Assembly: GCA_003427395.1 (NCBI GenBank)
Contig: BFEA01000001.1
Coordinates: forward strand, 10,423,030-10,487,029
Source of the DNA: Chara braunii
Lineage: Eukaryota > Plantae > Charophyceae
DNA length: 64,000 nt
Reading direction: 5' to 3'
In this document: piece after piece, positions 1 to 64,000 of the stretch
How positions within the stretch are numbered: the first letter of the stretch is position 1
Layout: the number at the start of each line of letters is the position of its first letter
Notes under the pieces: generated by a model
Database searches by the model: none
The model's input: the letters and a program-made list of their open reading frames with translations, nothing else
Told to the model about the DNA's origin: nothing
Position numbers and translations under genes: made by a program

Positions 1-1
1 A

Positions 2-35
<34 letters not shown>

Positions 36-46
36 AGACACAGACA
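1..46. repeat. (AC)n / (ACACAG)n microsatellite
   Basis: Visible dinucleotide run at the window start. Confidence 0.9.
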
Positions 47-1419
47 CCGACCTTTGTACAAAATTCGTTGAAGAGTCCTACGCGCCGCTATCGTCTAGAG
101 ACAACCTTTGCATGTGGTCATAAACTCACTAGCCTTACAAATGAACCACATGCTCGTCTACATATGCACAGAACAATCTTTCCTTTCATCGTGGAAAAAG
201 ACGCGTGGAGCCCGGTGCGTCCTCTCCATCACTAACATTCGCCCCGCCAACAATCCCTCCTCTGCGCTATAACGAGTTATTGAACCCCTTATCCGACGGT
301 GGCTGCCGAGCAGGGAGTGAAAGAAATACAGGTCGGAAGACTAATTAATCCAAAACAAACACAACACCCTATCAACTAATGATAAATCAGTGAACGATAA
401 ACAGACACAAAACGCCAGGCTAGCTAGTTCAGACCCAACGCGAACCAAATCCACATTTCACCCACACCCGCTCCTACACATTCACCCACTACTTTCCCCC
501 GTGCACGCACCCTCTAAACTCGGCTGCTTCCAGGAGCCAATGCTTAAATACCGAAGAGGTGCTGGCTGAGGGCGCCAGAAATCCAGCAACTCGATTACTT
601 GAGGAGAGAGAGGGGGGGGGGAGGGAGAGGAGACTTGCCGGGATCTCCACTCCTGAACTGAGCGGCTTCTCCATTGACAGAAAACGCCGTAGGAGAGTTG
701 TGCGCGCGCGAGAGAGAGACAGACAGACAGACAGAGAACAAGGTGGTGATTGCAACATGCTGATTCACTGAGACATGGGGAGGGTGTTAATCCGCACCCG
801 CCTGCCACAAGGACTCGGTCATTCGTAGAGGCCGTTTAGACAAGAAATCAGCAGGGGAACAGGAAGAGGAAGAATAGCAAGTGCTTTCCAGGACAGGCAT
901 CAGGCATTGTAAGTCCAGGACTCCAGGCTGCAGGATTAGATGGCCAGAAACTTCATCGCTCTGTCGCCGGCTAGCCGGCCAATCTGAAGATGTGAAGAGA
1001 ACAGACTGAAGTAGCCTGAAAAAAATGTGCTTCCAAGGGCTCTCCCGTGTCTGCTCGATGCGACAGACAGCCGGGGAAGGTCGCGTGGTACGAGAGCAAT
1101 CAGTGGCAGCTGGAGCCTGATGGGCAGACAACACAACATTTCGACAAGTGCAAGGTAGGCTTCTCAACAGCATAGAAAGGCTTGAGCGAGAGGTAGCTAG
1201 AGAAGAGAAGCCGGATGAAGAATACGCAGAGGTGCACAAGGAAGCAGAAGAGAGAGAAAAGAGAGAAGGGGGGGCAAGGGGCGGAGGGCGGGAGAGACAA
1301 AGGGAAGAGAGAGAAAGGAAAGCAAGGAGAAAGAGAGAGAGAGAGGACGAGGCGCCGGGCAACCGCTGTGCGCGAATACGCGAGGAAGGAGAGGAGAGAA
1401 CGCCCTAATTTTTCTCAAT

Positions 1420-1603
1420 CCGTTCCGTTAGGAACGCCACTCTCGCCGCCGTCTTTCTTCACGCGATAAATGCGCATTATTTATTCTTAGGAGGAATTTG
1501 ACCTCCGTTCCGTTAGGAACGCCACTCTCGCCGTTCCGTTAGGAACGCCACTCTCGCCGTTCCGTTATGAACGCCACTCTCGCCGTTCCGTTAGGAACGC
1601 CAC
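1420..1603. repeat. 26-bp tandem repeat CCGTTCCGTTAGGAACGCCACTCTCG
   Basis: One copy at ~1420-1448 and about four tandem copies at ~1505-1603. Confidence 0.9.
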
Positions 1604-2041
1604 TTATCAACATTGAAACAGGAAAAATGAAAACGAATCGTAACTCCTCGAGCTCGTTCTAGCCTCCAGGAAGAAGAAATAAAACAAAAAGAACAAAAAG
1701 AAATGAGTCGACACTCATAGTTATCAATGCAAGCCGCCTTCGCAAGCGGCCAATCAGAAAGTAAGCGAAAGAGGGGACAATGGTCCCAAAAGGGGGCGAG
1801 GGGAGGAACCCGCAGATCAGACTTTCAAATCAACGGAGATGATTTGTGGACAAGTCCACACAACTTCCGGACATGCAGGAAACTGCCGACATTAAATGGC
1901 CAAGCTCATATCCATGCAGACGAGTCCTCCACACTCTCTGCAATAAGAGTGAATGGAAGCATGCCAGGTGTCACTCAGGCTGCCAGATTCTTCCACCTAC
2001 CCGACAACGAAAAACAGGCAGAACAATCACAGCGCCATAGA

Positions 2042-2139
2042 TAGAGAGAGCGAGGAGAAAGAGAGAGTGAGAGAGCGAGCGAGAGAGAGAGAACGAGCGA
2101 GGGAGAGAGAGAGAGAGAGAGAGAGTGAGAGAGAGAGAG
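2042..2139. repeat. Imperfect (GA)n microsatellite
   Basis: Visible GA run. Confidence 0.85.
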
Positions 2140-2773
2140 TTTCCATGCTTTGGTAGCGCGCTGGACACCTGCCCTTTCACGCATGTAGACCCCTCCCCTC
2201 TGCTGAGCTCCTCCCCATTTCCTCTCCTCCTAGACCATCTCGAACGCAGCTGGAACGCAATCTCCCTCTCTACATTCCTTCTTATCCTTCTTCCCTCTCC
2301 ACTATCGTAGGTCCCTTTCCCCCTGCAACCTCTCCCTCCCGTTGCAAGCATATTCATAGTGCCATTTCCCCTCCTCTCCTCTCCTCTGCCATTTCCCCTC
2401 CTCTCCTCTCCTCTCCTCTCTACTATCCCCTCTCTCAGAGCGCAATCACAATGGGTTTCCGACGTGACAGGTCCGCGGAACTGCTACATGAGAAAACAGG
2501 TTGTGGACAAGGTGGACAGACAGATTAAATCCAACGTCGCCCCTCGTCGCCGTGAGCACGACGACCCAGAGAGATTACTGCCATCACGAACCACATGGTG
2601 AATTGCTACAAGGAGCGGCAGGGATGCTCGCTCACCTCTCCCTACTTGCATTCCCTGCTCTGTCAACAAAACCACTAGGCACCATACCCCACACGGCTGC
2701 ACAGCTTTGCTGCTTGAGAAAGAAGGTCGAGTGTCCTAACTGTGTGCGTACCAGAGAAACAAATTGGAGTCTT

Positions 2774-3245
2774 GTGAGCTACATTTATGGTTATCAATCA
2801 TCGTCTTCCTCAAGGCCTGTCTTTCTCCTCTGCCCTTTCCGTATCCTCCTCCTCTCAGTGCTTCCTGGTACCTCATTGCCCACGATCATCCACCTTGACA
2901 TCCATCAGCAGAGGAAGGACAACGAAATAGGTTAAAAGTCTAATAAGTAAAGAGGGCAATAGAGAGAGGTAGGTAGGTAGGTTATCGGCTGTCTCTAGAG
3001 CAGGCACGAGTGAAAGCTACATTTGTGGCTATCAACCATCGTCCTCCTCAAGACCTGTCTTTCTCCTCTCCCGCCTTCCGCATCCTCCTCCTCTCATTTC
3101 TTCCTGCTACCTCGTTGCTCCCCCCCCCCCCGATTGTCCACCTTGACATCCGCAGAGGAAGAAGAGATAGGGCAACGAACGACATAGATTACAAATCTAA
3201 TACACTAAGTAAAGAGGGCGCCAGAGGTAGGTTCTCGGCGGTCAC
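2774..3245. repeat. Diverged ~235-bp tandem duplication just 3' of the NAT stop codon
   Basis: 2774-2996 (gctacatttatggttatcaatcatcgtc...taagtaaagagggc...ggtaggttatcggc) aligns with 3010-3245 (gctacatttgtggctatcaaccatcgtc...taagtaaagagggc...ggtaggttctcggc). Confidence 0.85.
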
Positions 3246-6082
3246 ATGCCGGTACACCTCGCCCACTGAAAGTATCTACCTAAGCCGAAGGGAAGCGCAT
3301 ACTCGTCACACAGCGAGTCCATGACCTCCTTTGATTCGTGTCGGTGAGCCCACTGGTACACACCGCGGTCATCTTTGGAGCCTGGAACAGTGTTGTCCAG
3401 AAGCAGGGCAGCCGACAGTGCGACCAGCATTGGCATACCCAAGTAGGCATTCATGACGGAGCTGATGGCAGAGGACTCGAGTTGGATTGGCCGATCATAC
3501 TGAGAGCCCTGAGAGGAGGTCTGCGTGACCCACTGAGGAATGGCGAAACCTGCGTACAGAGCTAGAGCCATAACGGTCATGTTCTTAGGATTGCTAACGT
3601 TGACGAACTTCAGGTTGAGGAGAGCGAAAGAGATGACCTGGACAAAGGCAATGCAGAGAAGGCCGCCAACGATAGGCTTAGGAATGATGGCCATGAGGCC
3701 GCCGACCTTGCCACAGAAGGAGATGATGACAAGGACACCGGCACCGAACTCCACAGCATGACGACTGCCGACTCGGGAGGCCCCCATGATGTAAACGTTT
3801 TCGGCGAGAGTGGTTGATCCCGCGCCTGTGCCAAAGAGCCCGGCGAGGAGGGTGCAAAAGCCTTCCACTAGGATGCCACGACTAACTACGCCCCGAGGAG
3901 GAGCATGGGTGGAGGAGAGACGCGAGGAGGCGTAGTAAGACGAGACGGAATCGAGAATCGAGACGAGAGTGCCTGCTAGCATCATGAAGATGTTATAAGG
4001 ATGAAATGTGGGAGTGCCCCACTGCCAAGGATAAGGCGCGTCAATCCATTTGACAGAATCGAGGGTGGTAGAGTTGCTCGTGCCGCAGTAGGATTTCCTC
4101 AACCTCTGTTCGTTAGAGCACTTTCCGTCGTCGCAATTGTAATCGTACGTCCCAAGTAGGGTGAGTACCATGGCATACACCCAAACGATCACGAGACCGA
4201 AAGGCATCGCGTAGATCCGAAAGACGCGACTGCCTGCAAGTTCGACCTTCCTCAGATAAAGCATAAAGATGAGAACAACACCTATTTGGACTAGACCGAC
4301 CTCGGAGCAGGCGGTGGCGGCGGGAAAACCGTACCTGAACCTTTCGAGCTCGGGAGAGGAGTCAGGCAACTCTGTAGGGGAGGGAGGAAGTAAGCCCGGG
4401 AAAGCCTTCGAGAGAGTTTTCCCGACGAAGGTGAGTCCAATGGTCGCCATGGTGGCAGACACCACGACCGGCGAGATGAAGCGTAGCAGGAGAGACAACA
4501 GGCCAGTGGCTCCTAGAATCATCTGCACGACGGACGACGCAATCACTCCGCCTTGAACGGCTCTCATCGTCTCTTCGAAGAGCTTGCCTTCTGCACCGGA
4601 TTTCTTTTCATGGTGCGCCGCCACCAACAGAATCGGCATCAGATAGGCGAAGGACATGCCCTGAACGAGGGGCAAGCGCGATCCCAGCGTAGTCTGCAAA
4701 AGCGTCGAGATACCCGTCACCAGAAGGGTGGTGGAAATCACCTTAGCTAGGTCCTTCTCGTCGCCGCCCATGGCCGGAACGACAATGTGCGGCAAGAGAA
4801 CCAGGGAGACGAACAGCGAGACGAAGTGCTGGATGCCGTACCAGAAACATGCGAGCACTGGCTTCGTGTCCGTCAGCATGAGCGACATTTGCCCCTCAGG
4901 CTTGCCCTGACCGGGTGCTGCTACTGCGCTACCGGCCCCAGCACCCGCTCCTGCCCCCGCTCCCTCTTCTGGTACGCTGCCGCCCAGGCTCGCCCCCGAG
5001 GCGGTGGGCGGCGCATTGGACGCGCGCCCGCGGCCAGGGACCCCGCTGGCATCGTGCGGAGACTCCGCCTCGAAGCTGTCGCTCCCGTATATGTGACCCT
5101 GGTAATCATCGTCGAAATAATCCTCGCCATCGCTACGCAGCGCTACCTGATTCGGGGCGACGTGAGAATGGGGGGGGGGGGCAGAAGCAGCAGGGTACCG
5201 CTCGCCCTCACCCGCCGCTACAAACGGCCGCTGCCCGGCGGACGGCGGCTTCCTCATCAGGGCTTCCATCATCATCATCTTCCGCGCCCTGCTATTCATC
5301 CCCACGCCGCCTCTCATCCCTTCATCTGTCGGGGTCGTGACCTCGCCTCCAATCCCGCCGCCGCCTCCGTCGCCGCCACCGTCGCCGCCGGCCCCCCGAC
5401 CATCGTACGGCGACATCTGATATGCCGGCATGGGCGTCGTCCCCACCGCGCGGCTCCTGTCCTCCACCGCGATAGTAATGCGCCGGTCATCCACTACGGC
5501 ATCACGGCTCGGACTGAGTTTCTCCGCTGGCAGCGCCCGAGCACCCGACGGGGAGCTAGAGGGAGTGGCGACATCCCTAGAAGAGGAAGGGTTGAGACGC
5601 TCGATGGGGGGCGGAGTGTTAGACTCGGCGGCACTTTCTCTGGGAGAGAAAGGCGAGTGAGCGGCCATAGAATCGGCAGTGCCCAAACCACCGAGAGTCA
5701 TAGCGCTCCCTACACGAGGAGTTCCAGCACCAGAACCAGGAGGAGGGAGAGGGAAGTCAGGGACAACGGCCATCTCCCCGCTCCCACTTGGGCTGGATGT
5801 CGCCAAACTAGGAGGAGTTCTGCTGACGGACATAGACTTCGTCGACATTGGAGTGATGGGAATGTCTACCACCACGGCATTATCCGGACGGCGACCTCGA
5901 TGCGGCCACGATCCAGGACGCCTTCCCATCTGAGCAGGGTCAAGCGAGGCTCTAATAGGAGGTGATTCCCGCGGAGGCCATGGACCAGGTCTACGTGGCG
6001 GATCGTCCGCCGCCTGAGCTCGCTGTGATGGATGTCTTAGCGGCACTCGAGGCAGAGGTTGTGGCCAGTTCGTCCTATCCAT
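3242..6082 (-). CDS. Nucleobase-ascorbate transporter (NAT/NCS2, xanthine/uracil permease family), NAT11/NAT12-like, single exon, 946 aa
   Basis: Family motifs YGIQHF, TLLQTTLGSRLPLVQGMSFAY, MRAVQGGVI, RFISPVVV, PYPWQWGTPTF, RGILVEG, signature ENVYIMGASRVGSR and LLDNTVPGS. The Cys-containing loop (YNCDDGKC...YC) and long disordered N-terminus resemble NAT11/12. The ORF is uninterrupted. Confidence 0.95.
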   Translation of the reverse strand: MDRTNWPQPLPRVPLRHPSQRAQAADDPPRRPGPWPPRESPPIRASLDPAQMGRRPGSWPHRGRRPDNAVVVDIPITPMSTKSMSVSRTPPSLATSSPSGSGEMAVVPDFPLPPPGSGAGTPRVGSAMTLGGLGTADSMAAHSPFSPRESAAESNTPPPIERLNPSSSRDVATPSSSPSGARALPAEKLSPSRDAVVDDRRITIAVEDRSRAVGTTPMPAYQMSPYDGRGAGGDGGGDGGGGGIGGEVTTPTDEGMRGGVGMNSRARKMMMMEALMRKPPSAGQRPFVAAGEGERYPAASAPPPHSHVAPNQVALRSDGEDYFDDDYQGHIYGSDSFEAESPHDASGVPGRGRASNAPPTASGASLGGSVPEEGAGAGAGAGAGSAVAAPGQGKPEGQMSLMLTDTKPVLACFWYGIQHFVSLFVSLVLLPHIVVPAMGGDEKDLAKVISTTLLVTGISTLLQTTLGSRLPLVQGMSFAYLMPILLVAAHHEKKSGAEGKLFEETMRAVQGGVIASSVVQMILGATGLLSLLLRFISPVVVSATMATIGLTFVGKTLSKAFPGLLPPSPTELPDSSPELERFRYGFPAATACSEVGLVQIGVVLIFMLYLRKVELAGSRVFRIYAMPFGLVIVWVYAMVLTLLGTYDYNCDDGKCSNEQRLRKSYCGTSNSTTLDSVKWIDAPYPWQWGTPTFHPYNIFMMLAGTLVSILDSVSSYYASSRLSSTHAPPRGVVSRGILVEGFCTLLAGLFGTGAGSTTLAENVYIMGASRVGSRHAVEFGAGVLVIISFCGKVGGLMAIIPKPIVGGLLCIAFVQVISFALLNLKFVNVSNPKNMTVMALALYAGFAIPQWVTQTSSQGSQYDRPIQLESSAISSVMNAYLGMPMLVALSAALLLDNTVPGSKDDRGVYQWAHRHESKEVMDSLCDEYALPFGLGRYFQWARCTGM

Positions 6083-6314
6083 CCTCCTCCTTCCTCCCTC
6101 CTACCTCCTCCCTCCCCCCTCCACCCTCCTCCTCCTCCTCCTCCTCCTCCTCCTCCACCTTTCGCTTCTCTGTACTGTCTAGTCGCCTGCCTCCTCTTTC
6201 TTCGTCAGTCTGTCGCGAGGGCCCGCACGTCACCTCTAGCGTTATCCTCACCCCCACACATCAACTCCGCGCCCCGACGCTCCCCCAGATTTCTTACGCC
6301 CTCGTCCCACCCAC

Positions 6315-6317
<3 letters not shown>

Positions 6318-6387
<70 letters not shown>
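6318..6387. repeat. (CT)n microsatellite upstream of the NAT start (likely 5' UTR/promoter GA tract)
   Basis: Pure TC run about 240 bp upstream of the ATG. Confidence 0.9.
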
Positions 6388-6394
<7 letters not shown>

Positions 6395-8245
6395 CACTCG
6401 GGATATCTCTCTCCTCCGTTCTCTTCAACTCTCCTGTCGTCTCGGGTTGCGCAGCTGGCAAACCGAATAGGAGATCATCACCGTTTAGGGTACCGCACCC
6501 CTCCTCCGTCTCCACCTCCGTCTACAGCTCCGTCTCCATCTCCGTCACCGCCTCCACACGGGCGGTCCTGGGCGCACGATCGTCTCGGACGTAAGGGCGA
6601 ACTTTTCGGACGCCCGTTACAACGGTCGGCAAGGGGCGCACCGGACCGGACTAGAAGGTACGGGCCCCAACCCTCCAACCCGGCCTCTCGGACACTATAC
6701 GTCGACGGTCAGGTCAGGTCCCGTTCGGTTCCCGTCCGGTTTTTGCTCCCCCCTGCAATACGCTGACCTGACCTGCAACCGCTCAGTTCGAACCCCGATC
6801 TGGGACTACTATTACACTTGTCGCCCGAATAAATCGCCCAACTATTCTTCTGACTGACTGTATTGAATGCCAGCTGAGCACACGCAAAATCGTCACATGC
6901 GCTCTGACCCTGTGTGTGAGGTTCATCCCCCTCCAACTCCTCTCTGTTCTGCTTTATATATATTTCCTCTACCTGCTCTGCCTACTGTGTTACCCCGCTG
7001 ACTGATCGGTGATCTGCTATTGCTTGCAGACAGACTCTGCAGGGCGGCCAGACCTTGGCCACATCATCATACCCCGCCGGATCTGTGTAGTATATATAAA
7101 CCGAACGGCTGATGAAAATGGATGTGTCAAGGCAACCACTGGTCCGTCATCTGTTCTTCTTTTTGGCCTTTTTTTTCTCTAAAGCGAACAGCCCTACACC
7201 TTGCGCCGTCGGGTTTCGAACCGAGGATCTCCTAATTGACGAACATTCCCTAAGAGGCGGTTACCCCGCCTTTTCGACTACACTTTTCAACTTCGCAATT
7301 CAAAAAATCAAAAAGAGAGAAGTGGATTTCGTATATTCTTACCGTGTCAACCTGTCAGTCGACAATCAGTGGAGCGACTCCCCACCCGACTCGTCTCCCG
7401 ATATCCTGCAACGGACCCTAAGCGGTTTGTCTTGCACTCCAGAACCAGAAACGCGCTCGTCCTGTTCCTGTTTCTTCCCCTCGTTGGACTCCAGAGTTGA
7501 CGCGACGCTACTTTTTGTTGTTTCTCTGCTGAGAAGTTCAGAGGCGACAACAATCGCTTGCAACGTTTCACGTACGTACGGCGCAGCGTTTCATCTCTTT
7601 TATTTTATTTTATTATTATTTTATTATTTTATTTTTTTGGGAAGGCAGCGTTTCCTACGCGTACGTGACGGAGGTTAAGGGCCTATGGTAGCTGCACGCC
7701 AGCATTTTGAATGCATCTGGATAATGTCGAGTCCAAATGCTGGCGGGTAGTGCAACTAGGCCCTGTGTCAGGCTGTGTGTGTACGGACCGACTACCCAGC
7801 CAAGAGTTTTTTTTTCTTTTTCTTTTCAGGAAACAACCCGGGGCCCAGCTTCGGTTTAACAGCGCTCTAAGTTTGCGCCTTCGAGGGAGGGGCGCGTCGG
7901 TTGGCGCAGTTTTAGCGCTCTAAGTTTGCGCCTTCGGCCGGACTGGCCGAACCGGCCTCACGGGTCTTCACCGCCATGATGAGAACCACGTGTGGAGAGT
8001 GTCGTCTCGCTCGGTAATTTCCGAGCAAACCTCCCGGCAGGAGAGGGAGACTGTCAGTCTAGGTCGGCCCGGGTGATTCACTTTACTGTTGTGTGCGGGA
8101 TGTTCGTGGTGTTGGGCGCTCGCCAGTAGGCGACCGCCTCTCAGAAGTGTCATATGCATCATATGTAAGTAGTTACGTGAAGGAGCAGAGGGCGTAAGTA
8201 GAACGGAGTAGAAGCTTAGCCTTAATTGCATCGAGGAGGCGAAGG

Positions 8246-10558
8246 ATGGCTACGTCAGGGGCAATTGCTGGTTCAAGTGGACGGAGAATTGACAGGTNGC
8301 CACCAACAGGGTCGGAAGTGCCAGAGTCTGAAGACCAAAGGATGAAGCAGCTCATTGCAAAGTGCTATGAGGACGGCATCTTCCCGACGGAACTGAGACA
8401 AGGCAAATTCATTACGGAGAACGGAGAGCGCATATTCGTGGTGGATGACCGAATTGGTGAGCTAACTACTAAGTGGCTCAAGGAGCGCACTGTAACGATA
8501 ATCTTCCAGGGTGAGGCTCGCTCTCTACCAGCCAAGATAAGGGAGGATCTCGTTCGAGCCTACGAAAACGGATGGACGAGATCGAGGACATTCTCAAGGC
8601 AAGTCAAACGAGGGAGAGTGCACTCGGAGGGTCCTAACGTTATGTCATATGTCGCCATGCAGCAGGAGGTGGCAGATTGGATGATTCGGAAAGCGGAAGA
8701 CAAAGTTATTATTAGAGGAATTGAATACAAAATGCTATTTAAACCATGGCTGACGCGCCGAGAACTGGAAGAAAGAAGAAGAATGGAAGATGCTTCCAAA
8801 TTCTGGGTGATGGCTTTACGTGTCCCTCTGCGTGCTATGTTACCAGTAACGGGTATGGTGCAACAGGCCATGGGTAGAATCATGAACGTGATTCCCCCAC
8901 AACCGGATGCAACCAGACCGAAACTGATGAATTTAAAATTCAAACTGGTTCCGGAGGCAGAAAGTGCTTTTGTCTCGCTCTTACCTCTACGCCTGGAAGA
9001 CGGTGAAACGATTAATATAGACTTTGTCTGTAAACATACGGCATGGTGTGATCGTTGCCGCTGGTGGTTTCATACGGCGACAGATGGCTGCCTGAAGCTT
9101 ACACAGCAGGAAGACGAGCAGGGACGAAGAGCACCATCATCGGACCATTATTTGGCAAGAATGTGGCAGGAACCAAGCGTAGCAGCACAGGGAGGAATAC
9201 GAGAGGCGGCACGAAACTTACCAATCGAGATAACTCTAGACGCCGTAGCCGAATCGTCCTTGAGAGGGGGCAGAGGTGGAGGTCAACGCAGAAGGTCATC
9301 TCCGGCCATTTCAGCGGCGACAGGACAGCCAGTGTTCGGCAACCAATCACAGTCCGCAGTCCCTTTCCAGGCGCAATACACCTCAGGAGGACTTCATCCA
9401 CCAGCTCACCAGGCAACACCATCTAATTGGGGAGCGTCAGGATTTATGCCCCTGGGAAATCTACAGCTGCCACGGTCACAATCAGGACAAGATGCAAGAG
9501 GTGATCCGCAAGGTTCATTTATTCCAGGAGCCGCAGATTTCCCGTCTGGACATGGGGAATACCCATGGCATCCTGTCATAGTCGAAGCAGCGGGGATCTT
9601 GGCCGCAAGGATGGGTCAAAACACCCTTGTTGGTCAGCCTCAGCAACAGTATCTAGGGGGGAATGGTTTTGCCACAGGAATGTCGTCGGGAGTGTCAGCG
9701 TCAAGGGAACTGACGACAGTTTTTGAAGACGGTCACGGAGGAGCCCAGAGCGGTGGATCTCGACTTGTTGATCGGAGGGTGCGGCTTCCTAGAGGAGACG
9801 GGATTAAAAAAAACGAGAGATCGGCGTGCTCTGAAGAAGTTCGCAGCCTGAAGCCCCGACCACAACAAGAGAGAGTAGAGTCAAGCGACTCGGAGGAGGA
9901 ATCGGATGCAGGCAACGGAGGGGGTATAGAAGACGAAGAAGTAAGATCGCTGGTAGATATTCACGAAGGAGCTGATGCAAGGGCAAGGGACGTTGTTGAC
10001 ATGGAGACGAACTATCTTTTGCCACTGGTTTGTACGCTTCAAAGGGGTGAAATTTTTGTAGTAGGTCTCAGATCAGTTGAGAACCAATTGAACCTTCCTG
10101 TTAGCAGTATCTCCGAACTTCCCTCATGCTCTTCTGTAGTAGAGAGGGTGTCGAGCTTGTTTGCTCAGAGATTCATGTTTCGGATTTTTCCAGAGGATTC
10201 CTTAACCAGGTTGAGAGTGGATCTGCCCCAAGGAGGGAGTATCAAGTACTCTGTGGCCTTAATTGACGCTCGCTTGGAACCGGATCAATGGCAAGGGTTG
10301 TGCAACGTAGGTTTATTTGCAATCCCGTTGAGGATTCTATTGGCGGATCATCAGAAGGAGCTAGAGCAAGTGAGTATAGAACCCAATCAGACGGCTTCCT
10401 TCTTACTGAATCTGAACGGGGCAATGCTAAGGAGAAGGAATTTGACGTCAGCCTACTTTGCGGAGGTTCTCAGCACCAGATGGCCTGATGCACTCTTCAA
10501 TCAAGGACAAATCCGATCTGTCGGTGTCCAACAGCCAGGACTAAATGGGGAAGCTTAA
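8246..10558 (+). CDS. LINE ORF1 (770 aa): RRM/DUF4283-like N-terminal part, CCHC-like knuckle, low-complexity linker, extra C-terminal globular domain
   Basis: Open frame directly upstream of ORF2, overlapping it by 14 nt. Contains LFKPW...FWVMALRVPL and the knuckle CDRCRWWFHTATDGC. Confidence 0.85.
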   Translation: MATSGAIAGSSGRRIDRXPPTGSEVPESEDQRMKQLIAKCYEDGIFPTELRQGKFITENGERIFVVDDRIGELTTKWLKERTVTIIFQGEARSLPAKIREDLVRAYENGWTRSRTFSRQVKRGRVHSEGPNVMSYVAMQQEVADWMIRKAEDKVIIRGIEYKMLFKPWLTRRELEERRRMEDASKFWVMALRVPLRAMLPVTGMVQQAMGRIMNVIPPQPDATRPKLMNLKFKLVPEAESAFVSLLPLRLEDGETINIDFVCKHTAWCDRCRWWFHTATDGCLKLTQQEDEQGRRAPSSDHYLARMWQEPSVAAQGGIREAARNLPIEITLDAVAESSLRGGRGGGQRRRSSPAISAATGQPVFGNQSQSAVPFQAQYTSGGLHPPAHQATPSNWGASGFMPLGNLQLPRSQSGQDARGDPQGSFIPGAADFPSGHGEYPWHPVIVEAAGILAARMGQNTLVGQPQQQYLGGNGFATGMSSGVSASRELTTVFEDGHGGAQSGGSRLVDRRVRLPRGDGIKKNERSACSEEVRSLKPRPQQERVESSDSEEESDAGNGGGIEDEEVRSLVDIHEGADARARDVVDMETNYLLPLVCTLQRGEIFVVGLRSVENQLNLPVSSISELPSCSSVVERVSSLFAQRFMFRIFPEDSLTRLRVDLPQGGSIKYSVALIDARLEPDQWQGLCNVGLFAIPLRILLADHQKELEQVSIEPNQTASFLLNLNGAMLRRRNLTSAYFAEVLSTRWPDALFNQGQIRSVGVQQPGLNGEA

Positions 10559-13500
10559 CATAGCTTCGTGGAATGTTCAGGGGCTAGGTGATACTGGAGG
10601 TAAACACAAGGGGAGGAGGCTGAAATCGTGGATGCACGAGAAAAAGATAGACATTATGTTTGTTCAAGAAACGAACCTTTCAGAGGATAAGTTGTCTAAT
10701 CTGACTGATTGGTGGAGGGGTCCTCAGCTATGACCGTCAGCGCGAGGTAGTAAGGGCGGCGTAGCGATCCTTATCAATGAGAGTTTGGAAGCTTCGTTAA
10801 TTGACTGCGATAATGATCTTTGGGGAAGGTGGTGCTGGGTTAAGTTGGGGATTGGGTCAGAGGATTGGGTCTTTGCCACAGTGTACGCGCCTAATGACCC
10901 TCTCGATAGGATAGAATTTGTGGAGTTGTTGTCAAGAATAGTTCCTAATTCTGATCATCTGGTCATTGGGGGAGACTGGAACATGGTCTGTGACCCCTCC
11001 ATTGACTCAGAAAAAGACGATCGAGGTAGAAGGGACAGGAGGACCTTATTCCACTGGATGGAGAGCTGGGCACTTCATGACCCCTTCAGGGAAATCCACC
11101 CGAACAAGCCAGGTTTTGCCTGGTTTGGCAATTCCTCTCAGTTGGCAGGGGTTAAAAGAAGACTGGACTTCTTCTTAATCTCAGAAGGGTTGGTTAGCGA
11201 GGTGTTGAAAGCAGAGTTGCATGGTGCTTCACTATCAGATCACAAACCAGTGTCACTAGTAATCAAGACAAGTGAGGTAAGTGAGAGGGGCCCAGGCTGT
11301 TTTCGCCTGAACACGGCCTTGTTGGAAGACGAGGGCATTATGGACTGGGTCAGGACTTTCTGGAAGGACTGGGAAAAGGCTAAAAACGTTATGGGTACTC
11401 AAGCAGACTAGGTGGAAACATGACTTCGAATTATCTCTAACAGGCTTGAGACATGCTCAAGGATAGCAGCCTTCTTACGAAACCGTGAGGAAAAGGAGTG
11501 TGCTCGAAGAGTACAAGAGGCTGAAGACAGAATGTCGGAACATCCCATCTCAGAGCTTGCTTGGGCGGAAGAAAGACAGGAACGACTGAAGGAATGGGAG
11601 AGGTGGCAAGTCGAGAAACATGACCGTTGGGAGCAGGTTCTCAGTGAAAAGAACATCGTTTGCAGGGACAGAATGACAAAAGAAAGTTTTCAGTTACTGC
11701 TACCAAAACGGAAAGCGGTAAAGATGCGGGAATTAAAACACCCACATATGCTGGCTCTCCCTGCAGCAGCGGATAATCCGAGGATGTGCTCATATGCAGC
11801 GGATTATTTCTCTGAGATCCTGACAACGAAGGCCCCGTATGACGATCTAGATACAGACTTAACTTCTTACTCAGATCTATGGGCAAGGATGGAGGTAGGG
11901 CTGTCGTCAGAAGGCAAATTGCAACTGGATAAACCATTCACAGCAGAGGAATTGACCAAGACGCTCAAGTCTACAGCCAAGGGGAAAGCACCGGGTGATG
12001 ATGGATTGCCAAGGGAGTTCTTTGAAGCCTGTTGGGATCTGCTGGTACACGATCTAGTGGGGGTGTTTAACTCAGTCGCGGAAGGAGAGAAACTGGGAAA
12101 CTCAATGGCAAGAGGAGTGATCAACCTACTTTATAAGAAAGGGGATAGGGATGAGATACGCAACTGGAGGCCTATCTCCCTGTTGAATTTCTCATACAAA
12201 CTGTTGGCTAAATCTCTCGCCAATCGTTTGGCACCTTATCTACCTACGCTGGTGGGGTTAGATCAGGGGGCTTTTGTCAGAGGGCGATCCATCTTTGAGA
12301 ACCTAGCTACAGCAATCGAAGCCATGGAAGTGATAGAGGAGCAGAATCTAGATATAGTAGTGCTAATGCTGGACCTCGAAAAGGCGTACGACATGGTTAA
12401 TTGGTCGTTCGTACTGACGACGCTGAGAGCAATGCACTTCGGAGATAGATTCTGCAGTATGGTCAAAGCTCTGTACTTCGGTGCAACTGCGGTAGTCCAG
12501 GTAAACGGGCACCGCTAAGAAGAAATGACTCTTACGAGGTCTCTCAGGCAAGGTTGTCCGTTGGCACCTCTGTTATTCGTTCTGCAAATGGAAATGCTCC
12601 TCAGCAACATCAGAAGGCATCCCCTGCTGGAAGGACTGAGACTACGGTCTGGAAAAGAGTGCAGAGTCAAAGCTCTGGCGGATGACCTACTGGCCTTCTC
12701 AGTCAACAACAAGATCTCCCTGGTAACTCTGAAGAAATGTCTGGCCAGGTATGTGGAATTGTCGGAAGCAGCTGTAAACTGGAACAAGTCCATATTCTTC
12801 CTATCCAGTTCATATACACTGAAGGTGGAATACGGAATGAGGAGGATCCCTGCTGGAGAAGCAGAGCGTTATCTGGGAGTACAATTGGCACTGGGGAACT
12901 GTTCTGCGTCTCAGAGTGGGATACTGCAGGAGAAAGTGACGGGAAGGATTAGGAAGTGGGGGAAGGCAAAACATCTGTCTCTAGTAAGCAGGGGGTCCTA
13001 GCAGTGACTGTTTCTTCCTTCTCGATCTTATGGTATGTGGTGAGGCTGAGAAAGCTGGAGAAAGGTCTGCTACAAACTGCTAAGGCGGAAGCCCGGAGGT
13101 TCATCTGGAAACCAGGCTCACAGACGAACAAAGGCTTTATCAACAAGGTGGCGTGGGGGACTCTGTGCAAACCCAAGGAGGAAGGAGGTCTGGCTCTTGT
13201 AGATCCAGAATCACAAAACCTGTTGTTGCTGGCCAAATGGCTAGTAAAGGTAGCCACCTCCGACCAAGAATCTGATTGGCTGTTTCTGGCGGAAGAGATT
13301 CTATGTGAACAGTGGGGCCTAAGCCGCCCCTCAGATGTCTGGGTTGCGATAATGATACAGTCGTTCCTGAACAAATGCCAGAAGTCGCAGTTTTGGAAGG
13401 ACATTCTGATGGGCTGGAAGCAATGTAAACCGGGCATGCATGCCGAGCCGCAATCTAAAGCAGAAGTCCTACGTCAGCACCTGTTCGAAAACCCAGGGAT

Positions 13501-14800
13501 CCGAAACCGAGAAGGGGAGATGTTTTATGCTAACACTAAGCCAGAATCCTACAGGATGAAGTGGATCAGAAAAGGGGTGTCCAAGGTGGGGGATCTTTGG
13601 GAGGACTCACAAGGGCAATGGGTTACGCGGGCAAAGCTGAAGGAAAAACTGGGTAAACTGCAGCGGCAAGAGGAATGGATGGACCAGTTGATAGAAGCCA
13701 TCACAACACATTGGAAGGCGCTTCTAACCTCCGAAGTTATCCCCAAAGTCGGAACGTGGTTTCAGGACCCAGAAGATGAAGACGGTTTTTTCAGACTGGA
13801 AGGGTGGCACGAGGATACGCCAGGCAAATGCAATCTCCGCAGATTCAAGAGGAAATATAAAAGTCTTTCGATCTTGGTCCAGGGGGAACTTTCAGCTAGA
13901 CTTGGAGTCTCAGGGCTGAAGGAATGCAAAGTAACCAGCCAGAGAAGTACAAAACTTCCGGATCTGGTTCAATTCGATCTGATCGCAGGAGGCACGAGCA
14001 CGGATGTTCTCAAGCTTGACCAAACAGGCTGGGGGTGGAAACATGACCAAGGGGTAACATGGAACCTAGCGAATCTTTAGAAAGTTGTAAGGAAGAAGAA
14101 AGACAAGAAGAGCAAGAAAGTGACTGAGGAGGTGTGTACCCGATGGGAGGAAGCGTTACCGCATATTGCACCTCCCACAGAGAAAGAGTTTGAGAAGTTC
14201 TGGTCTCAACTGCCTCAGATCCCCTCCCAAAAGTTGGCGTCTCTTCTATGGCTACATTCACATCAAGCAGTTCCAGTAGCGCGATGGTTGCGAAAGAGAG
14301 GGATGTCAGTGAAGGAAGAGTGTGAGAGATGTAACTGAATTTTTGAGACCCTGCATCATTTTTGGAGGGCATGCCCCAAATCAGCCAGATGGTGGGAGTG
14401 GTGGTTTCAGAAGTGGGCCGAGATTGTGGATAGGCCGGATCTGACAGGGGAAAGATGGGTGCTGCTGGGTTTACTCCCGGACAACACACCAGGTGATAAA
14501 GGATGGGGCTATATCGCCCAAGTCACCCGGGCAGTGATGATGTGGGTAATCTGGTCTGACAGGAATGATCAGCGGTTCCAAGGTAAGACTATGTCTGACA
14601 CCCGAGCGGCAAGACTCTTCAAGGCTCTACTCAGGAATGAGATTAGAGCAGACTGGAGGCGGAAAACAGGATGTGGCAGGAATGTAGGTGGACTGAGGTG
14701 GTTTCGGAGTACTTGGGCTCATTCGAGTCATTTTGCTAGGATCTCATCAACAGGTAAGCTTCAGTTGGCAGATTGGCTGACGAGGGAGGCTAACTTGTAG
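10545..14800 (+). pseudogene. LINE ORF2: AP endonuclease, reverse transcriptase, C-terminal zinc finger; several stops and frameshifts
   Basis: APE motifs SWNVQGL, FVQET, VYAPN, GGDWN, RLDFF, SDHKPV. RT motifs KAPGDDG, NWRPISLLN, LDLEKAYD, SLRQGCPLAP, ALADD, RYLGV. Also KPKEEGGLAL and CERCN..H. Stops at 10731, 11409, 12516 and 14336; frameshifts near 12995 and 14075. Confidence 0.93.
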
Positions 14801-15270
14801 TAGTAGTAGGGGGTTAGTAGGATTTAGGCTCATGGATAGAGATTTTGGTTTGTGTGGTGTTGAAGCCTTGTGGAGATTTCTTCTGAACCAGGGCACTCGG
14901 TTTCTGTGGGCAGTCACAGTAGACTGCAGTGGGTTGGAGGGTGGGAGAGTGCCAAGGTACTATAAGGAACAAGTGTTCCTCCCGGTCGAGTATAGGTCGG
15001 GTCTGGCCCATGCTAGGCCAGTGTAGCTGTAGGTGGGATAGGGTAGTAGGTGAGGGAGGTTAGAATAGATCTAGGTTATGCAGTCGCGAACATTGGTGTG
15101 TTTTGATGTGTGTTGAGCTTAGAGTGGATGATAGTGGTTGGGGTGAATTCGGTGATTGGAACGTGAGGAAGGTCTGTTTGAACAGTTTAAGCTAAACCGG
15201 CTAATGCTGCCGGGATAACCCCGGGTTGAATTGTGAGGTCCCCGGCCTCGGCTATATTGTTTTGAGAATG

Positions 15271-15301
<31 letters not shown>

Positions 15302-15865
15302 CAGTTTCCTTTGGTTTAAAAAAAAAAAAAAAAAAAAACTTCGGTTTAACCAAAATAGGCGTCTCAGCTTAGGCTACGCATGAGTGACCTCGAACCCTCT
15401 GCTCTTCAAGACTATGGGTCTCGTTAGACACTTCCCAAAGAATCCTGAAATTTTTAGGACCAGTCCTAAAGGATTTTTAGGATTTCGTGCGGCGTCGTTA
15501 CACGCAATCCTAAAAATCATCTTTTAGGATTTGTCCTAAAAGGTCTCATGCGGCCGGTTTTCATATATACGCAGCCGCGTCGCCAATGTTCGTCCATTCT
15601 TGGCTGGTGTCCGTGGTACACACTGCGGTGGGCCGGCGGCAGGTGAGGACGGGTCGGTGAAAATCGCGGTTAACCAGAAGTTCGAAAATTCAAATTCAAT
15701 TTTTTGCGGACGCAGGGTGGCGGGGCGGAGGACAGCCAGGCGACGCGTGTGACGTAGAAAAGACGGCGCTGGTGAACCCCTCGGCGTGGGTATCCATCTT
15801 CCGAGTCTGCACGAGTTGTGACCAGCAGGCGCATCTTCGGCGGCGACGCATCTTCACCTCCGACG

Positions 15866-16016
15866 TGCGTACTCTCCTGTGGAAGCGTAGAGCAGCGGGC
15901 GCATCTTCGGCTCTGGCGTGCGTACTCTCCTGTGGCAGCGTAGAGCAGCGGGCGCATCTTCGGCTCCGGCGTGCGTGGTCGCCTGCGGCAGGGTTGAGCA
16001 GGGGGCGCATCTTCGA
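15866..16016. repeat. ~54-bp tandem repeat (about 3 copies) upstream of the transposase
   Basis: Unit gtgcgtactctcctgtggcagcgtagagcagcgggcgcatcttcggctc is repeated. Confidence 0.8.
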
Positions 16017-16062
16017 CGGTTGTGGCAGGCGTTGCGCTGTAGAGGCGGAACGATTATCAGAG

Positions 16063-17405
16063 ATGGACGTTCGCGGCTGCAGGCACGGTCTATGTAAAGA
16101 AGAGATCGACGAGGTGGTGATGGCGGTGACTGTTGTCGTCCTGGACACAATGAGTGACATGTCGTCCTCCTCCCGCGACATGCGTGTGCAGCTCCGTAAA
16201 CGAAGAGCGTTGTTGCAGAGCATTATCGAAGCGCCTGATTGCGTGGCGACGTGTGAAGCAGTCGTGCAGTTATGTTTCGCGCTGTCGTCTGGCATTTTCC
16301 CACGGCAGACCCCGCGTTGGTGGATTAAACGATGGACTGGCGGAACATGGGAGGACCTCCGACTTCGTGATGACGCCATTGAGGACTACTACCGCCAGAA
16401 GTTGCACATGTCGAGGGCCACGTTCACCCAGATCGTAGCCGCGTGCGCCGCGTACGTGGAGAAGAAGTTTACACACTACAGGATGCCATTGCCAGTGGAG
16501 TAGGTGATTGCTTTCGCGTTGTACAGGTTGGCGTCTGGAGAGATGTACGATAGTGGCACGTCAGCCTTCGGCATATGCAGGGCAACTGGGCTGCAGGTTG
16601 TCCCCGACGTCACTTCGGCGCTGCTCAAGGCGTACCCTTACGCGATCAAGTGGCCAGTGGGCCGGAGACGTGCGCAAATTTTGCGCGCTTTCCGTGAGAA
16701 GGGTTTCCCAAACTGCTTCGGCGCAATCGACTGTACACACATCTACATTGACAAGCCCGTCGGCGCACCTTCGGACAACTACTACGACCGGAAACAGAAG
16801 TTCTTCGTCCAAGCGCAGTTGGTGGTGGATTTGGATCTACGTATCCTTGACGTCCACGCGGGATACCTGGGAAGTGTGCACGACGTCCGTGTCCTGCACA
16901 ATTCCCATTTGTGGAGGCATGCAGAAAGTGGCGAGCTGTTCGACGCACCTCCGGAGAATCTGCCGCATGATGTTGTCACGCGAGGTTACCTGCTAGGCAA
17001 CAACGGTTATCCAGTTGCCTGTCCATGGATCATCCAGCCGTACAGAGGAATCGATCAACGTCCTGACGAGGTGCGTTCCGACACTCGGCAAAGGTGGTGC
17101 GAGGGTGTGTGGAGAGGTCGTTCGGGCGACTGAAGTGCATGTGGCGCCTGTTTTTGCGCACCCACAAGACGAACCTGGAGACCTTGCCACAACAATTCGT
17201 GGCCGTGTGCACTTTCCACAATATCCTCCTAGACGCGGGGATCGACTTCGACGAGAACCTTCTGTAGGAGGTCGATGTGAACGACGTTCGGCGTAGAGTA
17301 GACTTGGGCATTGTGGGGCACGACGGGGGGGGGCGGCAACGAAGCACGAACATGGATGGGGACTTGTTGCGGGATGCTCTCCGGGACCCCCTAGCTTTGA
17401 TGTAA
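16063..17405 (+). pseudogene. Harbinger DDE transposase (DDE_Tnp_4 / HARBI1-like), disrupted
   Basis: Motifs HMSRATF, ALYRLASG, FPNCFGAIDCTHI, GSVHD, YLLGNNGYP (D to N) and VERSFGRLK...FHN. Stop at 16501 and frameshift near 17085. Confidence 0.92.
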
Positions 17406-18693
17406 GATCGCGCGGACCGAATTTCAAGGAGGACGTGGGGGGGGAGGGTAGGTGTGGTAGGGTGATCGGCAAGCGGGTTCGATTGTAACGTGGTCCATGT
17501 AGAGTAGTAATTGGTACGTCAAGTGCTTTTGAAGCTCTCGGATCATCCCCCCCCCCCCCCCCCCCGGGGTGTGTAGGTTGTCCTCCGCCAGTCCGTAGTC
17601 GTCGTGCGCGAAGTTGCCAGGTCGCCTGTTTCACCGCATGGTTTTCGTCAATCTGTGTGTGTTGTATTCGTCGTGTAGACGGTCGACTGAGTCATAGTGT
17701 CGTGCATTTGGTGTCGTTCGTACAATTGTGCGAACGTTGAATATTGAAAAAACCTTTTTTTTTTCTATAATTCGTTGGTCATGAATGCTTTGGTGTGGTG
17801 GGATAACTTGTATACCTTCGCTCCCCGTGGTACATGCGCAGATTGGCAAACAATGATCGCAAAAAAGTGAATCCAAATCGTTGTTGCGGTTGCTTGCCCC
17901 TACTCGGGGCGAAATGGCCTTTCTGTTGTTCATTTTGAAAAGTGATCTATGGTGAAAGGCATCCTCATTTCACACTTTTTGCCTTGCTATATGGGTGTGC
18001 TGCCGTGTGCATACATGCAAAACATTTTAAATATTTCGCTCATCCAGTGTGTGACGTTCATATATGAAATCTTGGCATGCATTCACATCAAGTGATGTTC
18101 AACAAACCAAATGATCTCACATGTCATGTTCGTTTCATCGTCTCGTCGATGTCAACAACACCAAAAACACAGAAGCAAAATCAATGTGACGCATCACAAT
18201 TGTGTCCCACACCAATGATGACAAAATCGTTTAATGTGGATTGACGATTACAGGCTTTGCAAACTCATCGCAAAACAACGTGAAGAGATCGACCCTTCGC
18301 TTTGAAATCCGAAAACACAAACACTAACATGCCTGCGGGTACAAACGTTTCCCCGTTCGTACTTTCCCCAACATGTACCGTTCGAGCTACCCCGAAAAAG
18401 ATAGGGAAAAAAACATAAGAATTTTTTTTTACCAAAAACTAACTTAACAATGACACGATTTGGGCCACCTTGCCGAGCACGTTCACACCGACGACCACTG
18501 CCGCACTCGCAAGAAAAACTAATTGGAGAACAAAGGTCGCTCGTGCAAAGTGATGGCAGGCGAGAGCACGGCCTCTGCCAGTGGCGGTATCGTCGCCACG
18601 TGAACGACGCCATCATGGATCGACTACTGCGTCATCATCTTCGTCATCATCGTCATGATTATGGCGGTTAGCTTCACCATCGTTCTCGCGATG

Positions 18694-18741
18694 ACCATCA
18701 TCATCATCATCATCGTCATCATCATCATCATCATCATCGTC

Positions 18742-18801
<60 letters not shown>

Positions 18802-18830
18802 NGCATCATCATCATCATCATCATCACCAC

Positions 18831-18862
<32 letters not shown>

Positions 18863-18960
18863 CCATCATAATCATCATCATCATCGTCATCATCATCATC
18901 ATCATCATCAGCAACATCAGCATCAGCATCAGCAGCAGCAGCATCAGCATCAGCATTAGC
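18694..18960. repeat. (ATC)n/(AGC)n trinucleotide microsatellite
   Basis: Long ATC run; it produces spurious poly-M/poly-I ORFs. Confidence 0.95.
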
Positions 18961-19487
18961 GGCAGTAGCATCATCGTCGTTGTCAGCGCAGGTGGCATCA
19001 TCGTCTACGTTTCATCCCCGCGGACGTACGCCTTCATCATCGTCGTCGCCACCATGCCCTGTCGTGCGCCGGACTGCATCCCGACCGTCCTCGCCATTCC
19101 CAGATTGTGGTAATATCGTCTTTCTTGGACGCCCGCCGCGGTCGCCACACCTCGCAGAACCACTCTCCGCATGGCGGCATCATCAGGAGATCCTTTTCTT
19201 CGGCATCGTCAACGTTTCCACGTTCGAAGCAGCATCATCGTCATCACGACGTCATCATGACGGCCGTCGACGCAAATAACTTCAGACCACGAATGCCGGC
19301 ATATGCAGCGCGGACGGCTGATCAATCGCACCGATTTCCCTGCCCGACTCATCTCGTGGACACGCCATCAACGTTTGGTCTACTAGTGTGCTCATTATAA
19401 GAAGAATTCATCAAGGAAATAAGAGAAACAAAAAATCTGAACTACAAACGCAAGGAGTGAACTTCAATCAACACTCGATCGAACGAC

Positions 19488-22400
19488 CTACATTGTCGAC
19501 CGACCACGGATGGCTGCAGCGATCTCCATAAACGCGTGGCACATCATCCTCTGCGTATCATCGGACACCACGTAGTGCGATTTTCTGTGTAACCGGTTGA
19601 ACGCACTGAACGTGCATTCGTGTTCTAACGCGCTCGTTCATACCCCCCGTGGCCACGTTCAATCGCGTTCAAACGCGTTGCGCGCCACGTGGCGCGTAAA
19701 AATTGAACGCGACCTCGCATCCCGCACGTGCGTGTCGCGGACTACGGGGTGGTGACACTCGTTCAACAAACCCCAAAAGTGAAAAAAAAAGTCTCCCCGG
19801 AGTACCACCACCCCCGCCACAAGTANNNNNNNNNNNNNNNNNNNNNNNNNNNNNNNNNNNNNNNNNNNNNNNNNNNNNNNNNNNNNNNNNNNNNNNNNNN
19901 NNNNNNNNNNNNNNNNNNNNNNNNNNNNNNNNNNNNNNNNNNNNNNNNNNNNNNNNNNNNNNNNNNNNNNNNNNNNNNNNNNNNNNNNNNNNNNNNNNNN
20001 NNNNNNNNNNNNNNNNNNNNNNNNNNNNNNNNNNNNNNNNNNNNNNNNNNNNNNNNNNNNNNNNNNNNNNNNNNNNNNNNNNNNNNNNNNNNNNNNNNNN
20101 NNNNNNNNNNNNNNNNNNNNNNNNNNNNNNNNNNNNNNNNNNNNNNNNNNNNNNNNNNNNNNNNNNNNNNNNNNNNNNNNNNNNNNNNNNNNNNNNNNNN
20201 NNNNNNNNNNNNNNNNNNNNNNNNNNNNNNNNNNNNNNNNNNNNNNNNNNNNNNNNNNNNNNNNNNNNNNNNNNNNNNNNNNNNNNNNNNNNNNNNNNNN
20301 NNNNNNNNNNNNNNNNNNNNNNNNNNNNNNNNNNNNNNNNNNNNNNNNNNNNNNNNNNNNNNNNNNNNNNTTTTTTTTTCTCGTTTTTCCTGCTTTTCTT
20401 AAGAATACGTGCAGTGGCCCTAAGGGCCTCTACTCAGCAGATGCACAAAAGACAAAACATATGGCGGCGTATTATTCCATGTTCTGCAGAAGATTCATTC
20501 TTTTCTTTTGTTTTTCTTTTTTCTTGTTTTTATCTTTTTCTCCTTTTCTTTTTTCTTAGGAATACGTGCTGTAGCCCTGAGAATCACGTGCAGAGACCAC
20601 CACGGCCTAGCATCGTGAGCAACCCATAACTGCTGAAACACAGATCTGAACTTGAATCCTGAGCATAAATTCGGCCAACTCGTGCTCTACCTCATACTTG
20701 TTGTCTGCCTCGATTTGGGTGGGGGGGTCTGAGCCACATGGCTGCGAGGACCCCTCAGACAGCTTGCATGGGCCGTCTGAGCCATGTTATGGGGTTTCCC
20801 CTACCCCCCCGAAAAAAAAAAGGATCATACTTCATACACACACACACACATACACACACATATTCACACACACACATACACAAATTCACGCACATTTTTT
20901 TTATTTTTTATTTTTTTCCCCATTCGTCTGGGGCACTGGCCCACATACCCCCCAAGCAGCACCGCCGCTCCCCACACTGCCCACAGCCTCCCCAAGCACC
21001 GCCGCCGCTCCTCCCACTGCCCAAAGGCCTCCCCCACCCCGCACAACCCCCTGCGCAAACGCGTCAAATGCGTTTACCTCCCCACACTGCCCACAGCCTC
21101 CCCAAGCACCGCCGCCGTTCCCCCCACTGCCCGAAGGCCTCCCCCACCCCGCACACCCCCCTGAGCAAACGCGTCAAACGCGTTTACCGCCATTCACTGA
21201 ACGCGCGTTCACCGCGTTCAAATCCTGAACGCGGGCGATTTTTGAACAACAACTTCCTGCTCGAGTATGTCACATTGCCTCGTCAAAATGCTGCATTGTC
21301 GCTTGCTAGAGGAATCGATCGTCGACGACATCAGTTCGCCATGGTGGTCCATGACATAAGCGATCGACTCCAACGCCTGTTGACGTGCGTTCTTCCGCTT
21401 CCCGCCTGCACCCCCACTGCCTACTTTGTTGTCGGAGTCCCTCGCCGAAGAACGTTCTTCAGGGCAGCCATCACCGCCGGCCTCACTACCAACAGACTCC
21501 CCACCAGCCGCTCCTTGCCTGGGCAGCTGCACCCCGTCCGAACTGCCGGTGTCGGCGACGTTGGGAAGGAAAATTGTGTGGTTCCCCAACATGCCTCTAT
21601 GGATCTCGTTGTACAGCACCCTGTCCATCCAAGACTTGAAGTTGTTCTCCTTCCTTTCGTCATTTGATAGCCTGAAGAAGTCTGCCTCGCCACTGGCATT
21701 CTGAAACCTTTGTATCTTCTTGTAGTTTTGGAACAGATTATCCCACTTCTTCATGCAGTCGTCGGCGTCTCTAGGCCTCCCCGCCTTTGCCATCCGCTTG
21801 GCGATGCCGTCCCACTTCCACTCCTTCGTTCACATCCGCCCGTAATTGTGACCCAACTCGGCGAGGTGCATGTCTTGCTCCCGCTTGCATCTCACCAGGA
21901 GCAGTTGGTCGTCCGTAGACCTGTACGTCGCAGACTTCCCGCCGTCGTCGCTTATGTCTCCTCTGCCGCTACGGCCAACGGATCGACCACAAACAACACC
22001 TCTGCTGCGTCCTTTCCCCCTCCCAGCCGTCTTCCCCAAAGGCCGAATATGAATGTCGTCGTCGACGTCCCATGCATCCGCGTCCTCCCGGAACCCTTCG
22101 TTGGCATGGTCACCGTCACCGGCGTCGTCGTCGTTGCCATTGTTGTGTGCCCGCATGTTGGACACTCCTCGTGTGATGTTCTCCACAGTGGGTCCTGGAC
22201 GCACATCGGTGATCTGCAAGCGGGCTCGTCCATCACGTCGGGTTGGGTCAGCATTGTGCGGTTTGACATCGACGACCATCCACCGCTGATGCGCGCGGAC
22301 CCTGCTGCGACTTCACTGTGTGCGGGGCAGGTACTTGTCATTCGTTCGGAGCGTGGCGCAGTCCATCCATGCTGTCGGGCTGGTAGTGACGGCCCGACAC

Positions 22401-22886
22401 CTGTACTCACGGACGCACCGCCATGATGTGTGGACTGCTCAGTCTGCTAACCTCCAGCACGTTGAAGGCCACGTGGCGAAGGATCGGCGTTGATGATGAA
22501 CGTACGGGTTGCCTCCCTCGCGCTGGCGGAAGACAACCCGAACCTCAAATCGACTCCCCCGTCGTGGTCGTCTCCCAAACCTTGCTGCAGGAGGGAGGTG
22601 AACTCGCCACCTTCGTTGCTAGCTGACCCGGGTACTTGCACCGTCTGTGACAGCATCTGCGTCGAGCCACTACCGAGAGGCAACGTTGGAAGTTCTTCCG
22701 TCTTCGCCTCCTCGACTGACGGGGGCAGTGCACTGGCGTCTCCCACGACTCTAGATGGTTGCACAAGGACGGTTCGTACCTCCGTCCCGACACCACCGAC
22801 GCAGGTCCTCTTCCGCCCTGACCTGCGGCCTGTTCTGCGCGTGCCTGCATGCTCACCATCGGACACTCCCCTGCCGCCCGTTTCGT
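19488..22886 (-). pseudogene. Harbinger-associated Myb/SANT (trihelix) DNA-binding protein, split by an insertion
   Basis: Trihelix motif RDADDCMKKWDNLFQNYKKI. Removing 19585-21234 plus one TSD copy restores ...ILEQEVVVQK-SHYVVSDDTQRMMCHAFMEIAAAIRGRSTM* in frame. Additional stops and frameshifts are present; the start position is approximate. Confidence 0.85.
19585..21234. mobile_element. Non-autonomous hAT-like element inside the Myb gene (contains an assembly gap)
   Basis: 8-bp TSD GCGATTTT (19577-19584 and 21235-21242). Imperfect TIRs, many TGAACGCG/CGCGTTCA subterminal motifs at both ends, and an internal ~110-bp tandem duplication at 20969-21188. Confidence 0.85.
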
Positions 22887-23245
22887 TGACGCCCTCCGCT
22901 TGCGACGTTGCTTCCACGATCGACACGAAAAACACACGTGGAGGAAGACAGCTCGTCCTCCTCATCAGACTCTGACTCTGAGTTCTGTGTCGGATGGCAG
23001 AGGTACGAGCATTCCCACAGCGATGCCCGCAACACCCCGTTTGTGCACCTGGCTCTCTCCCGGCCCCGGCCGCAGGAACGGCGCCCACCCCAACTATGAG
23101 CTAGAGGAACCACTTGCACTTCTACCCCTGAAACTTGACACAGGAGATTCCAGTTCTGACCTGGAACTCCACCCCCACTTTCCAAAAATCCTTGGCTCCA
23201 TGCCCACTAACACTCCGAAACAGGAAGTCGCGTTGGGCGTGAGGT

Positions 23246-23256
23246 TGGTATCGGAG
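23246..23256 (+). promoter_or_regulatory. Primer-binding site, tRNA-iMet type
   Basis: TGGTATCGGAG versus canonical TGGTATCAGAG, immediately after the LTR remnant. Confidence 0.8.
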
Positions 23257-23412
23257 ACAACACGTGTCAAGACAAGGGATTGACAAGTTGCTTGGCTCTC
23301 TAGTTCAACCGATCTGGCGACCCCAAAACGGGGGCGGTCCGCGCAAAGGAACGCGTCGGCACACGAACTTGTAGTGACAAGAAGCAGGTCTGCGGGTAGA
23401 TCGGCAGACAAC

Positions 23413-24489
23413 ATGAATGCTAATCAGGCAAACGCCAATCAGGCCCAAGCCAATCAAGCAAAGGGCGAGGCAGGGGGCGGCCTGGGGCCTGCGCCTCAGC
23501 CCGTGCCTCAGCCTGCACGCGCCCGCGCTCCTGCAGCCCCGCCCGATCTATATTTATTCGATCCAGCGCACCACCTGGCAGGAGCATGGCTTGCCACGCT
23601 CCAAGCGCAGCAGTACGATAATGATGAAGCTAGGATTAACATCCCAGCCCGACTAGGAGGCGACACCCATCACTGGTTCAGCACCTACGTATGGACTGAC
23701 CTTCCTACCTTCGAGAGGGACTTCCTACACCGATTTGATTACATACATCCAGAGCAAGCGTTCTTTATGATCAAAGACCGAGTGCAGAAGCCCCTCGAGT
23801 CTATTGTGGAATACTGTAGTCGGTTCTATCGACTGTTCCTAAAATCTCAGAGAGACGAAAAGGTAGGAAGAGAATTCTTCATAGATGGACTTTGAAGTAG
23901 AGCTATACGGGATAAGATATGAAAACAGTTCTCCCCTATCACCTTCACCCTGATGCAAGTCATGGACGCATGAGAAGAGATGGAGCGAAAGTTCGCTGCC
24001 AGCTTCCTCGAGGGAGAAGATCACGCTAAAGAAGGTGACTCTACGGAACTGACCCACGCAAGGATGGAATTAGCAGCCCTGCAACATAAGTTCGAAAATA
24101 TGGGCTTCGTGTCAGGCCTTGTCACCTACCTGGAACAGGTGGCAGCCCTACGACGCCCTCCCGGTCAGGGAGCAGGACCATCGACGCCCAAGGCGGCTGC
24201 ACAGACACCCACTCCGGCGGGGAGGATAGAGGAGTCGAACGCAGTACTAGACCTTACACGTACGCTGGTTAGCCTCATGCAAGAAAGCAAAAAAGAACAG
24301 CGCAAGTACAATGCCCGTATGGAGTCGCTGATGCGTTCCATGCGTCCCATTAATGTTCGCGCTGCCCCTTCTGCCACCCAAGCATCTGCTCCCTCAGCCG
24401 CGGGAGCTGGCGCAGGCACGACCCCTAGGACTGACACGTGTTACGCCTGCCATCAACCCGACCACATGGCCCGGGATTGCCCCCAGTGA
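23413..24489 (+). pseudogene. gag of element A
   Basis: Retrotrans_gag-like segment (WFS...W...FERDFLHRF...QKPLESIVEYCSRF...FIDGL*) and zinc knuckle CYACHQPDHMARDC, with internal stops. Confidence 0.88.
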
Positions 24490-24558
24490 CAAGTAAGAAT
24501 AGGGGCAGCCTCGGCAGCTGCAGCTCCCTTAGCTAACGGGCCTGGACGGGTAGGAAAC

Positions 24559-27500
24559 ATGGTAGAAGAAACGAACGTGGCAGCACCAAGCATAGGGGTA
24601 ATCGAGGAAGCCGCAAAGCTCATCCCACTAGATCAATTCCTCTCCTCGGGATATCCGGGGCTTGGGATGATAGGGGCAATCCAGTCCGCGGACGATGAGC
24701 GAGAGATTTCAGAATGGCGACCATCCTCGGGGGAAATGGAATCCGGCGGTCCTGAGTTCGTCACCGGGAAGATCGATGTTTTGGACATCGTCCGAGCCTT
24801 AGATCACCGCATTCTGCTTCTGATCGGCCATCTATTGTCCATATCAGAACAGGCCAATGATCGCATGCTCCGGCATTGCAAGGCCAATCGAAAATGATTC
24901 GCACTCGCCAAGCTGGCAACGGCCAAGGGGAAGGCTCCCATAAAGGAGACAAAGCCAGATACACCTGGACCCTCAGAGCCTGTACGCCTGGGACTTCTCC
25001 AGAAAAGCGACCATTTTCTGTGCATCAAAGCTATCCCGTGGAAGTCCGCGGAGTGTGACGTGGAGATCTGGGGAGTCCCATACAACGCGATCCTTGATTC
25101 CGGGGCAGCGGTGTTGGCAATATCCCCGCGAGTAGTGGAACGGACAAGAAGAAGGAAGAATCTGATCCCACTCAACGAAGGAGACCGTTTGATCTCCGTC
25201 GATGAGGAGAAGATCAAAGCGGTAGGAAAAATGACAAACGTCGCTTTTAAGTTGGGAAAAGTCCACGCCTTGGGAGACGTGGTGGTTCTTAATGTGATTC
25301 AGAACTCGTACGACGTACTCATCGGACTGCCTGCTTTAAACGCCCTCCAGGCCAATCTAGACTTTGAGCGACGGGAGGTGGTTATCAAGAACACCGGGGG
25401 TAAGCCGTACGCAGTCCCCATGCGCCTCACCCTCCGCACGACTACCAACCCGCCACGTAGATCTCACCCAGAGGTAGGCGGGCCGATTCGGACAGTCACC
25501 TGGGACGGACTCCTTGAGGACTCAGAGACTAGCAGCGAAGAACACACGGGATTCGGAAAGCGAGGACGAGATAGACCCGACGATTCAAGAGCTGACACGA
25601 AGGGTAATCCGTTACCCAGTCCGACAAAAAACGACGAAAACGTTCGTGTTGACTGAAGAAAATGTCCAACGAACTCGAGCTCTTATCATAAGAGAACCCC
25701 TGGTACAGGTGTCAAGTCTGCCCGACTCTTTGGAACCCCCTCGGACCCTGTACAAGGGCACTACTTCCTTGCTCCCCCGATACGTGGACAAGCGATCCTT
25801 CTGCGACGTCACGGAATCCCCTCCCCGATCGCTTCTTACCATAGACAAGGAGCTACGGTTGCTGCATCTGGGAGCGGAAATACAGGTTTTGGAACTCCCT
25901 GGGTGCCCCAAAGCCTCGTTGTTTGATATCGGGATAAGGATCGCTGAGAAATCGGTGGATCCCCGGGATATTGCGGACGAGATAACCCCCGAAGAACATG
26001 TGGTCATCCGAGAAGAGGAAGCCCAGATGGTAGCCACCGTGTTCTCGTGGCGGTCGGACAACTCTTTCATCTCTTCCCCACCGCCCCGGGACTCTAAGGC
26101 AGTACGCACCAAACATGTTACAGTCGATATACATGGACGACCTTACGAGTTACACGTGCCAGAATACGTGCCCGGCGGAACCCACCAACTTATTGCAGAG
26201 ATCTTAGCGGAATATCGGGGTGCTATCAGCATTGATGACGCAGACATCGGGTTATCTTTAATAATCCAGCACGAGATTCAGACCGGTACTCACCCGCCGA
26301 TTCATTGCAAAGCTTATCGATACTCATTGGCAGAACGAAAGACAGCACTCGAGCGAATCCGGGAATTCGAAGCTAATGGTTGGATAGAGCCCGCTACAGG
26401 TCCTTGGTCCTTTCCGGTAGTTTTGGTTCCGAAAAAGAACGGATCAATCCGCATTTGCATTGATTATCGGAAATTGAATGACATCATGATCAAGGATGTG
26501 TACCCCCTCCCTCAGATTGATGATCTGCTGGATGTGATTGGCTGTGCAAATTATTTTAGTAAATTTGATAATCAGCACGGGTTCCACCATATCCTTGTGA
26601 GGGCAGAGGATCAGTCGAAGACGGCGTTTGTCTTGTTTGAGGGCACATGGCAGTGGGTTCGATGCCCTATGGGTATATGCAATGCGCCGACGACTTTTCA
26701 GCGGGCAATGAATGTCACTTTCCCGAACTTCGTAAACAAGACCAGGTTAACTCAGGGCATGATCAATTTTTGCGTTATCGCATACATGGACGATATTTTG
26801 GTGTATTATGAATCATTCCATGGACACGCGCAGCATATTGAATGGACACTTGGCGCGCTGCGGGACGCCGGTTTCAAGATTGCGTTGGAGAAAAATGAAT
26901 TCTTCCTGTCCGAGATCTCGTTCCTGGGCTACGTGGTAACCCGAGGAGGCTTGAGACAAGATTCGAGGAAGGTCGAGGCTGTTCGAGAAGCACCCACGCC
27001 CACGTCATTGACGCAGGTTCGAGCCTTCCTGGGACTGGCCTCGTACCACCGACGGTTTATCAAGGGCTTTGCGACAATCGCTCGGCCCCTGACGAACTGA
27101 GGAAGGAACAGCCACTGAACTGGGACGCGGAGTGTGAGCAGGCCTTTTGCACTTTGAAGGAAGCCCTGGCCTCGGCCCCTATTTTAATCCGGCCCGATCC
27201 CGAGCGCCAGTTCCTACTCATTACTGATTGGCAGCCGGAGGCTATCTCCGCTATCCTAGCTCAGAAGGGGAAAGATGGGCGGGAGCACGTAGTCGAATAT
27301 GCTTCGAGGACGGTGCCGGATGAAAGGAAGAACGACTTGGCGCCACAAGGAGAATGCTACGATGTCGTCTGGGGAATCTAACACTTCCACCCGTATCTCT
27401 ACGGGCAGAAGTTCCTCCTCGTAACGGATCACGAGCCATTCTTGGCCCTGAAGAAGTTGACGAACTACACGGGAATGATTGGGCAATGGGCGGTGAGGCT

Positions 27501-29386
27501 GCAGGAGTATGACTTCGATATCGTCCACAGAAAAACGGAAAGGCACGGGAACGCCGATGGATTGACACGTCTGCACCGGCCAGGCAAGGTGCCATGCAAC
27601 GAAGAGATCACTCCGTGGAAGGATCCGGAGAAGCCCAAGGGACCCGGGTACGGCCAGGTGAAGGTTCTCCCTCGGCAGGCGAAGAAGTGACACGTGTCCT
27701 TATGGCGGCCCAGAGAGAAGAGAACGCCGAGGGCCCTCTCTCGCCTTCTTCCTCTTCTCTATTCTCCCTCCCCGATCGTTTTTGTTTTCTGTGTGAGTAT
27801 ATCTCGCGCATCCACTTCGTTTCGGTTAAACCGAAAAATGAAGGGTACATCGAGTGGGTAGAGTGTGCCACATGCGTAGTCAGGGCCCATGGATCATGGA
27901 TCCAATATAGGAATCCGTAGAAACGGTGGCTCTGCCATCTGTGCCGTACTGATAAGATTCCGACGGAGGCTCGATTCTTGGAAGCGACATCAGAAGGATT
28001 GGAAAAGATCTTATAGTATAGACGGGCAGAGGTGTGGACAGATGTCGCTTTGATAGCGACCGTCGTAGGGAACCGTCTTCGAGAATTCTCCAAGGACGAT
28101 CGGAGACGGGCCAATGAAAGGGCGCGGGGTTATAGGTGGAATGAGGGACGGTTAGAAAAACGAAAAACAGACGGGAGCGGAATATGGATGGCAGTTCCGC
28201 ACCCGTTTATGAGGTATGAATGGGTTAAAGAAGCCCACGAAGAGACAACAGCCCATTTCGCGGTCAGGATCACCGAGTCCGCCATCGACAAGAATGAATG
28301 GTATTGGTCCAACATTAGGGACGACGTTAAATATATTGTTAAAAATTATCCCGTCTGTGCGGCGACAAGGCACCGATTCAGCCACCTAGGTGGATAATGC
28401 CCACCGTAGTCCAACGACCATTTCAGAGGGTTAGCATGGACACGGCGGATATTATCGCCCCCCCTGGACCGAACAGTTGTGAATATTCAATTCTCTTGGT
28501 GTTTGTCGACCACTTCTCAAAGTGGATTGAGGCCTACCCATGTCGGACAAGACAGACGACGGAAATAGCGCGGTATGTCAACCGTTTCCTCGGGATGCAT
28601 TAGGACACCGAGGAAATCCTTACCGACAACGGAGCGGAATTCAAGGGAGAAGTCATGAGGAAGCTGGTCGTACACGGGGTGTCTATTCGTAATACGGCTC
28701 CCCATATGTCTCAATCGAACGGCCTCGTGGAAAATGCCAACCGGGTAATTAAAACGACACTTCGACGGAATATTGCAGCCAAGGACACGCGGCAGTGGCC
28801 TGATATCGTAGATCATGTCTTAGCTATACATCGAGGGACCCCGCATGAATCTACCGGACTTTCACCTTTCCAGCTACGTACGAACCTAAATGACGAAACG
28901 GCGCTGGACAAACATCCCACACGGGTGACGGCCAAGGACAAGGCCAAGCGCCATTTGGACCTCATGGAACAGGCCCTTCCGAGATTGGCCCGGAAACGAC
29001 AGCGTATGACTGAATTGGCCCAGGGACGCCAGGTCCGGAGTTATGAGGCCCGAAATGGGAATGCAGGTCCTCGGCCCCAGTATAAATTGGGGGACTTGGT
29101 GCAGGTGAGGAAATGTGCACGCCAGGGTAAGCTAGCGCCACGATTCTACGGATGCTTCAGAGTAATCGAGCTCGGTCCTAACGGCGTGAACACAGTGCGG
29201 CTTGCTCCTGAGGTGTCAGACAGCTGGTTGGCTAGGCCTATCATCCGCCACGTGTCCTACCTCCTCCATCTCTCGACTTCTTCCCCTCCTTCTCCAGCTG
29301 GGTCAATTTCGGAGTCTGAGTGGGATAGTGACGAGCCTCATTCTCTTTCTTCTACTCGTTCATCTTCTCCCTCCTCTTCGCCATGA
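24559..29386 (+). pseudogene. pol of element A: protease, RT, RNase H, PHD finger, integrase; disrupted
   Basis: PR AILDSGA. RT PVVLVPKKNG, CIDYRKLN, PMGICNAP, AYMDD. RH LITDW, VEYASR, VTDH, HGNADGLTR. IN H..H..C, SMD, TDNGAEF, NGLVE, FYGCFRV. Several stops and frameshifts. Confidence 0.95.
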
Positions 29387-29868
29387 GTTTCTCCACGGAG
29401 CAGGTACTCAGTGAACGCATCTTGGCGCCAGGTGGGCATATCTCGTCAATTCGGCAAGTGTATCATCCGCGCATCAGCCCGGACGCTCTCCGCTTCTCCC
29501 AGTTCTTCAGTACGGCGGGATTCCACGAGGCGACAAAATTTCGATTTGTGATCCCCAACAGCAGGTCGCACATGCTGGCCGAAGCCTCGGCTTACCGCAG
29601 GCTCTCAACGCTAGGGACTACTCACAATTCGGTAGTTGTCATCTTCAGCGGGGATCTTACTTCGCTCGACCCCGGAACGCATACGGCCATTCTTGACTCG
29701 TTGCGAGATTGGGGAGCGCAATTGTCGAGGGTGTGGAGTCAGATGCTCGCGCAACGGGGGGAGAACATCGTCAATACCGACCATATTGACATAAACGACA
29801 TTCGCCTCTCTCGGCACGCACTAGCGGTGCACATCCCCGAGCTTGTCCCCTTCCTGCGCCCCCAATGA
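29383..29868 (+). CDS. Extra ORF (161 aa, unknown function) after integrase
   Basis: Intact, globular-looking ORF whose ATG overlaps the pol stop (ATGA at 29383-29386). Confidence 0.55.
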   Translation: MSFSTEQVLSERILAPGGHISSIRQVYHPRISPDALRFSQFFSTAGFHEATKFRFVIPNSRSHMLAEASAYRRLSTLGTTHNSVVVIFSGDLTSLDPGTHTAILDSLRDWGAQLSRVWSQMLAQRGENIVNTDHIDINDIRLSRHALAVHIPELVPFLRPQ

Positions 29869-30075
29869 ACCTCTTCAGATTCTCTACTTTCAGCACAAGT
29901 GCTTGGGTAAAGGCTTTCTTCAATCTGAAGAAAGCCAACTGGCGCGTGGGTGTCCATATGAAAGGGACATCCTTTGGCAACAGGTTAGTCAGGGGAGCGG
30001 CCACAGTAGAGAAGTTTCTAATGAACTTCATATTATAAGAGGCCAGTCCCATGAAAGACTTGGATGTCCCTAACA
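29866..30075 (-). pseudogene. Inverted fragment of a different Gypsy pol (RT thumb/connection)
   Basis: FMGLASYNMKFIRNFSTVAAPLTNLLPKDVPFIWTPTRQLAFFRLKKAFTQALVL is homologous to, but clearly different from, element A's own FLGLASYHRRFIKGFATIARPLTN... Confidence 0.88.
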
Positions 30076-30187
30076 GTCGGCGGCTGAGGCCAGTCCCTAA
30101 CTGCAGCCACCTTGGAGTCATCTAGGGAGAGGCCATCTGCAGAAATCACATGTCCCAAATACAAAACAGAAGAAGCACCAAAGGAAG

Positions 30188-30796
30188 ATGCGCACCGTCA
30201 TGCAGAGACTTCTGGCACGGCGACGCGCAGGCGATCCCACTCCCCCTCCCCTTCCCCCCGTCCCTCAGTTCGAGCTCGTGGCAATGCAGGACATCGGGTT
30301 ACGTCCCCGTTCCCTATCCCGCCGTCCCCTTGATTACATCACATTCCGACCGATCGATACTCCGCGCTCCTTCCCCTCTAATCCTTTTCCTCCTTCGACC
30401 TTCCACCAATTTTACGCCACCCGCCTCGTCGCCATAGTATACCCGCACCCCGCCGCCCAATGTGTCTTTTCTTCCTTCTATCTCCATGTCCTTCTGTTCA
30501 ACGCTGCGTGGCGAGACCAGGATGTCATTGAAGTCTACTGCATCATCACCGGAACTATCCCCGTGTGTGCAGATCATGAGCAGTTCCGCGCGACGTTGTT
30601 TCGCACCTTCTCAACCCTCTATCCCGATTATCTTGCTTCCCTCCCCGAGAGCGGAAATCGTTTCCCCCGCATCCATCACATCATTAGGTACCAGGAGCTC
30701 CCTGAAACGGTGATGGGGATGACAAATTTCTTACCGCCTCTCCCGAATGATCCTCCCCCGCCTATCCCCGCCATCTTTCGACTCCCCCACCCTTGA
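30188..30796 (+). CDS. Second extra ORF (202 aa, unknown function) before the 3' LTR
   Basis: Intact ORF with Pro-rich ends and a beta-strand-like hydrophobic core. Confidence 0.5.
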   Translation: MRTVMQRLLARRRAGDPTPPPLPPVPQFELVAMQDIGLRPRSLSRRPLDYITFRPIDTPRSFPSNPFPPSTFHQFYATRLVAIVYPHPAAQCVFSSFYLHVLLFNAAWRDQDVIEVYCIITGTIPVCADHEQFRATLFRTFSTLYPDYLASLPESGNRFPRIHHIIRYQELPETVMGMTNFLPPLPNDPPPPIPAIFRLPHP

Positions 30797-30869
30797 GACG
30801 AGGACGACTCGAATGACATGTCGACAAGATGACTTCCACACTCTTATCCTACGGTAACGACGCATGTAA

Positions 30870-31706
30870 TATTGGTGGAATTGTAAACCAAGCGCGGGGG
30901 GGGAACAACTTCGGCTATGACCTTTTTCTCTTTTCTTTTCTTTTCTTTTGTTTTCAAATAAAGCGTCTGTCTTTTCGGCGCGATAATCGCGTGGGTAAGT
31001 CTTTCGGAATTTTTGAATTTAGAACAAGCCCATGCGGGCTCTCGGAATTTTTTTTTGTAATTAGGACTTTAATTAGACTAGGAAATTGGGTGCGTCATAA
31101 TTTTTGCCCGTAACTGCACATCGCCTCTTGCTTGCGCGCACGCTTTGCTGCACAGGGACCAGCGCTCTGTTCCCGCCGCGCCTAAATTCTAATCTCAACT
31201 GTAATCTCTTCTTGTTCCTTCCCCGCTACGCAGGAGTAACTGTAATCTTCCCCGTTCTTGAAATTCCCTTCCCGCGTCACTGCATGCGCACTCTACATCC
31301 TATCTCATTGGCTGGATCGTTGCATGGTTGGATCAAAGCGTGGAGTGAGGCTACGTCCCCCACGCCGCGGCCCGGTCATGCACTCGTAGGCACTTCCTTT
31401 CTCCCTTCTTTCCTGTTCCTCTGGCAATCCCGAATATTGCGCGCTGATTAACAAGCTATAAATTATGCAAGTGCGATTGATTTTCTCTCTAAGCTACTTG
31501 GGAGTTAGCGCGGTCGAGAGGATCGGCTAACGTGCAGAAAGACAATCAGTAGAGAGTTGGGCGATATGACGAGCTGGTGCTGAGTGCGCGGTGTTGACAC
31601 ATGGCCGCGAGGGACTGTGGCACGTGGGCGAACCTGGTTTGCATGCTCAGGCTAAGCGGGGTGACGACTCTGTGAGGTCTTTGGGATGCGCGGCGACGGA
31701 CTGCCC

Positions 31707-31750
<44 letters not shown>

Positions 31751-31855
31751 NNNNNNNNNNNNNNNNNNNNNNNNNNNNNNNNNNNNNNNNNNNNNNNNNN
31801 NNNNNNNNNNNNNNNNNNNNNNNNNNNNNNNNNNNNNNNNNNNNNNNNNNNNNNN

Positions 31856-31923
<68 letters not shown>

Positions 31924-33528
31924 GAGGGATATGGTGGAACAGTGTCTTTTCCTCCCTCCCTTCTATATAAATTTTGATTCCAACGTTGGCCAATTTTGTT
32001 GCGGCAGAGAGCAAAAAAGACTAGAATAAGAATGACTCTCTCGCCCATTTGGTTCTCTCACTCTTTGACGTTTAGACTCTCAGCATGAGGCGCAATTTGG
32101 ACTCCCCGACTAGAGCTCATTGTCGGAGTTGGTTCCGGACGGCCAGCACCGATCCAAGGGATAGGCACTTTTTGGATTTCCTGTGTAAATCTTCTCGGAT
32201 CTCTTTGTTGGAATGCATGTATGTATCGCATTCTTTCTCGCAAATTGTCTTTGCTTTTCCATTTTGTTTTATTCAGTAGATTAGCATGGTTTTAACTTTG
32301 TCGCTTTTTCAGCATTCGACATCGCAGTGCATGTATCGATCTACGAGTGTGAGTTCTCTCAGATCTAGTCGGTGCGCTCCCTACGCGGGATTAGCCCAAT
32401 CACTTGCGTTCGACCTGTGTAAGAGATTACGGGAATTACTGGGAATGTATGTCTGCTCTTCGAATGTTTGATGGTCTTTTCCTTTGATGCATAAAAGTAT
32501 AACCAGGGAGGGGCTGTTCTGGGAACGGGGTTGCATGCATAATCGGACCAAGGTGCCAATAGATTGCTCCGCCATTAGGACGCGCAACTTAGGACTTAAC
32601 TAGTTGGCCAGTGCGTACGCGCGTGGAAGACGGCAATCCATCAACGGATTTGCCATCTACACGCACGCATGCAGGGGCTAGTTACGATCCCGCCACGTAG
32701 GAATGATGTGTGTGAGTGAGTCCCGTTGATCCGGATATGGCGATCAAAACTCCTTTTTGGATCACCGACCGCGAAACCCTGAGAGATCACGAGTACACGA
32801 CATATTGGGAAAGGGAACAGATCCGACGACAACAAGTCCGGCAGCAACGGATCAGACGGCAACAAAACTTGCGGAACCTTGATTACCCCTGCCGAACTGA
32901 GCACGGGCGACTGTGTAGGGGCAATTTCCAGTTGGCATTCAACCGGGACTCCCGAATTCCTGAGTACCCCGACAGTAGACACCAACAATACTTTATCACT
33001 CCAGGCTTCGTCGCTATCACGACTAATTTCCCTCCCCATTACATCGTCCTCCCGTATCACCGATTGCTAGTTACCCCCTGGGACTCCATATCCCGATTTT
33101 GGCCCCGGCCTCCGTGCCAGAGTGCCAGAGTGCCAGCAGCCCAATGAGTACGAACAGACGGAGGCCACGCATTTGACTCCTCCCCGGAGAGAACGATGAG
33201 AACCCAGCTCGTCCTCCTCATCAGACTCTGACTCTGAGTTCTGCATCGGACGGCAGAGGTACGAGCATTCCCACAGCGACATCCACAACACCCCGTTCGT
33301 GCACCCGACTCTTTCCCACCCCGGCCGCAGGAATGGCGCCTACCCCAACTCTGAGCTAGAGGAACCACTTGCACTTCTACCCCTGAAACTTAACACAGGA
33401 GATTCCAGTTCCGACCTGGAACTCCACCCCCACTTTCCAAAAATCCTTGGCACACCCCTTTTCGCACTTCCAGGCCCACTAACACTCCGAAACAGGAAGT
33501 CGCGTTGGGCGTGAGGTTGGGCGTCACA
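30870..33528 (+). repeat. 3' LTR of element A (~2.6 kb; left boundary approximate; contains (GA)n and a gap)
   Basis: The right end is defined by the match to the 5' remnant and the CA terminus. The left end is estimated from the motif CTAGGAAATTGGG (31078) shared with the solo LTR (36967). Confidence 0.7.
32737..33147 (+). CDS. LTR-embedded ORF of unknown function (homologue of 38457-38900)
   Basis: FITPGFVAITTNFPPHYIVLPYHRLLVTPWDSISRFWPRPPCQSAR aligns without gaps to the ORF in the solo LTR. Confidence 0.6.
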   Translation: MAIKTPFWITDRETLRDHEYTTYWEREQIRRQQVRQQRIRRQQNLRNLDYPCRTEHGRLCRGNFQLAFNRDSRIPEYPDSRHQQYFITPGFVAITTNFPPHYIVLPYHRLLVTPWDSISRFWPRPPCQSARVPAAQ

Positions 33529-34734
33529 TCCTCCTCACCTCTCGTTTTCGGTGACAAAAAATAAAAAAATAAAGGGAAAAACAATGCATGAACAAAAAAA
33601 GATCATTGGAGTCGGGAAGAAGATTGACCAGCCGCAAGAAGGGGGCGGTGCTGGGTCAATCAATCCCTCGACCAAGGAAACCAAACGATCAGCCATTGTA
33701 TTCTCCTCGGATACGTTGGATTCTGAGCCGAAGATAGACGGTGCAACTCATGATTCTCTTGTTGTTGAATACTTGGAGAATTAACAGGAAACTTCCTATA
33801 AATGGAAGGAACCCTCAATGGACGACCTGGACTTTGTGGTCCTAGGTTTATTTCGGGAGGGAGCCATCCAGTTTGAACCTCAAGCGGATTCAAAGAAGGC
33901 AATAATGTATACTATGAGCAAGAAGGCTCGTGCTAATGATAGCTTGTTGATCCCCACAGTTGAAGAGCAGTATTTAGGGGATCCTAGCAGATAAGACCAC
34001 CTCCAAAAAAAGGAGCCATTGGAATAGATCAGCTAAGAAGTCTTTGATTTATGCAAATCCTATGGCCACCCTCAGCAAGGCAGATAAACGGAAGGGGGAC
34101 ATACTAAAATGTTTAGTTCCCCTTATCTGCTCCACTCCCGAAAACGGATCATGGTGCTAGCTAAGCAATCAAATGACAAGACATTGTCGATTCCTTCTAT
34201 TGGGGTGGTTGCAACACCCCCTGAAGAATAAATGATCAAAATAGTTAATGAACAAATTCTCCACTGTTACTACTTGGGCTCGTGCACTATGCTTTTGAAG
34301 CCTCGTTTGGGTGGACACATTGCTTCCTTGCCTGACGACAGAAAGATCATACTGCATATAGTTTCCATGGTCGTTCATGTTATTTCTGCCTCCTTCGCAG
34401 CCTTGTGTACTGCTAGGGTGTATTGGTGACCCTTACAAGACCTGGTTTTGCAGACGAGTGATTCTCTCTCGACGATCCGATTAGCCCCCGATCTCTCTAC
34501 TACAACGATTGCTGATTGATTTACCTGGGTAGACACTTCTACCTTTTTGTTTTATAACTTGTTTCACACTCAGGTCTCTCGAGGGGGTCTTCCAAAGATG
34601 GCACGGACCATCCTAATGATTCTGCCGAATAAAGTTTGTTTGGTGAGCTAAAATATCAAGGGGCTAGGAGACACTTCAAATGGGCAAAAACGTTCAAGAC
34701 TACTATCCTGGATTCATTATGCAAAAGCGCACAT

Positions 34735-35980
34735 TGTGTGCATACAAGAAGTGAAGTTTAATTCAAAAAAAGAAAACAAATCCTCATGTGGTGAGAATGA
34801 TCGAGGTTGACTCTGTGTAGTGTGTGGACTTTTGGTTGACTCTTTAATGTGATTGCAGATATGTTCTGTGGTTCGGACTTTGGATTTGATTGCCTGCAAT
34901 CATATACATATATATGGCTGTGAGGAGTCCCATTGTGATTGTGAGAAGTGATCGTCACGTACTTATTCCCATTTTATTATTGTATGTTTTTTAAAGATTT
35001 CTTAGTCGGACGTTGTTCCTGGGCCTGGATTCGAGGGCCTTGTCCACGACATCCCAGGTCCTAGACTCTGCATGGAAGGGATCACCCCCCGTGGAGAGCC
35101 TATTTGCCTTACCCACTGGGACACTCAGCCTAAAGGCCGAAGGTGCCTCGGAAGTCGCACGATTGTTCGTTCAACCGTGCAATATCGTGAAGGGGTAGAC
35201 CCTCACGATACTTCGAGTTTGACACTTGGGTGTCATAAGCGGTACTCGAACCCACGAGCGGTACTCAAACCCACGAGGGACCGCTTGATTATGGGCTCTA
35301 CATAGTACGCCATCATTGCGACTGCTTGCATATTCATACATTGCTAGTCGATATGAGAAGATCCTGCGTCCACGCGGTTTTATACTAAGTCTCGCGCGCG
35401 TCGCCTATCTGATTTTCGCATCGGAAAATTATGGGATGGCTACTGAAGGGACTAGGATTGTATGCGTTGTTCTGTTTGTGTCGTTTTGTGCGTGCGTGTG
35501 TATGTGTTTTAAATTTTTATGTTCTTAGAGTGGTGTACGGGTGACGTGTGGGAAGCATCCTAGTCGACCAACGACAGGTCGCGCTTAGGACCTCAGCCCC
35601 CCAAGGCGTTGGTTCTCGTGCAGGTCCGATAGAGGTGTAAAACCGCGCGTACCTCCTATGCTACAGCGAACAAGAAATGGCCTCGGCTGGTCCACCTCTG
35701 CGATTGCAGCTGATTAGCTTTCGTAATGTGGATTGGTAGCTCGACGAGGATACGCCCACCGAAGGGAGGTGACAGCTCCCATAAGGTGGAGGTAAGTCGT
35801 GTCTTGCGTAGGCCCTATCCTATCGTAGGGGCTTGCGAGGGGTATGGCTGGCGCACTCGACCGGAGCGGCTTGCGGAAACTCCATGTACATATCGTGATG
35901 AGGAATAAACCAACTCCTGCGTGACGTGGCCAGGAGGGTCCCGCCCCGTTCTGTGCGGTGTTGAACCGATACGCGCGACG
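34735..35980 (+). repeat. Third, more diverged copy of the 3' part of the family-B LTR
   Basis: 34790-34960 matches 56870-57040 and 35295-35980 matches 57460-58126. Confidence 0.85.
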
Positions 35981-36412
35981 CCGGGCCTTAAAGTCCCGCC
36001 AACCTCCTACTTCTATCCCGGTCCTTAGTCCTACGTTCCTCCTCCCTCAATTTTTTTAACCTATTCGTGCCAACGTTCAGGCAGCCTTTCAAAAAATCAG
36101 TGATAACCAAAGTCCCTGGGCCATCCCAATCCCTAATAAGTGTCATCTGATTTCGGGTAGGTACAGGGTCCCAGTTACCCTAAGGTCGGTCTACAGATCA
36201 TCACCAGGTCCCCGATTAAACCTCATGTCGCTCCATAAGTATTCCACCATCATAAAAACGTTGTTTCTCCCCAAGGTTACGACTCGCCATTCTACATCAC
36301 TCCCTCGAAACTCGTAGCTCGCAGAAAGTGATACTTGCCACCCATTGCCATGCTCCAAGCGCAAGCGAGGGCATGTAAGTTGCCGCGGCATTCGGACGCG
36401 TCTTGCCACCAT
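35981..36412 (-). pseudogene. Unknown-family paralogue P4 (N-terminal part, cut by the LTR copy at 35980)
   Basis: MVARR...VSLSASYEFRGSDVEWRVVTLGRNNVFMMVEYLW...DL*TDLRVTGTLYLPE aligns without gaps to P3. Confidence 0.7.
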
Positions 36413-36469
36413 TGTCGATTGGTGAGCCTCTGCATAGTAAAAAAATAAATGAATATAGCCTATCTTCCT

Positions 36470-36758
36470 TTACACAATTAAGTCCCTACTCACTACCTTC
36501 CTTTTCTTCGGTTCTTTGTTCTTCTCACCTTGGCTCCTACCATTATCATTCTCTCGTTCATCCCTCTTGGCTATCCTTTCCTCTGGCAACTTGAACAACC
36601 GATATATGTCGTCTATGGAGGTCAGTCCGCGAATCACTTCTCGCCTAATGACACCCCACATAATTTCGTCACTGATCAGCGGGACTCTCGGCCTTGTTGT
36701 CACAGCTGCCTGCAGTATGCGCAACACTTCATATCCCTGCTCTTCCTCAAAGGCCCGG
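36470..36758 (-). pseudogene. C-terminal part of paralogue P3 (joins 58197-58756)
   Basis: Excising 36764-58196 plus 5 bp gives in-frame ...GAMTYREY-RAFEEEQGYEVLRILQAA...EPKKRKVVSRDLIV*. Confidence 0.75.
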
Positions 36759-37897
36759 TAGTATGTGACATGCCAGCTTCCGGACTTGCGCTATTTTTCG
36801 CCCCCCCCACCCTTCTCTCTTTGTCGAATTTGGTTAACAACCCGATGAGGCCTCTTTTTGTATTTTCAATGAATGTAATATACGGGACCTTCGAATCGAT
36901 TTTTGGAATTTCATCTTTTGCGAATTCGGGAATTACATGGGAATTACGCGCGCCTTAGCGAGCACGCTAGGAAATTGGGTTGACGGTTAGGAATTCTGGA
37001 ATGGACGAAATATGACGTGTCCTTTCTTGCGCATGAATGTTCTCAATTTCGTCTTGAAAAGCTCTGAGAATTTTTGCAGGAATCTGAATAAGTATAGGAC
37101 TTTCTCCCACGCCGCTCGCTCTACCGCAAGGATATGGTACTTTTCAATTTGAATTAGCTGTAACTGTTTCGGTGCCCTTTTTGCGTTCGTATCAGCGCCA
37201 TGCATGCGATTCTCCCCTCCCCGTTTCACTCGCTGCCCTCGACACTCTTTTCTTCACACTCATGCTCCTTCTCTCTCTGTAACCGTTTTTCATCTCCCTT
37301 TTACTTTGCGCACCTTTTCTCCCCTTCTTGATTGTCTGAATCTTGGTTCCGTTTCACACTATTCTTCGTGCTCTTCCTCTTCCCGCTCTGATCCTCGTGC
37401 CGAAATACCCTGTCGACCCCCTTTCACTCCCTCTAGCCAAGGAGACACGCAGTAAAAGAAGGAAATTCCTGATACACGACGATTCTGATTGGCTACAGCT
37501 GGGATCCAAAGGATCGACATGACTTTCGTCAGACAATCCCTGAGCCTTTCCCTACTCCTCCCTGTCTCAGTCCTATGCCCGTCTATCTTCTTTTCCGCAG
37601 CTATAAATTTCACAAGCGCTTCCGAAAATCTCTCTCTCGACTCATCAGCCCGCTTCCGGAAAGCTGTGGCTAGGTGGCATGAAGGAAGGTGCGAGTCGAA
37701 AAGTCCCGACGAGCTCGCTGTAGTCTCGACACTCGACATGCTGGATCGCCCGACGGACTGTGGGATCCGAGCAGGGTCGTGCAGGGGCTAAGTCGGTGGG
37801 GTGACAATCGCTATGGTGGATTTGGAACGTGATGGCTGGGATCGTCAGTGCAAGTGAGACGTTCGAGTCGGAAGTGAGTGAGTGCACGACCTGGGGC

Positions 37898-37935
37898 CTG
37901 TCTCTTATACACATCTAGATGTGTATAAGAGACAG
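37898..37935. other. Nextera mate-pair junction adapter (assembly artefact) with a flanking 129-bp false duplication
   Basis: CTGTCTCTTATACACATCT+AGATGTGTATAAGAGACAG (two Tn5 mosaic ends). 37769-37897 is repeated exactly at 37936-38064. Confidence 0.98.
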
Positions 37936-38456
37936 GAGCAGGGTCGTGCAGGGGCTAAGTCGGTGGGGTGACAATCGCTATGGTGGATTTGGAACGTGAT
38001 GGCTGGGATCGTCAGTGCAAGTGAGACGTTCGAGTCGGAAGTGAGTGAGTGCACGACCTGGGGCTATGGTGAAATTTTATGGCAGAAGTGATTTCTTCCC
38101 TTTCTTTCCCAAAATTTGTATCTTTGAGTGTGAGTTCTGATCGCTCGGCTTTTAAGCGGGGATATTCCTGGACCAACTCGCCTGACATTCTGTGATTGCT
38201 TTCTACTCGTCCCTCCTTCCTGGCCTGCGTCCATACTCTCTCCCTCTCTCCCCTCCGGTCATGTTATGTCATAATGGATGAATTATGGTAACTTGCTTCT
38301 CTCACTCTGGTATGTGCATGCGGTGAGTCGTGATTAGAGATTTTGTTATAGCACGATTGCAAGGACGATTGGCTGATCGACTGAATGATCTGGTTGCCTT
38401 GAGTGACAAACGAATGATGTATGATTAAAATCTGTTTTGAGCTTGCCCTTGCTGCC

Positions 38457-38900
38457 ATGTGGACTGACGACCCTGATCCGACCAGACGCCAACTTCCCGT
38501 ACCCCCGCCACGCCCCTTCCCGTACAACGAGGAAAGGGTACGTGTATGCAAGTGGGACGTACGAGAAGCCATCACCAAGATTGGAGGGCGTTACTACTTT
38601 CCTCCCGAAACTCAGTGCTCGGGATTCGTCGGTGCGGGTTTTGTTATCATTGATACGCATTTCCCGCCCTATTCGTTGTTGTTGTCATTTAACGAATTGA
38701 TCGTTGTTCCGTGGATGGCAGTAGGGCCTCATTGGCCTAACACTCTGTGCAGCGATTGTCGTCACTTCGAGCATTACCAGGTCAAGGGTTGTCACTATCG
38801 TACACGTGGCGAGGACGAACACAAAGAGAAGGCTACTCGATTGAGGCCCTCCACGTCAGACTCCGAGTTGTGTAGTGAGCGTCGACGAGACCTCATCTGA
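38457..38900 (+). CDS. LTR-embedded ORF of unknown function (homologue of 32737-33147)
   Basis: FVGAGFVIIDTHFPPYSLLLSFNELIVVPWMAVGPHWPNTLCSDCR, followed by STSDSELC (compare SDSDSEFC in the other LTR). Confidence 0.6.
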   Translation: MWTDDPDPTRRQLPVPPPRPFPYNEERVRVCKWDVREAITKIGGRYYFPPETQCSGFVGAGFVIIDTHFPPYSLLLSFNELIVVPWMAVGPHWPNTLCSDCRHFEHYQVKGCHYRTRGEDEHKEKATRLRPSTSDSELCSERRRDLI

Positions 38901-41900
38901 AAACGGGATACCACGTGTGTACCTGCCCCCTTTCACGCGAAACGAAGAGCGACGGCTCGCTGGGAAGTTCAACGATACTTTTTAGATTGAATTTACCATA
39001 GTTGTGAGTCCCCGCACACGCCTTTATCTCCCTTAAAACCTGCGCAGCGATACATTCGAACCAACACGGGGGATTTCCAGTTATGTCAGTGTCCCCGCAC
39101 TCAATTTTCCAAAAATCTTTGGCACACCCCATCTTTGCTGCCTTTCCCCATTGTCGGTGCGAATACTCTTACAAGGGTATCCACCCTGGCTTTTGCAAGT
39201 GACATAAAATAAGTTTGGTTTAAAGTCTAAATATTTCGCGCGAGGCGCGACTGCGTCTGTGACTTACGTTGGCTGAAGGTTGACTAGAATAGAGAGTGTC
39301 TGGGCGCACGGGCTTGAGGCGCCCATTATTTTATTTATTGATGACTGAAGAACCGGCGTGATCGCCGACCAGATTTTTATTTATTTATGATTTGAATTAT
39401 GATTAAAAATATTTTTGCCTTTTGATTGGTGCGCTTGCGCGTGACTTGTGCGACGTGCGGAAAACGGCGTCGACAACAATGTGATTTTGAAGACATTTCG
39501 GTAGATCTACGCGTCGCGCAGTATTCTCTTATTTAGGTGTCCGTCAGCCTTGGGCCTAACACTATTGGTTACAGCGTCTGACTTTCATCTGAGAGATTCA
39601 GGGATCGAGATCGAGCAGCGACGACGCGGGATATTAGAGTAGCGCGAAGGGGCCGAGGGGTTGAGGGCCCGACGGGGCTATTCCCCTTGGTTTTGCCGTT
39701 AGCGGAGTCGCAGCGGCGCCAACGGTTCCTTTTACAGTCATCGCTGACCATTAAAATTTTAAATGTGTTATTATTTATCGTCATTCTTAATTATTTTATG
39801 TTTTAGTGTTCTCTGAATCAAGACGTGGCGCCGGGTTTGAGGGCCGTCACGGCGGCCGAAGACCTTGAGCGTGCACTTCCCTTAGTTGACCAATGGGGCT
39901 TTGTTGGGGGACCGTAGCGATGTCGCGGCAAGTTGAAGACCATGGTGGACCCATCACTACTTCGGTCCTCAAAGTTCTCATTTGAATATTTGCTACTATC
40001 ATTAAGATCTGCATCAGGACCCCCCCCTCCGACTGGAGCCATGCCTCAGGCCTGCAGTAGGCCCGGAAACTTGATTTTGTGTGTGTGGGCGGCCGCTGGT
40101 GGGCAGTGGTGGCCAAAGGCAGTGGCGCAGTCCGCCTGACCGGAGCAGGCCAGAGATAGACCAAGGGGAGGCTGTAGTGGGATGGCAGCGAAGCCAGCTG
40201 GCCACACTGCTCGTCGGGCAGAGTATAGAGGCGAAAGACTCATCGACCGTCTGATAATCGGCCATTTTCGGGCTATCGCTTACGGAAAAGGTGACCAAAC
40301 TGTGTTGGGCATTGCGGGGCCGCCGTGGTCGGATGCTGCATCGGTGGCAGCGGGGCAGAGCAAGGCAGCAGAGCGATGGGGCTAAGGCAAGGAACGTAGC
40401 GCAAGCAGAGGGAAACGAACCCGGGCTGGAAAATGCGCAAGGTGCATGCGAGAGCCACAGGCTATGGCAGAAGGAGAAGGGAGTGGAAAACATGAAACCC
40501 GCCCGATCCTTGATGAAAACGGGTGGGGAAAGAGTCGAGGCTAAGTTTTCTAGGCAGGGCGAATTAGATTATGCAGTTAGTTTATGGGTTAGAGGGTTGT
40601 GTAGAGTGGTTAGTGAGAAAAGCACCGTGTGAAGGTATGGCAAAGATAGAGGGAAAGTGAAGAAGAAGGAGGTGGATGAATACATATCTCGCCCATTTCC
40701 GGACGAAATCGGCTGAGGGAGGACTCAAACCGGGGGTTTTGGGGCGTGGCGGCCCCGATTCTGAAGTCATAATTAGTAAAAAGTTAGCAGAAGAAGATTT
40801 AGTAGAAAAAAGTGCTGCGTGAAAGTGTCGGGAGAGGTAGATATGACAGAGAGTGGGGAGTTTAGCCCATCCGATCCTTGACAGAATCGGACGAGGGGAG
40901 CCGCGTTTTGGGTGATCTGGAGTAAGATGGATGCGATGAAGATCTTAGTTCTGTTAATACGTTAGTAGGAAGGTGGATAAGAAGGGGCTGCATGGACGGG
41001 GGGGGGATAGCAGAAAGTCCAGGTATCTAATTGTGTTCAGGCGGTAGGTTCATTCAATTTTGCTCACTGTATCGATGGACGTAGCCGCTGCTTATCCCTC
41101 TACGCATACGATTCGAAGGCGGTATATCATTTTACATTCTAGCGGGAGATCCATTTATGACTTGAAGATAGTGGGGCAGTTGATGCCACACGCATTGGTC
41201 GGAGTCCCGGTACGACTCGTACGGGTCTCGATCCCGGTGAAGTTTTATGTAGGCTACCATCCTCGCTTTTGTTAGTGCTCTTGGTCTTCGCTCTGTTGCC
41301 GCATGATAACAACGGTGATCCCCATAGCAGTCGAGCTGACAAAGGAATAACGAGTAGGAGAGTGAAAGGATAAACGAGAAGAGAATGGGGAGATGGGCAA
41401 AAGGAGAGTCAGGCAGAGGCAGGGGAAAGGTTGAAACTAAAGACTCACCTGCTCACTGATACACTGCCCGAACTGAGGAGATTGCAGGCCTAGCTGCTGG
41501 CCAGTGGGCCGCCAAATGCATTAGCCGAAGTGACGAGGAGGGTCAACCACGGGGTGAAAAAACCTTGCCTTGCAAACACGCGTTGCCCAGTGAGCCACTG
41601 ACAGTGGAGTAAGGTCCGCCGTGAAGATTTGCAGATTGACTGGTGTGCTGCCGTTTATACCAGGCAGAGTAGTGTGAGTCCGACCACGGGCTGAATACTT
41701 GTTAGAGCTTGGTAAAGGCTACACAATCAGCACATGCGCACACTCCACCTGTTGAGTGACCAGCTAAACTGCGGTGACTGTTGTCGTTATGGCATGAGAG
41801 GGGACCGAGCTTCGTGGTGCTGACCCGAGTCTGAAGCCATAGCTAGTCGGACTGCGCTGCTGTTACACTGTGGTGCCGTAGAAAGAAGACTGTCTTGAGC

Positions 41901-42564
41901 TGTAACCTGTGCATTTCGGGTCACGAAGTTATGAAATGGTTGAGTCCTTGAAGGAGGCAGAGTCGTCGTTGCGAAGTGGGAGAGTCGTCAGGGAGTCAAC
42001 GGTTGAATGATTTGACTTCAGTCGACCAGGCTGGTAAGCACTTCCGCCATCATCGCGGGGTCCTCAAGCGTGTCAAGGTATCAAGGACTTCTCCCGCGAG
42101 TCTAAGAGCACCCTCCTTGGATCTGAGAGACTGAATCATTCTTCCTCTGCCTTTCTTACTCTAAGTCTAGTATATTGGTTACGAGAGGAAGGCGGCAGGC
42201 GGGATTGCAACCTGTAGGACCGCATCAAGACTTTGTGGGGAGTCCACCCACCGATTGCGGGAACTCTGCCGGAACCTAGGCGAGGTTCTAGAGGCAGGGA
42301 ACCATCAGGTAAATCATCTCTGTCTGTATGACCCACCATGCCGATGTCTGCCTATCTCCCTGTTGTTTGACTGATGTATGTACGTGATTGCCCCTATGAT
42401 TTTACTTTCTTCCAGTACTTAATCAGACTAAATGGAAGGAGTGTATGAAAGTGAAGCATAAGTTTCATCTTTATTTCTGTCTGAAAACAGATTAAGGTAT
42501 GAAATGAGGGAAGATGGGAGGAATGCAGACTGCATGCGTTTGACCGAGTCAACCAAGGACTGGG

Positions 42565-43168
42565 CATTGTTTTTAAGCTGAATGGCTCAGGGCTATGTTT
42601 ATTTGGCTGTTTCTGAAGGGTCAGGCATTGTTTCTAAGCTCAATGACATGGTTGTTGTGTTTTTTTCTGAGGGTTTGCCTGGCTGAAGGGTTTAATCACT
42701 TGTTTCATTCTGAGGGAGGATTTTTTGTCTAAGGCTAAGCATTGTTTCTAAGCTGAATGGTTTAGCCTGAAACCACGCATATAAGTATAAACTGAGTGTA
42801 AAAGAAAATACTTTACTTATATTTCCATGTGAACTTGCAGTTGGGCATTGTTTCCAAGCCGAATGGTCCACACTAAGCCATATCACTAAGTAGAGAAGGA
42901 AAACTCCAGAGTATAATTGGAAGTAGTCTGGGCAAGCTGAACATTGTTTCCAAGCCGAATGGTTCAGTCCCTGCCCATATTTGCATTTTCTTTTGAGAAT
43001 AAAGTCAGAAAGTTATTAATATTTGGATATTAAACAGTTCAGGGCGGCTAGGCATTGTTTCCAAGCCGAATGGTCTAGTCAAATGCCCAAAGGAGAGAGA
43101 AGTGGTAGTGTAACCTGTTCGTGTATATCTTAAAGGCTCACTAGACATTGTTTCTAAGTTGAATGGTC
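42565..43168 (+). repeat. Seven interspaced 22-bp motifs CATTGTTTCYAAGCYGAATGGT
   Basis: Copies start at 42565, 42626, 42740, 42846, 42942, 43053 and 43146. The spacers are dissimilar. Confidence 0.9.
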
Positions 43169-43469
43169 TAGCATTGTGCCATATGTAAGTTGGGTATAAG
43201 GGTTGAATCATCAGAGGGTTTCATGAACTATCTTATATAAAGTGACTTCGGGCTGGTGAGAGTACTTATCTTTGTGGTTTGGCCTTGCATGTGACTGAGT
43301 GAGATTACTACTTGGTCCGAGTTTCAGTTTGATAGGTAGCTGTTTTAGACGCTCGCCACGTGCTAGAGCCACAAAAGTTAGTTTCAATTCCTGCATTTTC
43401 TAGGTTAAGTTTATTTTTACTTAGGTCGATTTCTGAATTTTCTGGGATCATTTATTATACTTGGTCTTG

Positions 43470-43792
43470 TATAAATTTTGGTAAGGCACTTTCTCTACGG
43501 GAAGTGCTGCCGAAATTTCTACAAAACCAACGAGTTAGTCAGATTTTATCTTTTTCAGGGTCCAATTTTTAAGACTTTTTGGCTTAGTAAAAATTTGAAA
43601 AACCTCCTTTTCTAAAGGGAGTGCTGCCCAAATTTTTACTAGTTCAGGGAGTTCGACAAAATTTGGCTTTCCAAAATTATAGTTGATTTTTTTTTTCATA
43701 TTTGAGTTATTATAAATTTTGAGAAGGTATTTTTCCTACGGAAAGCGCTGCCGAAATTTTCTTAATTTATAGGAGTTAGGTTATATTTTGAC
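43470..43792 (+). repeat. Three diverged ~120-bp tandem units with core GTGCTGCCGAAATTT
   Basis: Cores near 43504, 43621 and 43746; the same units occur in the 3' LTR at ~56270-56590. Confidence 0.75.
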
Positions 43793-44439
43793 AGGTGGCA
43801 ATCCTAAAAATCCACTCTGTATAGAGGAGATTCTGTCAGGGTCTACCTTCTTTTGGCGCGTCGCCTATCCGATTTCCGCATCGGAGAGTTATAGGAAGAC
43901 TACTAAGGAACTAGGAGTGTGGTCGCGTTGTATGTTTTGTGTCGTTTCGTGTATATGTACGTGTGCGTGTTTTTTATGTTTTGTAGAGTGGTGTGCTCGT
44001 GGAGTGTGGGATGCGTCCTAGTCGCCTGACGACGAGTCGCGCTTGGGACCTCGACCCCCTAAGATGTCGGATCGCGTGCGGGTCCGATAGAGGCGTATTA
44101 CTGCGCGTACCCCCTATGCTACAACGAACGAGAAACACCCTCGACTGGTCCACCTCTGCGATTGCAGCTGATTAACTTTCGTACTGTGGACTGGTAGCTC
44201 GGTGGGGATACGCCCACCGAAGGGAGGTGACAACTCCCGTAAGGTGGAGGTAAGCCGTACCTCACGTAGGCCCTATCCTATCGTAGGGGCTCGCGAGAGG
44301 TATGGCGGCGCACTCGGTCAGAGCGGCTTGTGGAAACTCCATATGTATTTGCGACGAGGATTAAAACCAACTCCTGCGTGACGTGGCCGGGATGGTCCCG
44401 CGCTGCCTTGTGTGGTGCCGGACCGATGCGTTCGACAGG

Positions 44440-44458
44440 TGGCGCCGTTGCCGGGGAT
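44440..44458 (+). promoter_or_regulatory. Primer-binding site, tRNA-Asp (Athila-type)
   Basis: TGGCGCCGTTGCCGGGGAT, 2 nt after the LTR end. Confidence 0.93.
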
Positions 44459-45552
44459 AACGGTTGTTTGCCGTTGTCCCTGGTGGAACGATATCCGGGT
44501 ATGGGAATGTGATAAATAGTCAAAGAAAGAAGTTTTTTTTTGAGTTTAATTGTTTGATGGTATAAAACAGAGTGAAGGTTGACTGTGCGAGTTGGTTTTG
44601 TTTGATACAGTAAGGGTGGCACGAGAGCGATAAGCGTTTTGACTATGAGCTTACGTACTCTGACTGATAAGATGGTAGTTGGAGATGGTACGTCTTCTGG
44701 CCACGATAGTTGACAAATTTGGACGTTGCTTTGCATGGTTGATATGGTCAGGGTAAGATGAGGGAACGTCGATATGAGTAAGAACGTCCATTGAGGAAGT
44801 TGGCCCTATAAGGTACCTATTATGGTTGAAAAAGTTATCTGAGTGGTGATGAGAGCGACTTTGTACTTTTGTATTAAAGTGAGATCGAGGATGAGTAAGG
44901 GAGCCTATTATGTTAGAGGTCGTCAAAGGACTTCGAGGAGAGTTAAGCTAATGACGTTCAAAGTCTTTATAAGTATGGATATGGGATCCTTGGGTCTAGG
45001 TTCTAAGCGATTGTTCAATTTATATAGTCATAGGAGGCTGAGGGCTGCCTCCATGATGTGTTTGAACTAGGTGTATAAGGTTGTAGGTAGACGCAGTACA
45101 CGCCATGTTGAGACCTCAATAGAAGAGACTACGTGACGTAGTAGGTCTGCATAGTACCCTCTCTGCAAAGGAAGACTATTTTGTTCACCCTTGATAGGAC
45201 TATGAGTTGAAGTTGATGTTAGACATTCGCTTGAACATTTTCGGACTTGGACCATCCACGTGAATCTATGAGGTTAGAGCTAAGGACTTGAGACTATTCT
45301 CTTCTAAGGGCATCCCTCTTGAGTTATATATTGAACTCATCCATATATGTCAGATGTTGTCTGAATAAGCTTGTCTAATATCTCATCATGTAAGGCTAAG
45401 TGCTTAGTGATTATATTCTTTTAATGATTATCCTTGTCAGAAATATTTACATAGGCTATGTATCTGGAGTATGTATTTGAACTTATCAAGTCTGCAAGGA
45501 TTTATATGAGCGTCTCAAGTCCAATTATCAACCTATGGCTGTCTATTAAGTT

Positions 45553-45789
45553 CTACGTTGCATAGAGTACACGTACGGGGGCTTCCCGTACAAAACGTAC
45601 AGGTTATTTTTATACGGGATATGTACGGGAACCTGTACGGGAACCTGTACGTCTTGTACGCCCCCGTACNNNNNNNNNNNNNNNNNNNNNNNNNNNNNNN
45701 NNNNNNNNNNNNNNNNNNNNNNNNNNNNNNNNNNNNNNNNNNNNNNNNNNNNNNNNNNNNNNNNNNNNNNNNNNNNNNNNNNNNNNNNN

Positions 45790-45837
<48 letters not shown>

Positions 45838-46055
45838 TCATAAAAAAAATCCGAAAAAAAAACTATGTGATGCAACAACGCAAACCAAGCAACATTTGGC
45901 TGAGCATCATCTTCAGATTCTTATTAGAATTTGAGAAAAAAAATAAAACCAATACCGGATTAAAAAAAAAAAAAAAAAACTCGTACGGGGCCCCTAGCGT
46001 ACGAGTAGAGTACGAGTCCGTACTCGTACGAGGGTGCGTACAAGTGGCAACGTAG
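45553..46055. mobile_element. hAT-type MITE (contains a gap)
   Basis: 9-bp TIR CTACGTTGC/GCAACGTAG, perfect 8-bp TSD ATTAAGTT (45545-45552 and 46056-46063), many CGTAC/GTACG subterminal motifs. Confidence 0.92.
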
Positions 46056-47127
46056 ATTAAGTTTGTGTTTGAATTGCTCCTCAAAGAGGGGTAGAGATAT
46101 TATGCAAAATCCACGTCTGATGCGGATTCAGAGGTGAATGACGTGACCGTTTTCTTGAGATAAGTACCCCTCAGGAAGTGACCAATGTATAAGGTCTACC
46201 CCAAGGAAAGTTGCAATCCTATGTTATTGTTCTCCTGAGAGATCGCTTTGAAGAAGATATAATTTTGTCTTGTAAGTAGTAGTAAGACCCACACCGGAAC
46301 TCTGTTCCTGGTCCATAGTGGGGTGTTGTTTTTGTATCCTCTTTGATAAAATGACGGTACTACTACTGAAAGGGAGAAAGGTATTTGAGCCTTGTCAGAC
46401 CATGGCCTATGAGGAAAGCAACTACTACATGCCACAAAAAGGTAGGGGTTGAATCCCCAACTATTTTTGCGTCAAGTAGGTTCACCAGCACAGGACGAGA
46501 TAGCGCATCCCGAAGCGTGTATGATGAGGTTGGTTACTTTGTAGGCAAGGATCTGCAAGGAGTCAGTGATGGAATCGGATGGAGAAGCAGTGAGGCTTGA
46601 TCTTTGAGTGAGACTCAGGGATTTGAGATGGTATCCTTTCTGAAAAGGATTACACTGCCCCTCGCCACAATATACTTCTGTCAAAGCTAGGGGGTACAAT
46701 GTGGTACTCTCGTTGGTATTATGTCTGAGAGTGCTAATTGTTAATGGTCTTATCTCTGATCATAACGTGTCTATCATATGAAATGTATGTGGATATAAGC
46801 TTATTATGAAGTACTTGTATGTACTTTGAATTACTGACTAGCTCATACGTACTGCGTTTGGTTGTTATAAAGAATTATTGATGTTAGATTATCAAGGTGA
46901 TATATCATTGTCCATAAGTAATTATTATTATGAGTTTGTGATAGCTGTGAATAAACTGTTACCATGATATATTACCATTATTTTTTTCTCTAAGTTGGGT
47001 GGTCATAAACACTAGAAAGGATGCCTTTTAGTGAAAGATGATTTGAGGTTAAGGCCTTAGAGATAGAGACTCTTGGACGCGATTGCCAGCATAGCAACGA
47101 AAGGCGTATGCTGGACGTTTTTTTGTG

Positions 47128-47820
47128 ATGGGCAGAACCCAGACCAGAGCGAAGGCAACTCAGGATACCTTATGCTAAGGAAGATCCCAGGGTGACCTTG
47201 CCAGTCAAAAGGAAGATAGATTTGAGATGTCTTTGCCAAGACGAGTCAAGGAAAGAAAGTACATCTCTTCCTGGTGGACCGTGCTGATAGATAAGGGGGG
47301 TTTTGTCTGGATCGAGTCTGGCTTTGATGATGACCGAGACTGCGCGCTCGTGAGGGTGACCCTATATGCTCCACCATCATTTTGGGTCTTACAAGGGATT
47401 GAGTTGGCGCTTGGGTATGAAAGCCTGTTGAAGAGGCCTTTGAGGGTAGCCGAGGGAGTTGCAGCGAAGTGGGCGAGTGATAGGGTCCAGGAAGGAGAAG
47501 AGCAGGTGGAGACTTGTATAGAGATCAAACGTGCCGAAGAGTTCACACTTCCTTCATCCCCATTGAGAGTTATCTTGTCGGAGTTCCTGATAGAAAAGTG
47601 TTTTGGGGGACAAGCAAGGGTAGAGGCCGCAGCAGAGGCCGCTTTGAGGATGCGAGTGTGGGGGTACTCGCAATACACGTGCGAGTTAATATATGGCCTG
47701 TACCTGGACCTAAGGTTTATGCCCCATATGGTCAAGATTGTTGACACTTATGCTGGCTCCCATGATCCGGATGACAGGGCTGCAGATTGGGACGAGATTC
47801 ATGCGGTAGTGGGTCAATAG
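47128..47820 (+). pseudogene. Unknown-family paralogue P5, upstream of gag in element B
   Basis: EMSLPRRVKERKYISSW resembles P2 EMSIPSRNKWR*TICGW. VETCIEIKRAEEFTLPSSPLRVILSEFLIEKCFGG resembles P3 VTTEVKTAMAGTFTLPSKNVRMRLPPFLLQRMGG. One early in-frame stop. Confidence 0.72.
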
Positions 47821-48151
47821 AGAGTACTTTGCCAAGTGCGTCCCTCATAGACTTGTCTATGGCCGCCCCTACTAGGTGATACGAGTACGAAGGCCAGTGG
47901 TACTTGTAGCCTCGATTACTGTCTGCCTAAGACTGGCTTTGAAAGCTCTGCGTATGTAGGATGTATATTGTTTATAGTACCCTCAAAGTATGAATAGGGG
48001 TGACTAGAGTTCATAGTCGTATTGTGTGAGCGAGAAGAGTTAGTGTGGCTGAAGTATTAGCAGCCTTTACTAGCCTTATTGTTTTGAACCTTCTTGTGTC
48101 ACAACCTGATGATCAATTGTTTGTCATGCGTGTCAGGCCAGTATCAACATC

Positions 48152-49168
48152 ATGGTTGAAGAAGGTGGTTTCGCCATGATCCTGCTCTGGAGGAGCTTGT
48201 GCCTCAGCAAAGTGCTGCTGTGCGAGTCGGTACAGGACTCGATGCCTCCAGATCTTCGTGCTTTGCTGTTTCAGGGAAGGAATTTGTCTGCCTTCCTACG
48301 CGGCTATCATGGCTTCAGTCTCATGAAGATGTGGGACGAAAAAGCGATGTCGAGCATGTTGCCGTTGTTTGTCTGCAAAGAGTTGAGTGAGGAAATGTAT
48401 ACTCTTATGGTAAAGTCGCGGACATGGGGTGAGCTGAAAACCTCTCTGAAGTTAAGGTTTCCCGAGGGTGCAGTAGAGAGCCAACTTGGTGAAAGCCATG
48501 TGCAACTAGCTGAGAATGCGTCAACGCGAGGAGAGCTAAGTGGTATACAGAGGCAAGTTGGGGTATTGGAAGAAAGGTTGACGCGACTAGAAGAGGCCAG
48601 ATATAGCAAGAGGAAGGTTTTTGAAGGTACGTCAAGTAAGCCGACTGGGCAGGATGGAGCAGAGGCAAGGGATGCTGATCGAGAGTCACTCCTCCGCAAA
48701 AGAACCCTGAGAAGGCGGGCTTGTGCTCAAGGGGGAGATGAAGGCGAGAGGTTGATTGAGGCAAAATTGGAACAGAAAACTAGCATAGCCCTGCCTATTG
48801 TTTCGTATGATCCGAAGAGGGGGGCTGTTGACGTGGAAGCGTCGTCAACTGCAGATAGGAGGGAGCGAAGGAGTAAGAGAGGGCGAGAACACTGGGCAAA
48901 GATGGTGTGTGATTGTTGTGAAAAGGCTGGTCATACCCCTCGAAGATGCAAAGAAAAGGGGATGACAGAGAAAAAAGAGGAGCCTGAACCTCCCAAGTTA
49001 ACGAAAGCACAGCGGAAAGCGAGAAACCCGGCCCAGGGAAGTCAAGGTATTGGAAAGGGGCAGTGTTCGCGACAAGTAGCGGCCGCCCCACAAGAAGTGG
49101 GGCCCACAAGAAGTGGGGGACAAAGCAACACAAAAGGGGCCTCTGTCGACCGAGCGGGAACTAAATAG
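48152..49168 (+). pseudogene. gag-like ORF of element B
   Basis: FQGRNLSAFLRGY...W...TWGELKTSLKLRF capsid-like start, a coiled-coil segment and knuckle CDCCEKAGHTPRRC. Confidence 0.75.
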
Positions 49169-52086
49169 GCAGTGGGCGTCGTGTAATCAAGTGGGTCTGC
49201 GGCCGATGTATAATCCATGTGTGTCATGGGCACAAGGCAGCTGTTTGGGCCCACAAATGAGCATGATGACGCTTGGGCCTCCCGCAATGCAGATCCGACC
49301 AACTTGACCTATGGGACTGTTGCGGCCACCAACCCAATAAGTGTCACAAGGCGGCGTGGCCGGTGGAGGAAGCCAAACACGGCAAACTGGAAGAGGCCGC
49401 GGGGATGGAGGACGAGGCAATGAAGGGCGTGGTGGCGGCAGAGGAGGCATTAGTGGGTGTGATGGACGTCGGCGGAACCATAAGTGGAATACAGGGAAGA
49501 GAAAGGTATGATAAACGGTAATTCAGATGGTAGCCGAGTAGGTAAAGTAGCGAAAGGAACGGGAAAGAGATGGTGGCGTGAAAGTTGATAAAAAGATGGG
49601 GTTAAAGAGAGTGTAGTAGTGCGAAGAGAGGAGTAACCCTAACCCTTAAGTTTGGAAAATATTCAGTCAGATGATGGTCCTGGATCGCCTTGGTTTGTTT
49701 TACCTTCAGTAGATTCAGTTGTATATACAAGGGCGTAGAGCTAGGATAGCAGGCTAACCAATTGTGTGATTTTAATTTCGTATTTTAGTCAGCAGGGAGC
49801 CTGACAATATACCAAGAGAGTTTCGTAATAATGGTCTGGTAAGGTAACCCGAGTTGTAGGCGGGAGGGACCCCAATAGAACAACTGTATATGTGGGGTAT
49901 GTTAGGCCTGCCTCAAATCGCGTTATTGGAATGTCTCAAGTGGATAGAGCAAGGAGTGGTTTTAAGGACATTATTACGAAATGAAGAGTCTATTCCACTA
50001 GACCTATCGTTGAGAGAAGAAGATATGAGACCTATTTTGTGTTTAGGTCAGGATGGTTGAACATGTGTGAGAAGTATGAAGGACTTGGGAAGAGACCTCA
50101 GCATATGTGAGGCAGACTCTCTAACCTAGAAGTGTAGTATATAAGGCTTGTGTATGAATGATTTTTTATGTTGCTTGGCTACTTAGATATGTCTTGAATT
50201 ACTTGGATCCCTCCGATTTGAGGGGTGTGATTACGTCCTGATCAAGACTGTTTCAATTTTAGCTCTGGTCAGGGAGACCGCGATTTTTGTGTGATATCGA
50301 TGCCAGTGTGAGTTGAGATTGTTCAACTCTGTGTGTATATATATAATTCAAAATCATATTGGTTCGCTTTTGAGTTGGGATATTATGTTCTGAAGTGTAT
50401 ATTTGAGTTGAGATTTTATCTGAGACTATCTCCTTATATATGACGATCACATTCACTCTCACATGTGTGGTTTTATCCTGATGTATGATGGTTTTGTGAG
50501 AGAGATGTATGAGGAACGTCTTATGTGTTTGTATTTTGAGAATGTGAATGAATTTGAACTGTCTACTCTTCGGTATACTCGTACGATCTGCCCATGGACG
50601 GGTGATAGGGCCGGGTATAAGAAGAGGGAGTGCAGTCTGTCTTTGTGAAAGAGTGTGAGAATCCTAAAGGATCTAATGAGTTTTTTAGGCTCGAACGCTT
50701 TACCATGCCTAATGTTTATTGTTGAGTTGTGATGAGGACCCATAAGTTGGTCCCTTTGTTTGAGTTGTTTTATGGTAAAGACGTCTTTGAGTGGGAACGC
50801 AGTCTTTTGTTTATTTGGAAGACTTATCTTTAGAGAGGGAAAATGTGTTAAAGAAAGGTCGCGTGAAAGTTCATCCTAAAAAGAGAAGGGATGACTGGGA
50901 GACCTATTGAGTGATACCTCCTTCATATGAAAGGTGGTTAATAAATTTAATGGCATGAAAAACTGATTTTGAATGATAAAGACTGACGAGAAGAACCAAG
51001 TTTTTTGTTTGGTCATTTGGTAAAATTTTGGAGGTCGCAAAAATGATTTATTTGGGAGACGTCGCTGAGAGGTGACCTTCTTACTCTGATCAAGTAGGGA
51101 GGTCACGGCCTCGTGAATCTGGCGGTGATTTTGTTTTGTGAATGTGGAGAGGTTGTCGTGTTTCTCTGTGTTGTCCCACAGAGGACTGGTAAATACCTTT
51201 TATGTGTGACAGACCTTTGCGTAGTCCCACAGTAGGCCTGTATTGTTGCGACACACCGTCCAACCACTTGTGCTAATTTTAGGACATTTATGAGAATACC
51301 AAGCTAACGGTAAAGTTTAGCATCACTAGGGCACAACCCCTAGTGTCGGCTGCTGATCGGCATAACCTGAACAGTAGGCCTACGTCTTGCCAAGGGAGTA
51401 AAGACTTAAAAGGGTGTGGCCACCTAAGAGGGTCTTACTCCTGCGGAACGGCGTGGGATAGGAATCGAGTTGAGTCTTTTTGAGTCCTGATTGAATGCTT
51501 ATCAGGAGAAAGTCTATCTCAGCGCAACCTGCGAAGGCACTACCGCTAAAATAACGACGCGGCCGTAGATCTGGCACGATCACCCAGGCTACCGTGGACC
51601 AAGATGGAGACCTAGCCTTCCTGTACTAGACTGCAGGAGGCGTTTGAGATAAGATTTATGTATATATATATATATGTTTCATTGCGAGAATTGTTGGAGG
51701 GAGGCAAAAGTGTCTTCAAAGTTCTCAGTTAGGGCTCGCGTCCCTAATTTTGGCCCTGCTTGCAGGGTAGAAATTAAGAACGCCTAATGAGGAGCTGACG
51801 TTTGTCTAGGACAAAGGGGAAATGACAACTGAGAGGGCCGCTGAGGCTTATGCTGTAGTACGTATGTCTAGTACACCGACATCCTAGTGTCAGGACAATA
51901 GAGACCCATGTTAGAATCCTGACGGCATATAGTTATATGGGCTTGGATTGTTGGAGGCCTCGAACCTGAGTCTGTTGGCTAATCGGATTGATTCCTTTCT
52001 CGTCAGCGTTTTGGATTATGGTTGAACTGATAGTTTTTTTGATCCTGCGAAGCGACGGGGACGTCGCTTAATATGGTCCGGTAAGC

Positions 52087-55000
52087 TGTCGGTGCAAATA
52101 CCCTTACAAGGGTATCCGCCCTGGCTTTTGCAAGTGACAAAAAATAAGTTTGGTTTCAAATCTAAGTATTTCGCACGAGGCGTTGCTGCGTCTGTGACTT
52201 ACGTTGGCTGAAGGTTGACTAGAATAGAGAGTGTGTAGGCGCGCAGGCTTGAGGCGCACGTGATTTGATTTATTGATGACTGAAGAACCGGCGTGATCGC
52301 CGACCATATTTTTATTTATTTATGATTTGAATTATGATTAAAAATAGTTTTGCCTTTTGATTGGTGCGCTTGCCCATGACTTGTGCGACATGCGGAGGAC
52401 GACGTCGACAACAATGTGATTTTGAAGACGTTTCGGTAAATCTGCGCGTCGCGCAATATTCGCTTATTTAGGTGTCCGTCAGTGCTAGAACCAGCCTTGG
52501 GCCTAGCACTATTGGTTACAGCGTCTGACTTTCATCTGAGAGATTCAGGGATCGAGATCGAGCATCGACGGCGCGGGATATCAGAGTAGCGCGAAGGGGC
52601 CGAGGGGTTGAGGGCCCGACGGGGCTATCCCCCTTGGTTTTGCCGTCAGCGGAGTCGCAGCGGTGCCACAGTTCCTTTTTCAGTCATCGCTGGCAATTAA
52701 AATTTTCTAAATGTGTTATTATTTATTGTCATTGTTAATTATTTTTATGTTTTGGTGTTCTCTGAATCAAGACGTGGCGCTGGGTTTGAGGACCGTCACG
52801 GCGGCCGAGGACCTTGAGCGCGCGCTTCCCTTAGTTGACCAACCGGGCTTTGTTGGGGGACCGTAGCAATGCCGCGGCAAGCTGCGGACCATGGGGGACC
52901 CATCGCTACTTCGGTCCTCAAAATTATCATTTGAATATTTGCTACTATCATTAAGATCTGCATTGGGACCCCCCCTCCGACTGGATCCATGCCTCGGGCC
53001 TACAGTAGCCCCGCAAACTTGATTGTCTGTGTGTGGGCGACCGCTGGTGGCCAAAGGCAGTGGCGCAGTCCGCCTAACCGGAGCAGGCCAGAGGTAGACC
53101 AAGGGGAGGCTGTAGCGGGCTGGCAGCAAAGCCAGCTGACCACACTGCTCGTCGGGCGGAGTATAGAGGTGAAAGACTCATCGACCGTATGGTAATCGAC
53201 CATTTTCAGGCTATCGCCTACGGAAAAGCTGACCAAACTGTGTTGGGCGTGGCGGGGCCGCCGTGGTCGGATGCTGCATCGGTGGCAGCGGGGCAGAGCA
53301 AGGCAGCGGAGCGACGGGAAGAGTGGAGTCGAAGTTTTCTAGGCAGGGCGAATTAGATTATGCAGTTAGTTTGTGGGTTAGAGTGCTGTGCAGGGAGGTT
53401 AGTGAGAAAAGCATCGCGCGAAGGTATAGCGGAGATAGAGGGAAAGTGGAGAAGAAGGAGGTGGATGAATGCATATCTCGCCCATTTCCGGACGAAATTG
53501 GGCGAGGGAGGACTCAAACCGGGGGTTTTGGGGCATGGCGACCCCGATCCTGAAGTCATAATTAGTAAAAAGTTAGCAGAAGAAGATTTAGTAGAACAAA
53601 GTGCTGCGTGAAAGTGTCGGGAGAGGCGGATATGGCAGAGAGTGGGGAGCTTTGCCCATCCGATTTTTGACATAATCGGACGAGGGGAGCCGCGTTTTTG
53701 ATGATTTGGAGTAAGATGGATGAGATGAAGAAATTAGTTCTGTTAACAAGTTAGTAGGAAGGTGGATATGGGAAAAGAAGGGGCTGCATGGAGGGAGGGA
53801 GGATAGCAGAAAGTCCATGTATCTAACTTTTTTCAGGCGGTAGGTTCATTCAATTTTGCTCACTGTATCGATGGACGTAGCCGCCGCTTATCCCTCTGCA
53901 CATACGATTTGAAGGCGATATATACTTCTGCATTCTAGCGAGAGATTCATTTATCACTTGAAGATAGTGGGGCAGTTGATGCCACACGCATTGGTCGGAG
54001 TCGCGGTACGGCTCATACGGGTCTCGATCCCGGTGCAGTTTTCTGTAGGCTACCATCATCGCTTCTGTTAGTGCTCTTGGCCTTCGCTCTGTCGGCGCAT
54101 GATAACAACGGTGATCCCCATAGCAGTGGAGCTGACAAAGGAATAATGGGTCGTTAGAAAAGTGGAAGGATGAACGAGAAGAGAATGAGGAGATAGGCAA
54201 AAGGAAAGTCGAGCAGAGGCAGGGAAAATGTTGAGACTAAAGACTCACCTGCTCATTGATACGCTGCCCGAACTGAGGAGATTGCAGGCCTAGCTGCTGG
54301 CCAGTGGGCCACCCAATGCATTAGCCGAAGTGACGAGGAGTGCCCGCCACGGGGTGAAAAAACCTTACCTTGCAAACACACGTTGCCCAGTGAGCCACTG
54401 ACAGTGGAGTAAGGTCCGCCGTGAAGATTTGCAGATTGACTGGTGTGCTGCCCTTTATAGCAAGCAGAGTAGTGTGAGTCCGACCACGGGCTGAATACTT
54501 GTTAGAGCTTGGTAAAGGCTACACAATCAGCACATGCGCACACTCCACCTGTTGAGTGACCAGCTAAACTGCGGTGACTGTTGTCATTATGGCATGAGAG
54601 GGGACCGAGCTTCGTGGTGCTGACCCGAGTCTGAAGCTATAGCTAGTCGGACTGCGCTGCTGTTACACTGTGGTGCTGTAGAAAGAAGACTGTCTTGAGC
54701 TGTAGCCTGTGCATTTCGGGTCACGAAGTTGTGGCATGGTTGAGTCTTTGAAGGAGGCAGAGTCGTCGTTTGTGAAGTGGGAGAGTCGCCAGGGAGTCAA
54801 TGGTTGAATGATTTGACTTCAGTCGACCAGGCTGGTAAGCACTTCGGCCATCATTGTGGGGCCTTCAGGCGTGTCAAGGTATCAAGGCCCTCTCCCGCGA
54901 GTTGAGAGCACCCTCCTTGGATCTGAAAGACTGAATCATTCTTCCTCTGCCTAACTTACTCTAAGTCTAGTATATTGGTTACGAGAGGAAGACGACAGGC

Positions 55001-58000
55001 GGGATTGCAACCCGTAGGACCTCATCAAGACTTTGTGGGGAGTCCACCCACCGATTGCAGGAGCTATGCCGGAACCTATGCGAGGTTCTGGAGGCAGGAA
55101 ACCATCAGGTAAACCATCTTTGTCTGTATGACCCACCGTGTCCATGTTTGCCTATCTCCGTGTAGTTTGACTAATGTATGCATGTGATTGCCCCTATGAT
55201 TTTACTTTCTTCCAAGATTTAATCAGACTAATGGAAGGAGTGTGTGAGAGTGAAGCATAAGTTTCATCATTATTTCTGTCTGAAAACAAATTAAGGTATG
55301 AACTGGGGAAAGATTGGAGGAAGGCAGACTGCATGCGTTTAACTGGGTCAACCAAGGGCTGGGCATTGTTTCTAAGCTGAATGGTCCAGGGCTATGTTTA
55401 TTTGGCTGTTTTATGAAGGGCCATATATTGTTTCTAAGTTGAATGGCGTGGTTGTTGTGTTTATTTCTGAGGGTTTGCCTGACTGAAGGGTTTAATTACT
55501 TGTTTCATTCTGAGGGAGAATTTTTGGTCTAAGGCTAAGCATTGTTTCTAAGCTGAATGGTTTAGCCTGAAACTAGGCATATAAGTATAAACTGAGTATA
55601 AAAGAAAGTACTTCACTTATATTTGCATGTGAACTGGCAGTTGGGCATTGTTTCCAAGCCGAATGGTCCAGCGCTAAGCCATATCACTAAGAAGAAAAGG
55701 AAAACTGCAGAGTATAATTGGAAGTAGTCTAGGCAAGCTGAACACTGTTTCCAAGCCGAATGGTTTAGTCCCCTGCCCATATTTGCATTTTGTTTTTCGA
55801 ACAAAGTCAAAAAGTTATTAAGTTTTGGATATTAAACAGTTTAAGGCGGGTAGGCATTGTTTCAAAGCCGAATGGTCTAGTCAAATGCCCAAAGAAGATA
55901 GAAGTAGTATTGCAACATGTTCATGTATATCTTAAAGGCACGTTAGACATTGTTTCTAAGCTAAATGGTCTAGTATTGTGCTATATATAAGTTGGATATA
56001 AGCGTTGAATCATTTGAGGGTTTCATGAACTATCTTATATAAAGTGACTTGGAGCTGGTGAGAGTACTTATCTTTGTGGTTTGGCGTTGCATGTGACTGA
56101 GTGAGATTACTACTTGGTCTGAGTTACGGTTTGATAGGTAGTTGCTTTAGACGCTCGCCACATGCTAGAGTCATAGGAGTTAGTTTCAATTTCTGCATTA
56201 TTTTGGCTAAGTTTATTTTTACTTAGGTCGAAATCTGCATTTTCTGGGATCATTTATTATACTTGGTTTTGTATAAATTTTGGTAAGCGACTTTCTCTAC
56301 GGGAAGTGCAACCGAAATTTCTACAAAACCAAGGAGTTAGTCAGATTTTGTCTTTTTCATGGTCCAGTTTTTCAGACTTTTTGGCTTAGTAAAAATTTGG
56401 AAAACCTTCTTCTCTAAAGGAAGTGTTGCCCAAATTTTTACTAGTTCAGGGAGTTAAACAAAATTTGACTTTCCAGAATTATAATTGATTTTTGTTTTCA
56501 TATTTGAGTTATTATAAATTCTGATAAGACATTTTTCCTACGGGAAGCGTTGCCGACATTTTCTTAATTTAGAGGAGTTAGGTTTTATTTTGACAGGTGA
56601 CAATCTTGGAAATCCACTCTATATAGAGCAGATTCTGCCAGGGTCTACCTTTCTTTTGGCACTTTCTTAGAGGTAGACTCGGTTTACGACTCAACTCCAA
56701 TCCACTTTTGTCACTCAAGCTAAAGGCTTTAGTGTTGTGATTTGAATTGTTTTGTTGTGTTTTCGCCCGGACTTTATTTGAATGGTCATTTAAAGAAAAA
56801 TATTGAGTATTTTATTTTGAGAATTGCACAAAGAGTGAGGCTTGTATGGCTAAAAGCAAGGGGTGTGAGTGTAGAGAATGGTTGAAGTTGACCCCGTGTA
56901 GTGCATGAACTTTTTGGTTGAATCTTTGATGTGATTGCAGGTATGTTTGGTGATTAAGACTTTGGATTTGACTGTCTGCGCTCACATACATATATATATG
57001 GCTAAGAGGAGTCCCACTGTGACTGTGAGAAGTGATCGTCCTATATTAATAACCCTCTATATATATGTATTCAGTGTTTCGTGTGGCCTACTGTGACCGC
57101 GCGTAAGGGTTAAACAGATTATGTTTTCAAAGAAAATGAGACTTCCCCTTTTTAACATTTGTTTTTTAGAATTTTTATGGTTGGACGTTATAATCCGTGG
57201 CAGTCATCAAAGTCAAACCCCTTTATTTCTCTCGAGGCCGTAGATGATGGAGCTGGTCTCTAGGGCAATAAGAGTTGATTGTCACCACAGGTATGAACCT
57301 GTGTACCACCCACGCTCCGCAGGGTGCAGAAGAGGGTGTGGTTTTCAACCTCACTTGGCGGTTGTCCACCGTCGAGAGATCACCCCCAAAGGCGCGTATC
57401 AGCCGACACTTGAGTGTTGAATGCGACCCTCGAGATTAACAAGGACCGCATAAGCATGGGTACTACATAGTACGCCATCATTGCGACTGCTTGCGTATGT
57501 TTGCATTGAGAGTCGATATGAGTTAGCCCGGCGTCCGCGCAATTTTATACTAAGTCTCACACGCGTCGCGTATCTGATTTCCGCATCGGAGAGTTATGGG
57601 AAGACTACTAAGGGACTAGAAGTGTGGTCGCATTGTTTGTTTTGTGTCGTTTCGTGTATATGTACGTGTGCGTGTTTTTTATGTTCTTTGGAGTGTGGGA
57701 TGCGTCATAGTCGACCAGCGACGAGTCGCACTTAGGACCTCAGCCGCCCAAGACGTCGGTTCGCGTGCGGGTCCGATAGAGGCGTATTACCACGCGTACA
57801 CCCTATGCTACAGCGAACGAGAAACGCCCTCGGCTGGTCCACCTCTGCGATTGCAACTGATTAGCTTTCGTATTGTGGTCGGTAGCTCGGCGGGGATACG
57901 CCCATCGAAGGGAGATGACAACTCCCCTAAGGTTGAGGTAAGTCGTGCCTCGCATAGGCTCTATCCTGTCGTAGGGGTTCGCGAGAGGTATGGCTGACGC

Positions 58001-58126
58001 ACTCGGCCAGAGCGGCTTGCGGAAGATCCATATGCATTTGCGACGAGGATTAAAACCAACTCCTGTGTGACGCGGCCGTGGAGGTCCCTCACTGCCTTGT
58101 GCGGTGCCGGACGGATGGGCTTGACA
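52087..58126 (+). repeat. 3' LTR of element B (6040 bp)
   Basis: TGTCGGTGC...TTGACA, colinear with the 5' LTR, with the same seven-motif array at 55364-55970. Confidence 0.93.
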
Positions 58127-58196
58127 CCTGGCCCCCTTTCGCAAACCAAAACACTCCGACCGGAAGGCAGTGCAGGGGGTGAGGTTGAACGTCACA
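58127..58196 (+). mobile_element. Last 70 bp of the family-A solo LTR
   Basis: AACACTCCGA..GGAAG..GGGGTGAGGTTGAACGTCACA matches the end of the A LTR (AACACTCCGA..GGAAG..GGGCGTGAGGTTGGGCGTCACA). Confidence 0.85.
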
Positions 58197-58756
58197 TATT
58201 CCCGGTACGTCATGGCCCCCTTGAAGTCTAAACCGGTTGGTACTAGTACCACTCGCCGGACGTGCTCTGCGCCACCCATTCGCTGTAACAAAAAGGGTGG
58301 CAACCTCATTCGTACGTTTTTACTTGGCAGGGTGAAGGTACCTGCCATAGCGGTTTTTACTTCTGTCGTTACGTTATCTAACTCAGGTTCTGCAAACGCA
58401 AACCCCTCCCGCCATGTTAGTTGCCATGATCCTTTGAACATATACAGGGGGCCATCCCTAGATGCCAAAGTGATCGCAAAGGTACACCGACTTTCCTCCG
58501 ACAGATACAACGTCTCTTTAGCATAGATGCACTCCGGGAGATCCAGATTTCAGGCCCCAATTTTGTCCGTCGCATGCCATTATAGTTTCACTATCAGATA
58601 TACTGCATCCTCCACAAACTTTATACCTACCCAGTCCATTACCGGGTTACTCACCCCACTACTTGTTGACATGCTTATCTCCACCCTACTATCCGTTTTG
58701 CGTGGTGGCAGGATCCTAACTGGTCTGTCTTCCCAGAGCGTCCGTCTTCAAGCCAT
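58197..58756 (-). pseudogene. Unknown-family paralogue P3, N-terminal part
   Basis: MA*RR...VEISMSTSSGVSNPVMDWVGIKFVEDAVYLIVKL*W...TLYLSEESRCTFAITLASRDGPLYMF...LDNV...RLPPFL; one frame with three stops. Confidence 0.75.
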
Positions 58757-58879
58757 CACGTTGCGTCTTCTTGTTTCTCCGTTTGCGGTCGGCAATTATA
58801 TCCACAAAATTTTACGTGTTTGTCTTAGTCTTCCTTAATTTACAGAGCTGGTTTTCTGTATATACATTAATTCATCGTC

Positions 58880-60191
58880 TTTTTCCCGTTCAATGCATGT
58901 TTTGACCCTTTACATGTCTCTCTGACGCCCTACTTGCTCGAGAGCTAGTTTTCTTTAGTCAAAACCATAGGGATTCAAACAATAAGAACACGTTGCCTAA
59001 ATAAGAGGGGGTCGTCGCCACCTCGTGGCGAAGTATAACATTTCTCGTTTCGTAATCCACCTCGGTCCGATCGTCCCTGACTGCTCTTAAGATGATGAGG
59101 ACCTCCTAAGCCCTGTCATTGTAGAAAGACCATTCTTCCAACGAGATTTTGTAAAACTCGTCGGACAGCCACGAGAACTCGAGGTATACATCGTCTAGGG
59201 ATTCCACTACTCTGTAAATATGTTCATAACACAAACGGTTATCGGGTAGTCGAAAATTCAGGAATGAAAATTCTGAAGTGAGAGTTTTTGGCCGTCTGAA
59301 AATCCTGAATGGTCCTGAAGTGGTGAAAGGTCCGAAGACCCTGAAAACCACCTGTTTAGGCAGGCTGCATCCTAAAGTGGTGAAGGGTGTCCTAAAGTGG
59401 TAAAGTGAGAGTTTTGGGCAGTTTGAAAATCCTGAATGGTTCTGAAGTGGTGAAAGGTCTAAAGACCATGAAAACCACCCTTCACCACTTGAGGATGCAG
59501 CCTGCCTAAACAGGTGGTTTTCATGGTCTTCGAAGCTTTAAGCACTTCAGGACCATTCAGGATTTTCGGACCTGAATGGTTATGAAGTGGTGAAAGGTCC
59601 GAAGACCCTTAAAACCACCTGTTTAGGTAGACTGCATCCTGAAGTGGTGAAGGGTGTCCTGAAGTGGTGATGAAAAATACGACTGTTGTTAACCTTCTCT
59701 CGTTCATAACCCCCGGACCAATTTGCCACAAAGCTCAACATCTAGGCCTGGGCTGATTGACACAACAGCCTGAATTCCTCCCATCCTCCCATAAGGACTT
59801 TGTTGCTAATCTCATCTCATCCCTCATTGACAAAACTATTTGCCTGATTTTTAGTCCAATGTTATGCTTCTCCTAAGATCCATATCGGGTCTTGTCCGGA
59901 TGCTAACGTTGTGCAAAACAGATGCCAACCTTTTTGCAACAGACAAATTGTTTCGAGGAACTCCACATCCCCCTTAACCATCTCGTCCCATCCTTCATCT
60001 TCCCTTATCGAGCTCCATATTCGTTCTACCCAGAAATATGAGAATTCTGAAGCGATCTCCAACTCGACCCAGCCACAGATAGTTCATCTCCACTTGTTTC
60101 TTGATGGTATGGACATTTCTACTCCCCCTCTGAGTTATCTTGGTCTCCATCCCCTAAGCTTGCGATCATTTAGACACTATTCTCTAGCCAT
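58880..60191 (-). pseudogene. Unknown-family paralogue P2, interrupted by a repeat insertion (3' end approximate)
   Basis: MARE*...VEMSIP...GWVELEIASEFSYFWVERIW...TICLLQKGWHLFCTTLASGQDPIWIL...RA*EVLIILRAV...VILRHEV...NVFLLF. Confidence 0.72.
59255..59675. repeat. Insertion of ~125-bp units in direct-direct-inverted-direct arrangement
   Basis: Unit cctgaatggtcctgaagtggtgaaaggtccgaagaccctgaaaaccacctgtttaggcaggctgcatcc... at ~59304, 59430 (partial) and 59571; reverse complement at ~59478-59568. Confidence 0.88.
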
Positions 60192-60249
60192 CTTCCTACT
60201 TGCACGACGCTAACCACCCATTCCACCCGTGCCTGTGAGCCCTTCTTCT

Positions 60250-61061
60250 TAGAAGTTTCAATCCTCTGTCTCGTTTTACTCCTCTGCGTCGATGAAGTCG
60301 TCTTCCTCTTCGCAGAATAACTCCCCTAGCTCATTCAAAAAAGTTTATCATATTGCCACATGCTTGTAAACTATCTTCCAATGCGTGGGGCTTGGGACAT
60401 AGACGTCATCCATGCTAAGACAATTTAACATCTCAACTAGTTCTTTTGCCCAACTTCCTTCGAAGGGTCTTATTTCTACTGATTGGTCGGAATAAGTCTT
60501 GTCCGGTGCATTGGTATTGCCCGAGGTTTGTCATGGACTGACATATCTGAACTAGCCTGCTCCGGGTCCCGAAGACGGCGTCTGCCAGGAACGGTGGCAA
60601 CACACACCTCATTGTTTTAAGTGGTTGTCTCACGTTTTCTTTATCCTTGAGTTCCACGCTTACGTCTACCTCATCCAATTTCATCTTTACTCGCTTACAA
60701 GCTGCCCATACTACTTTCCGTTCCGCCCATCTAAACAGTTTGAACGGGACTATCCCGGTGTCAAATCAACAACCATAGTGTTTTCCCCTTCTTGGGATAG
60801 ATAAATCCATCATCGAACCTCCACTGTCCCTCGAAATTCCATATCAGTCAAACTTAGCGTCGTCCGCGTCAAGCTGACCTTGGTCCATAGGGTCTCTATC
60901 CAAAGAAAGACGTCCCCCTCGTCCAACATTACGGTCTGATAGGCCGGTTCTAGGTTAGTCCAGGTTCCCTCTTCCGGGAGGATGACTGATACCTTATCCT
61001 TTACATCTACCGACATTTCCGGTCCACTATAATAGATAGGAGATGATAGTCACCTCGCCAT
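60250..61061 (-). pseudogene. Unknown-family paralogue P1 (3' end approximate)
   Basis: MAR*...YQTVMLDEGDVFLWIETLW...IYLSQE...LDEVDVSVELK...PLKTMRCVLPPFL...IRPFEGSWAKELVEML...WKIVYKHV...ELF, with frameshifts. Confidence 0.72.
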
Positions 61062-62985
61062 CTCGGTTCCAACACCCGATCTCTGTTTTTCACAATCGAG
61101 CATCGACCCCGCACCTTAGGTTCGGTCAGTCTATACCCTGGATGAGAATTATTTAAGACCCCCCATCAAGGTCTTGCATAATCCACCTCCTCATTCCCAA
61201 ACTCCTCGTTCTTTTGATACCTTCAATCAACCCCCCTTACCTTCTCTTTCACTTGATACCTTCAATCGGGCCCCCTTACCTGTATTATTTTTCTTGGTTC
61301 CTTTCAAATTGACCTTTATCCTCTTCCTCACGATCTTCACTCACTCGTGCAGACTTAGATGAAGGGCGAGAATAAACTAGAATCATGACCCTACCCAACA
61401 ACTCATACCTCAACCAAGCTTTACCGAGGGGGATCACAAAAAGAAAAGGCAGGCAATCTTACATACAGGTTGATCATCTCCTCATCGACCTTTTACCCAC
61501 TGTGATCTCTCCACTTTGCTTTCAGTGGGGCTTCCACCCCACTTCAAGCGCAACTCAACCGTCGCCAACGCGGTACCTCAACTCCGACATAGGGTATCAC
61601 CCCTCTCTCGAGTTTCCATAACTCTGTGTTATGGAATGGCGGAGGGGAAGATGTTGTACGCCACGATATTAATGCTCAAGGCATCTTCTTCTACTTTTTG
61701 GTTCCATTGTGTATAATCTTTCTTATCACCCCTCTACGTTTGCCCAAAATACCCTATACCTTCTTGCCACTCTTGCACACCTCTGTCGATACCGGGAATC
61801 ACCCCGCATACCACTAGTAGGAATCAAGGCTCACAGTTCGGGCATTCACATCCTTTGGACCATCAGGAATTCATCTTTTCCATGACGTACTTTGGGAAGT
61901 TACCGACCGTCCTCAAGGCACCCCCTCACTCCACATGTGGTGGTCTTTCTCCTGCCAGCCAGCAATAGCTGACTCATACGAGATGACTTTTCACATCCCG
62001 CCAGACAAGGTACCGAGTGATACTCAGCCCTCCCTGGCGTGAATACTACTGGCCAACCCGGTGAGACCAACTCCTGCCAACAGCTCGGACCACCCTGCCG
62101 CACATAAAACAAACGACCACCTATGGGAAACGACTTTTCGCAACCTGCCCCAACAGACTCAAACCTTCTTCCTTCCCTTCCACCAACAAGACGCTCAGTT
62201 TAGTCTCAAGTGGGACACACATAAACAAGTGTTTTTCCCTTGGTGCACCCACCGCATCCTACCCATACCTCGCAATTTTTCTCTTAGAACAGTGTGTGTC
62301 ATTCCTCTTACCCTTCCATACACAGTGGTTGATCGATCCCGCTGATTGGGATCGGTTCTTCCGGCAGGGATACACACGTCTCCCCTTCTGCCTATTTCGC
62401 CTTTCCATCCACAACTATGTTCCAAACTTTCTTCACTTCTCAGAGAAATTATTGTATATTCAAGAGTAGCAGGCGCCGGAGTTCATTTAGGGACGGTTTT
62501 GGGGCTATCTAGTGGGGAGCCTGCCACTTAACACGAGGCGATTTATCACCTCAGAGGCGACACAGATTTTTATCTAGATCTTTGGTGTGGTTAATCCAGA
62601 TTTGGATTACCATACGAATATTTGTCCTCTTGTGCCTGTGAAACAACAATTGACTCCTTCCTTGCATTAGCCGAGTTTGGGCGAGGGTGGGGCTCCTTTG
62701 TGTTTCTCTGGATTCGATAGGTTGTGACCTTTTAGCCATCATCGTACATTTTGGTCGGTTGAGGAACGAGAATAGGACGTTAGCCAGCTTCATGATTGAC
62801 CTTATCAAGGTAGTGACGCGCGCACCAGCTTGGATATGGAGCTGGCACCCTCCGCAGGCGATGAGTCATCAGTATCGAGGCGATGGTACCAGTTCAACCT
62901 CATCTTCCTCCTGTGGACGGGCTTACGCTTCAACTTCTCCTCCCCCTTCTCCTTTTTCCTCCTGATTTTCACAACAACCCGTATA

Positions 62986-63425
62986 CCCAAATCCCTTCCC
63001 CAACGTCCTTATTATACCTAAGCCCATCATCGATTTTCTTCTTCGTCCCGATCTCGTCCCTGCCCCTCGTGCTCCTGCTAATCCTACACCTCCATCCATT
63101 TCCTCTTCAGTAGAGGAAATCCCTCCTCCACATGTTTCCACTCCTTCCCAATGAGGCAAAACCATCATCCTACCTTTTTCCCCTGCCTAAAGTGAGACTA
63201 CTATAGTTGGTTCCCCAAATCCCTTTCCAAACGTCCTCAACATACTCAAACCGTCATCGATTTCCTTCTTCGTCCCTATCCCATCCCTGATCCACTTGCT
63301 TTTGCTAATCCTCCACCTCCATCCATTCTGCCTTCCTCTATACGTTCCCACTCCTTCCCAACGAGGCAAACCCCCCATCCTACCTTCTTCCACTGCCCAA
63401 AGTGAGACTACCGTAGTTTGTCCCC
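62986..63425. repeat. Two diverged ~220-bp tandem units
   Basis: cccaaatccctt..aacgtcct...catcgattt.cttcttcgtccc...gaggcaaa...aaagtgagactac at 62986-63213 and 63214-63425. Confidence 0.85.
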
Positions 63426-64000
63426 TCCACAGTTATGGATCTTCACCCGGTCGAGCCGGACCGCCACGCCACTGGCACCAATCACAATCTCCCTCCCTAT
63501 CACTGCCCCCTAGGTGGCATCGAATTCCGCTCGTGTTCCGTGGTAAATAGCCCGCTTGAGGCGCTTAAGTTTCGATCAATTCCCCCTCCTCTTCCTCGTT
63601 ACCCTTGGCCAGCCCTAACAGACTATGTCTATCGTCGATACTATAAACGGTTAGTATTCACCAATTATATATTTATATATGTATATATATATATATATTA
63701 TTAAATAGAACTGTCCGATAAATAGTAGGCAAAGAGGGAGAAGATAACAACAAACGAGGGGCAATGACAAACTGTTTCATCGGAGTTTCATTGACTCATC
63801 AGGAGGATGAACCCTCAACAGTCTGTAGAATCCCCTAACCGATTACACCGTAAGCGATAATCCACCTTAACCCCGGTTGTGGTTAAGCATCAACGACCGA
63901 CAATTGATGCCCAGAGGTGGGCACCAACCACTGCCCTCAAAATACTTGTGACGAAAATCAAAGCAGACTATCGCTCACCCACACAAGATGGAAAACTCTA

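Follow-up and report, generated by a model that had tools for sequence, protein, structure and literature searches.

A protein-coding gene under purifying selection, probably located in the long terminal repeats of a Ty3/gypsy clade in Chara braunii

Two ORFs in a 64,000-nucleotide stretch of Chara braunii DNA (the window, to whose full length all unprefixed positions refer) are likely degenerate copies of a real coding gene of a Ty3/gypsy clade, one that most likely lies wholly inside a long terminal repeat (LTR) of ∼0.9 to 1.0 kb. It is strongly supported that the family they represent is genuine protein-coding sequence under strong purifying selection, with at least three diverged lineages. 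LTRs are generally regarded as noncoding control regions and are masked ahead of gene finding. The features concerned are listed below; L003 and L004 are contigs that carry further copies.

22939..23245, plus strand: 5′ LTR of a gag-pol element; limited to the final ∼310 bp of the unit and lacking the ORF-bearing part
23246..23257, plus strand: primer-binding-site-like, TGG-initiated 12-mer directly 3′ of the LTR end; also at L003 1047–1058 and L004 571–582
23284..29865, plus strand: Ty3/gypsy gag-pol with several frame breaks; Pfam gag, zinc knuckle, protease, RT, RNase H, and integrase
32465..33517, plus strand: probable LTR copy 1 (3′ or solo LTR); 3′ end firm, 5′ end candidates at 32465, 32515, and 32601
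32716..33147, plus strand: ORF1, 143 codons counted from GTG, first ATG at 32737; degenerate copy of the putative LTR gene
32884..33129, plus strand: conserved core of ORF1, 82 codons (alignments and dN/dS)
33206..33300, plus strand: what is left of the acidic Ser-Asp tail on the ORF1 side (translation), shifted to the +1 frame relative to ORF1
33434..33458, plus strand: conserved LTR motif near the 3′ end, with a second window copy at 39106–39130; hyperabundant in the genome's reads
38457..38900, plus strand: ORF2, 147 codons from the family-wide ATG; a further ATG lies upstream at 38421
38517..38762, plus strand: conserved core of ORF2, 82 codons (alignments and dN/dS)
38901..39150, plus strand: remainder of probable LTR copy 2, with tail remnant to 38969, motif at 39106–39130, and terminal CA at 39150

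The first-pass annotation of this DNA had proposed that ORFs at 32737–33147 and 38457–38900 align without gaps and often use different codons for identical residues. Both ORFs are present on the plus strand, and BLASTP aligned ORF1 to ORF2 gap-free with 23 identities over 77 positions (E, 5e-14). Codons differ at 16 of these 23 identical residues and agree at 7, and identity by codon position is 0.42/0.56/0.33. The proposed alignment and the codon pattern thus both hold and lie far beyond chance. A tBLASTn comparison run in six frames with 31900–34500 against the whole window linked 32899–33129 to 38532–38762 (E, 2e-8) in the ORF frame alone, with zero links to the ORF2 region from the other five frames. 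At the DNA level, the sole blastn match between the two ORF regions was the 25-nt motif 3′ of the ORFs (33434–33458 = 39106–39130), and a sensitive blastn comparison of the regions upstream of the two copies returned only microsatellite matches.

Five further copies were found, four in DNA (contigs L001 to L004, of which L003 and L004, at 95% identity, may represent a single observation) and one as protein P0004. Of 1.84 billion representative proteins, only three (P0001, P0002, and P0003) were matched in a profile search. The diverged lineages, at least three in number, comprise ORF1; a group of ORF2, P0001, P0002, and P0004; and a group of P0003, L003, L004, and one of two copies on L001 (L001b). 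Full-length relatives are 164 to 175 aa long, and both window copies are degenerate by comparison, being among the five of seven DNA copies in which interruptions or truncations occur outside the core. The ORF2 ATG at 38457 is the start common to relatives, 38421 being an upstream alternative, and ORF2 ends at an in-frame stop at 38898–38900, beyond which the frame of relatives continues. All 173 residues of P0001 align to 38457–38969 with 62% identity, spanning this stop. On the ORF1 side, the tail remnant was recognized from the resemblance of DNA at ∼33209–33232 to the ORF2 tail at ∼38846–38869. P0002 is a 1,077-aa gene model in which a domain of this type is joined to a DCP1 domain and a Myb/SANT-like domain; a transposon-type Myb domain beside an unrelated host domain points to a chimeric gene model. 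Two viral-contig loci (L005 and L006) that matched the search pattern only were full of stops and were discarded as spurious, and 83 pattern matches in prokaryote genomes all failed confirmation.

Comparison of the seven DNA copies (w1 and w2 denote the ORF1- and ORF2-bearing window copies, and L001 holds L001a and L001b) showed that the 82-codon core is open in all of them, and the remaining five frames hold 0 to 8 stops each. Mid-distance pairs of copies show identities of 0.85/0.84/0.53 at the three codon positions. pN/pS was <1 in 21 of 21 pairs, with bootstrap upper bounds of 0.25 to 0.82, and dN/dS was 0.08 to 0.29 in the 9 pairs whose dS was not saturated (L002-L003, 0.08; L001b-L004, 0.11; w2-L001a, 0.12; L003-L004, 0.19). 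These values bear out the purifying selection that had been read from the two window copies. As an internal control, we used an adjacent conserved block (37578–37898 versus L001 347–673, 68% identity), in which mismatches are spread 35/36/35 over the three phases, indicating that it is noncoding.

The predicted full-length product has a variable N terminus, an 82-residue core rich in Cys, Trp, and Pro, an acidic Ser-Asp patch, and an Arg/Lys-rich tail, with a pI of 8.2 to 9.6. No membrane segment was detected in P0001, P0003, or P0004 (maximum 19-residue Kyte-Doolittle means, 1.12 to 1.32), and we conclude that the protein is not env-like. No Pfam family matched ORF1, ORF2, P0001, P0003, or P0004, a PDB profile search gave no matches at E up to 10, and the Atlas gave no usable match. 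Structure prediction, also suggested at first pass, was carried out with AlphaFold2 on 5-row and 9-row alignments and yielded unusable models (mean pLDDT, 44.2 and 47.3).

We judge it likely that the gene is located in the LTR, as the annotation had claimed. At three of three LTR-to-gag junctions (window 23246, L003, and L004), the same terminal segment is followed by the primer-site-like 12-mer, which we regard as close to the primer site of the plant initiator tRNA. The order in L003 is ORF (399–833), motif (963–987), LTR end (1046), primer site (1047–1058), and gag (from 1105). In L004, ORF, motif, primer site, and gag follow one another likewise, and the gag of both contigs is 59% identical to the window gag over 192 aa. 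Because the ORF precedes the primer site in L003 and L004, it falls within a 5′ LTR in both. Similarity between L003 and L001b begins at approximately L003 175, ∼222 nt upstream of the ORF start, and L003 1–174 has no match among the remaining sequences compared. The ORF of L003 thus sits between this similarity boundary (∼175), the probable 5′ edge, and the LTR end (1046), and in the window the ORF is placed by homology. The distance from the ORF to the LTR-end motif is fixed in five copies (w1, w2, L001a, L003, and L004). The LTR location is supported mainly by these relatives; the only 5′ LTR in the window (22939–23245) lacks the ORF-bearing part, and the 5′ edge of LTR copy 1 is only bracketed.

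The 3′ end of the LTR is well defined, and the ORF-bearing segment finishes at it. Positions 33205–33520 are 88.6% identical to 22949–23248, which adjoins the primer site and gag, and a single-copy contig (depth, 10.7) runs from 33500 to 34835, so that single-copy DNA adjoins the LTR end at 33518. Given the divergence of these two segments and the gap and high-copy insert between them, they need not derive from one insertion. We rejected the reading of 22949–23248 as a coding N-terminal extension of gag, with which it is in frame with one stop between, because in three copies the 12-mer comes after the repeat, and at 33518 the neighboring sequence is single-copy DNA. A minus-strand ORF at 29774–30121, considered as an RT/RNase H linker, matched neither Pfam nor the element's own RT. 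At LTR copy 2, the alignment to L001 stops at an identical CA in both, and a different repeat begins at 39152; w2 and L001a end in CA, and LTRs of the w1 type lack this usual terminus. The motif reaches a summed depth of ∼329,000 at 33457, versus ∼10 for single-copy DNA. The 5′ edge of copy 1 is bracketed to 32465–32601, with TG at 32465, TG at 32515 after a purine run (32505–32514), and a third candidate at 32601; the 13-mer at 32458–32470 matches the L001b boundary with one mismatch.

Alternatively, the gene could be real but internal, an additional sense-strand ORF that closes the internal region and runs into the start of a short (∼320-bp) 3′ LTR, with L003 and L004 being complex or tandem elements that share one LTR and carry gag after the 3′ LTR. 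We consider this unlikely. The window 5′ LTR does begin at ∼22939 with TG and no ORF upstream, a purine-rich run followed by TG occurs at 33186–33198, as such a short LTR would require, and the portions available of two papers describe complex LTR-sharing elements as “not uncommon” (PMC1950507) and additional ORFs between pol and the 3′ LTR as the commonest kind (PMC7264820). However, L003 and L004 would each have to be tandem structures, neither preserves the purine run at the corresponding site, and a shared internal region would continue beyond the point ∼222 nt upstream of the ORF where similarity between L003 and L001b is lost. Summed contig depth, a weak indicator because depths are rough, rises from 225 to 363 to 618 across 32256–32699, with the rise at ∼32400–32600 and none at 33197.

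It is far less probable that the ORF is a captured host-gene fragment or a host exon adjoining LTR debris, in which case the conservation would be the host's. P0002, with its DCP1 and Myb/SANT-like domains, would fit such an origin, but it looks chimeric and is one of only three matches in the protein search; the constant spacing of ORF and LTR-end motif and the summed contig depth over the ORFs (∼20 to 600 times that of single-copy DNA, from rough depths) also argue against it. Least probable of all, and in our view negligible, is that no protein exists and the similarity is due to chance or to an LTR element conserved for a cis-acting role as DNA or RNA. The product has no known domain, its structure models are of low confidence, and RNA cover is negligible, with a mean depth of 0 to 0.4 on either ORF in oligo-dT runs X5 to X7 over 32300–39400 (6 to 13% of each run sampled, which is uninformative on expression). 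Against this reading stand the divergence specific to third positions, the frame-specific lack of stops in every DNA copy, the low dN/dS, and the lack of three-base periodicity in the truly noncoding block nearby.

If the gene lies wholly within the LTR, an intact element would carry two copies and a solo LTR would retain one. We infer that the product may be soluble and may serve the element as an accessory protein, probably working in the nucleus or on nucleic acids, for example, by regulating or protecting element expression. It could be translated from LTR-containing element RNA, as the 5′-proximal cistron if transcription starts upstream of the ORF, or alternatively from the 3′ LTR portion of genomic RNA. 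Selection would act on replicating master copies, and most resident copies, including both in the window, would be decaying. A more speculative proposal, which we regard as unlikely, is that the LTR of this clade is a self-contained mini-gene that combines a promoter and a terminator of its own with a ∼170-codon ORF, such that every LTR, solo ones included, could express a nuclear, nucleic-acid-binding, trans-acting accessory protein. In that event the protein would act family-wide, for example, by switching on element transcription or shielding it against host silencing, and hundreds of LTR copies would form a dispersed multigene family under repeat masks. More generally, a selected gene inside an LTR would be duplicated in every element, would survive solo-LTR recombination, could be expressed apart from gag-pol, and would be invisible to standard annotation. 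The protein is small, orphan, and strongly constrained, and a role in element-host conflict is directly testable.

Mouse mammary tumor virus (MMTV) offers a known case, the sag superantigen ORF in the U3 region of its LTR. Like sag, the gene described here would be a protein gene in a retroelement LTR, which would place it at both ends of an element and also in any single LTR. Unlike sag, whose product is a membrane glycoprotein, it has no hydrophobic segment; no sequence relation was found, and the element is a Ty3/gypsy retrotransposon rather than an animal retrovirus. The HIV/SIV nef and foamy-virus bel/tas genes start in the internal region, merely overlap the U3 of the 3′ LTR, and are expressed from spliced RNA. 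They likewise are accessory genes that share LTR sequence, and the basic tail found here would fit a Tas-like nuclear regulator, but the present gene most likely lies wholly in the LTR, is known from sequence alone, and has no similarity to them. The comparison with nef and sag made in the first-pass annotation is thus apt for position and fails for sequence relation and membrane segments. In a narrow phrase search of the literature, which is not proof of absence, the wording “LTR ORF” led almost only to MMTV and to no LTR retrotransposon.

Additional ORFs of plant Ty3/gypsy elements, as set out in the accessible part of a review (PMC7264820), include the env-like genes of Athila and Bagy2, the antisense ORFs of Grande, RIRE2, and Retand, and ORF1 of Ogre; the ORFs reviewed there are internal, and most of them fall between pol and the 3′ LTR. 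On that account, the present gene resembles them in being lineage specific, element borne, present in many copies, conserved as an element protein, and devoid of outside homologues. It differs in position: the aORF-3S/3R class is internal and downstream of pol, whereas in L003 and L004 the ORF precedes the primer site and gag, that is, it lies in the LTR. The gene would thus give retroelement accessory genes a location new to their catalogue, outside the complex retroviruses.

The two plus-strand frames of the probable LTR gene in the window, ORF1 and ORF2, share an 82-codon core that is genuine protein-coding sequence under purifying selection. The gap-free protein alignment proposed in the first-pass annotation was recovered (23 of 77 residues identical; E = 5e-14), and the differing codons that it had noted at identical residues were found at 16 of the 23, with identity by codon position of 0.42/0.56/0.33. 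When 31900-34500 was searched in six frames against the window, the ORF frame alone joined both regions (E = 2e-8); the only DNA common to them is a 25-nt downstream motif (33434-33458 and 39106-39130). A profile built from the two cores and run at E up to 0.001 retrieved three of 1.84 billion representative proteins. P0004 (175 aa) was recovered in addition when a seven-row profile was used in a word-indexed search, and only four of 285 pattern matches in metagenome contigs proved to be loci of the gene (L001 to L004). No genuine relative of the gene was present in the viral and prokaryote collections searched.

Copies of the probable LTR gene and its database relatives
32716-33147, plus: ORF1 (ORF call), first ATG at 32737
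38421-38900, plus: ORF2 (ORF call), family ATG at 38457
L001 1270-1788: first copy (L001a), encoding P0001 (173 aa; two-core profile match)
L001 3037-2602, minus: second copy (L001b)
L002 69-560: gene encoding P0003 (164 aa; two-core profile match)
L003 480-752: core
L004 2-259: core
P0002: 1077-aa gene model (two-core profile match)

In P0002 the domain of this gene is combined with a DCP1 decapping domain and a Myb/SANT-like (transposon-type) part, the latter sharing 40% identity with a minus-strand Myb-like frame of the window (21536-22054). The model is probably a chimeric prediction spanning transposon debris that precedes a host gene.

The core is free of stops in all seven DNA copies. 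Using the Nei-Gojobori method with bootstrap on all 21 core pairs, we found pN below pS in every pair (bootstrap upper bounds of pN/pS, 0.25 to 0.82). Synonymous divergence had reached saturation in 12 pairs; the remaining nine gave dN/dS values of 0.08 to 0.29 (L002-L003, 0.08; L001b-L004, 0.11; ORF2-L001a, 0.12; L003-L004, 0.19), bearing out the earlier suggestion of purifying selection. In a frame control on eight pairs (identity by codon position, about 0.85/0.84/0.53), the ORF frame alone was stop-free. The antisense frame with common wobble positions had an equally low ratio but contained 2 to 7 stops per sequence, and the remaining four frames gave ratios of 0.6 to 3.6. Mismatches between a control block (37578-37898) and L001 347-673 (68% identity) were spread evenly over the three phases (35/36/35), so the method does not detect coding everywhere. 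This conserved, non-coding block lies 560 to 870 nt upstream of ORF2, is separated from it by sequence that cannot be aligned between diverged copies, and may be a cis-acting element.

Full-length, unbroken forms occur in L001a (173 aa), L002 (164 aa), and P0004, the last known from protein alone. ORF1 ends at 33147, and a remnant of its acidic tail resumes in a different frame from about 33206. ORF2 is cut short by an in-frame stop (38898-38900), past which similarity to P0001 extends to 38969. L003 has an in-frame stop immediately ahead of the core, L001b changes frame upstream of it, and the L004 contig begins within the gene. This damage outside the core has the appearance of decaying transposon copies; constraint on the gene is read from divergence between lineages.

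The proteins matched no Pfam family, PDB relative, or Atlas entry, and the recommended structure prediction yielded two AlphaFold2 models with pLDDT of only 44 and 47. The N terminus is variable, and 14 core columns are invariant over nine aligned sequences (R, C, F, F, V, F-P-P, L, L, P-W, W-P). In the ORF2 group an acidic Ser-Asp patch is conserved and the tail is rich in Arg and Lys; the tail of the P0003 group is Arg/Pro-rich. The pI is 8.2 to 9.6, and no membrane segment was found in the proteins analysed. We can only infer that the product is a soluble accessory protein serving the element, one that is probably nuclear or nucleic-acid-binding.

The window is eukaryotic, rich in transposable elements, and of draft quality, interrupted by five stretches of N. 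A Pfam survey of its 105 long frames identified the following.

Domains and genes in the window
3245-6100, minus: xanthine/uracil permease gene
10734-12998: LINE
16504-17130: Harbinger-type transposase
21221-22054, minus: Myb-like gene
23284 (gag) to about 29383-29865 (integrase), plus: Ty3/gypsy element, including protease and RNase H
23284-24486, plus: its gag with zinc knuckle
25478-27097, plus: its RT

The 3' edge of the LTR is firmly placed. Positions 33205-33520 match 22949-23248 at 88.6%, and the segment gives way at 33518 to single-copy DNA (contig 33500-34835, depth 10.7). In the window gag-pol element, L003, and L004, the common segment is followed directly by a TGG-initiated 12-mer and then gag; the 12-mer is one or two letters off the initiator-tRNA primer site of plant elements. 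The LTRs of ORF2 and L001a have a CA terminus at the same aligned position. A short LTR-end motif is kept across diverged families (33434-33479, 39104-39135, L001 1923-1947, L003 963-987, L004 487-511). Its summed contig depth reaches 329,027 at 33457 versus about 10 for single-copy DNA (~30,000 times); it is probably common to very many LTR families and is a candidate R/U5 signal.

The first-pass annotation placed the ORF within the LTR, and we consider this quite likely. L003 comprises unrelated DNA (1-174, with no match among the other sequences compared), the ORF (399-833), the motif (963-987), the primer site (1047-1058), and gag from 1105. L003 aligns with L001b only from ~175 onward, so that the LTR would begin ~222 nt ahead of the ATG and enclose the entire gene. 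L004 has the same order of ORF, motif, primer site, and gag, although the two contigs are 95% identical and possibly constitute one observation. Candidate LTR starts in the window are 32465 (the 13-mer 32458-32470 equals the L001b boundary with one mismatch), 32515 (a purine run, then TG), and 32601 (a weaker match). Summed contig depth, a rough and weak guide, climbs from 225 through 363 to 618 over 32256-32699 and shows no increase at 33197. Alternatively, the LTR would be short and the gene would belong to the internal region, as a 3' ORF that overlaps U3. The window's 5' LTR, which starts at about 22939 without the ORF part, and a purine run plus TG at 33186-33198 fit this arrangement, but it holds only if both L003 and L004 are tandem elements with a common LTR. 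Elements of this kind do occur, according to the abstract of PMC1950507. The window's two LTR segments do not necessarily derive from one insertion, given their identity of only 88.6% and the gap and high-copy insert (31072-32255) that lie between them.

That insert, between pol and the LTR of ORF1, reaches a summed depth of ~15,800, encloses an assembly gap (31751-31855) and GA microsatellites, and is likely a nested insertion or mis-join. A 231-codon plus-strand frame without a known family (30101-30793) lies between integrase and LTR and may likewise be an extra ORF belonging to the element. Within the integrase region, a 150-bp stretch (29000-29147; summed depth ~23,000 versus 120 to 1,300 in its neighbours) is presumably common to many gypsy families. 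A 5.3-kb repeat (39152-44449 and 52087-58138; about 91% identity) opens with TG two bases past the end of the ORF2 LTR and contains 117- to 124-bp tandem units (43451-43759); its long frames lack Pfam domains, and its last ~600 to 700 bp recur at 35278-35987. Positions 37898-37935 read as a transposase mosaic end fused to its own reverse complement, the structure of the Nextera mate-pair junction adapter; the 129 bp on one side of it (37769-37897) are duplicated exactly on the other (37936-38064). RNA reads accumulate over 37769-38064 with loose ends at 37916/37917, and the whole is most likely an assembly artefact.

The gene is real, under selection, and an orphan; it belongs to a Ty3/gypsy clade and most likely sits within the LTR. 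Phrase searches of a limited collection of papers found no description of an LTR-internal gene in LTR retrotransposons. By position, its nearest counterparts are MMTV sag and the U3-overlapping genes of complex retroviruses, which do not resemble it in sequence or architecture. By kind, it comes nearest to the additional ORFs known from plant Ty3/gypsy elements; those reviewed in PMC7264820 are internal, whereas the present gene most likely lies in the LTR.

Follow-up and report, generated by a model that had tools for sequence, protein, structure and literature searches.

A decayed array of four paralogous genes ahead of gag-pol in a Ty3/Gypsy retrotransposon family of Chara braunii

The minus strand of the window analysed here, a 64-kb stretch of the Chara braunii genome (contig BFEA01000001.1, positions 10,423,030 to 10,487,029), carries four paralogous reading frames, P1 to P4, which lie head to tail with starts at 61061, 60191, 58756 and 36412, confirming the arrangement claimed in a preliminary description of the locus. 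Each frame begins with M(V)AR or a stop-mutated form thereof, which bears out the common start, altered in P3, that had been proposed. P1 (60276..61061, minus strand) is a decayed accessory gene with internal stops, two frameshifts, near 60756 and 60485, and an acidic C-terminal tail. P2 (58959..60191, minus strand) is also decayed and is interrupted by a MITE; its end, earlier put at about 58880, is here moved to near 58959, where P2 relatives end. P3 is divided into an N-terminal part (58197..58756) and a C-terminal part (36470..36763), both on the minus strand, while P4 (35982..36412, minus strand) consists of its N-terminal 143 codons and was rightly said to lack its end, being cut by the end of the 3' part of a B-type LTR (34793..35981, plus strand), the third in the window. 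The size of about 280 aa once given for all four does not apply to P1 and P2, which measure about 250-265 aa each. Upstream of P1 lies a repeated region of the host element, likely its 5' leader (61062..62441, minus strand), with many related contigs up to 62441 and a flat depth of 9.5 beyond. A plus-strand ORF in this upstream region was rejected as a candidate gene: all three frames are poor in stops, matching the prediction from base skew, and it has neither a Pfam match nor an internal match.

The array is known from one named species, and the copy in the window is dead, broken by stops, frameshifts, the MITE and nested LTR elements. None of the four genes, originally presented as ORFs, stays open: there are 20 stops in 937 codons of P1-P4, as against 128 in 1860 off-frame codons. 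The MITE inside P2 (59222..59710) is a palindromic, high-copy sequence of 480 bp with a summed contig depth of 1e5, bounded at both ends by 9-bp direct repeats (at 59222 and 59702), and from the length of these repeats we take it to be Mutator-like. P3 is split at 58197/36763 by a nested LTR insertion of 21 kb. Its reconstruction by removal of this insertion stood up in the main, since residues 1-187 of the relative P0019 map to 58756-58196 and residues 187-278 to 36763-36524, and both halves follow one another without interruption in 15 database proteins. Two details of that reconstruction did not: only 3/5 positions match between the two flanks of the insertion, which makes for an imperfect 5-bp target duplication, and two tyrosines are found at the junction in 11/11 members listed by a motif search, one more than the earlier join gives. 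The gag-pol region of the host element is absent from the window.

The insertion in P3 is the LTR-like element A (36764..58196, plus strand), which ends in TGTGAC...GTCACA and is itself parted into 36764-39151 and 58127-58196 by the enclosed element B (39152..58126, plus strand). The LTRs of element B (39152-44437 and 52087-58126) are 86-91% alike, and a perfect primer-binding-like site occupies 44440-44457; no pol was found within this element, and its flanks show no matching target duplication. Element B contains a single member of the P1-P4 family, P5 (47128..47820, plus strand), which is frameshifted near its start, is 58-67% identical to Chara gene models, and matches P1-P4 in hhalign with a probability of 95% and an E-value of 3.7e-8. 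Directly behind P5 lies a gag-like ORF with a CCHC knuckle (48113..49168, plus strand), which shares 22% identity with gag of the host type (E 5e-5) and also follows P5-type sequences in 6 gene models.

Comparison of the protein alignments with shuffled controls supported the relationship between the array genes, with z-scores of 15 (P2a-P3a), 6.9 (P1a-P4), 6.4 (P1b-P3a) and 5.8 (P2a-P4) and 0/1000 shuffles scoring as high in each case; the pair P1a-P3a is weak (z=1.9, 62/1000 shuffles as high). Over the 10 P1-P4 pairs tested, z was 1.8-14.6 in the coding frame, at most 2.7 in the other five frames and at most 2.2 for the DNA, in agreement with the original remark that the DNA is not obviously alignable. 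In a phylogenetic tree each array position forms its own deep clade, with support of 100/100 for P1, 95/87 for P2, 100/99 for P3, 100/99 for P4 and 100/99 for P5 (the P2 of the window falls in a clade with 99/94, the value of 95/87 being obtained with P0041 included). The stems of these clades measure 0.3-1.3 changes per site, and there are subclades within P1, P2 and P3; the window P1 is 57-73% identical to the gene models of its clade. This frame-specific similarity and the position-specific clades support the earlier suggestion that P1-P4 were shaped by past selection on the protein, as judged from sequence comparison.

A profile search of 1.84 billion proteins recovered 64 at E<=0.001. Of 24 relatives looked up, 21 are hypothetical proteins of Chara braunii, and all relatives with a name are gene models of Chara. 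We excluded P0064 (E 6e-4), a repeat protein, as spurious, and P0067 and P0069-P0072 match solely through gag/pol columns. The order P1<P2<P3<P4 is kept in 15/15 models with at least two paralogue types (14 plus P0066). Using gag/pol probes taken from 3 members of the same protein set, and with gene models that are predictions on decayed copies, gag or Gypsy pol was found downstream in 48/66 family proteins and upstream in 5/66 (2 with both sides, 3 upstream only), with neither in 15/66. The fixed order of the relatives and the gag or pol behind them place the array in a Gypsy family and thus leave little room for a virus or a host operon; the endogenous virus that had been offered as one origin is not supported. 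Because no gene model found holds all four paralogues together, the full set is directly seen solely in the window. In five models of one subfamily P2 is missing and P1 is followed by P3 or P4, which may mean that the subfamily has a three-gene form or that the predictor skipped an exon; in P0008, two pieces of P1 stand one behind the other. Nothing was found among 28 candidates when the decayed half of P3 served as query of a word-based search, a peptide-pattern search of viral and metagenome contigs, which detects close relatives only, gave no relatives, and the ESM Atlas returned no usable match for two members.

The class of the host element emerges from the relatives. Pfam finds their pol domains in the Gypsy order protease, RT, RNase H, integrase, as in P0046 (RT 360-484, RNase H 479-607, integrase 820-982), with the protease additionally ahead of RT in P0021 and P0025, and their best match among solved structures (PDB) is the Ty3-G polyprotein (E 9e-44). 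P0005 and P0013 are named 'Retrotransposon gag domain' in UniRef, P0008 has a CCHC motif, P0018 matches DUF4100 below the cut-off, and in P0011 gag precedes pol. These findings support the proposed cassette of accessory genes in a Gypsy-type element. The RT motifs presumably resemble those of fungal Ylt1-like Gypsy elements. Neither an LTR of the host element nor its primer site or polypurine tract was found within the window, the region upstream of P1 having yielded no primer-site motif, and Pfam gave no match to an extra archaeal-type RNase H in 53 scanned models, which as spliced predictions can drop domains.

An AlphaFold2 model of a relative, computed from a 40-row alignment (pLDDT 80.9, pTM 0.75; an earlier fold from 9 rows, with pLDDT 42, was unusable), shows an alpha+beta domain and a helical domain. 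No transmembrane segment was detected in 7 members, the highest 19-residue Kyte-Doolittle mean being 0.69-1.19 in 7/7, and an identification with sORF2 or a FAST fusogen was rejected on this ground and on the globular model. The family is thus predicted to comprise soluble two-domain proteins. Most of the 33 columns that the paralogues share hold G, P, W or aliphatic residues, as would suit proteins that bind rather than catalyse. In 6/7 members D+E exceed K+R, and the N-termini of P3 and P4 are rich in arginine. Pfam yielded no match at E<=10 for 7/7 members, the plant mobile domain (PMD) PF10536 included, whereby a Tat/Ogre-type PMD extra ORF was rejected as well. PHROG reported transposase/integrase families in at most 5/40 members, with nothing for the first member, one search of PDB sequences gave 0 matches and another a single one at E 0.96. 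Foldseek, queried with the whole two-domain model, had no row at E<=0.001 among the 224 from PDB and the 474 from BFVD at E<=10; the lack of a match does not by itself make the fold new. Neither helical PMD/MAIN-type structures nor a fold link to any known anti-silencing protein appeared in the fold searches. Searches of Pfam, PHROG, PDB sequences and folds thus leave the family unassignable, as first claimed, although such searches are no proof of novelty.

With P1-P4 lying in order ahead of gag-pol in a Gypsy family, each position forming a deep clade, no membrane segment in the proteins and a single-gene form, P5, in the related element B, we favour, with somewhat better than even confidence, the explanation that P1-P4 are a decayed four-gene cassette of a Chara braunii Ty3/Gypsy family, read in sense before gag-pol and likely encoding soluble, non-catalytic binders of host factors that weaken host control. 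Very probably, one gene before gag was tandemly duplicated and the resulting four paralogues were retained by selection as the family split into subfamilies. The proteins could tentatively be regarded as host-binding counter-defence factors, by analogy with VANB/VANC or retroviral accessory proteins; the paralogues would bind different host factors, and host control of the element would be weakened as a result. The acidity of most members speaks against a VANC-like role in which DNA is bound directly.

As to how such genes would be read, gag is the fifth ORF behind spacers of 57-140 nt. The P3-P4 spacer (36413..36469, minus strand), for which our measurement agrees with the 57 nt originally given from the P3 stop to the P4 ATG, contains a T-rich tract and CAG; this candidate 3' splice site lies 17 nt before the ATG and, by an ad hoc score, ranks first among the 146 YAG sites that the host pieces contain. 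Such a strong acceptor-like site points to spliced monocistronic messages rather than polycistronic ones; P1, P2 and P3 have no comparable acceptor in the window copy. At just short of even confidence, we propose that LTR-driven transcripts are spliced to an acceptor before each ORF and would so yield the accessory proteins and gag, against which stand re-initiation, leaky scanning and internal promoters. In oligo-dT reads from a single study, with 6-12% of each run covered, P1-P3 had hardly any depth in 2/3 runs; the third run showed 0-12x on the two strands, the excess being antisense if the library is of the usual type; no sense transcripts were seen over P1-P3 in these reads, to which relatives below 80% identity are invisible.

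Other roles for the proteins are conceivable. The rather unlikely idea of a virus-like 'gene accordion' envisages an undescribed fold that went from one to four co-operating paralogues before gag, forming a hetero-oligomeric counter-defence or shelter complex, with gag-pol read as fifth and sixth ORFs by splicing as in complex retroviruses or by re-initiation. A purely structural role, in a co-assembled lattice or scaffold sheltering the RNA or particles of the element, would suit a fixed set of four as a hetero-oligomer and conserved positions that are structural residues. It also draws on the wide fold comparison, in which the top match is to the N-terminal part of chimallin, the shell protein of the phage nucleus (rmsd 4.0, 108 residues), with three chimallin entries among the first 11; but a Z of 5.8, with 7% identity and the next unrelated row at 4.9, is under 8 and may represent a common arrangement, chimallin is absent from the Foldseek list, and element B manages with one member only, which leaves this role improbable. 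The proteins could alternatively regulate the expression of the element itself, through translation re-initiation, RNA export or splicing, and thereby enable the reading of gag. In its fifth place gag needs some such device, for which caulimovirus TAV is a precedent, and the arginine-rich N-termini of P3 and P4 are in keeping with it; yet the proteins are mostly acidic, and as one trans-activator would suffice, four deeply diverged copies are left unexplained, so that we give regulation only a slight chance.

Chara has plasmodesmata, through which movement-type proteins might carry the element between cells. Extra ORFs of plant elements have been proposed to act in this way (PMC7264820), and a 5' accessory ORF of MDG1-group elements reportedly drives their spread from cell to cell (10.1101/2025.03.14.642691). 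We nonetheless consider movement very improbable here, for the proteins, unlike sORF2, have no transmembrane segment, and the alpha+beta plus helical model has no movement protein among its listed BFVD matches, none of which reaches E<=0.001. An origin of the array as an endogenous virus, or as a captured cluster of host genes that merely lies near retrotransposons, is largely refuted and retains hardly any probability, although intron-less genes and short spacers have a viral look: in 48/66 family proteins the same gag or pol follows, all named relatives are Chara gene models, and the single form P5 likewise precedes a gag-like ORF inside LTRs.

Returning to the favoured accessory cassette, 5' extra ORFs are known from plant Gypsy elements, a close parallel being that of Tat/Ogre, a sense ORF of at least 250 codons between the 5' end and gag (PMC4408406, PMC6317226). 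Unlike this PMD-coiled-coil protein, as those papers describe it, P1-P4 are four paralogues without a Pfam match; an extra RNase H as in Tat/Ogre was not among the Pfam results for the pol-bearing models, which as predictions may have lost domains. The array shares with sORF1/sORF2 of the Drosophila MDG1 group the presence of more than one selection-kept accessory ORF upstream of gag, but those are reportedly of about 110 and about 70 aa with one membrane fusogen (10.1101/2025.03.14.642691), whereas P1-P4 are four soluble paralogues of about 250 aa. Env-like ORFs of Athila, SIRE and Bagy-2 are also extra sense ORFs conserved in most family copies, but they are found downstream of pol, before the 3' LTR, and have transmembrane segments (PMC7264820), and an env-like identity was rejected since gag or pol is downstream in 48/66 proteins and upstream only in 3, with no transmembrane segment. 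Our model for the proposed role, VANB/VANC of VANDAL Mutator elements, are lineage-specific, fast-evolving accessory genes of plant transposons; they belong to a DNA transposon, the structure of VANC is related to that of MAIN, and accessory transposon proteins are predicted to make many host contacts (PMC13547354), but no sequence or fold link to the array was found.

In the literature covered, which was without the Chara genome paper and the supplements of PMC6317226, we found no description of a four-paralogue array. LTR retrotransposons of plants often carry extra ORFs, whose origin and function are called an open question (PMC7264820, PMC6317226). Here the same genome shows such a gene in single-copy and four-paralogue states, in fixed order and with a confident model that has no match in any family searched, and the array offers defined soluble proteins with which to test extra-ORF function and gag expression in a close algal relative of land plants. 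In addition, about 60 'hypothetical' Chara gene models are explained as retrotransposon pieces.

The four diverged paralogous frames of the array, P1 to P4, which the preliminary description had placed on the minus strand, are indeed found there, and in protein alignments against 1000 shuffles, with X standing for stops and with the gene pieces P1a, P1b, P2a, P3a and P4 treated separately, most N-terminal pairs exceed every shuffled control (P2a-P3a z=15; P1a-P4 z=6.9; P1b-P3a z=6.4; P2a-P4 z=5.8). The P1a-P3a pair is weak, with 62 of 1000 shuffles reaching the real score. Across the 10 P1-P4 pairs this similarity is restricted to the coding frame, other frames giving z <=2.7, and the DNA is, as had been claimed, not obviously alignable (z <=2.2). 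Codon agreement is 0.23-0.43 at third positions as against 0.43-0.56 at second positions, a contrast that is partly built in by aligning via the protein. Judged by sequence, selection has evidently acted on the P1-P4 reading frame. The copy in the window is dead: there are 20 stops in 937 coding-frame codons, as opposed to 128 in 1860 off-frame codons, with relatives carrying W, R or Q at 13 of the 20 stop positions; P1 has two frameshifts, P2 contains a 480-bp high-copy MITE flanked by 9-bp direct repeats, and P4 breaks off at 35982, where it meets the end of a third LTR of the type found in element B, the retroelement nested in P3. The gag-pol of the host element is absent from the 64-kb window.

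A profile search with P1-P4 and P5, a fifth, single family member located in element B, recovered 64 proteins from a set of 1.84 billion. Look-ups of 24 of them gave 21 C. braunii gene models and three unnamed entries, one of the latter being rejected as spurious. Fourteen models contain at least two paralogue types, and every one of them keeps the order P1<P2<P3<P4, as does the related protein P0066; the neighbour pairs P1-P2, P2-P3 and P3-P4 each occur in gene models, and no single model among the profile matches holds all four paralogues. Gag or pol lies downstream in 48 of the 66 domain proteins, upstream in 5 (2 having both) and on neither side in 15, while the pol of the relatives is in Gypsy order and best matches Ty3-G (E 9e-44). 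These observations bear out the proposal of an accessory cassette of a Gypsy-type element and establish the place and order of its genes. In one DNA run, contig depth is high over P1-P3 and the upstream sequence as far as 62441 and falls to a flat 9.5 beyond it, which marks this stretch as part of a repeat family but gives no copy number.

That P3 is split by an insertion is certain, since residues 1-187 of the related protein P0019 map to 58756-58196 and residues 187-278 to 36763-36524, and both halves are consecutive in 15 database proteins. The proposed join is right as to the halves; at the exact junction the 11 family members listed by a motif search have one tyrosine more than it gives. 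The insertion, 36764-58196, has the ends TGTGAC...GTCACA and encloses element B (39152-58126, + strand, about 19 kb), whose LTRs of 5.3-6 kb (39152-44437 and 52087-58126) are 86-91% alike and which has a perfect primer-binding-like site at 44440 that we take to be tRNA-Asp/Athila-like. The outer flanks agree at 3 of 5 positions, so that the 5-bp target duplication is not clean, and the flanks of element B do not match each other; two simple insertions therefore do not account for the whole history. A similar CC-N-GG-like stretch follows two B-type LTR ends (58127-58131 and 35981-35986), and these two sites perhaps reflect a target preference of such elements. Between identical 129-nt copies (37769-37897 and 37936-38064) lies a perfect 19+19-nt inverted sequence, 37898-37935, presumably a Nextera mate-pair junction adapter and hence an assembly artefact.

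P5 (47128-47820, + strand) directly precedes a gag-like ORF that encodes a CCHC knuckle. It is 59-67% identical to C. braunii hypothetical proteins and homologous to P1-P4 (hhalign probability 95%, E 3.7e-8); P5-gag fusions occur in 6 gene models. No pol was found in element B, which is likely to represent a non-autonomous family. A more distant P5-related branch (P0056, P0061, P0063, P0068; 28-36% identity) has its own gag-like region, which brings the element groups spanned by the family to at least three. In a tree built from 67 domain rows, of which 5 are window pieces and 62 are the database domains (from 85) that passed a length filter, each cassette position has its own supported clade, with subclades within those of P1, P2 and P3, and the P2 and P3 clades are sisters (support 96/88). 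As its root is arbitrary and the tool warns that the long P1 and P4 branches may join falsely, it does not fix the duplication order. On the simplest reading one gene in front of gag would have duplicated in tandem, all copies being retained while subfamilies arose; the ancestral condition, we infer, was a single gene.

Tat/Ogre elements (PMC6317226, PMC4408406) and MDG1-group elements (10.1101/2025.03.14.642691) are already known to carry extra ORFs upstream of gag, and a review describes the origin and function of extra ORFs as mostly unknown (PMC7264820). No four-paralogue cassette was found in the literature searched, which did not extend to the Chara genome paper or the PMC6317226 supplements. 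Env-like, sORF2 and plant-mobile-domain identities were each considered for the array and rejected. The array is real, its architecture is unusual and its protein family could not be assigned.

An AlphaFold2 model of P0041, a 252-aa relative sister to the P2 clade, built from a 40-row alignment (pLDDT 80.9, pTM 0.75), has an alpha+beta domain at about 19-159 and a helical domain at 162-247. With it Foldseek returned nothing at E<=0.001 in the PDB or BFVD; in a wide structural search the top match was the N-terminal part of chimallin (Z 5.8, rmsd 4.0, 108 residues), with three chimallin entries among the top 11, a likeness we treat as a lead, possibly a common arrangement on the tool's scale. 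No membrane segment was found in family members, acidic residues prevail in 6 of 7, and the model is that of a soluble protein. Columns common to the paralogues are mostly G, P, W or aliphatic, with few polar candidates for catalysis. We tentatively prefer, at somewhat short of even chances, that the cassette proteins would bind host factors in counter-defence, by analogy with VANB/VANC (PMC13547354); such a role would suit non-catalytic paralogues that are confined to one lineage, diverge fast and belong to a selfish element. A structural role for these soluble proteins is rather unlikely, regulation of their own element more doubtful, and a function in movement slightly less probable again.

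As the fifth ORF, gag would lie beyond the reach of plain scanning, and by an ad hoc score the best acceptor-like site among the 146 scored in the host pieces is the one in the P3-P4 spacer, P1-P3 showing none as clear. For these reasons expression by splicing is the favoured reading, with a likelihood approaching one half. In several gene models, upstream parts that differ between models are joined to a single position ahead of the putative start of gag; as this depends on which acceptor the predictor chose, it is no independent proof. Three oligo-dT runs of one study (6-12% of each run) gave no sign of sense transcripts, two of them having a depth of almost nil and the third one of 0-12x on both strands, in a comparison blind to relatives under 80% identity.

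Elsewhere the window contains an intron-less minus-strand frame of 952 codons with a nucleobase-ascorbate transporter domain (3242-6100; PF00860, E 2e-61) and, on the plus strand, a decayed LINE with a long ORF1-like frame, endonuclease and reverse transcriptase (8198-14080), a DDE_Tnp_4/Plant_tran transposase fragment (15661-17133) and a separate Gypsy element (22949-33520; 300-bp LTRs, 89% alike; gag-PR-RT-RH-INT). The 3.8-kb 3' region of the last includes a 231-codon frame (30101-30796) with no Pfam match. A type III hammerhead ribozyme match (63769-63824, minus strand; 37.2 bits, E 1e-4, short of the gathering score) lies inside a very high-copy repeat, 63618-64000, perhaps a retrozyme or Penelope-like terminal repeat, which has strong, strand-specific coverage in each of the three RNA runs. 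Read on the plus strand, a tandem 230-bp duplication (62986-63425, 76% alike) is proline-rich; by contig depth it sits in single-copy sequence.

What the first reader, a model, noticed from the sequence alone, without database searches (positions are those of the whole stretch)
42565..43168. Seven 22-bp motifs with unique spacers in the LTR: a possible cis partner of the accessory proteins
Seen: CATTGTTTCYAAGCYGAATGGT recurs at periods of 61, 114, 106, 96, 111 and 93 bp with dissimilar spacers, in both LTRs (second array 55364-55970). The motif has CATT...AATG inverted ends and is much better conserved than the spacers. Established: Arabidopsis VANDAL elements use self-encoded VANC proteins binding repeated short motifs for sequence-specific anti-silencing. 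Speculation: these are binding sites for a host factor or for the element-encoded P-family or LTR proteins, or are RNA processing signals.
Basis: partly seen in the sequence, partly recalled or inferred. Interest (0 to 1): 0.72.

Follow-up and report, generated by a model that had tools for sequence, protein, structure and literature searches.

The report
Seven-hairpin array in retrotransposon LTR
Seven copies of one small stem-loop, with a fixed 22-letter top and arms that differ between copies yet still pair, sit just upstream of a TATA-like box in both long terminal repeats of a gag-only retrotransposon; they likely act as repeated protein docking sites on the element's RNA, though plain DNA enhancer boxes are not excluded.

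Summary
The 22-nt motif occurs 7 times in each LTR (14 matches, 0 expected), at the stated periods. The spacers do not align to each other.

New here: each motif is the top of a hairpin. The 4-5 letters on either side differ between copies but stay complementary. Cognate arms pair at 33 of 35 positions, the maximum of 5,040 permutations (P=0.0008 and 0.0016). G.U pairs outnumber A.C pairs 14 to 2, and the + strand folds better in 14 of 14 copies. That points to sense-strand RNA.

The array ends 66 nt upstream of a plant-type TATATAAAG box kept in both LTRs, so it probably lies in U3.

In genomic contigs of the same species the hairpins carry about 5 times the summed depth of the spacers by median.

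The element has 5.3 and 6.0 kb LTRs, a PBS and a zinc-knuckle Gag-like ORF, but no pol.

Best reading (0.45): a multi-site RNA docking platform. Main rival (0.30): DNA cis-elements like the Sirevirus repeated motifs.

No binding, transcript start or poly(A) site was shown. No accessory protein was found.

The parts
39152..44437 (+). 5' LTR (5,286 bp), TG...CA ends
   Evidence: Self-BLAST (90.6-91.2% identity to the second copy over 1,244+3,348 bp, 87% over the last 575 bp). Ends located.
52087..58126 (+). 3' LTR (6,040 bp). Carries about 900 bp extra at 56660-57562 relative to the 5' LTR.
   Evidence: No matching target-site duplication (CCCAT against CCTGG).
42565..43167 (+). Array 1: seven 22-nt motifs, 3,413-4,016 nt into the LTR
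   Evidence: 0-3 mismatches each.
55364..55969 (+). Array 2: the same seven motifs in the 3' LTR, spacing within 1 nt of array 1
42560..42590 (+). Hairpin H1 (arms CTGGG / CCAG-type; motif 42565-42586)
   Evidence: The LTR2 copy at 55359-55389 pairs better.
42621..42651 (+). Hairpin H2 (decayed in LTR1; the LTR2 copy at 55421-55451 keeps a CCAT/GTGG-type stem)
   Evidence: One search shows that RNA reads (13 of 13) and about a quarter of the contig depth carry G at 42646, restoring the motif.
42735..42765 (+). Hairpin H3 (arms GGCTAAG / TTAGCC, 9-bp stem, -13.2 kcal/mol)
42841..42871 (+). Hairpin H4 (arms TTGGG / CCA..; right arm damaged in LTR1, intact in LTR2 at 55641-55671)
42937..42967 (+). 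Hairpin H5 (arms CTGAA / TCAG)
43048..43078 (+). Hairpin H6 (arms GCTAGG / CTAGT)
43141..43171 (+). Hairpin H7 (arms CTAGA / CTAG)
43234..43242 (+). TATA-like box TATATAAAG, 66 nt after the last motif. The same box lies at 56036 in LTR2, also 66 nt after the array.
   Evidence: It fits the plant TATA consensus quoted in PMC2829016 section 11. Use as a promoter is inferred.
43455..43785 (+). Three units of about 120 bp, each folding into a long hairpin, downstream of the TATA-like box (also at 56254-56561)
   Evidence: 3 copies, 61-76% alike; inverted arms of 19-23 nt.: + strand -33, -29.5, -18.3 kcal/mol, z -7.3, -4.1, -1.7; - strand weaker in all three.
44440..44457 (+). Primer-binding-site-like TGG... 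stretch, 2 nt after the 5' LTR
   Evidence: Read. The match to a tRNA 3' end is inferred; no tRNA gene lies in the window.
48113..49165 (+). Gag-like ORF (351 aa, stop to stop) with a CX2CX4HX4C zinc knuckle at 48908-48949
   Evidence: knuckle seen directly. (Atlas neighbours at 0.89-0.90 carry zf-CCHC, Retrotrans_gag, Ty3_capsid; a lead only). Pfam itself finds nothing.
47179..47817 (+). 213-aa ORF upstream of the Gag-like ORF, in another frame, no family

Best explanation
The seven motifs are the fixed tops of seven stem-loops whose flanking arms differ from copy to copy but stay complementary. They are predicted to fold in the element's sense-strand RNA and would act as a multi-site docking platform for an RNA-binding protein, most likely the element's own zinc-knuckle Gag or a host export or stability factor.

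Shown:
- There are 7+7 motif copies with unlike spacers.
- The arms change in a compensatory way.
- The + strand folds better than the - strand.
- The array sits 66 nt upstream of a conserved TATA-like box in 5.3 and 6.0 kb LTRs.
- The element is + oriented: a PBS follows the first LTR and the Gag-like ORF is on the + strand.
- The module has higher summed depth in genomic contigs than the spacers.
- RNA-seq reads from other family copies cover the array.

Inferred:
- The TATA-like box is the promoter, so the array is in U3 and is carried in the 3' untranslated end of full-length RNA.
- The 19-nt apical part (internal loop AUUGU/UG, a 3-bp UUC/GAA helix, hexaloop YAAGCY) is what a protein reads.
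- Seven copies give avidity.
- For an element that has gag but no pol, such a handle would mark its RNA for packaging into particles made with a helper element's enzymes.
For: 1. Pairing of the arms. On the 14-row alignment A3, 83.3% of 168 cells in the proposed structure pair, against 20.8-47.6% when the 3' partner is slid by 1-3 columns. In 0 of 500 shuffles do as many cells change on both sides.

2. Pair types. 12:38 is AU 8, GC 5, GU 1, with none broken. 13:37 is GC 7, AU 4, GU 1, UG 1, with 1 broken. 11:39 is UA 12, CG 2. RNAalifold on its own predicts the same 6-bp stem plus the UUC/GAA helix.

3. Exact permutation of the right arms among the 7 paralogues. Cognate pairing is 33 of 35 and is the maximum of 5,040 permutations in each LTR: P=0.0008 for LTR1 and 0.0016 for LTR2. 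With Watson-Crick pairs only, P=0.0004 and 0.0016.

4. Strand. In the 6-bp stem there are 65 WC, 14 G.U, 2 A.C and 3 other of 84 cells. The + strand is the more stable in 14 of 14 hairpins, mean -8.2 against -5.6 kcal/mol. The + strand is the element's sense strand.

5. Fold in isolation and in context. 9 of 14 isolated 38-mers give the same canonical fold as their minimum-energy structure. In the 631-nt context, 4 of 7 keep it and a fifth keeps the outer stem.

6. Across the family. laid 2,400 contigs of run X2 in 14-nt bins. The 7 bins that are mostly motif have a median summed depth of 20,867 (range 17,179-64,133). The 15 bins without hairpin letters have a median of 4,014 (range 1,116-27,357). 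Joints between motifs show that unit number varies among copies.

7. The spacers are not a decayed tandem repeat.

8. RNA-seq run X6 covers the array at mean depth 10-23 per direction. The reads differ from this copy at the listed positions, so they come from other family members.

9. The same LTR carries three further + strand-biased long hairpins after the TATA-like box.
Against: - The effective sample is only seven paralogues; the two LTRs are not independent. No second genome or family alignment was available (searches found no relatives).
- Thermodynamic support is modest. Individual hairpins are -3.8 to -13.2 kcal/mol. Shuffling the flanks gives a mean z of -1.1, and only 5 of 14 reach z of -1.9 or lower. 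Cognate arm duplexes are only 1-2 kcal/mol better than non-cognate ones. The whole 631-nt array is no more stable than shuffles (z=0.11).
- Half of the G.U excess comes from one column pair (14:36), which may be a single inherited state.
- The position just upstream of a TATA box is what a DNA enhancer array looks like, as in the Sirevirus repeated motifs (PMC2829016).
- Sites variable at 10% or more among contigs are not significantly rarer in motif and stem (7 of 124) than in spacer (31 of 277), P=0.10. Three further variable rows were not shown by the tool.
- Part of the depth excess over hairpins may come from contigs of H1, H2 and H7 being laid on H3-H6.
- Transcript start, poly(A) site and strand could not be read. 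No start or end places were reported, RNA depth roughly tracks DNA depth, and both read directions occur.
- There is no evidence that any protein binds.
Confidence: 0.45

Rival explanations
1. The motifs are duplex-DNA cis-regulatory boxes, that is transcription-factor sites or an enhancer, in U3 of the LTR. They would work like the Sirevirus repeated motifs or other repeated U3 boxes of plant retrotransposons. The hairpin potential would be a by-product of dyad symmetry.
For: There are seven copies over 604 bp, ending 66 nt upstream of a plant-type TATATAAAG box conserved in both LTRs. Sirevirus LTRs carry 3-14 copies of a short palindromic motif, mostly in the first half of the LTR within a stretch of 300-500 bp, followed shortly by the TATA box. 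Their authors read these as transcriptional cis-elements, untested (PMC2829016 sections 9 and 11). The core begins with CATTGTT, which I recall as an HMG-box-type site; that is not tested here.
Against: A duplex site gives no reason for the arms to change in matched pairs or for a sense-strand G.U bias. The conserved core is not itself palindromic and has no CGG-CCG signature. The array is CpG-poor (observed/expected 0.27 and 0.39, against 0.89-1.10 in the rest of the LTR), whereas the Sirevirus motifs mark CpG islands. The spacings (61-114 bp) show no helical phasing.
Confidence: 0.3
2. The array is a structurally constrained but functionally idle remnant. An old tandem repeat of about 100 bp has diverged in its spacers, and its palindromic part is kept alike by mutation or repair bias, such as template switching within inverted repeats or gene conversion among units, not by selection for a function.
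For: Unit number varies among family copies through joints between motifs. In some contigs a sequence like the end of spacer 2 recurs before H3-like hairpins (table 5c), so unit duplication is ongoing. Spacers 1 and 2 share a small TCTGARGG motif. H4-H6 share the C/C motif variant and H1-H3 and H7 the T/T variant, which looks like descent by duplication.
Against: The spacers give no alignment at all, while the 22-nt core matches the consensus exactly in 4 of 7 copies of LTR1 and 3 of 7 of LTR2. Four different arm combinations are all complementary. A 6-9 bp stem around a 19-nt top is a poor substrate for hairpin-templated repair. The hairpins are far more abundant than the spacers across the family.
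Confidence: 0.12
3. The hairpins are RNA processing signals: small-RNA precursors, cleavage sites, ribozymes, or 3'-end formation enhancers.
For: The hairpins are sense-strand biased. They lie in a region covered by RNA reads in both directions. The same LTR has three long pre-miRNA-sized hairpins nearby.
Against: No Rfam family, ribozymes included, matches even at E up to 10. The only hits are 3 chance snoRNA matches at E 1.7-9.9, far below their gathering scores, and there are none in the whole window at gathering score. Stems of 6-9 bp are too short for Dicer- or Drosha-type processing. No places where many molecules begin or end were reported. No small-RNA library was available.
Confidence: 0.08
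4. One reading: the motifs are targets of an element-encoded anti-silencing accessory protein, as with VANC proteins on VANDAL transposons.
For: The only support is the formal likeness: a short motif repeated in non-coding DNA of a mobile element.
Against: The element is an LTR retrotransposon. None of 48 ORFs of 70 aa or more in 39100-52100 reaches a Pfam cut-off, and none besides the Gag-like ORF looks like a real protein. Arm covariation points to a folded strand, not a duplex site.
Confidence: 0.05

Closest known systems
Repeated palindromic motifs (RMs) of Sirevirus (Ty1/copia) LTRs in plants (Bousios et al. 2010, PMC2829016; sections 9 and 11 and found passages read; its additional files not seen)
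   Same: Several copies (3-14 per LTR) of one short motif, not in strict tandem, cluster over a few hundred bp in the LTR and are followed shortly by a conserved plant-type TATA box. The motif has dyad symmetry and is kept while the rest of the LTR diverges. Its function is untested.
   Different: There the motif is 10-20 bp and wholly palindromic, with a CGG-CCG signature and the same sequence in all copies. It marks CpG islands and belongs to Copia elements. Here the core is a 22-nt asymmetric sequence, the symmetric arms vary and covary, and the array is CpG-poor. The element has a Ty3-like Gag lead and no pol.
RNA transport and response elements of retroviruses and LTR retrotransposons: MusD MTE next to the 3' LTR, IAP RTE, HTLV-1 RxRE inside the 3' LTR (PMC4588558, main text part 1 read; PMC12786077 section 6 read); MPMV CTE (recalled)
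   Same: Structured sense-strand RNA at or in the 3' LTR region that recruits a protein to the unspliced RNA. The CTE also repeats one conserved loop motif on a helix (recalled).
   Different: Those are single complex folds of roughly 250-1,500 nt with long-range contacts, not arrays of seven separate small hairpins. There is no sequence or Rfam similarity. Binding partners are known there and unknown here.
Multi-copy same-loop hairpins that give avidity: the five iron-responsive elements in the transferrin-receptor 3' UTR, and dispersed packaging-signal hairpins of RNA viruses (both recalled, not read here)
   Same: The logic is the same: a conserved loop or bulge on stems of free sequence, several copies separated by unrelated spacers, read by one protein.
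   Different: The loop sequences, hosts and proteins are unrelated. This is an analogy only.
Hairpin arrays with one fixed loop and covarying stems noted by this scan in retrotransposons of other genomes (AI notes e1-7392714, e1-7335416, e1-7629152, e1-7273208, e1-7826669, e1-7499374, e1-7629520)
   Same: The anatomy is the same: many small hairpins, fixed top, covarying stems, in non-coding parts of often non-autonomous LTR elements.
   Different: The loops, hosts and positions differ. Those notes are unchecked and are not independent evidence for this case.
VANC-bound short repeats of Arabidopsis VANDAL21
   Same: A short motif is repeated in non-coding DNA of a mobile element.
   Different: That is a DNA transposon with duplex DNA sites and a dedicated encoded protein. 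None of these is found here.

Membership tests
LTR retrotransposon (the host element) | Two long direct repeats with TG...CA ends | tested here: met
   39152-44437 and 52087-58126, 87-91% identical.
LTR retrotransposon (the host element) | Primer binding site after the 5' LTR; gag (and pol) between the LTRs; target-site duplication | tested here: inconclusive
   A TGG... PBS-like stretch lies 2 nt after the LTR. A Gag-like ORF with a CCHC knuckle is present. No pol domain appears in 48 ORFs. The flanks CCCAT and CCTGG do not match. The element looks like a gag-only, non-autonomous or decayed copy.
Sirevirus-type LTR repeated motifs | Several copies of one short motif clustered in the LTR upstream of a conserved TATA box | tested here: met
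   Seven copies over 604 bp, with TATATAAAG 66 nt downstream in both LTRs.
Sirevirus-type LTR repeated motifs | Motif wholly palindromic with a CGG-CCG signature and marking a CpG island; element a Sirevirus (Copia) | tested here: not met
   The core is asymmetric and lacks CGG-CCG. CpG observed/expected is 0.27 and 0.39. No Copia or Sirevirus domains were found.
Ordinary (decayed) tandem repeat or minisatellite | Units alignable over their whole length | tested here: not met
   TRF finds none. The 15 spacer pairs all have z below 2.
Structured RNA element (generic) | Base pairs kept by compensatory change, more than controls give | tested here: met
   on seven paralogues only. Thermodynamic support is weak.
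Any described RNA family (Rfam 15, incl. ribozymes, snoRNAs, miRNAs, viral cis-elements) | Match to a covariance model | tested here: not met
   (E up to 10: only 3 chance hits far below gathering scores). (no hit in the window at gathering score).
CTE/RTE/MTE/RxRE-type export elements | Confers export of unspliced RNA through a defined protein (NXF1, RBM15, Rex ...) | not testable with these tools
   Only the position in the 3' LTR region is comparable, and that rests on the inferred U3 assignment.
VANC/VANDAL anti-silencing system | Mutator-like DNA transposon encoding a VANC protein that binds the repeats | tested here: not met
   The element is an LTR retrotransposon. No such ORF or family was found.
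miRNA-type precursor hairpins | Stem of about 20 bp or more | tested here: not met
   The stems are 6-9 bp. The three long hairpins at 43455-43785 would fit by size, but they are a separate feature.

The most novel reading that the evidence does not exclude
The array is the private RNA handle of a gag-only parasitic retrotransposon. Seven copies of one stem-loop in the U3-derived 3' end are read by the element's own zinc-knuckle Gag, so that its RNA, and not that of the helper that supplies pol, is packaged. With the other same-loop hairpin arrays this scan has noted in unrelated eukaryotes, it would define an undescribed general class of retrotransposon cis-element. It would also be the first such RNA signal in the green lineage.
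Probability: 0.2. Interest if true: 0.75.

Novelty: new variant of a known kind. Interest (0 to 1): 0.5.

Why it matters
Arrays of short repeated boxes upstream of the LTR promoter are known in plant retrotransposons. They have been read as DNA elements and never tested. Here the arms of the boxes covary, which is the signature of a folded RNA.

A 2025 review states that RNA export of plant LTR retrotransposons has not been studied directly, and that it is unclear whether they carry dedicated cis-motifs (PMC12786077 section 6).

The module is small (about 31 nt) and repeated. Its stems can be broken and restored at will. That makes the question 'DNA enhancer or RNA docking site?' directly testable. 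If the RNA reading holds, it could explain how a very abundant gag-only family gets its RNA copied by a helper's enzymes.

Tried and rejected
- Whole genome: none is held for this window, so no family-wide alignment or R-scape-type test was possible.
- Earlier notes near this place or with similar sequence: none.
- Public collections. The exact motif gave 0 loci in metagenome contigs. A degenerate 20-mer gave 9 metagenome loci and 1 viral locus, each with a single match in unrelated contexts and no arrays. These are chance hits.
- Rfam: nothing. tRNA scan: none.
- Sequencing runs. No RNA holder was listed by the index. Three raw-read RNA runs were laid instead. The tool reported no places where molecules begin or end and no poly(A) loose ends among those shown. 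RNA depth roughly tracked DNA depth. So TSS, poly(A) site and strand stayed open.
- Variable-site density among contigs did not separate motif from spacer significantly (P=0.10-0.15). I chose H3-H6, the best-kept hairpins, for that lay, which biases it.
- A partner sequence complementary to the motif elsewhere in the element (9 nt or more): none.
- The dinoflagellate spliced-leader relic as a clue to host and motif origin: 0 matches.
- The CATT/AATG pairing as the stem of the motif was considered. The covarying register instead pairs motif letter 1 with letter 21 and the flanks. Which apical fold forms (UUC/GAA, or CAUU/AAUG with a bulged G) cannot be told, because those letters never vary.
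- Relatedness of the Gag-like ORFs to other elements in the window: none.
- Complex prediction was not used. It does not take RNA, and no protein pair is claimed to bind.
- A CRISPR-like reading was rejected: the genome is eukaryotic, spacer lengths are irregular (39-92 nt) and there are no cas-like ORFs.
Full report
**What is there**

The motif CATTGTTTCYAAGCYGAATGGT, allowing up to 3 mismatches, occurs 14 times in the 64 kb. All matches are on the + strand, seven at 42565-43167 and seven at 55364-55969. None appeared in 100 shuffles. The start-to-start spacings are 61, 114, 106, 96, 111, 93 bp, and in the second array 62, 114, 106, 97, 112, 93 bp. A covariance model built from the 14 copies finds no other copy in the window.

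**Context**

- A self-comparison shows a long direct repeat, 39152-44437 against 52087-58126. Identity is 90.6% over 1,244 bp, 91.2% over 3,348 bp and 87.1% over 575 bp. The second copy carries about 900 bp extra at 56660-57562.
- Both copies start with TG and end with CA. The first is followed 2 nt later by a TGG... stretch of the kind that pairs with a tRNA 3' end. A matching target-site duplication is not present.
- Between the repeats lie a 213-aa ORF and a 351-aa ORF on the + strand. The second has a CX2CX4HX4C zinc knuckle. Its Atlas neighbours at scores 0.89-0.90 carry zf-CCHC, Retrotrans_gag and Ty3_capsid, which is a lead only.
- None of 48 ORFs of 70 aa or more between 39100 and 52100 reaches a Pfam cut-off, and no protease, reverse transcriptase or integrase is seen.
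- The arrays therefore sit in the 5.3 and 6.0 kb LTRs of an old insertion (about 9% LTR divergence) that is + oriented and gag-only, or else decayed.
- The only host gene in the window is a nucleobase-ascorbate-type permease. It is 38-41% identical to its best relatives, and every listed hit that carries an organism name is from a land plant. I infer a green-lineage host outside the named land plants and did not pursue its identity further.

**Is it a decayed tandem repeat?**

No. Tandem Repeats Finder reports nothing over the array even at score 30. All 15 pairwise local alignments of the six spacers score within 2 sd of shuffles. Only spacers 1 and 2 share a small TCTGARGG motif.

**The new point: each motif is the top of a hairpin**

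The 4-5 letters before each motif and the 4 letters after it differ between the seven units but are complementary. Examples are CTAAG/TTAG, CTGAA/TCAG, CTAGG/CTAG and CTGGG/CCAG.

- On the 14-row alignment, 83.3% of 168 cells in the structure pair. The structure is a 6-9 bp outer stem made of motif letter 1, letters 21-22 and the flanks, then an internal loop ATTGT/TG, a TTC/GAA helix and a hexaloop YAAGCY. When the partner is slid by 1-3 columns, only 20.8-47.6% pair. In 0 of 500 column shuffles do as many cells change on both sides.
- Pair 12:38 is AU 8, GC 5, GU 1. Pair 13:37 is GC 7, AU 4, GU/UG 2, with 1 broken. Pair 11:39 is UA 12, CG 2. RNAalifold predicts the same stem unaided.
- The two LTRs are not independent, so I permuted the right arms among the seven paralogues within each LTR. 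The cognate arrangement pairs 33 of 35 positions and is the maximum of all 5,040 permutations: P=0.0008 and 0.0016. With Watson-Crick pairs alone, P=0.0004 and 0.0016.

This compensatory pattern is expected of a folded single strand. It is not expected of a duplex protein site.

**Which strand**

In the 6-bp stem there are 14 G.U cells against 2 A.C cells. The + strand folds better in 14 of 14 hairpins, mean -8.2 against -5.6 kcal/mol. The + strand is the element's sense strand. This evidence is suggestive only, because half of the G.U cells come from one column pair.

**Limits of the structural case**

- The hairpins are weak (-3.8 to -13.2 kcal/mol).
- Shuffling the flanks gives a mean z of only -1.1.
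- Cognate arm duplexes are 1-2 kcal/mol better than non-cognate ones.
- The whole 631-nt array is no more stable than shuffles (z=0.11). Within that fold 4 of 7 hairpins keep the canonical form and a fifth keeps its outer stem.
- The apical fold cannot be checked by covariation, because those letters do not vary.
- No Rfam family matches.

**Position in the LTR**

The array ends 66 nt upstream of TATATAAAG in both LTRs. That box fits the plant TATA consensus quoted in PMC2829016. If it is the promoter, which is inferred, the array is in U3. It would then be both promoter-proximal DNA and part of the 3' untranslated end of full-length RNA.

About 200 nt downstream of the box lie three units of about 120 bp. 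Each folds into a long hairpin: -33, -29.5 and -18.3 kcal/mol on the + strand, z -7.3, -4.1 and -1.7, and weaker on the - strand. The sense RNA of this LTR is therefore rich in local structure.

The array is AT-rich and CpG-poor. CpG observed/expected is 0.27 and 0.39, against 0.89-1.10 for the rest of the LTR.

**The family at large**

Four DNA runs of one sample hold parts of the stretch. Three 2026 RNA-seq runs of the same species label were laid as raw reads.

- On 39000-49500, 43,198 contigs of run X2 were laid. Summed depth is very uneven: 17-319 over 40053-41807, about 15,000-17,000 over the array, and up to 370,000 at 43914-44264. Listed contigs that match this copy without any difference have depth 6-11. 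The LTR is thus a mosaic of widely shared and nearly private pieces.
- At 14-nt resolution over 42700-43100 (2,400 contigs), depth peaks on the hairpins: H3 61,000-64,000, H4 about 20,000, H5 about 18,000, H6 47,000-55,000. It drops to 1,100-4,900 in the spacers. The median of the 7 motif bins is 20,867, and the median of the 15 hairpin-free bins is 4,014.
- Contigs from H1, H2 and H7 laid onto H3-H6 can explain only part of this excess.
- Joints from one motif to another, both skipping and going back, show that unit number varies among copies.

Against this, sites variable in 10% or more of the depth are not significantly rarer in motif and arms (7 of 124) than in spacers (31 of 277), P=0.10. 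Three further rows were not shown by the tool, and I had picked the four best-kept hairpins. Between the two LTRs of this insertion, motif, arms and spacers have decayed alike at 6.5%, 14.1% and 9.9%, P=0.25. That is expected after insertion.

**Expression**

Run X6 covers the array at mean depth 10-23 per read direction. At the listed positions all of its reads carry letters that differ from this copy, so they come from other family members. Both directions occur, depth roughly follows DNA copy number, and no start or end places were reported. Expression neither places the transcript ends nor settles the strand. One joint, 42612 to 43050, is seen in 16 RNA reads and in no DNA contig. It remains unexplained.

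**Comparison with what is known**

- The nearest published thing is the repeated palindromic motif of Sirevirus LTRs. There, 3-14 copies per LTR of a 10-20 bp dyad-symmetric box are spread over 300-500 bp and followed shortly by a conserved TATA box. The authors read it as a transcriptional element and did not test it (PMC2829016, sections 9 and 11 read; additional files not seen). The layout is the same. The differences are that the core here is asymmetric, the symmetric arms vary and covary, there is no CGG-CCG signature and no CpG island, and the element is not a Sirevirus.
- On the RNA side, export elements such as the MusD MTE beside the 3' LTR and the HTLV-1 RxRE inside it occupy a comparable place but are single complex folds (PMC4588558). 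A 2025 review says RNA export of plant LTR retrotransposons has not been studied directly (PMC12786077 section 6).
- Three full-text searches listed no paper whose title or abstract start describes a same-loop hairpin array in an LTR. These searches cannot prove that none is in print.
- This scan's own unchecked notes list similar arrays in retrotransposons of other genomes. They agree with the reading made here before I saw them, but they are not independent evidence.

**Verdict**

The decayed-tandem-repeat explanation fails. The motifs are the tops of seven covarying stem-loops.

I commit to a multi-site RNA docking platform in the U3-derived end of the element's RNA, at 0.45. The element's zinc-knuckle Gag is the most economical partner. 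A duplex-DNA enhancer array of the Sirevirus kind stands at 0.30.

It is a new variant of a known kind, of moderate interest, and cleanly testable.

Noticed in passing
43455-43785 (and 56254-56561): Three decayed units of about 120 bp lie about 200 nt after the TATA-like box. Each folds into a long hairpin of pre-miRNA size: + strand -33, -29.5, -18.3 kcal/mol, z -7.3, -4.1, -1.7, and weaker on the - strand. They share a GCTGCC(C/G)AAATTT core.
   Followed up: partly
about 42146/42183-42275: A short segment inside the LTR has sharp loose ends on both sides in RNA and DNA reads. Its summed contig depth is very high (about 200,000 at 42263). In runs X5 and X7 its RNA cover is one-directional. 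It looks like a separate very high-copy short repeat nested in, or shared with, the LTR.
   Followed up: no
40053-41807: This 1.7-kb part of the LTR has summed contig depth of only 17-319, against thousands to hundreds of thousands elsewhere in the LTR. It looks like a lineage-private, possibly captured, piece. It has open frames on the - strand but no Pfam family.
   Followed up: partly
34793-35980; 56660-57562: A third, partial copy of the LTR's 3' end lies upstream of the element. It shares part of the roughly 900 bp that the 3' LTR has and the 5' LTR lacks, so the 5' LTR probably lost that piece.
   Followed up: partly
42565-43167 and 55364-55969: The array is AT-rich (GC 0.38-0.39) and CpG-poor (observed/expected 0.27 and 0.39), while the rest of the LTR is at 0.89-1.10. 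Three of the 6 CpGs of array 1 sit in the C/C variant of the motif.
   Followed up: no
42612 to 43050: A joint skipping 437 nt, from just before H2 to just before H6 with ends CT..CT, is seen in 16 RNA reads of run X6 (11 start places) but in no DNA contig of run X2. It could be an expressed shorter-array variant or an RT or library artefact.
   Followed up: no
3245-6100 (-): An uninterrupted 952-codon frame (the stored protein has 946 aa) encodes a nucleobase-ascorbate-type permease. It has an N-terminal extension of about 400 aa without a family. Its best relatives are 38-41% identical, and all named ones are land-plant NAT11/12.
   Followed up: partly
10734-12515; 16504-17130; 24898-27097 with 22949-23248/33205-33520; 18632-18956: Other repeats in the window: a LINE (endonuclease and RT); a Harbinger/PIF-type DDE transposase fragment; a second LTR element with protease and RT, flanked by a 300-bp direct repeat pair that may be its LTRs; and a short-period tandem repeat.
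   Followed up: no
L004, L005, L010 (metagenome and giant-virus contigs): The degenerate 20-mer hits the same coding-like context in three public contigs, one labelled GVMAG. This is a chance match unrelated to the array.
   Followed up: partly

Follow-up and report, generated by a model that had tools for sequence, protein, structure and literature searches.

An open reading frame upstream of gag in giant LTR retrotransposons of Chara braunii: a probable accessory gene retained in pol-less elements

Comparison of a 64,000-nucleotide stretch of Chara braunii DNA from contig BFEA01000001.1 (hereafter, the window, to which all coordinates refer unless a locus is named) with other Chara loci suggests that an open reading frame located between the leader and gag of an LTR-bounded element, which we denote ORF0, is probably a bona fide accessory gene encoded by the element. 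Under this interpretation, ORF0 encodes a sense-strand protein of ~224-236 aa, evolves under purifying selection, is present in a single copy in a family of pol-less elements that carry ORF0 and gag, the window element included, and occurs as diverged tandem copies in other families; the copy in the window itself is old and decayed. The carriers of ORF0 appear to form a clade of giant Ty3/gypsy-type LTR retrotransposons, so far only found in Chara, with a PBS of the Athila type (tRNA-Asp/Asn).

The element that hosts ORF0 is 19 kb long, with an internal region of 7.6 kb (Table 1). Self-comparison of the window identified two direct copies of a 5.3-6 kb sequence that are 91% identical, and alignment shows that the LTR boundaries are common to the Chara loci L001-L003 and L007-L010. 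The structural features of LTR retrotransposons are present, namely, two LTRs in direct orientation, TG...CA termini and a PBS adjoining the 5' LTR. The same LTR-PBS junction is found in L001-L003, L007 and L010 and, with two differences, in L004. The order PBS, ORF0, gag, all on the plus strand, is reproduced in L001-L003, L007, L009, L010 and L004. No target-site duplication was found, the flanking sequences being CCCAT (39147-39151) and CCTGG (58127-58131), which could be explained by decay, the LTRs being 9% diverged, or by recombination involving two copies. The segment of ~0.9 kb that distinguishes the 3' LTR from the 5' LTR corresponds to an insertion or a deletion. A further fragment of the same LTR family (34793-35980) aligns with the final ~1.2 kb of the 3' LTR at 79-83% identity; it terminates in ...CGCGACG with no PBS after it and is either a solo LTR or what is left of the 3' LTR of a different copy. 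Elsewhere in the window, there are two other retroelements (8246-14080 and 25514-27100, both on the plus strand) with RVT_1 ORFs at 11532-12518 and 25514-27100, neither of which is related in DNA sequence to the ORF0 family; a dense array of short tandem repeats, their period being 9-15 nt (18572-19008), inside the ORF 18655-19113; and an uninterrupted 946-aa ORF on the minus strand (3242-6082) that contains a Xan_ur_permease domain (E=2e-61) and is probably a host nucleobase/ascorbate transporter gene.

Table 1. Features of the ORF0-carrying element, the minus-strand ORF0-like copies and the related element in locus L004
Feature	Coordinates	Strand	Description
5' LTR	39152-44437	+	5286 bp; termini TGTCG...CGACA; 91% identical to 52087-56660 plus 57562-58126
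PBS	44440-44457	+	TGGCGCCGTTGCCGGGGA; two bases (GG) after the LTR end; sole match in the window when up to 3 mismatches are allowed
Leader	44458-47127	+	2670 nt with 62 ATG triplets; assembly gap 45670-45789; alignable at 69-78% with L002, L007 and L010
ORF0, disrupted N-terminal part	47128-47226	+	MGR ATG at 47128; TAA at 47176-47178; segment homologous to MPYAREDP... at 47165-47218, in another frame
ORF0, open part	47227-47820	+	197 codons and stop; longest open frame there
ORF0-gag spacer	47821-48151	+	331 nt; CAG|G conserved ~15-20 nt before the gag ATG
gag-like ORF	48152-49168	+	338 aa; 25 Chara homologues; no Pfam or PDB match
Non-coding tail	49494-52086	+	alignable at 70-73% with L001, L007, L009 and L010; no pol
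3' LTR	52087-58126	+	6040 bp; ~0.9 kb extra (56660-57562) compared with the 5' LTR
ORF0-like copy C (P3)	58127-58711	-	profile positions 58-152, E=3.5e-5
ORF0-like copy B (P2)	59715-60146	-	internal stops; profile positions 12-130 with X at stops (60146-59763 covered)
ORF0-like copy A	60436-61049	-	two frames, colinear: 61049-60813 (E=0.18, profile positions 14-67) and 60765-60436 (E=1.8e-6, positions 91-159)
L004 LTR-PBS junction	L004 8167-8190		CGACA-GG-TGGCGCCGTTGTTGGGGATC; same junction type as in the window
L004 ORF0 copies	L004 10001-10672; 11062-11730; 9120-9242		second copy with two stops; 9120-9242 is a remnant
L004 pol	L004 14467-14874 (PR); 15492-16376 (RT); 17468-18361 (IN)		gypsy order

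The assignment of the ORF downstream of ORF0 to gag is based on its position and on the CCHC knuckle of the intact copies. In the window, the continuation of this ORF is frameshifted (49080-49493), with matches of the gag profile in two frames, and the conserved C-terminal CCHC knuckle of the family (CRHCAKEGHIMKFC), which in other copies lies further downstream than 48920-48965, was not found downstream of the window ORF. The CX2CX4HX4C 'zinc knuckle' at 48920-48965 (CDCCEKAGHTPRRC) is peculiar to the window copy; the other copies have CDRWGKIGRTPQG in its place. At E<=0.1, Pfam contains no family that matches the window gag, its full-length homologues or the gag candidate of L004, and a PDB sequence profile search for gag also returned nothing. 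Searches of the internal region with the RT ORFs from the window itself and with PR, RT and IN of the related element yielded no match, and the longest ORF in 49169-52086 is 94 aa. In its layout, with a gag-like ORF followed by a non-coding tail and the 3' LTR but no PR, RT, RH or IN, the window element resembles L001, L002 and L007-L010.

The window copy of ORF0 is itself degraded. The interval 47128-47820 had been described in the earlier note as an ORF with an MGR start, and the MGR ATG is indeed where it had been placed, in the same frame as the ORF0 body; however, translation from it meets a stop after 16 codons, and only the distal part of the interval is open. Where L001-L003 have the usual MPY start, the window copy reads ATA; alignment with L002 also reveals a gap of 1 nt just upstream of 47227; and an extra base, common to the window copy and L002, puts the MGR codons out of phase with the ORF0 body. 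The open part matches the family profile A4, in which the window ORF is itself included, at E=1e-103, and the frameshifted N-terminal piece is also matched by this profile. With ORF0 (at the N-terminus) and gag both broken, LTRs that have diverged by 9% and no target-site duplication, the window element is an old, inactive, decayed insertion. The 197 open codons of its ORF0 need no special explanation, and because this copy is decayed, the argument for function rests on the ORF0 family rather than on the window copy.

The ORF0 family is linked to the elements. Loci L001, L002 and L003 share the architecture of the window element, that is, LTR, PBS, leader, ORF0, gag, tail and LTR, without pol. 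Because these three loci were retrieved through ORF0 itself, the comparison was repeated with gag alone as the query. Altogether, ORF0 was found upstream of gag in seven further pol-less copies, including four of the five gag-only loci: L007, L009 and L010 contain a full ORF0 240-340 nt upstream of gag, and in L008 the C-terminal part of ORF0 is visible up to an assembly gap; the fifth locus, L006, is a 600-bp gag fragment between gaps and has no ORF0. The sample for the family of the window element consists of eight copies, three of which were found through ORF0. The possibility that ORF0 is a one-off capture, which had been named as an outcome that would overturn the accessory gene reading, is contradicted by its presence in the loci ascertained through gag (three full copies and one partial) and in 12 of 25 gene models retrieved through gag. 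Throughout, ORF0 is in the sense orientation, between the PBS and leader on one side and gag on the other, in accord with the proposal that it is an accessory gene of LTR elements.

The substitution patterns show that ORF0 is a protein-coding sequence subject to purifying selection and at least as constrained as gag. Among seven copies, pN/pS in the sense frame is in the range of 0.25 to 0.36, with a median of 0.33, compared to the median of 0.41 for gag. Retention of ORF0 without pol, which had been noted for the window element, extends to seven other members of its family. In the out-of-phase control frames, the values are 1.0 to 1.25, and in the codon-phase antisense frame, the value is 0.40. 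The JC-corrected dN/dS of ORF0 is 0.13 to 0.27, these values being pairwise averages in which individual positively selected sites could be masked. The sense translation is conserved all the way to L004 at E=2e-20. An antisense ORF (47205-47747, minus strand, 180 aa) overlaps ORF0 in codon phase, with a similar one in L001 (10042-10551); we rejected it as a real gene given its pN/pS and the lack of conservation of its translation to L004 (E=0.35 or worse), and it looks like a by-product of the codon usage in the sense strand.

These observations bear directly on the possibility that ORF0 is a passenger without a role, either a captured fragment of a host gene or a chance ORF. Taken in isolation, the window copy would be compatible with this scenario: it is broken, and we estimate that 197 open codons could persist by chance at 9% LTR divergence. 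In the family as a whole, selection is specific to the sense frame, ORF0 is present in the copies ascertained through gag and is conserved across families whose gag genes have diverged almost beyond recognition, and all homologues that could be placed are either linked to elements or fused to gag, with no free-standing host gene found. The passenger scenario is already largely refuted, and we consider it hardly credible. The earlier proposal that ORF0 benefits the element itself is supported at the level of the family; the decayed window copy, from which it had been derived, says nothing on current benefit.

At least 21 homologues of ORF0 were identified in Chara. When 1.84 billion representative proteins were searched with a profile, 13 matches were obtained. 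Apart from one short ENA fragment, 12 of these come from Chara; the remaining match, a repetitive protein of unchecked origin, we take to be spurious. The best relatives of the window ORF are CBR_g868, CBR_g22164 and several others, at 59-68% identity. Among the genomic copies, the window ORF0 shares 59-66% identity with seven from Chara and 27-29% with those of L004, and identity between families is 25-29%. The intact forms are either 236 aa long, starting with MGRTQTK..., or ~224 aa long, starting with MPYAREDP.... Two environmental sequences, contig L005 (ENA ERZ27272674 k141_578542) and protein P0011 (ENA ERZ21986211), contain ORF0 N-termini that are 53-60% identical to the Chara family, from which it follows that the family is probably represented in other Characeae. 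A metagenome scan with profile A3 recovered only a BFBZ contig, which is L003. Every match thus comes from Chara braunii or is one of two short environmental fragments, which bears out the claim of lineage specificity, and our literature search found no paper describing the Chara ORF0 family. Many of the 'hypothetical proteins' among the Chara gene models (P0004-P0010, P0016, P0017, P0025, P0030-P0032 and P0034) are chimeras of ORF0 and gag, i.e. retrotransposon sequences annotated as host genes. In our analyses, the fused ORF0-gag proteins were used as the database gene models were returned, and sequences with internal stops were included as separate pieces or with X at the stops.

One of the database models, P0012 (CBR_g49181), is a spliced gene model whose locus, L004 (BFEA01000734.1), carries a much larger, autonomous element that is a distant relative of the window element. 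This giant, gypsy-order element occupies positions 2700-30361, with an LTR of at least 5.5 kb and an internal region of ~20 kb. The visible LTR portion at 2700-4611, truncated by a gap at one side and by the end of the locus at the other, is 100% identical to 28450-30361, and given this identity the element may have been active recently. Several unassigned ORFs follow the integrase (18784-21096, 23998-24990 on the minus strand and 26432-27157). The gag of L004 is not matched by the HMM profile of the window-family gag and is only weakly related to it by hhalign (E=2.6e-4). Since ORF0 is recognizable between families (E ~2e-20) and gag barely so, ORF0 is an old component of the clade, and its conservation is no weaker than that of gag. 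No autonomous partner carrying the gag of the window family itself was found; one candidate, P0034 (gag plus RT), was rejected because it combines an RT with a gag fragment located 13 kb away, on the other side of an assembly gap.

Duplication of ORF0 is also apparent within the window, where three decayed, divergent ORF0-like copies are arranged in tandem on the minus strand at 58.1-61.0 kb. The earlier note had linked ORF0 to two of these (P2 and P3) by short strings, all of which are present: EMSLP... at 47224 and FTLPSSPLRV... at 47542, both in frame 0, and, on the minus strand, the P3 string FTLPSKNVRMRLPPFLLQRMGG at 58336 and the P2 string EMSIPSRNKWR*TICGW at 60119. The similarity is real but weak. 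Pairwise tblastn of ORF0 against the window recovered only ORF0 itself at E<0.8, and a P3 query likewise gave no cross-hits. The relationship was detected with profile A4, which was built from the Chara homologues and the window ORF, without any P sequence, and was searched against 1985 six-frame pieces of the window; its hits on the minus-strand copies are colinear with ORF0. Smith-Waterman comparison with 2000 shuffles gave z=6.4 for P3, z=4.4 for P2, and z=3.5 (61049-60813) and 10.4 (60765-60436) for the two pieces of copy A, which in the count of copies was also delimited as 61016-60526. The 'P3' ORF is chimeric: its 57803-58126 part is the 3' LTR of the ORF0-carrying element read in reverse, and because the ORF runs into this reverse strand below 58127, copy C is cut short C-terminally at the LTR boundary. 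Only these three copies were confirmed, where at least four had been claimed; the best candidate for a fourth, 36469-36194 on the minus strand, reached E=0.19, and this only with an iterated profile, and remains unconfirmed. The broader claim that copy number varies holds: there is one ORF0 in the window family, two and a remnant in L004, and at least three copies in the minus-strand array of the window.

The gene models raise the question of whether ORF0 is a separate protein at all or, alternatively, the N-terminal domain of a Gag isoform that is joined to gag by RNA splicing. Among the annotated gag gene models of Chara (25 in total), 12 have an ORF0 part fused to gag, the junctions in these models fall just before the gag ATG, and the CAG|G sequence at this point is conserved in all six alignable copies. 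However, ORF0 terminates at the homologous position in each of the seven copies that were aligned, six of which have TAG there and one, L010, TAA, and this stop is followed by a spacer of 240-330 nt in a different frame; the predicted donors vary (after residue ~83, 103, 120, 178 or 213), and most of them would remove conserved portions of ORF0; in L004, both full tandem copies have an initial ATG of their own; and the gene models themselves may be ab initio predictions on paralogous sequence. Taken together, these features make the spliced isoform distinctly unlikely. One point that counts against the preferred interpretation of ORF0 as a gene of its own concerns translation: ORF0 is preceded by the 62 ATG triplets of the leader and itself precedes gag, which makes the translation of either gene hard to account for.

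The sequence and predicted structure of the ORF0 protein offer few clues to its activity. Searches of Pfam with ORF0 and its homologues gave nothing; a PDB sequence profile search produced only chance matches to designed repeat proteins; and two AlphaFold2 models of ORF0, with pLDDT of 40 and 52, had no Foldseek match below E=0.2 in PDB or BFVD. The protein is acidic (pI ~5), rich in tryptophan and devoid of conserved cysteines or histidines, which makes a basic nucleic-acid chaperone or a zinc-finger protein unlikely. Origin of ORF0 as a duplicate of gag was rejected: the hhalign probability is 0.1% once the models that contain ORF0 are removed from the gag alignment, two earlier apparent matches between ORF0 and gag having resulted from contamination by fused gene models.

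The pol-less, non-autonomous family has shed all enzymatic genes and kept exactly ORF0 and gag, and retention of precisely these two genes under selection suggests that ORF0 and Gag act preferentially in cis. Under this scenario, ORF0 would act together with Gag on the RNA or the particle of the element itself, either as a partner of Gag or as an assembly or packaging-specificity factor supplied in cis, whereas an autonomous relative that has this LTR terminus and type of PBS would provide PR, RT and IN in trans. We advance this mechanism, which is extrapolated from gene content, tentatively, as a possibility that could well prove wrong. A still bolder extension, which we regard as rather unlikely, is that ORF0 is the founder of a new class of retroelement proteins required in cis alongside Gag, such that ORF0 and gag would comprise a minimal 'self' module for helper packaging, with ORF0 being more ancient and better conserved than gag in a charophyte clade of gypsy-type elements of 20-30 kb and tandem duplication giving rise to specialised paralogues.

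A different kind of role could be envisaged as well, namely, counter-defence: similar to the accessory proteins of retroviruses, ORF0 might, for example, antagonize silencing or restriction by the host. Lineage restriction, divergence and duplication are common in genes involved in host-parasite conflict, and ORF0 displays all three: it has no homologues elsewhere, the identity between families is low, and the tandem duplicates have diverged. Yet, as far as the average pN/pS can resolve, there is no indication of an arms race, and a diffusible suppressor could be used in trans, in which case its loss would be expected in a non-autonomous parasite, as happened with pol, whereas ORF0 was retained. 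A counter-defence function accordingly seems improbable, about as much so as the spliced isoform, and action of ORF0 in the service of the element, alongside Gag, is the reading that we prefer.

Elements with additional ORFs upstream or downstream of gag-pol are documented among plant LTR retrotransposons (PMC7264820). ORF0 exhibits the features by which such ORFs upstream of gag are recognized in Ty3/gypsy elements, that is, sense position, recurrence and evidence of protein-coding capacity, and represents a new protein family of this known kind, comparable to ORF1 of Ogre and ORF0 of Retrosat2. Ogre elements, of the Tat lineage, have LTRs of 1.9-6.5 kb and one or two extra ORFs (PMC6431247). 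The Chara elements share with Ogre the sense extra ORF between the 5' LTR and gag, the giant size and the very long LTRs (here, 5.3-6.0 kb) but differ in the host, a charophyte alga, in the Athila-type PBS, in the tandem multiplication of ORF0 in some families and in its retention in pol-less derivatives. In Retrosat2, RIRE3 and RIRE8, a lineage-restricted ORF0 located upstream of gag-pol is much more divergent between families than pol (PMC3485330). These rice ORF0s are grass-restricted and single-copy, whereas the Chara ORF0 equals or exceeds gag in conservation and is kept in non-autonomous copies. No homology of the Chara ORF0 to Ogre ORF1 or Retrosat2 ORF0 was detected in the profile search of 1.84 billion proteins.

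The loss of pol invites comparison with another group of elements. TR-GAG and other non-autonomous LTR retrotransposons are LTR-bounded elements that lack pol but keep an open gag-like gene. The Chara family has likewise lost pol and keeps a gag-like gene; it differs in that it also keeps ORF0 and reaches 19 kb through LTRs of 5-6 kb and a leader of 2.7 kb.

The description of the window element as Athila-like, given in the earlier note, stands in part. A TGGCGCCGTTGCC motif has been reported for the tRNA-Asp/Asn PBSs of ATHILA (bioRxiv 10.64898/2026.03.20.713144), and the PBS of the window element starts with an exact copy of this motif (44440-44452). Diaspora and Calypso use a tRNA-Asp PBS, and Diaspora has an untranslated leader of 873 bp (PMC1142308). 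The Chara element thus shares with the Athila lineage (Athila, Calypso and Diaspora) a PBS that starts with TGGCGCCGTTGCC and a long untranslated leader. In contrast, the extra ORF of Athila itself is env-like and comes after pol, whereas the Chara ORF0 precedes gag, and the spacer between the LTR and the PBS is AT-rich and 3-6 bp long in Athila but GG in the Chara element. No env-like ORF was found in 49169-52086, and the window gag has no match to the Athila or other retrotransposon gag profiles in Pfam. Pfam-A holds an ATHILA ORF-1 model. The label thus comes down to the type of PBS. A scan of the window and the loci with ARAGORN detected no tRNA genes with which the PBS could be compared.

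Extra ORFs upstream of gag, such as Ogre ORF1 and the ORF0 of Retrosat2 and the RIRE elements, have been known for two decades, and to our knowledge, none has an assigned function. The Chara family provides an informative natural experiment in this respect: ORF0 is selected in derivatives without enzymatic genes and is found in tandem in autonomous relatives, and this combination of retention in pol-less derivatives and multiplication in autonomous ones argues that ORF0 serves the element itself, probably in cis. For the annotation of Chara braunii, the results imply that no fewer than 21 models annotated as 'hypothetical protein', many of which are chimeras of ORF0 and gag, represent genes of retrotransposons. 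More generally, they provide a first outline of the giant LTR elements, from 19 to more than 30 kb in length, in the repeat-rich genome of this alga.
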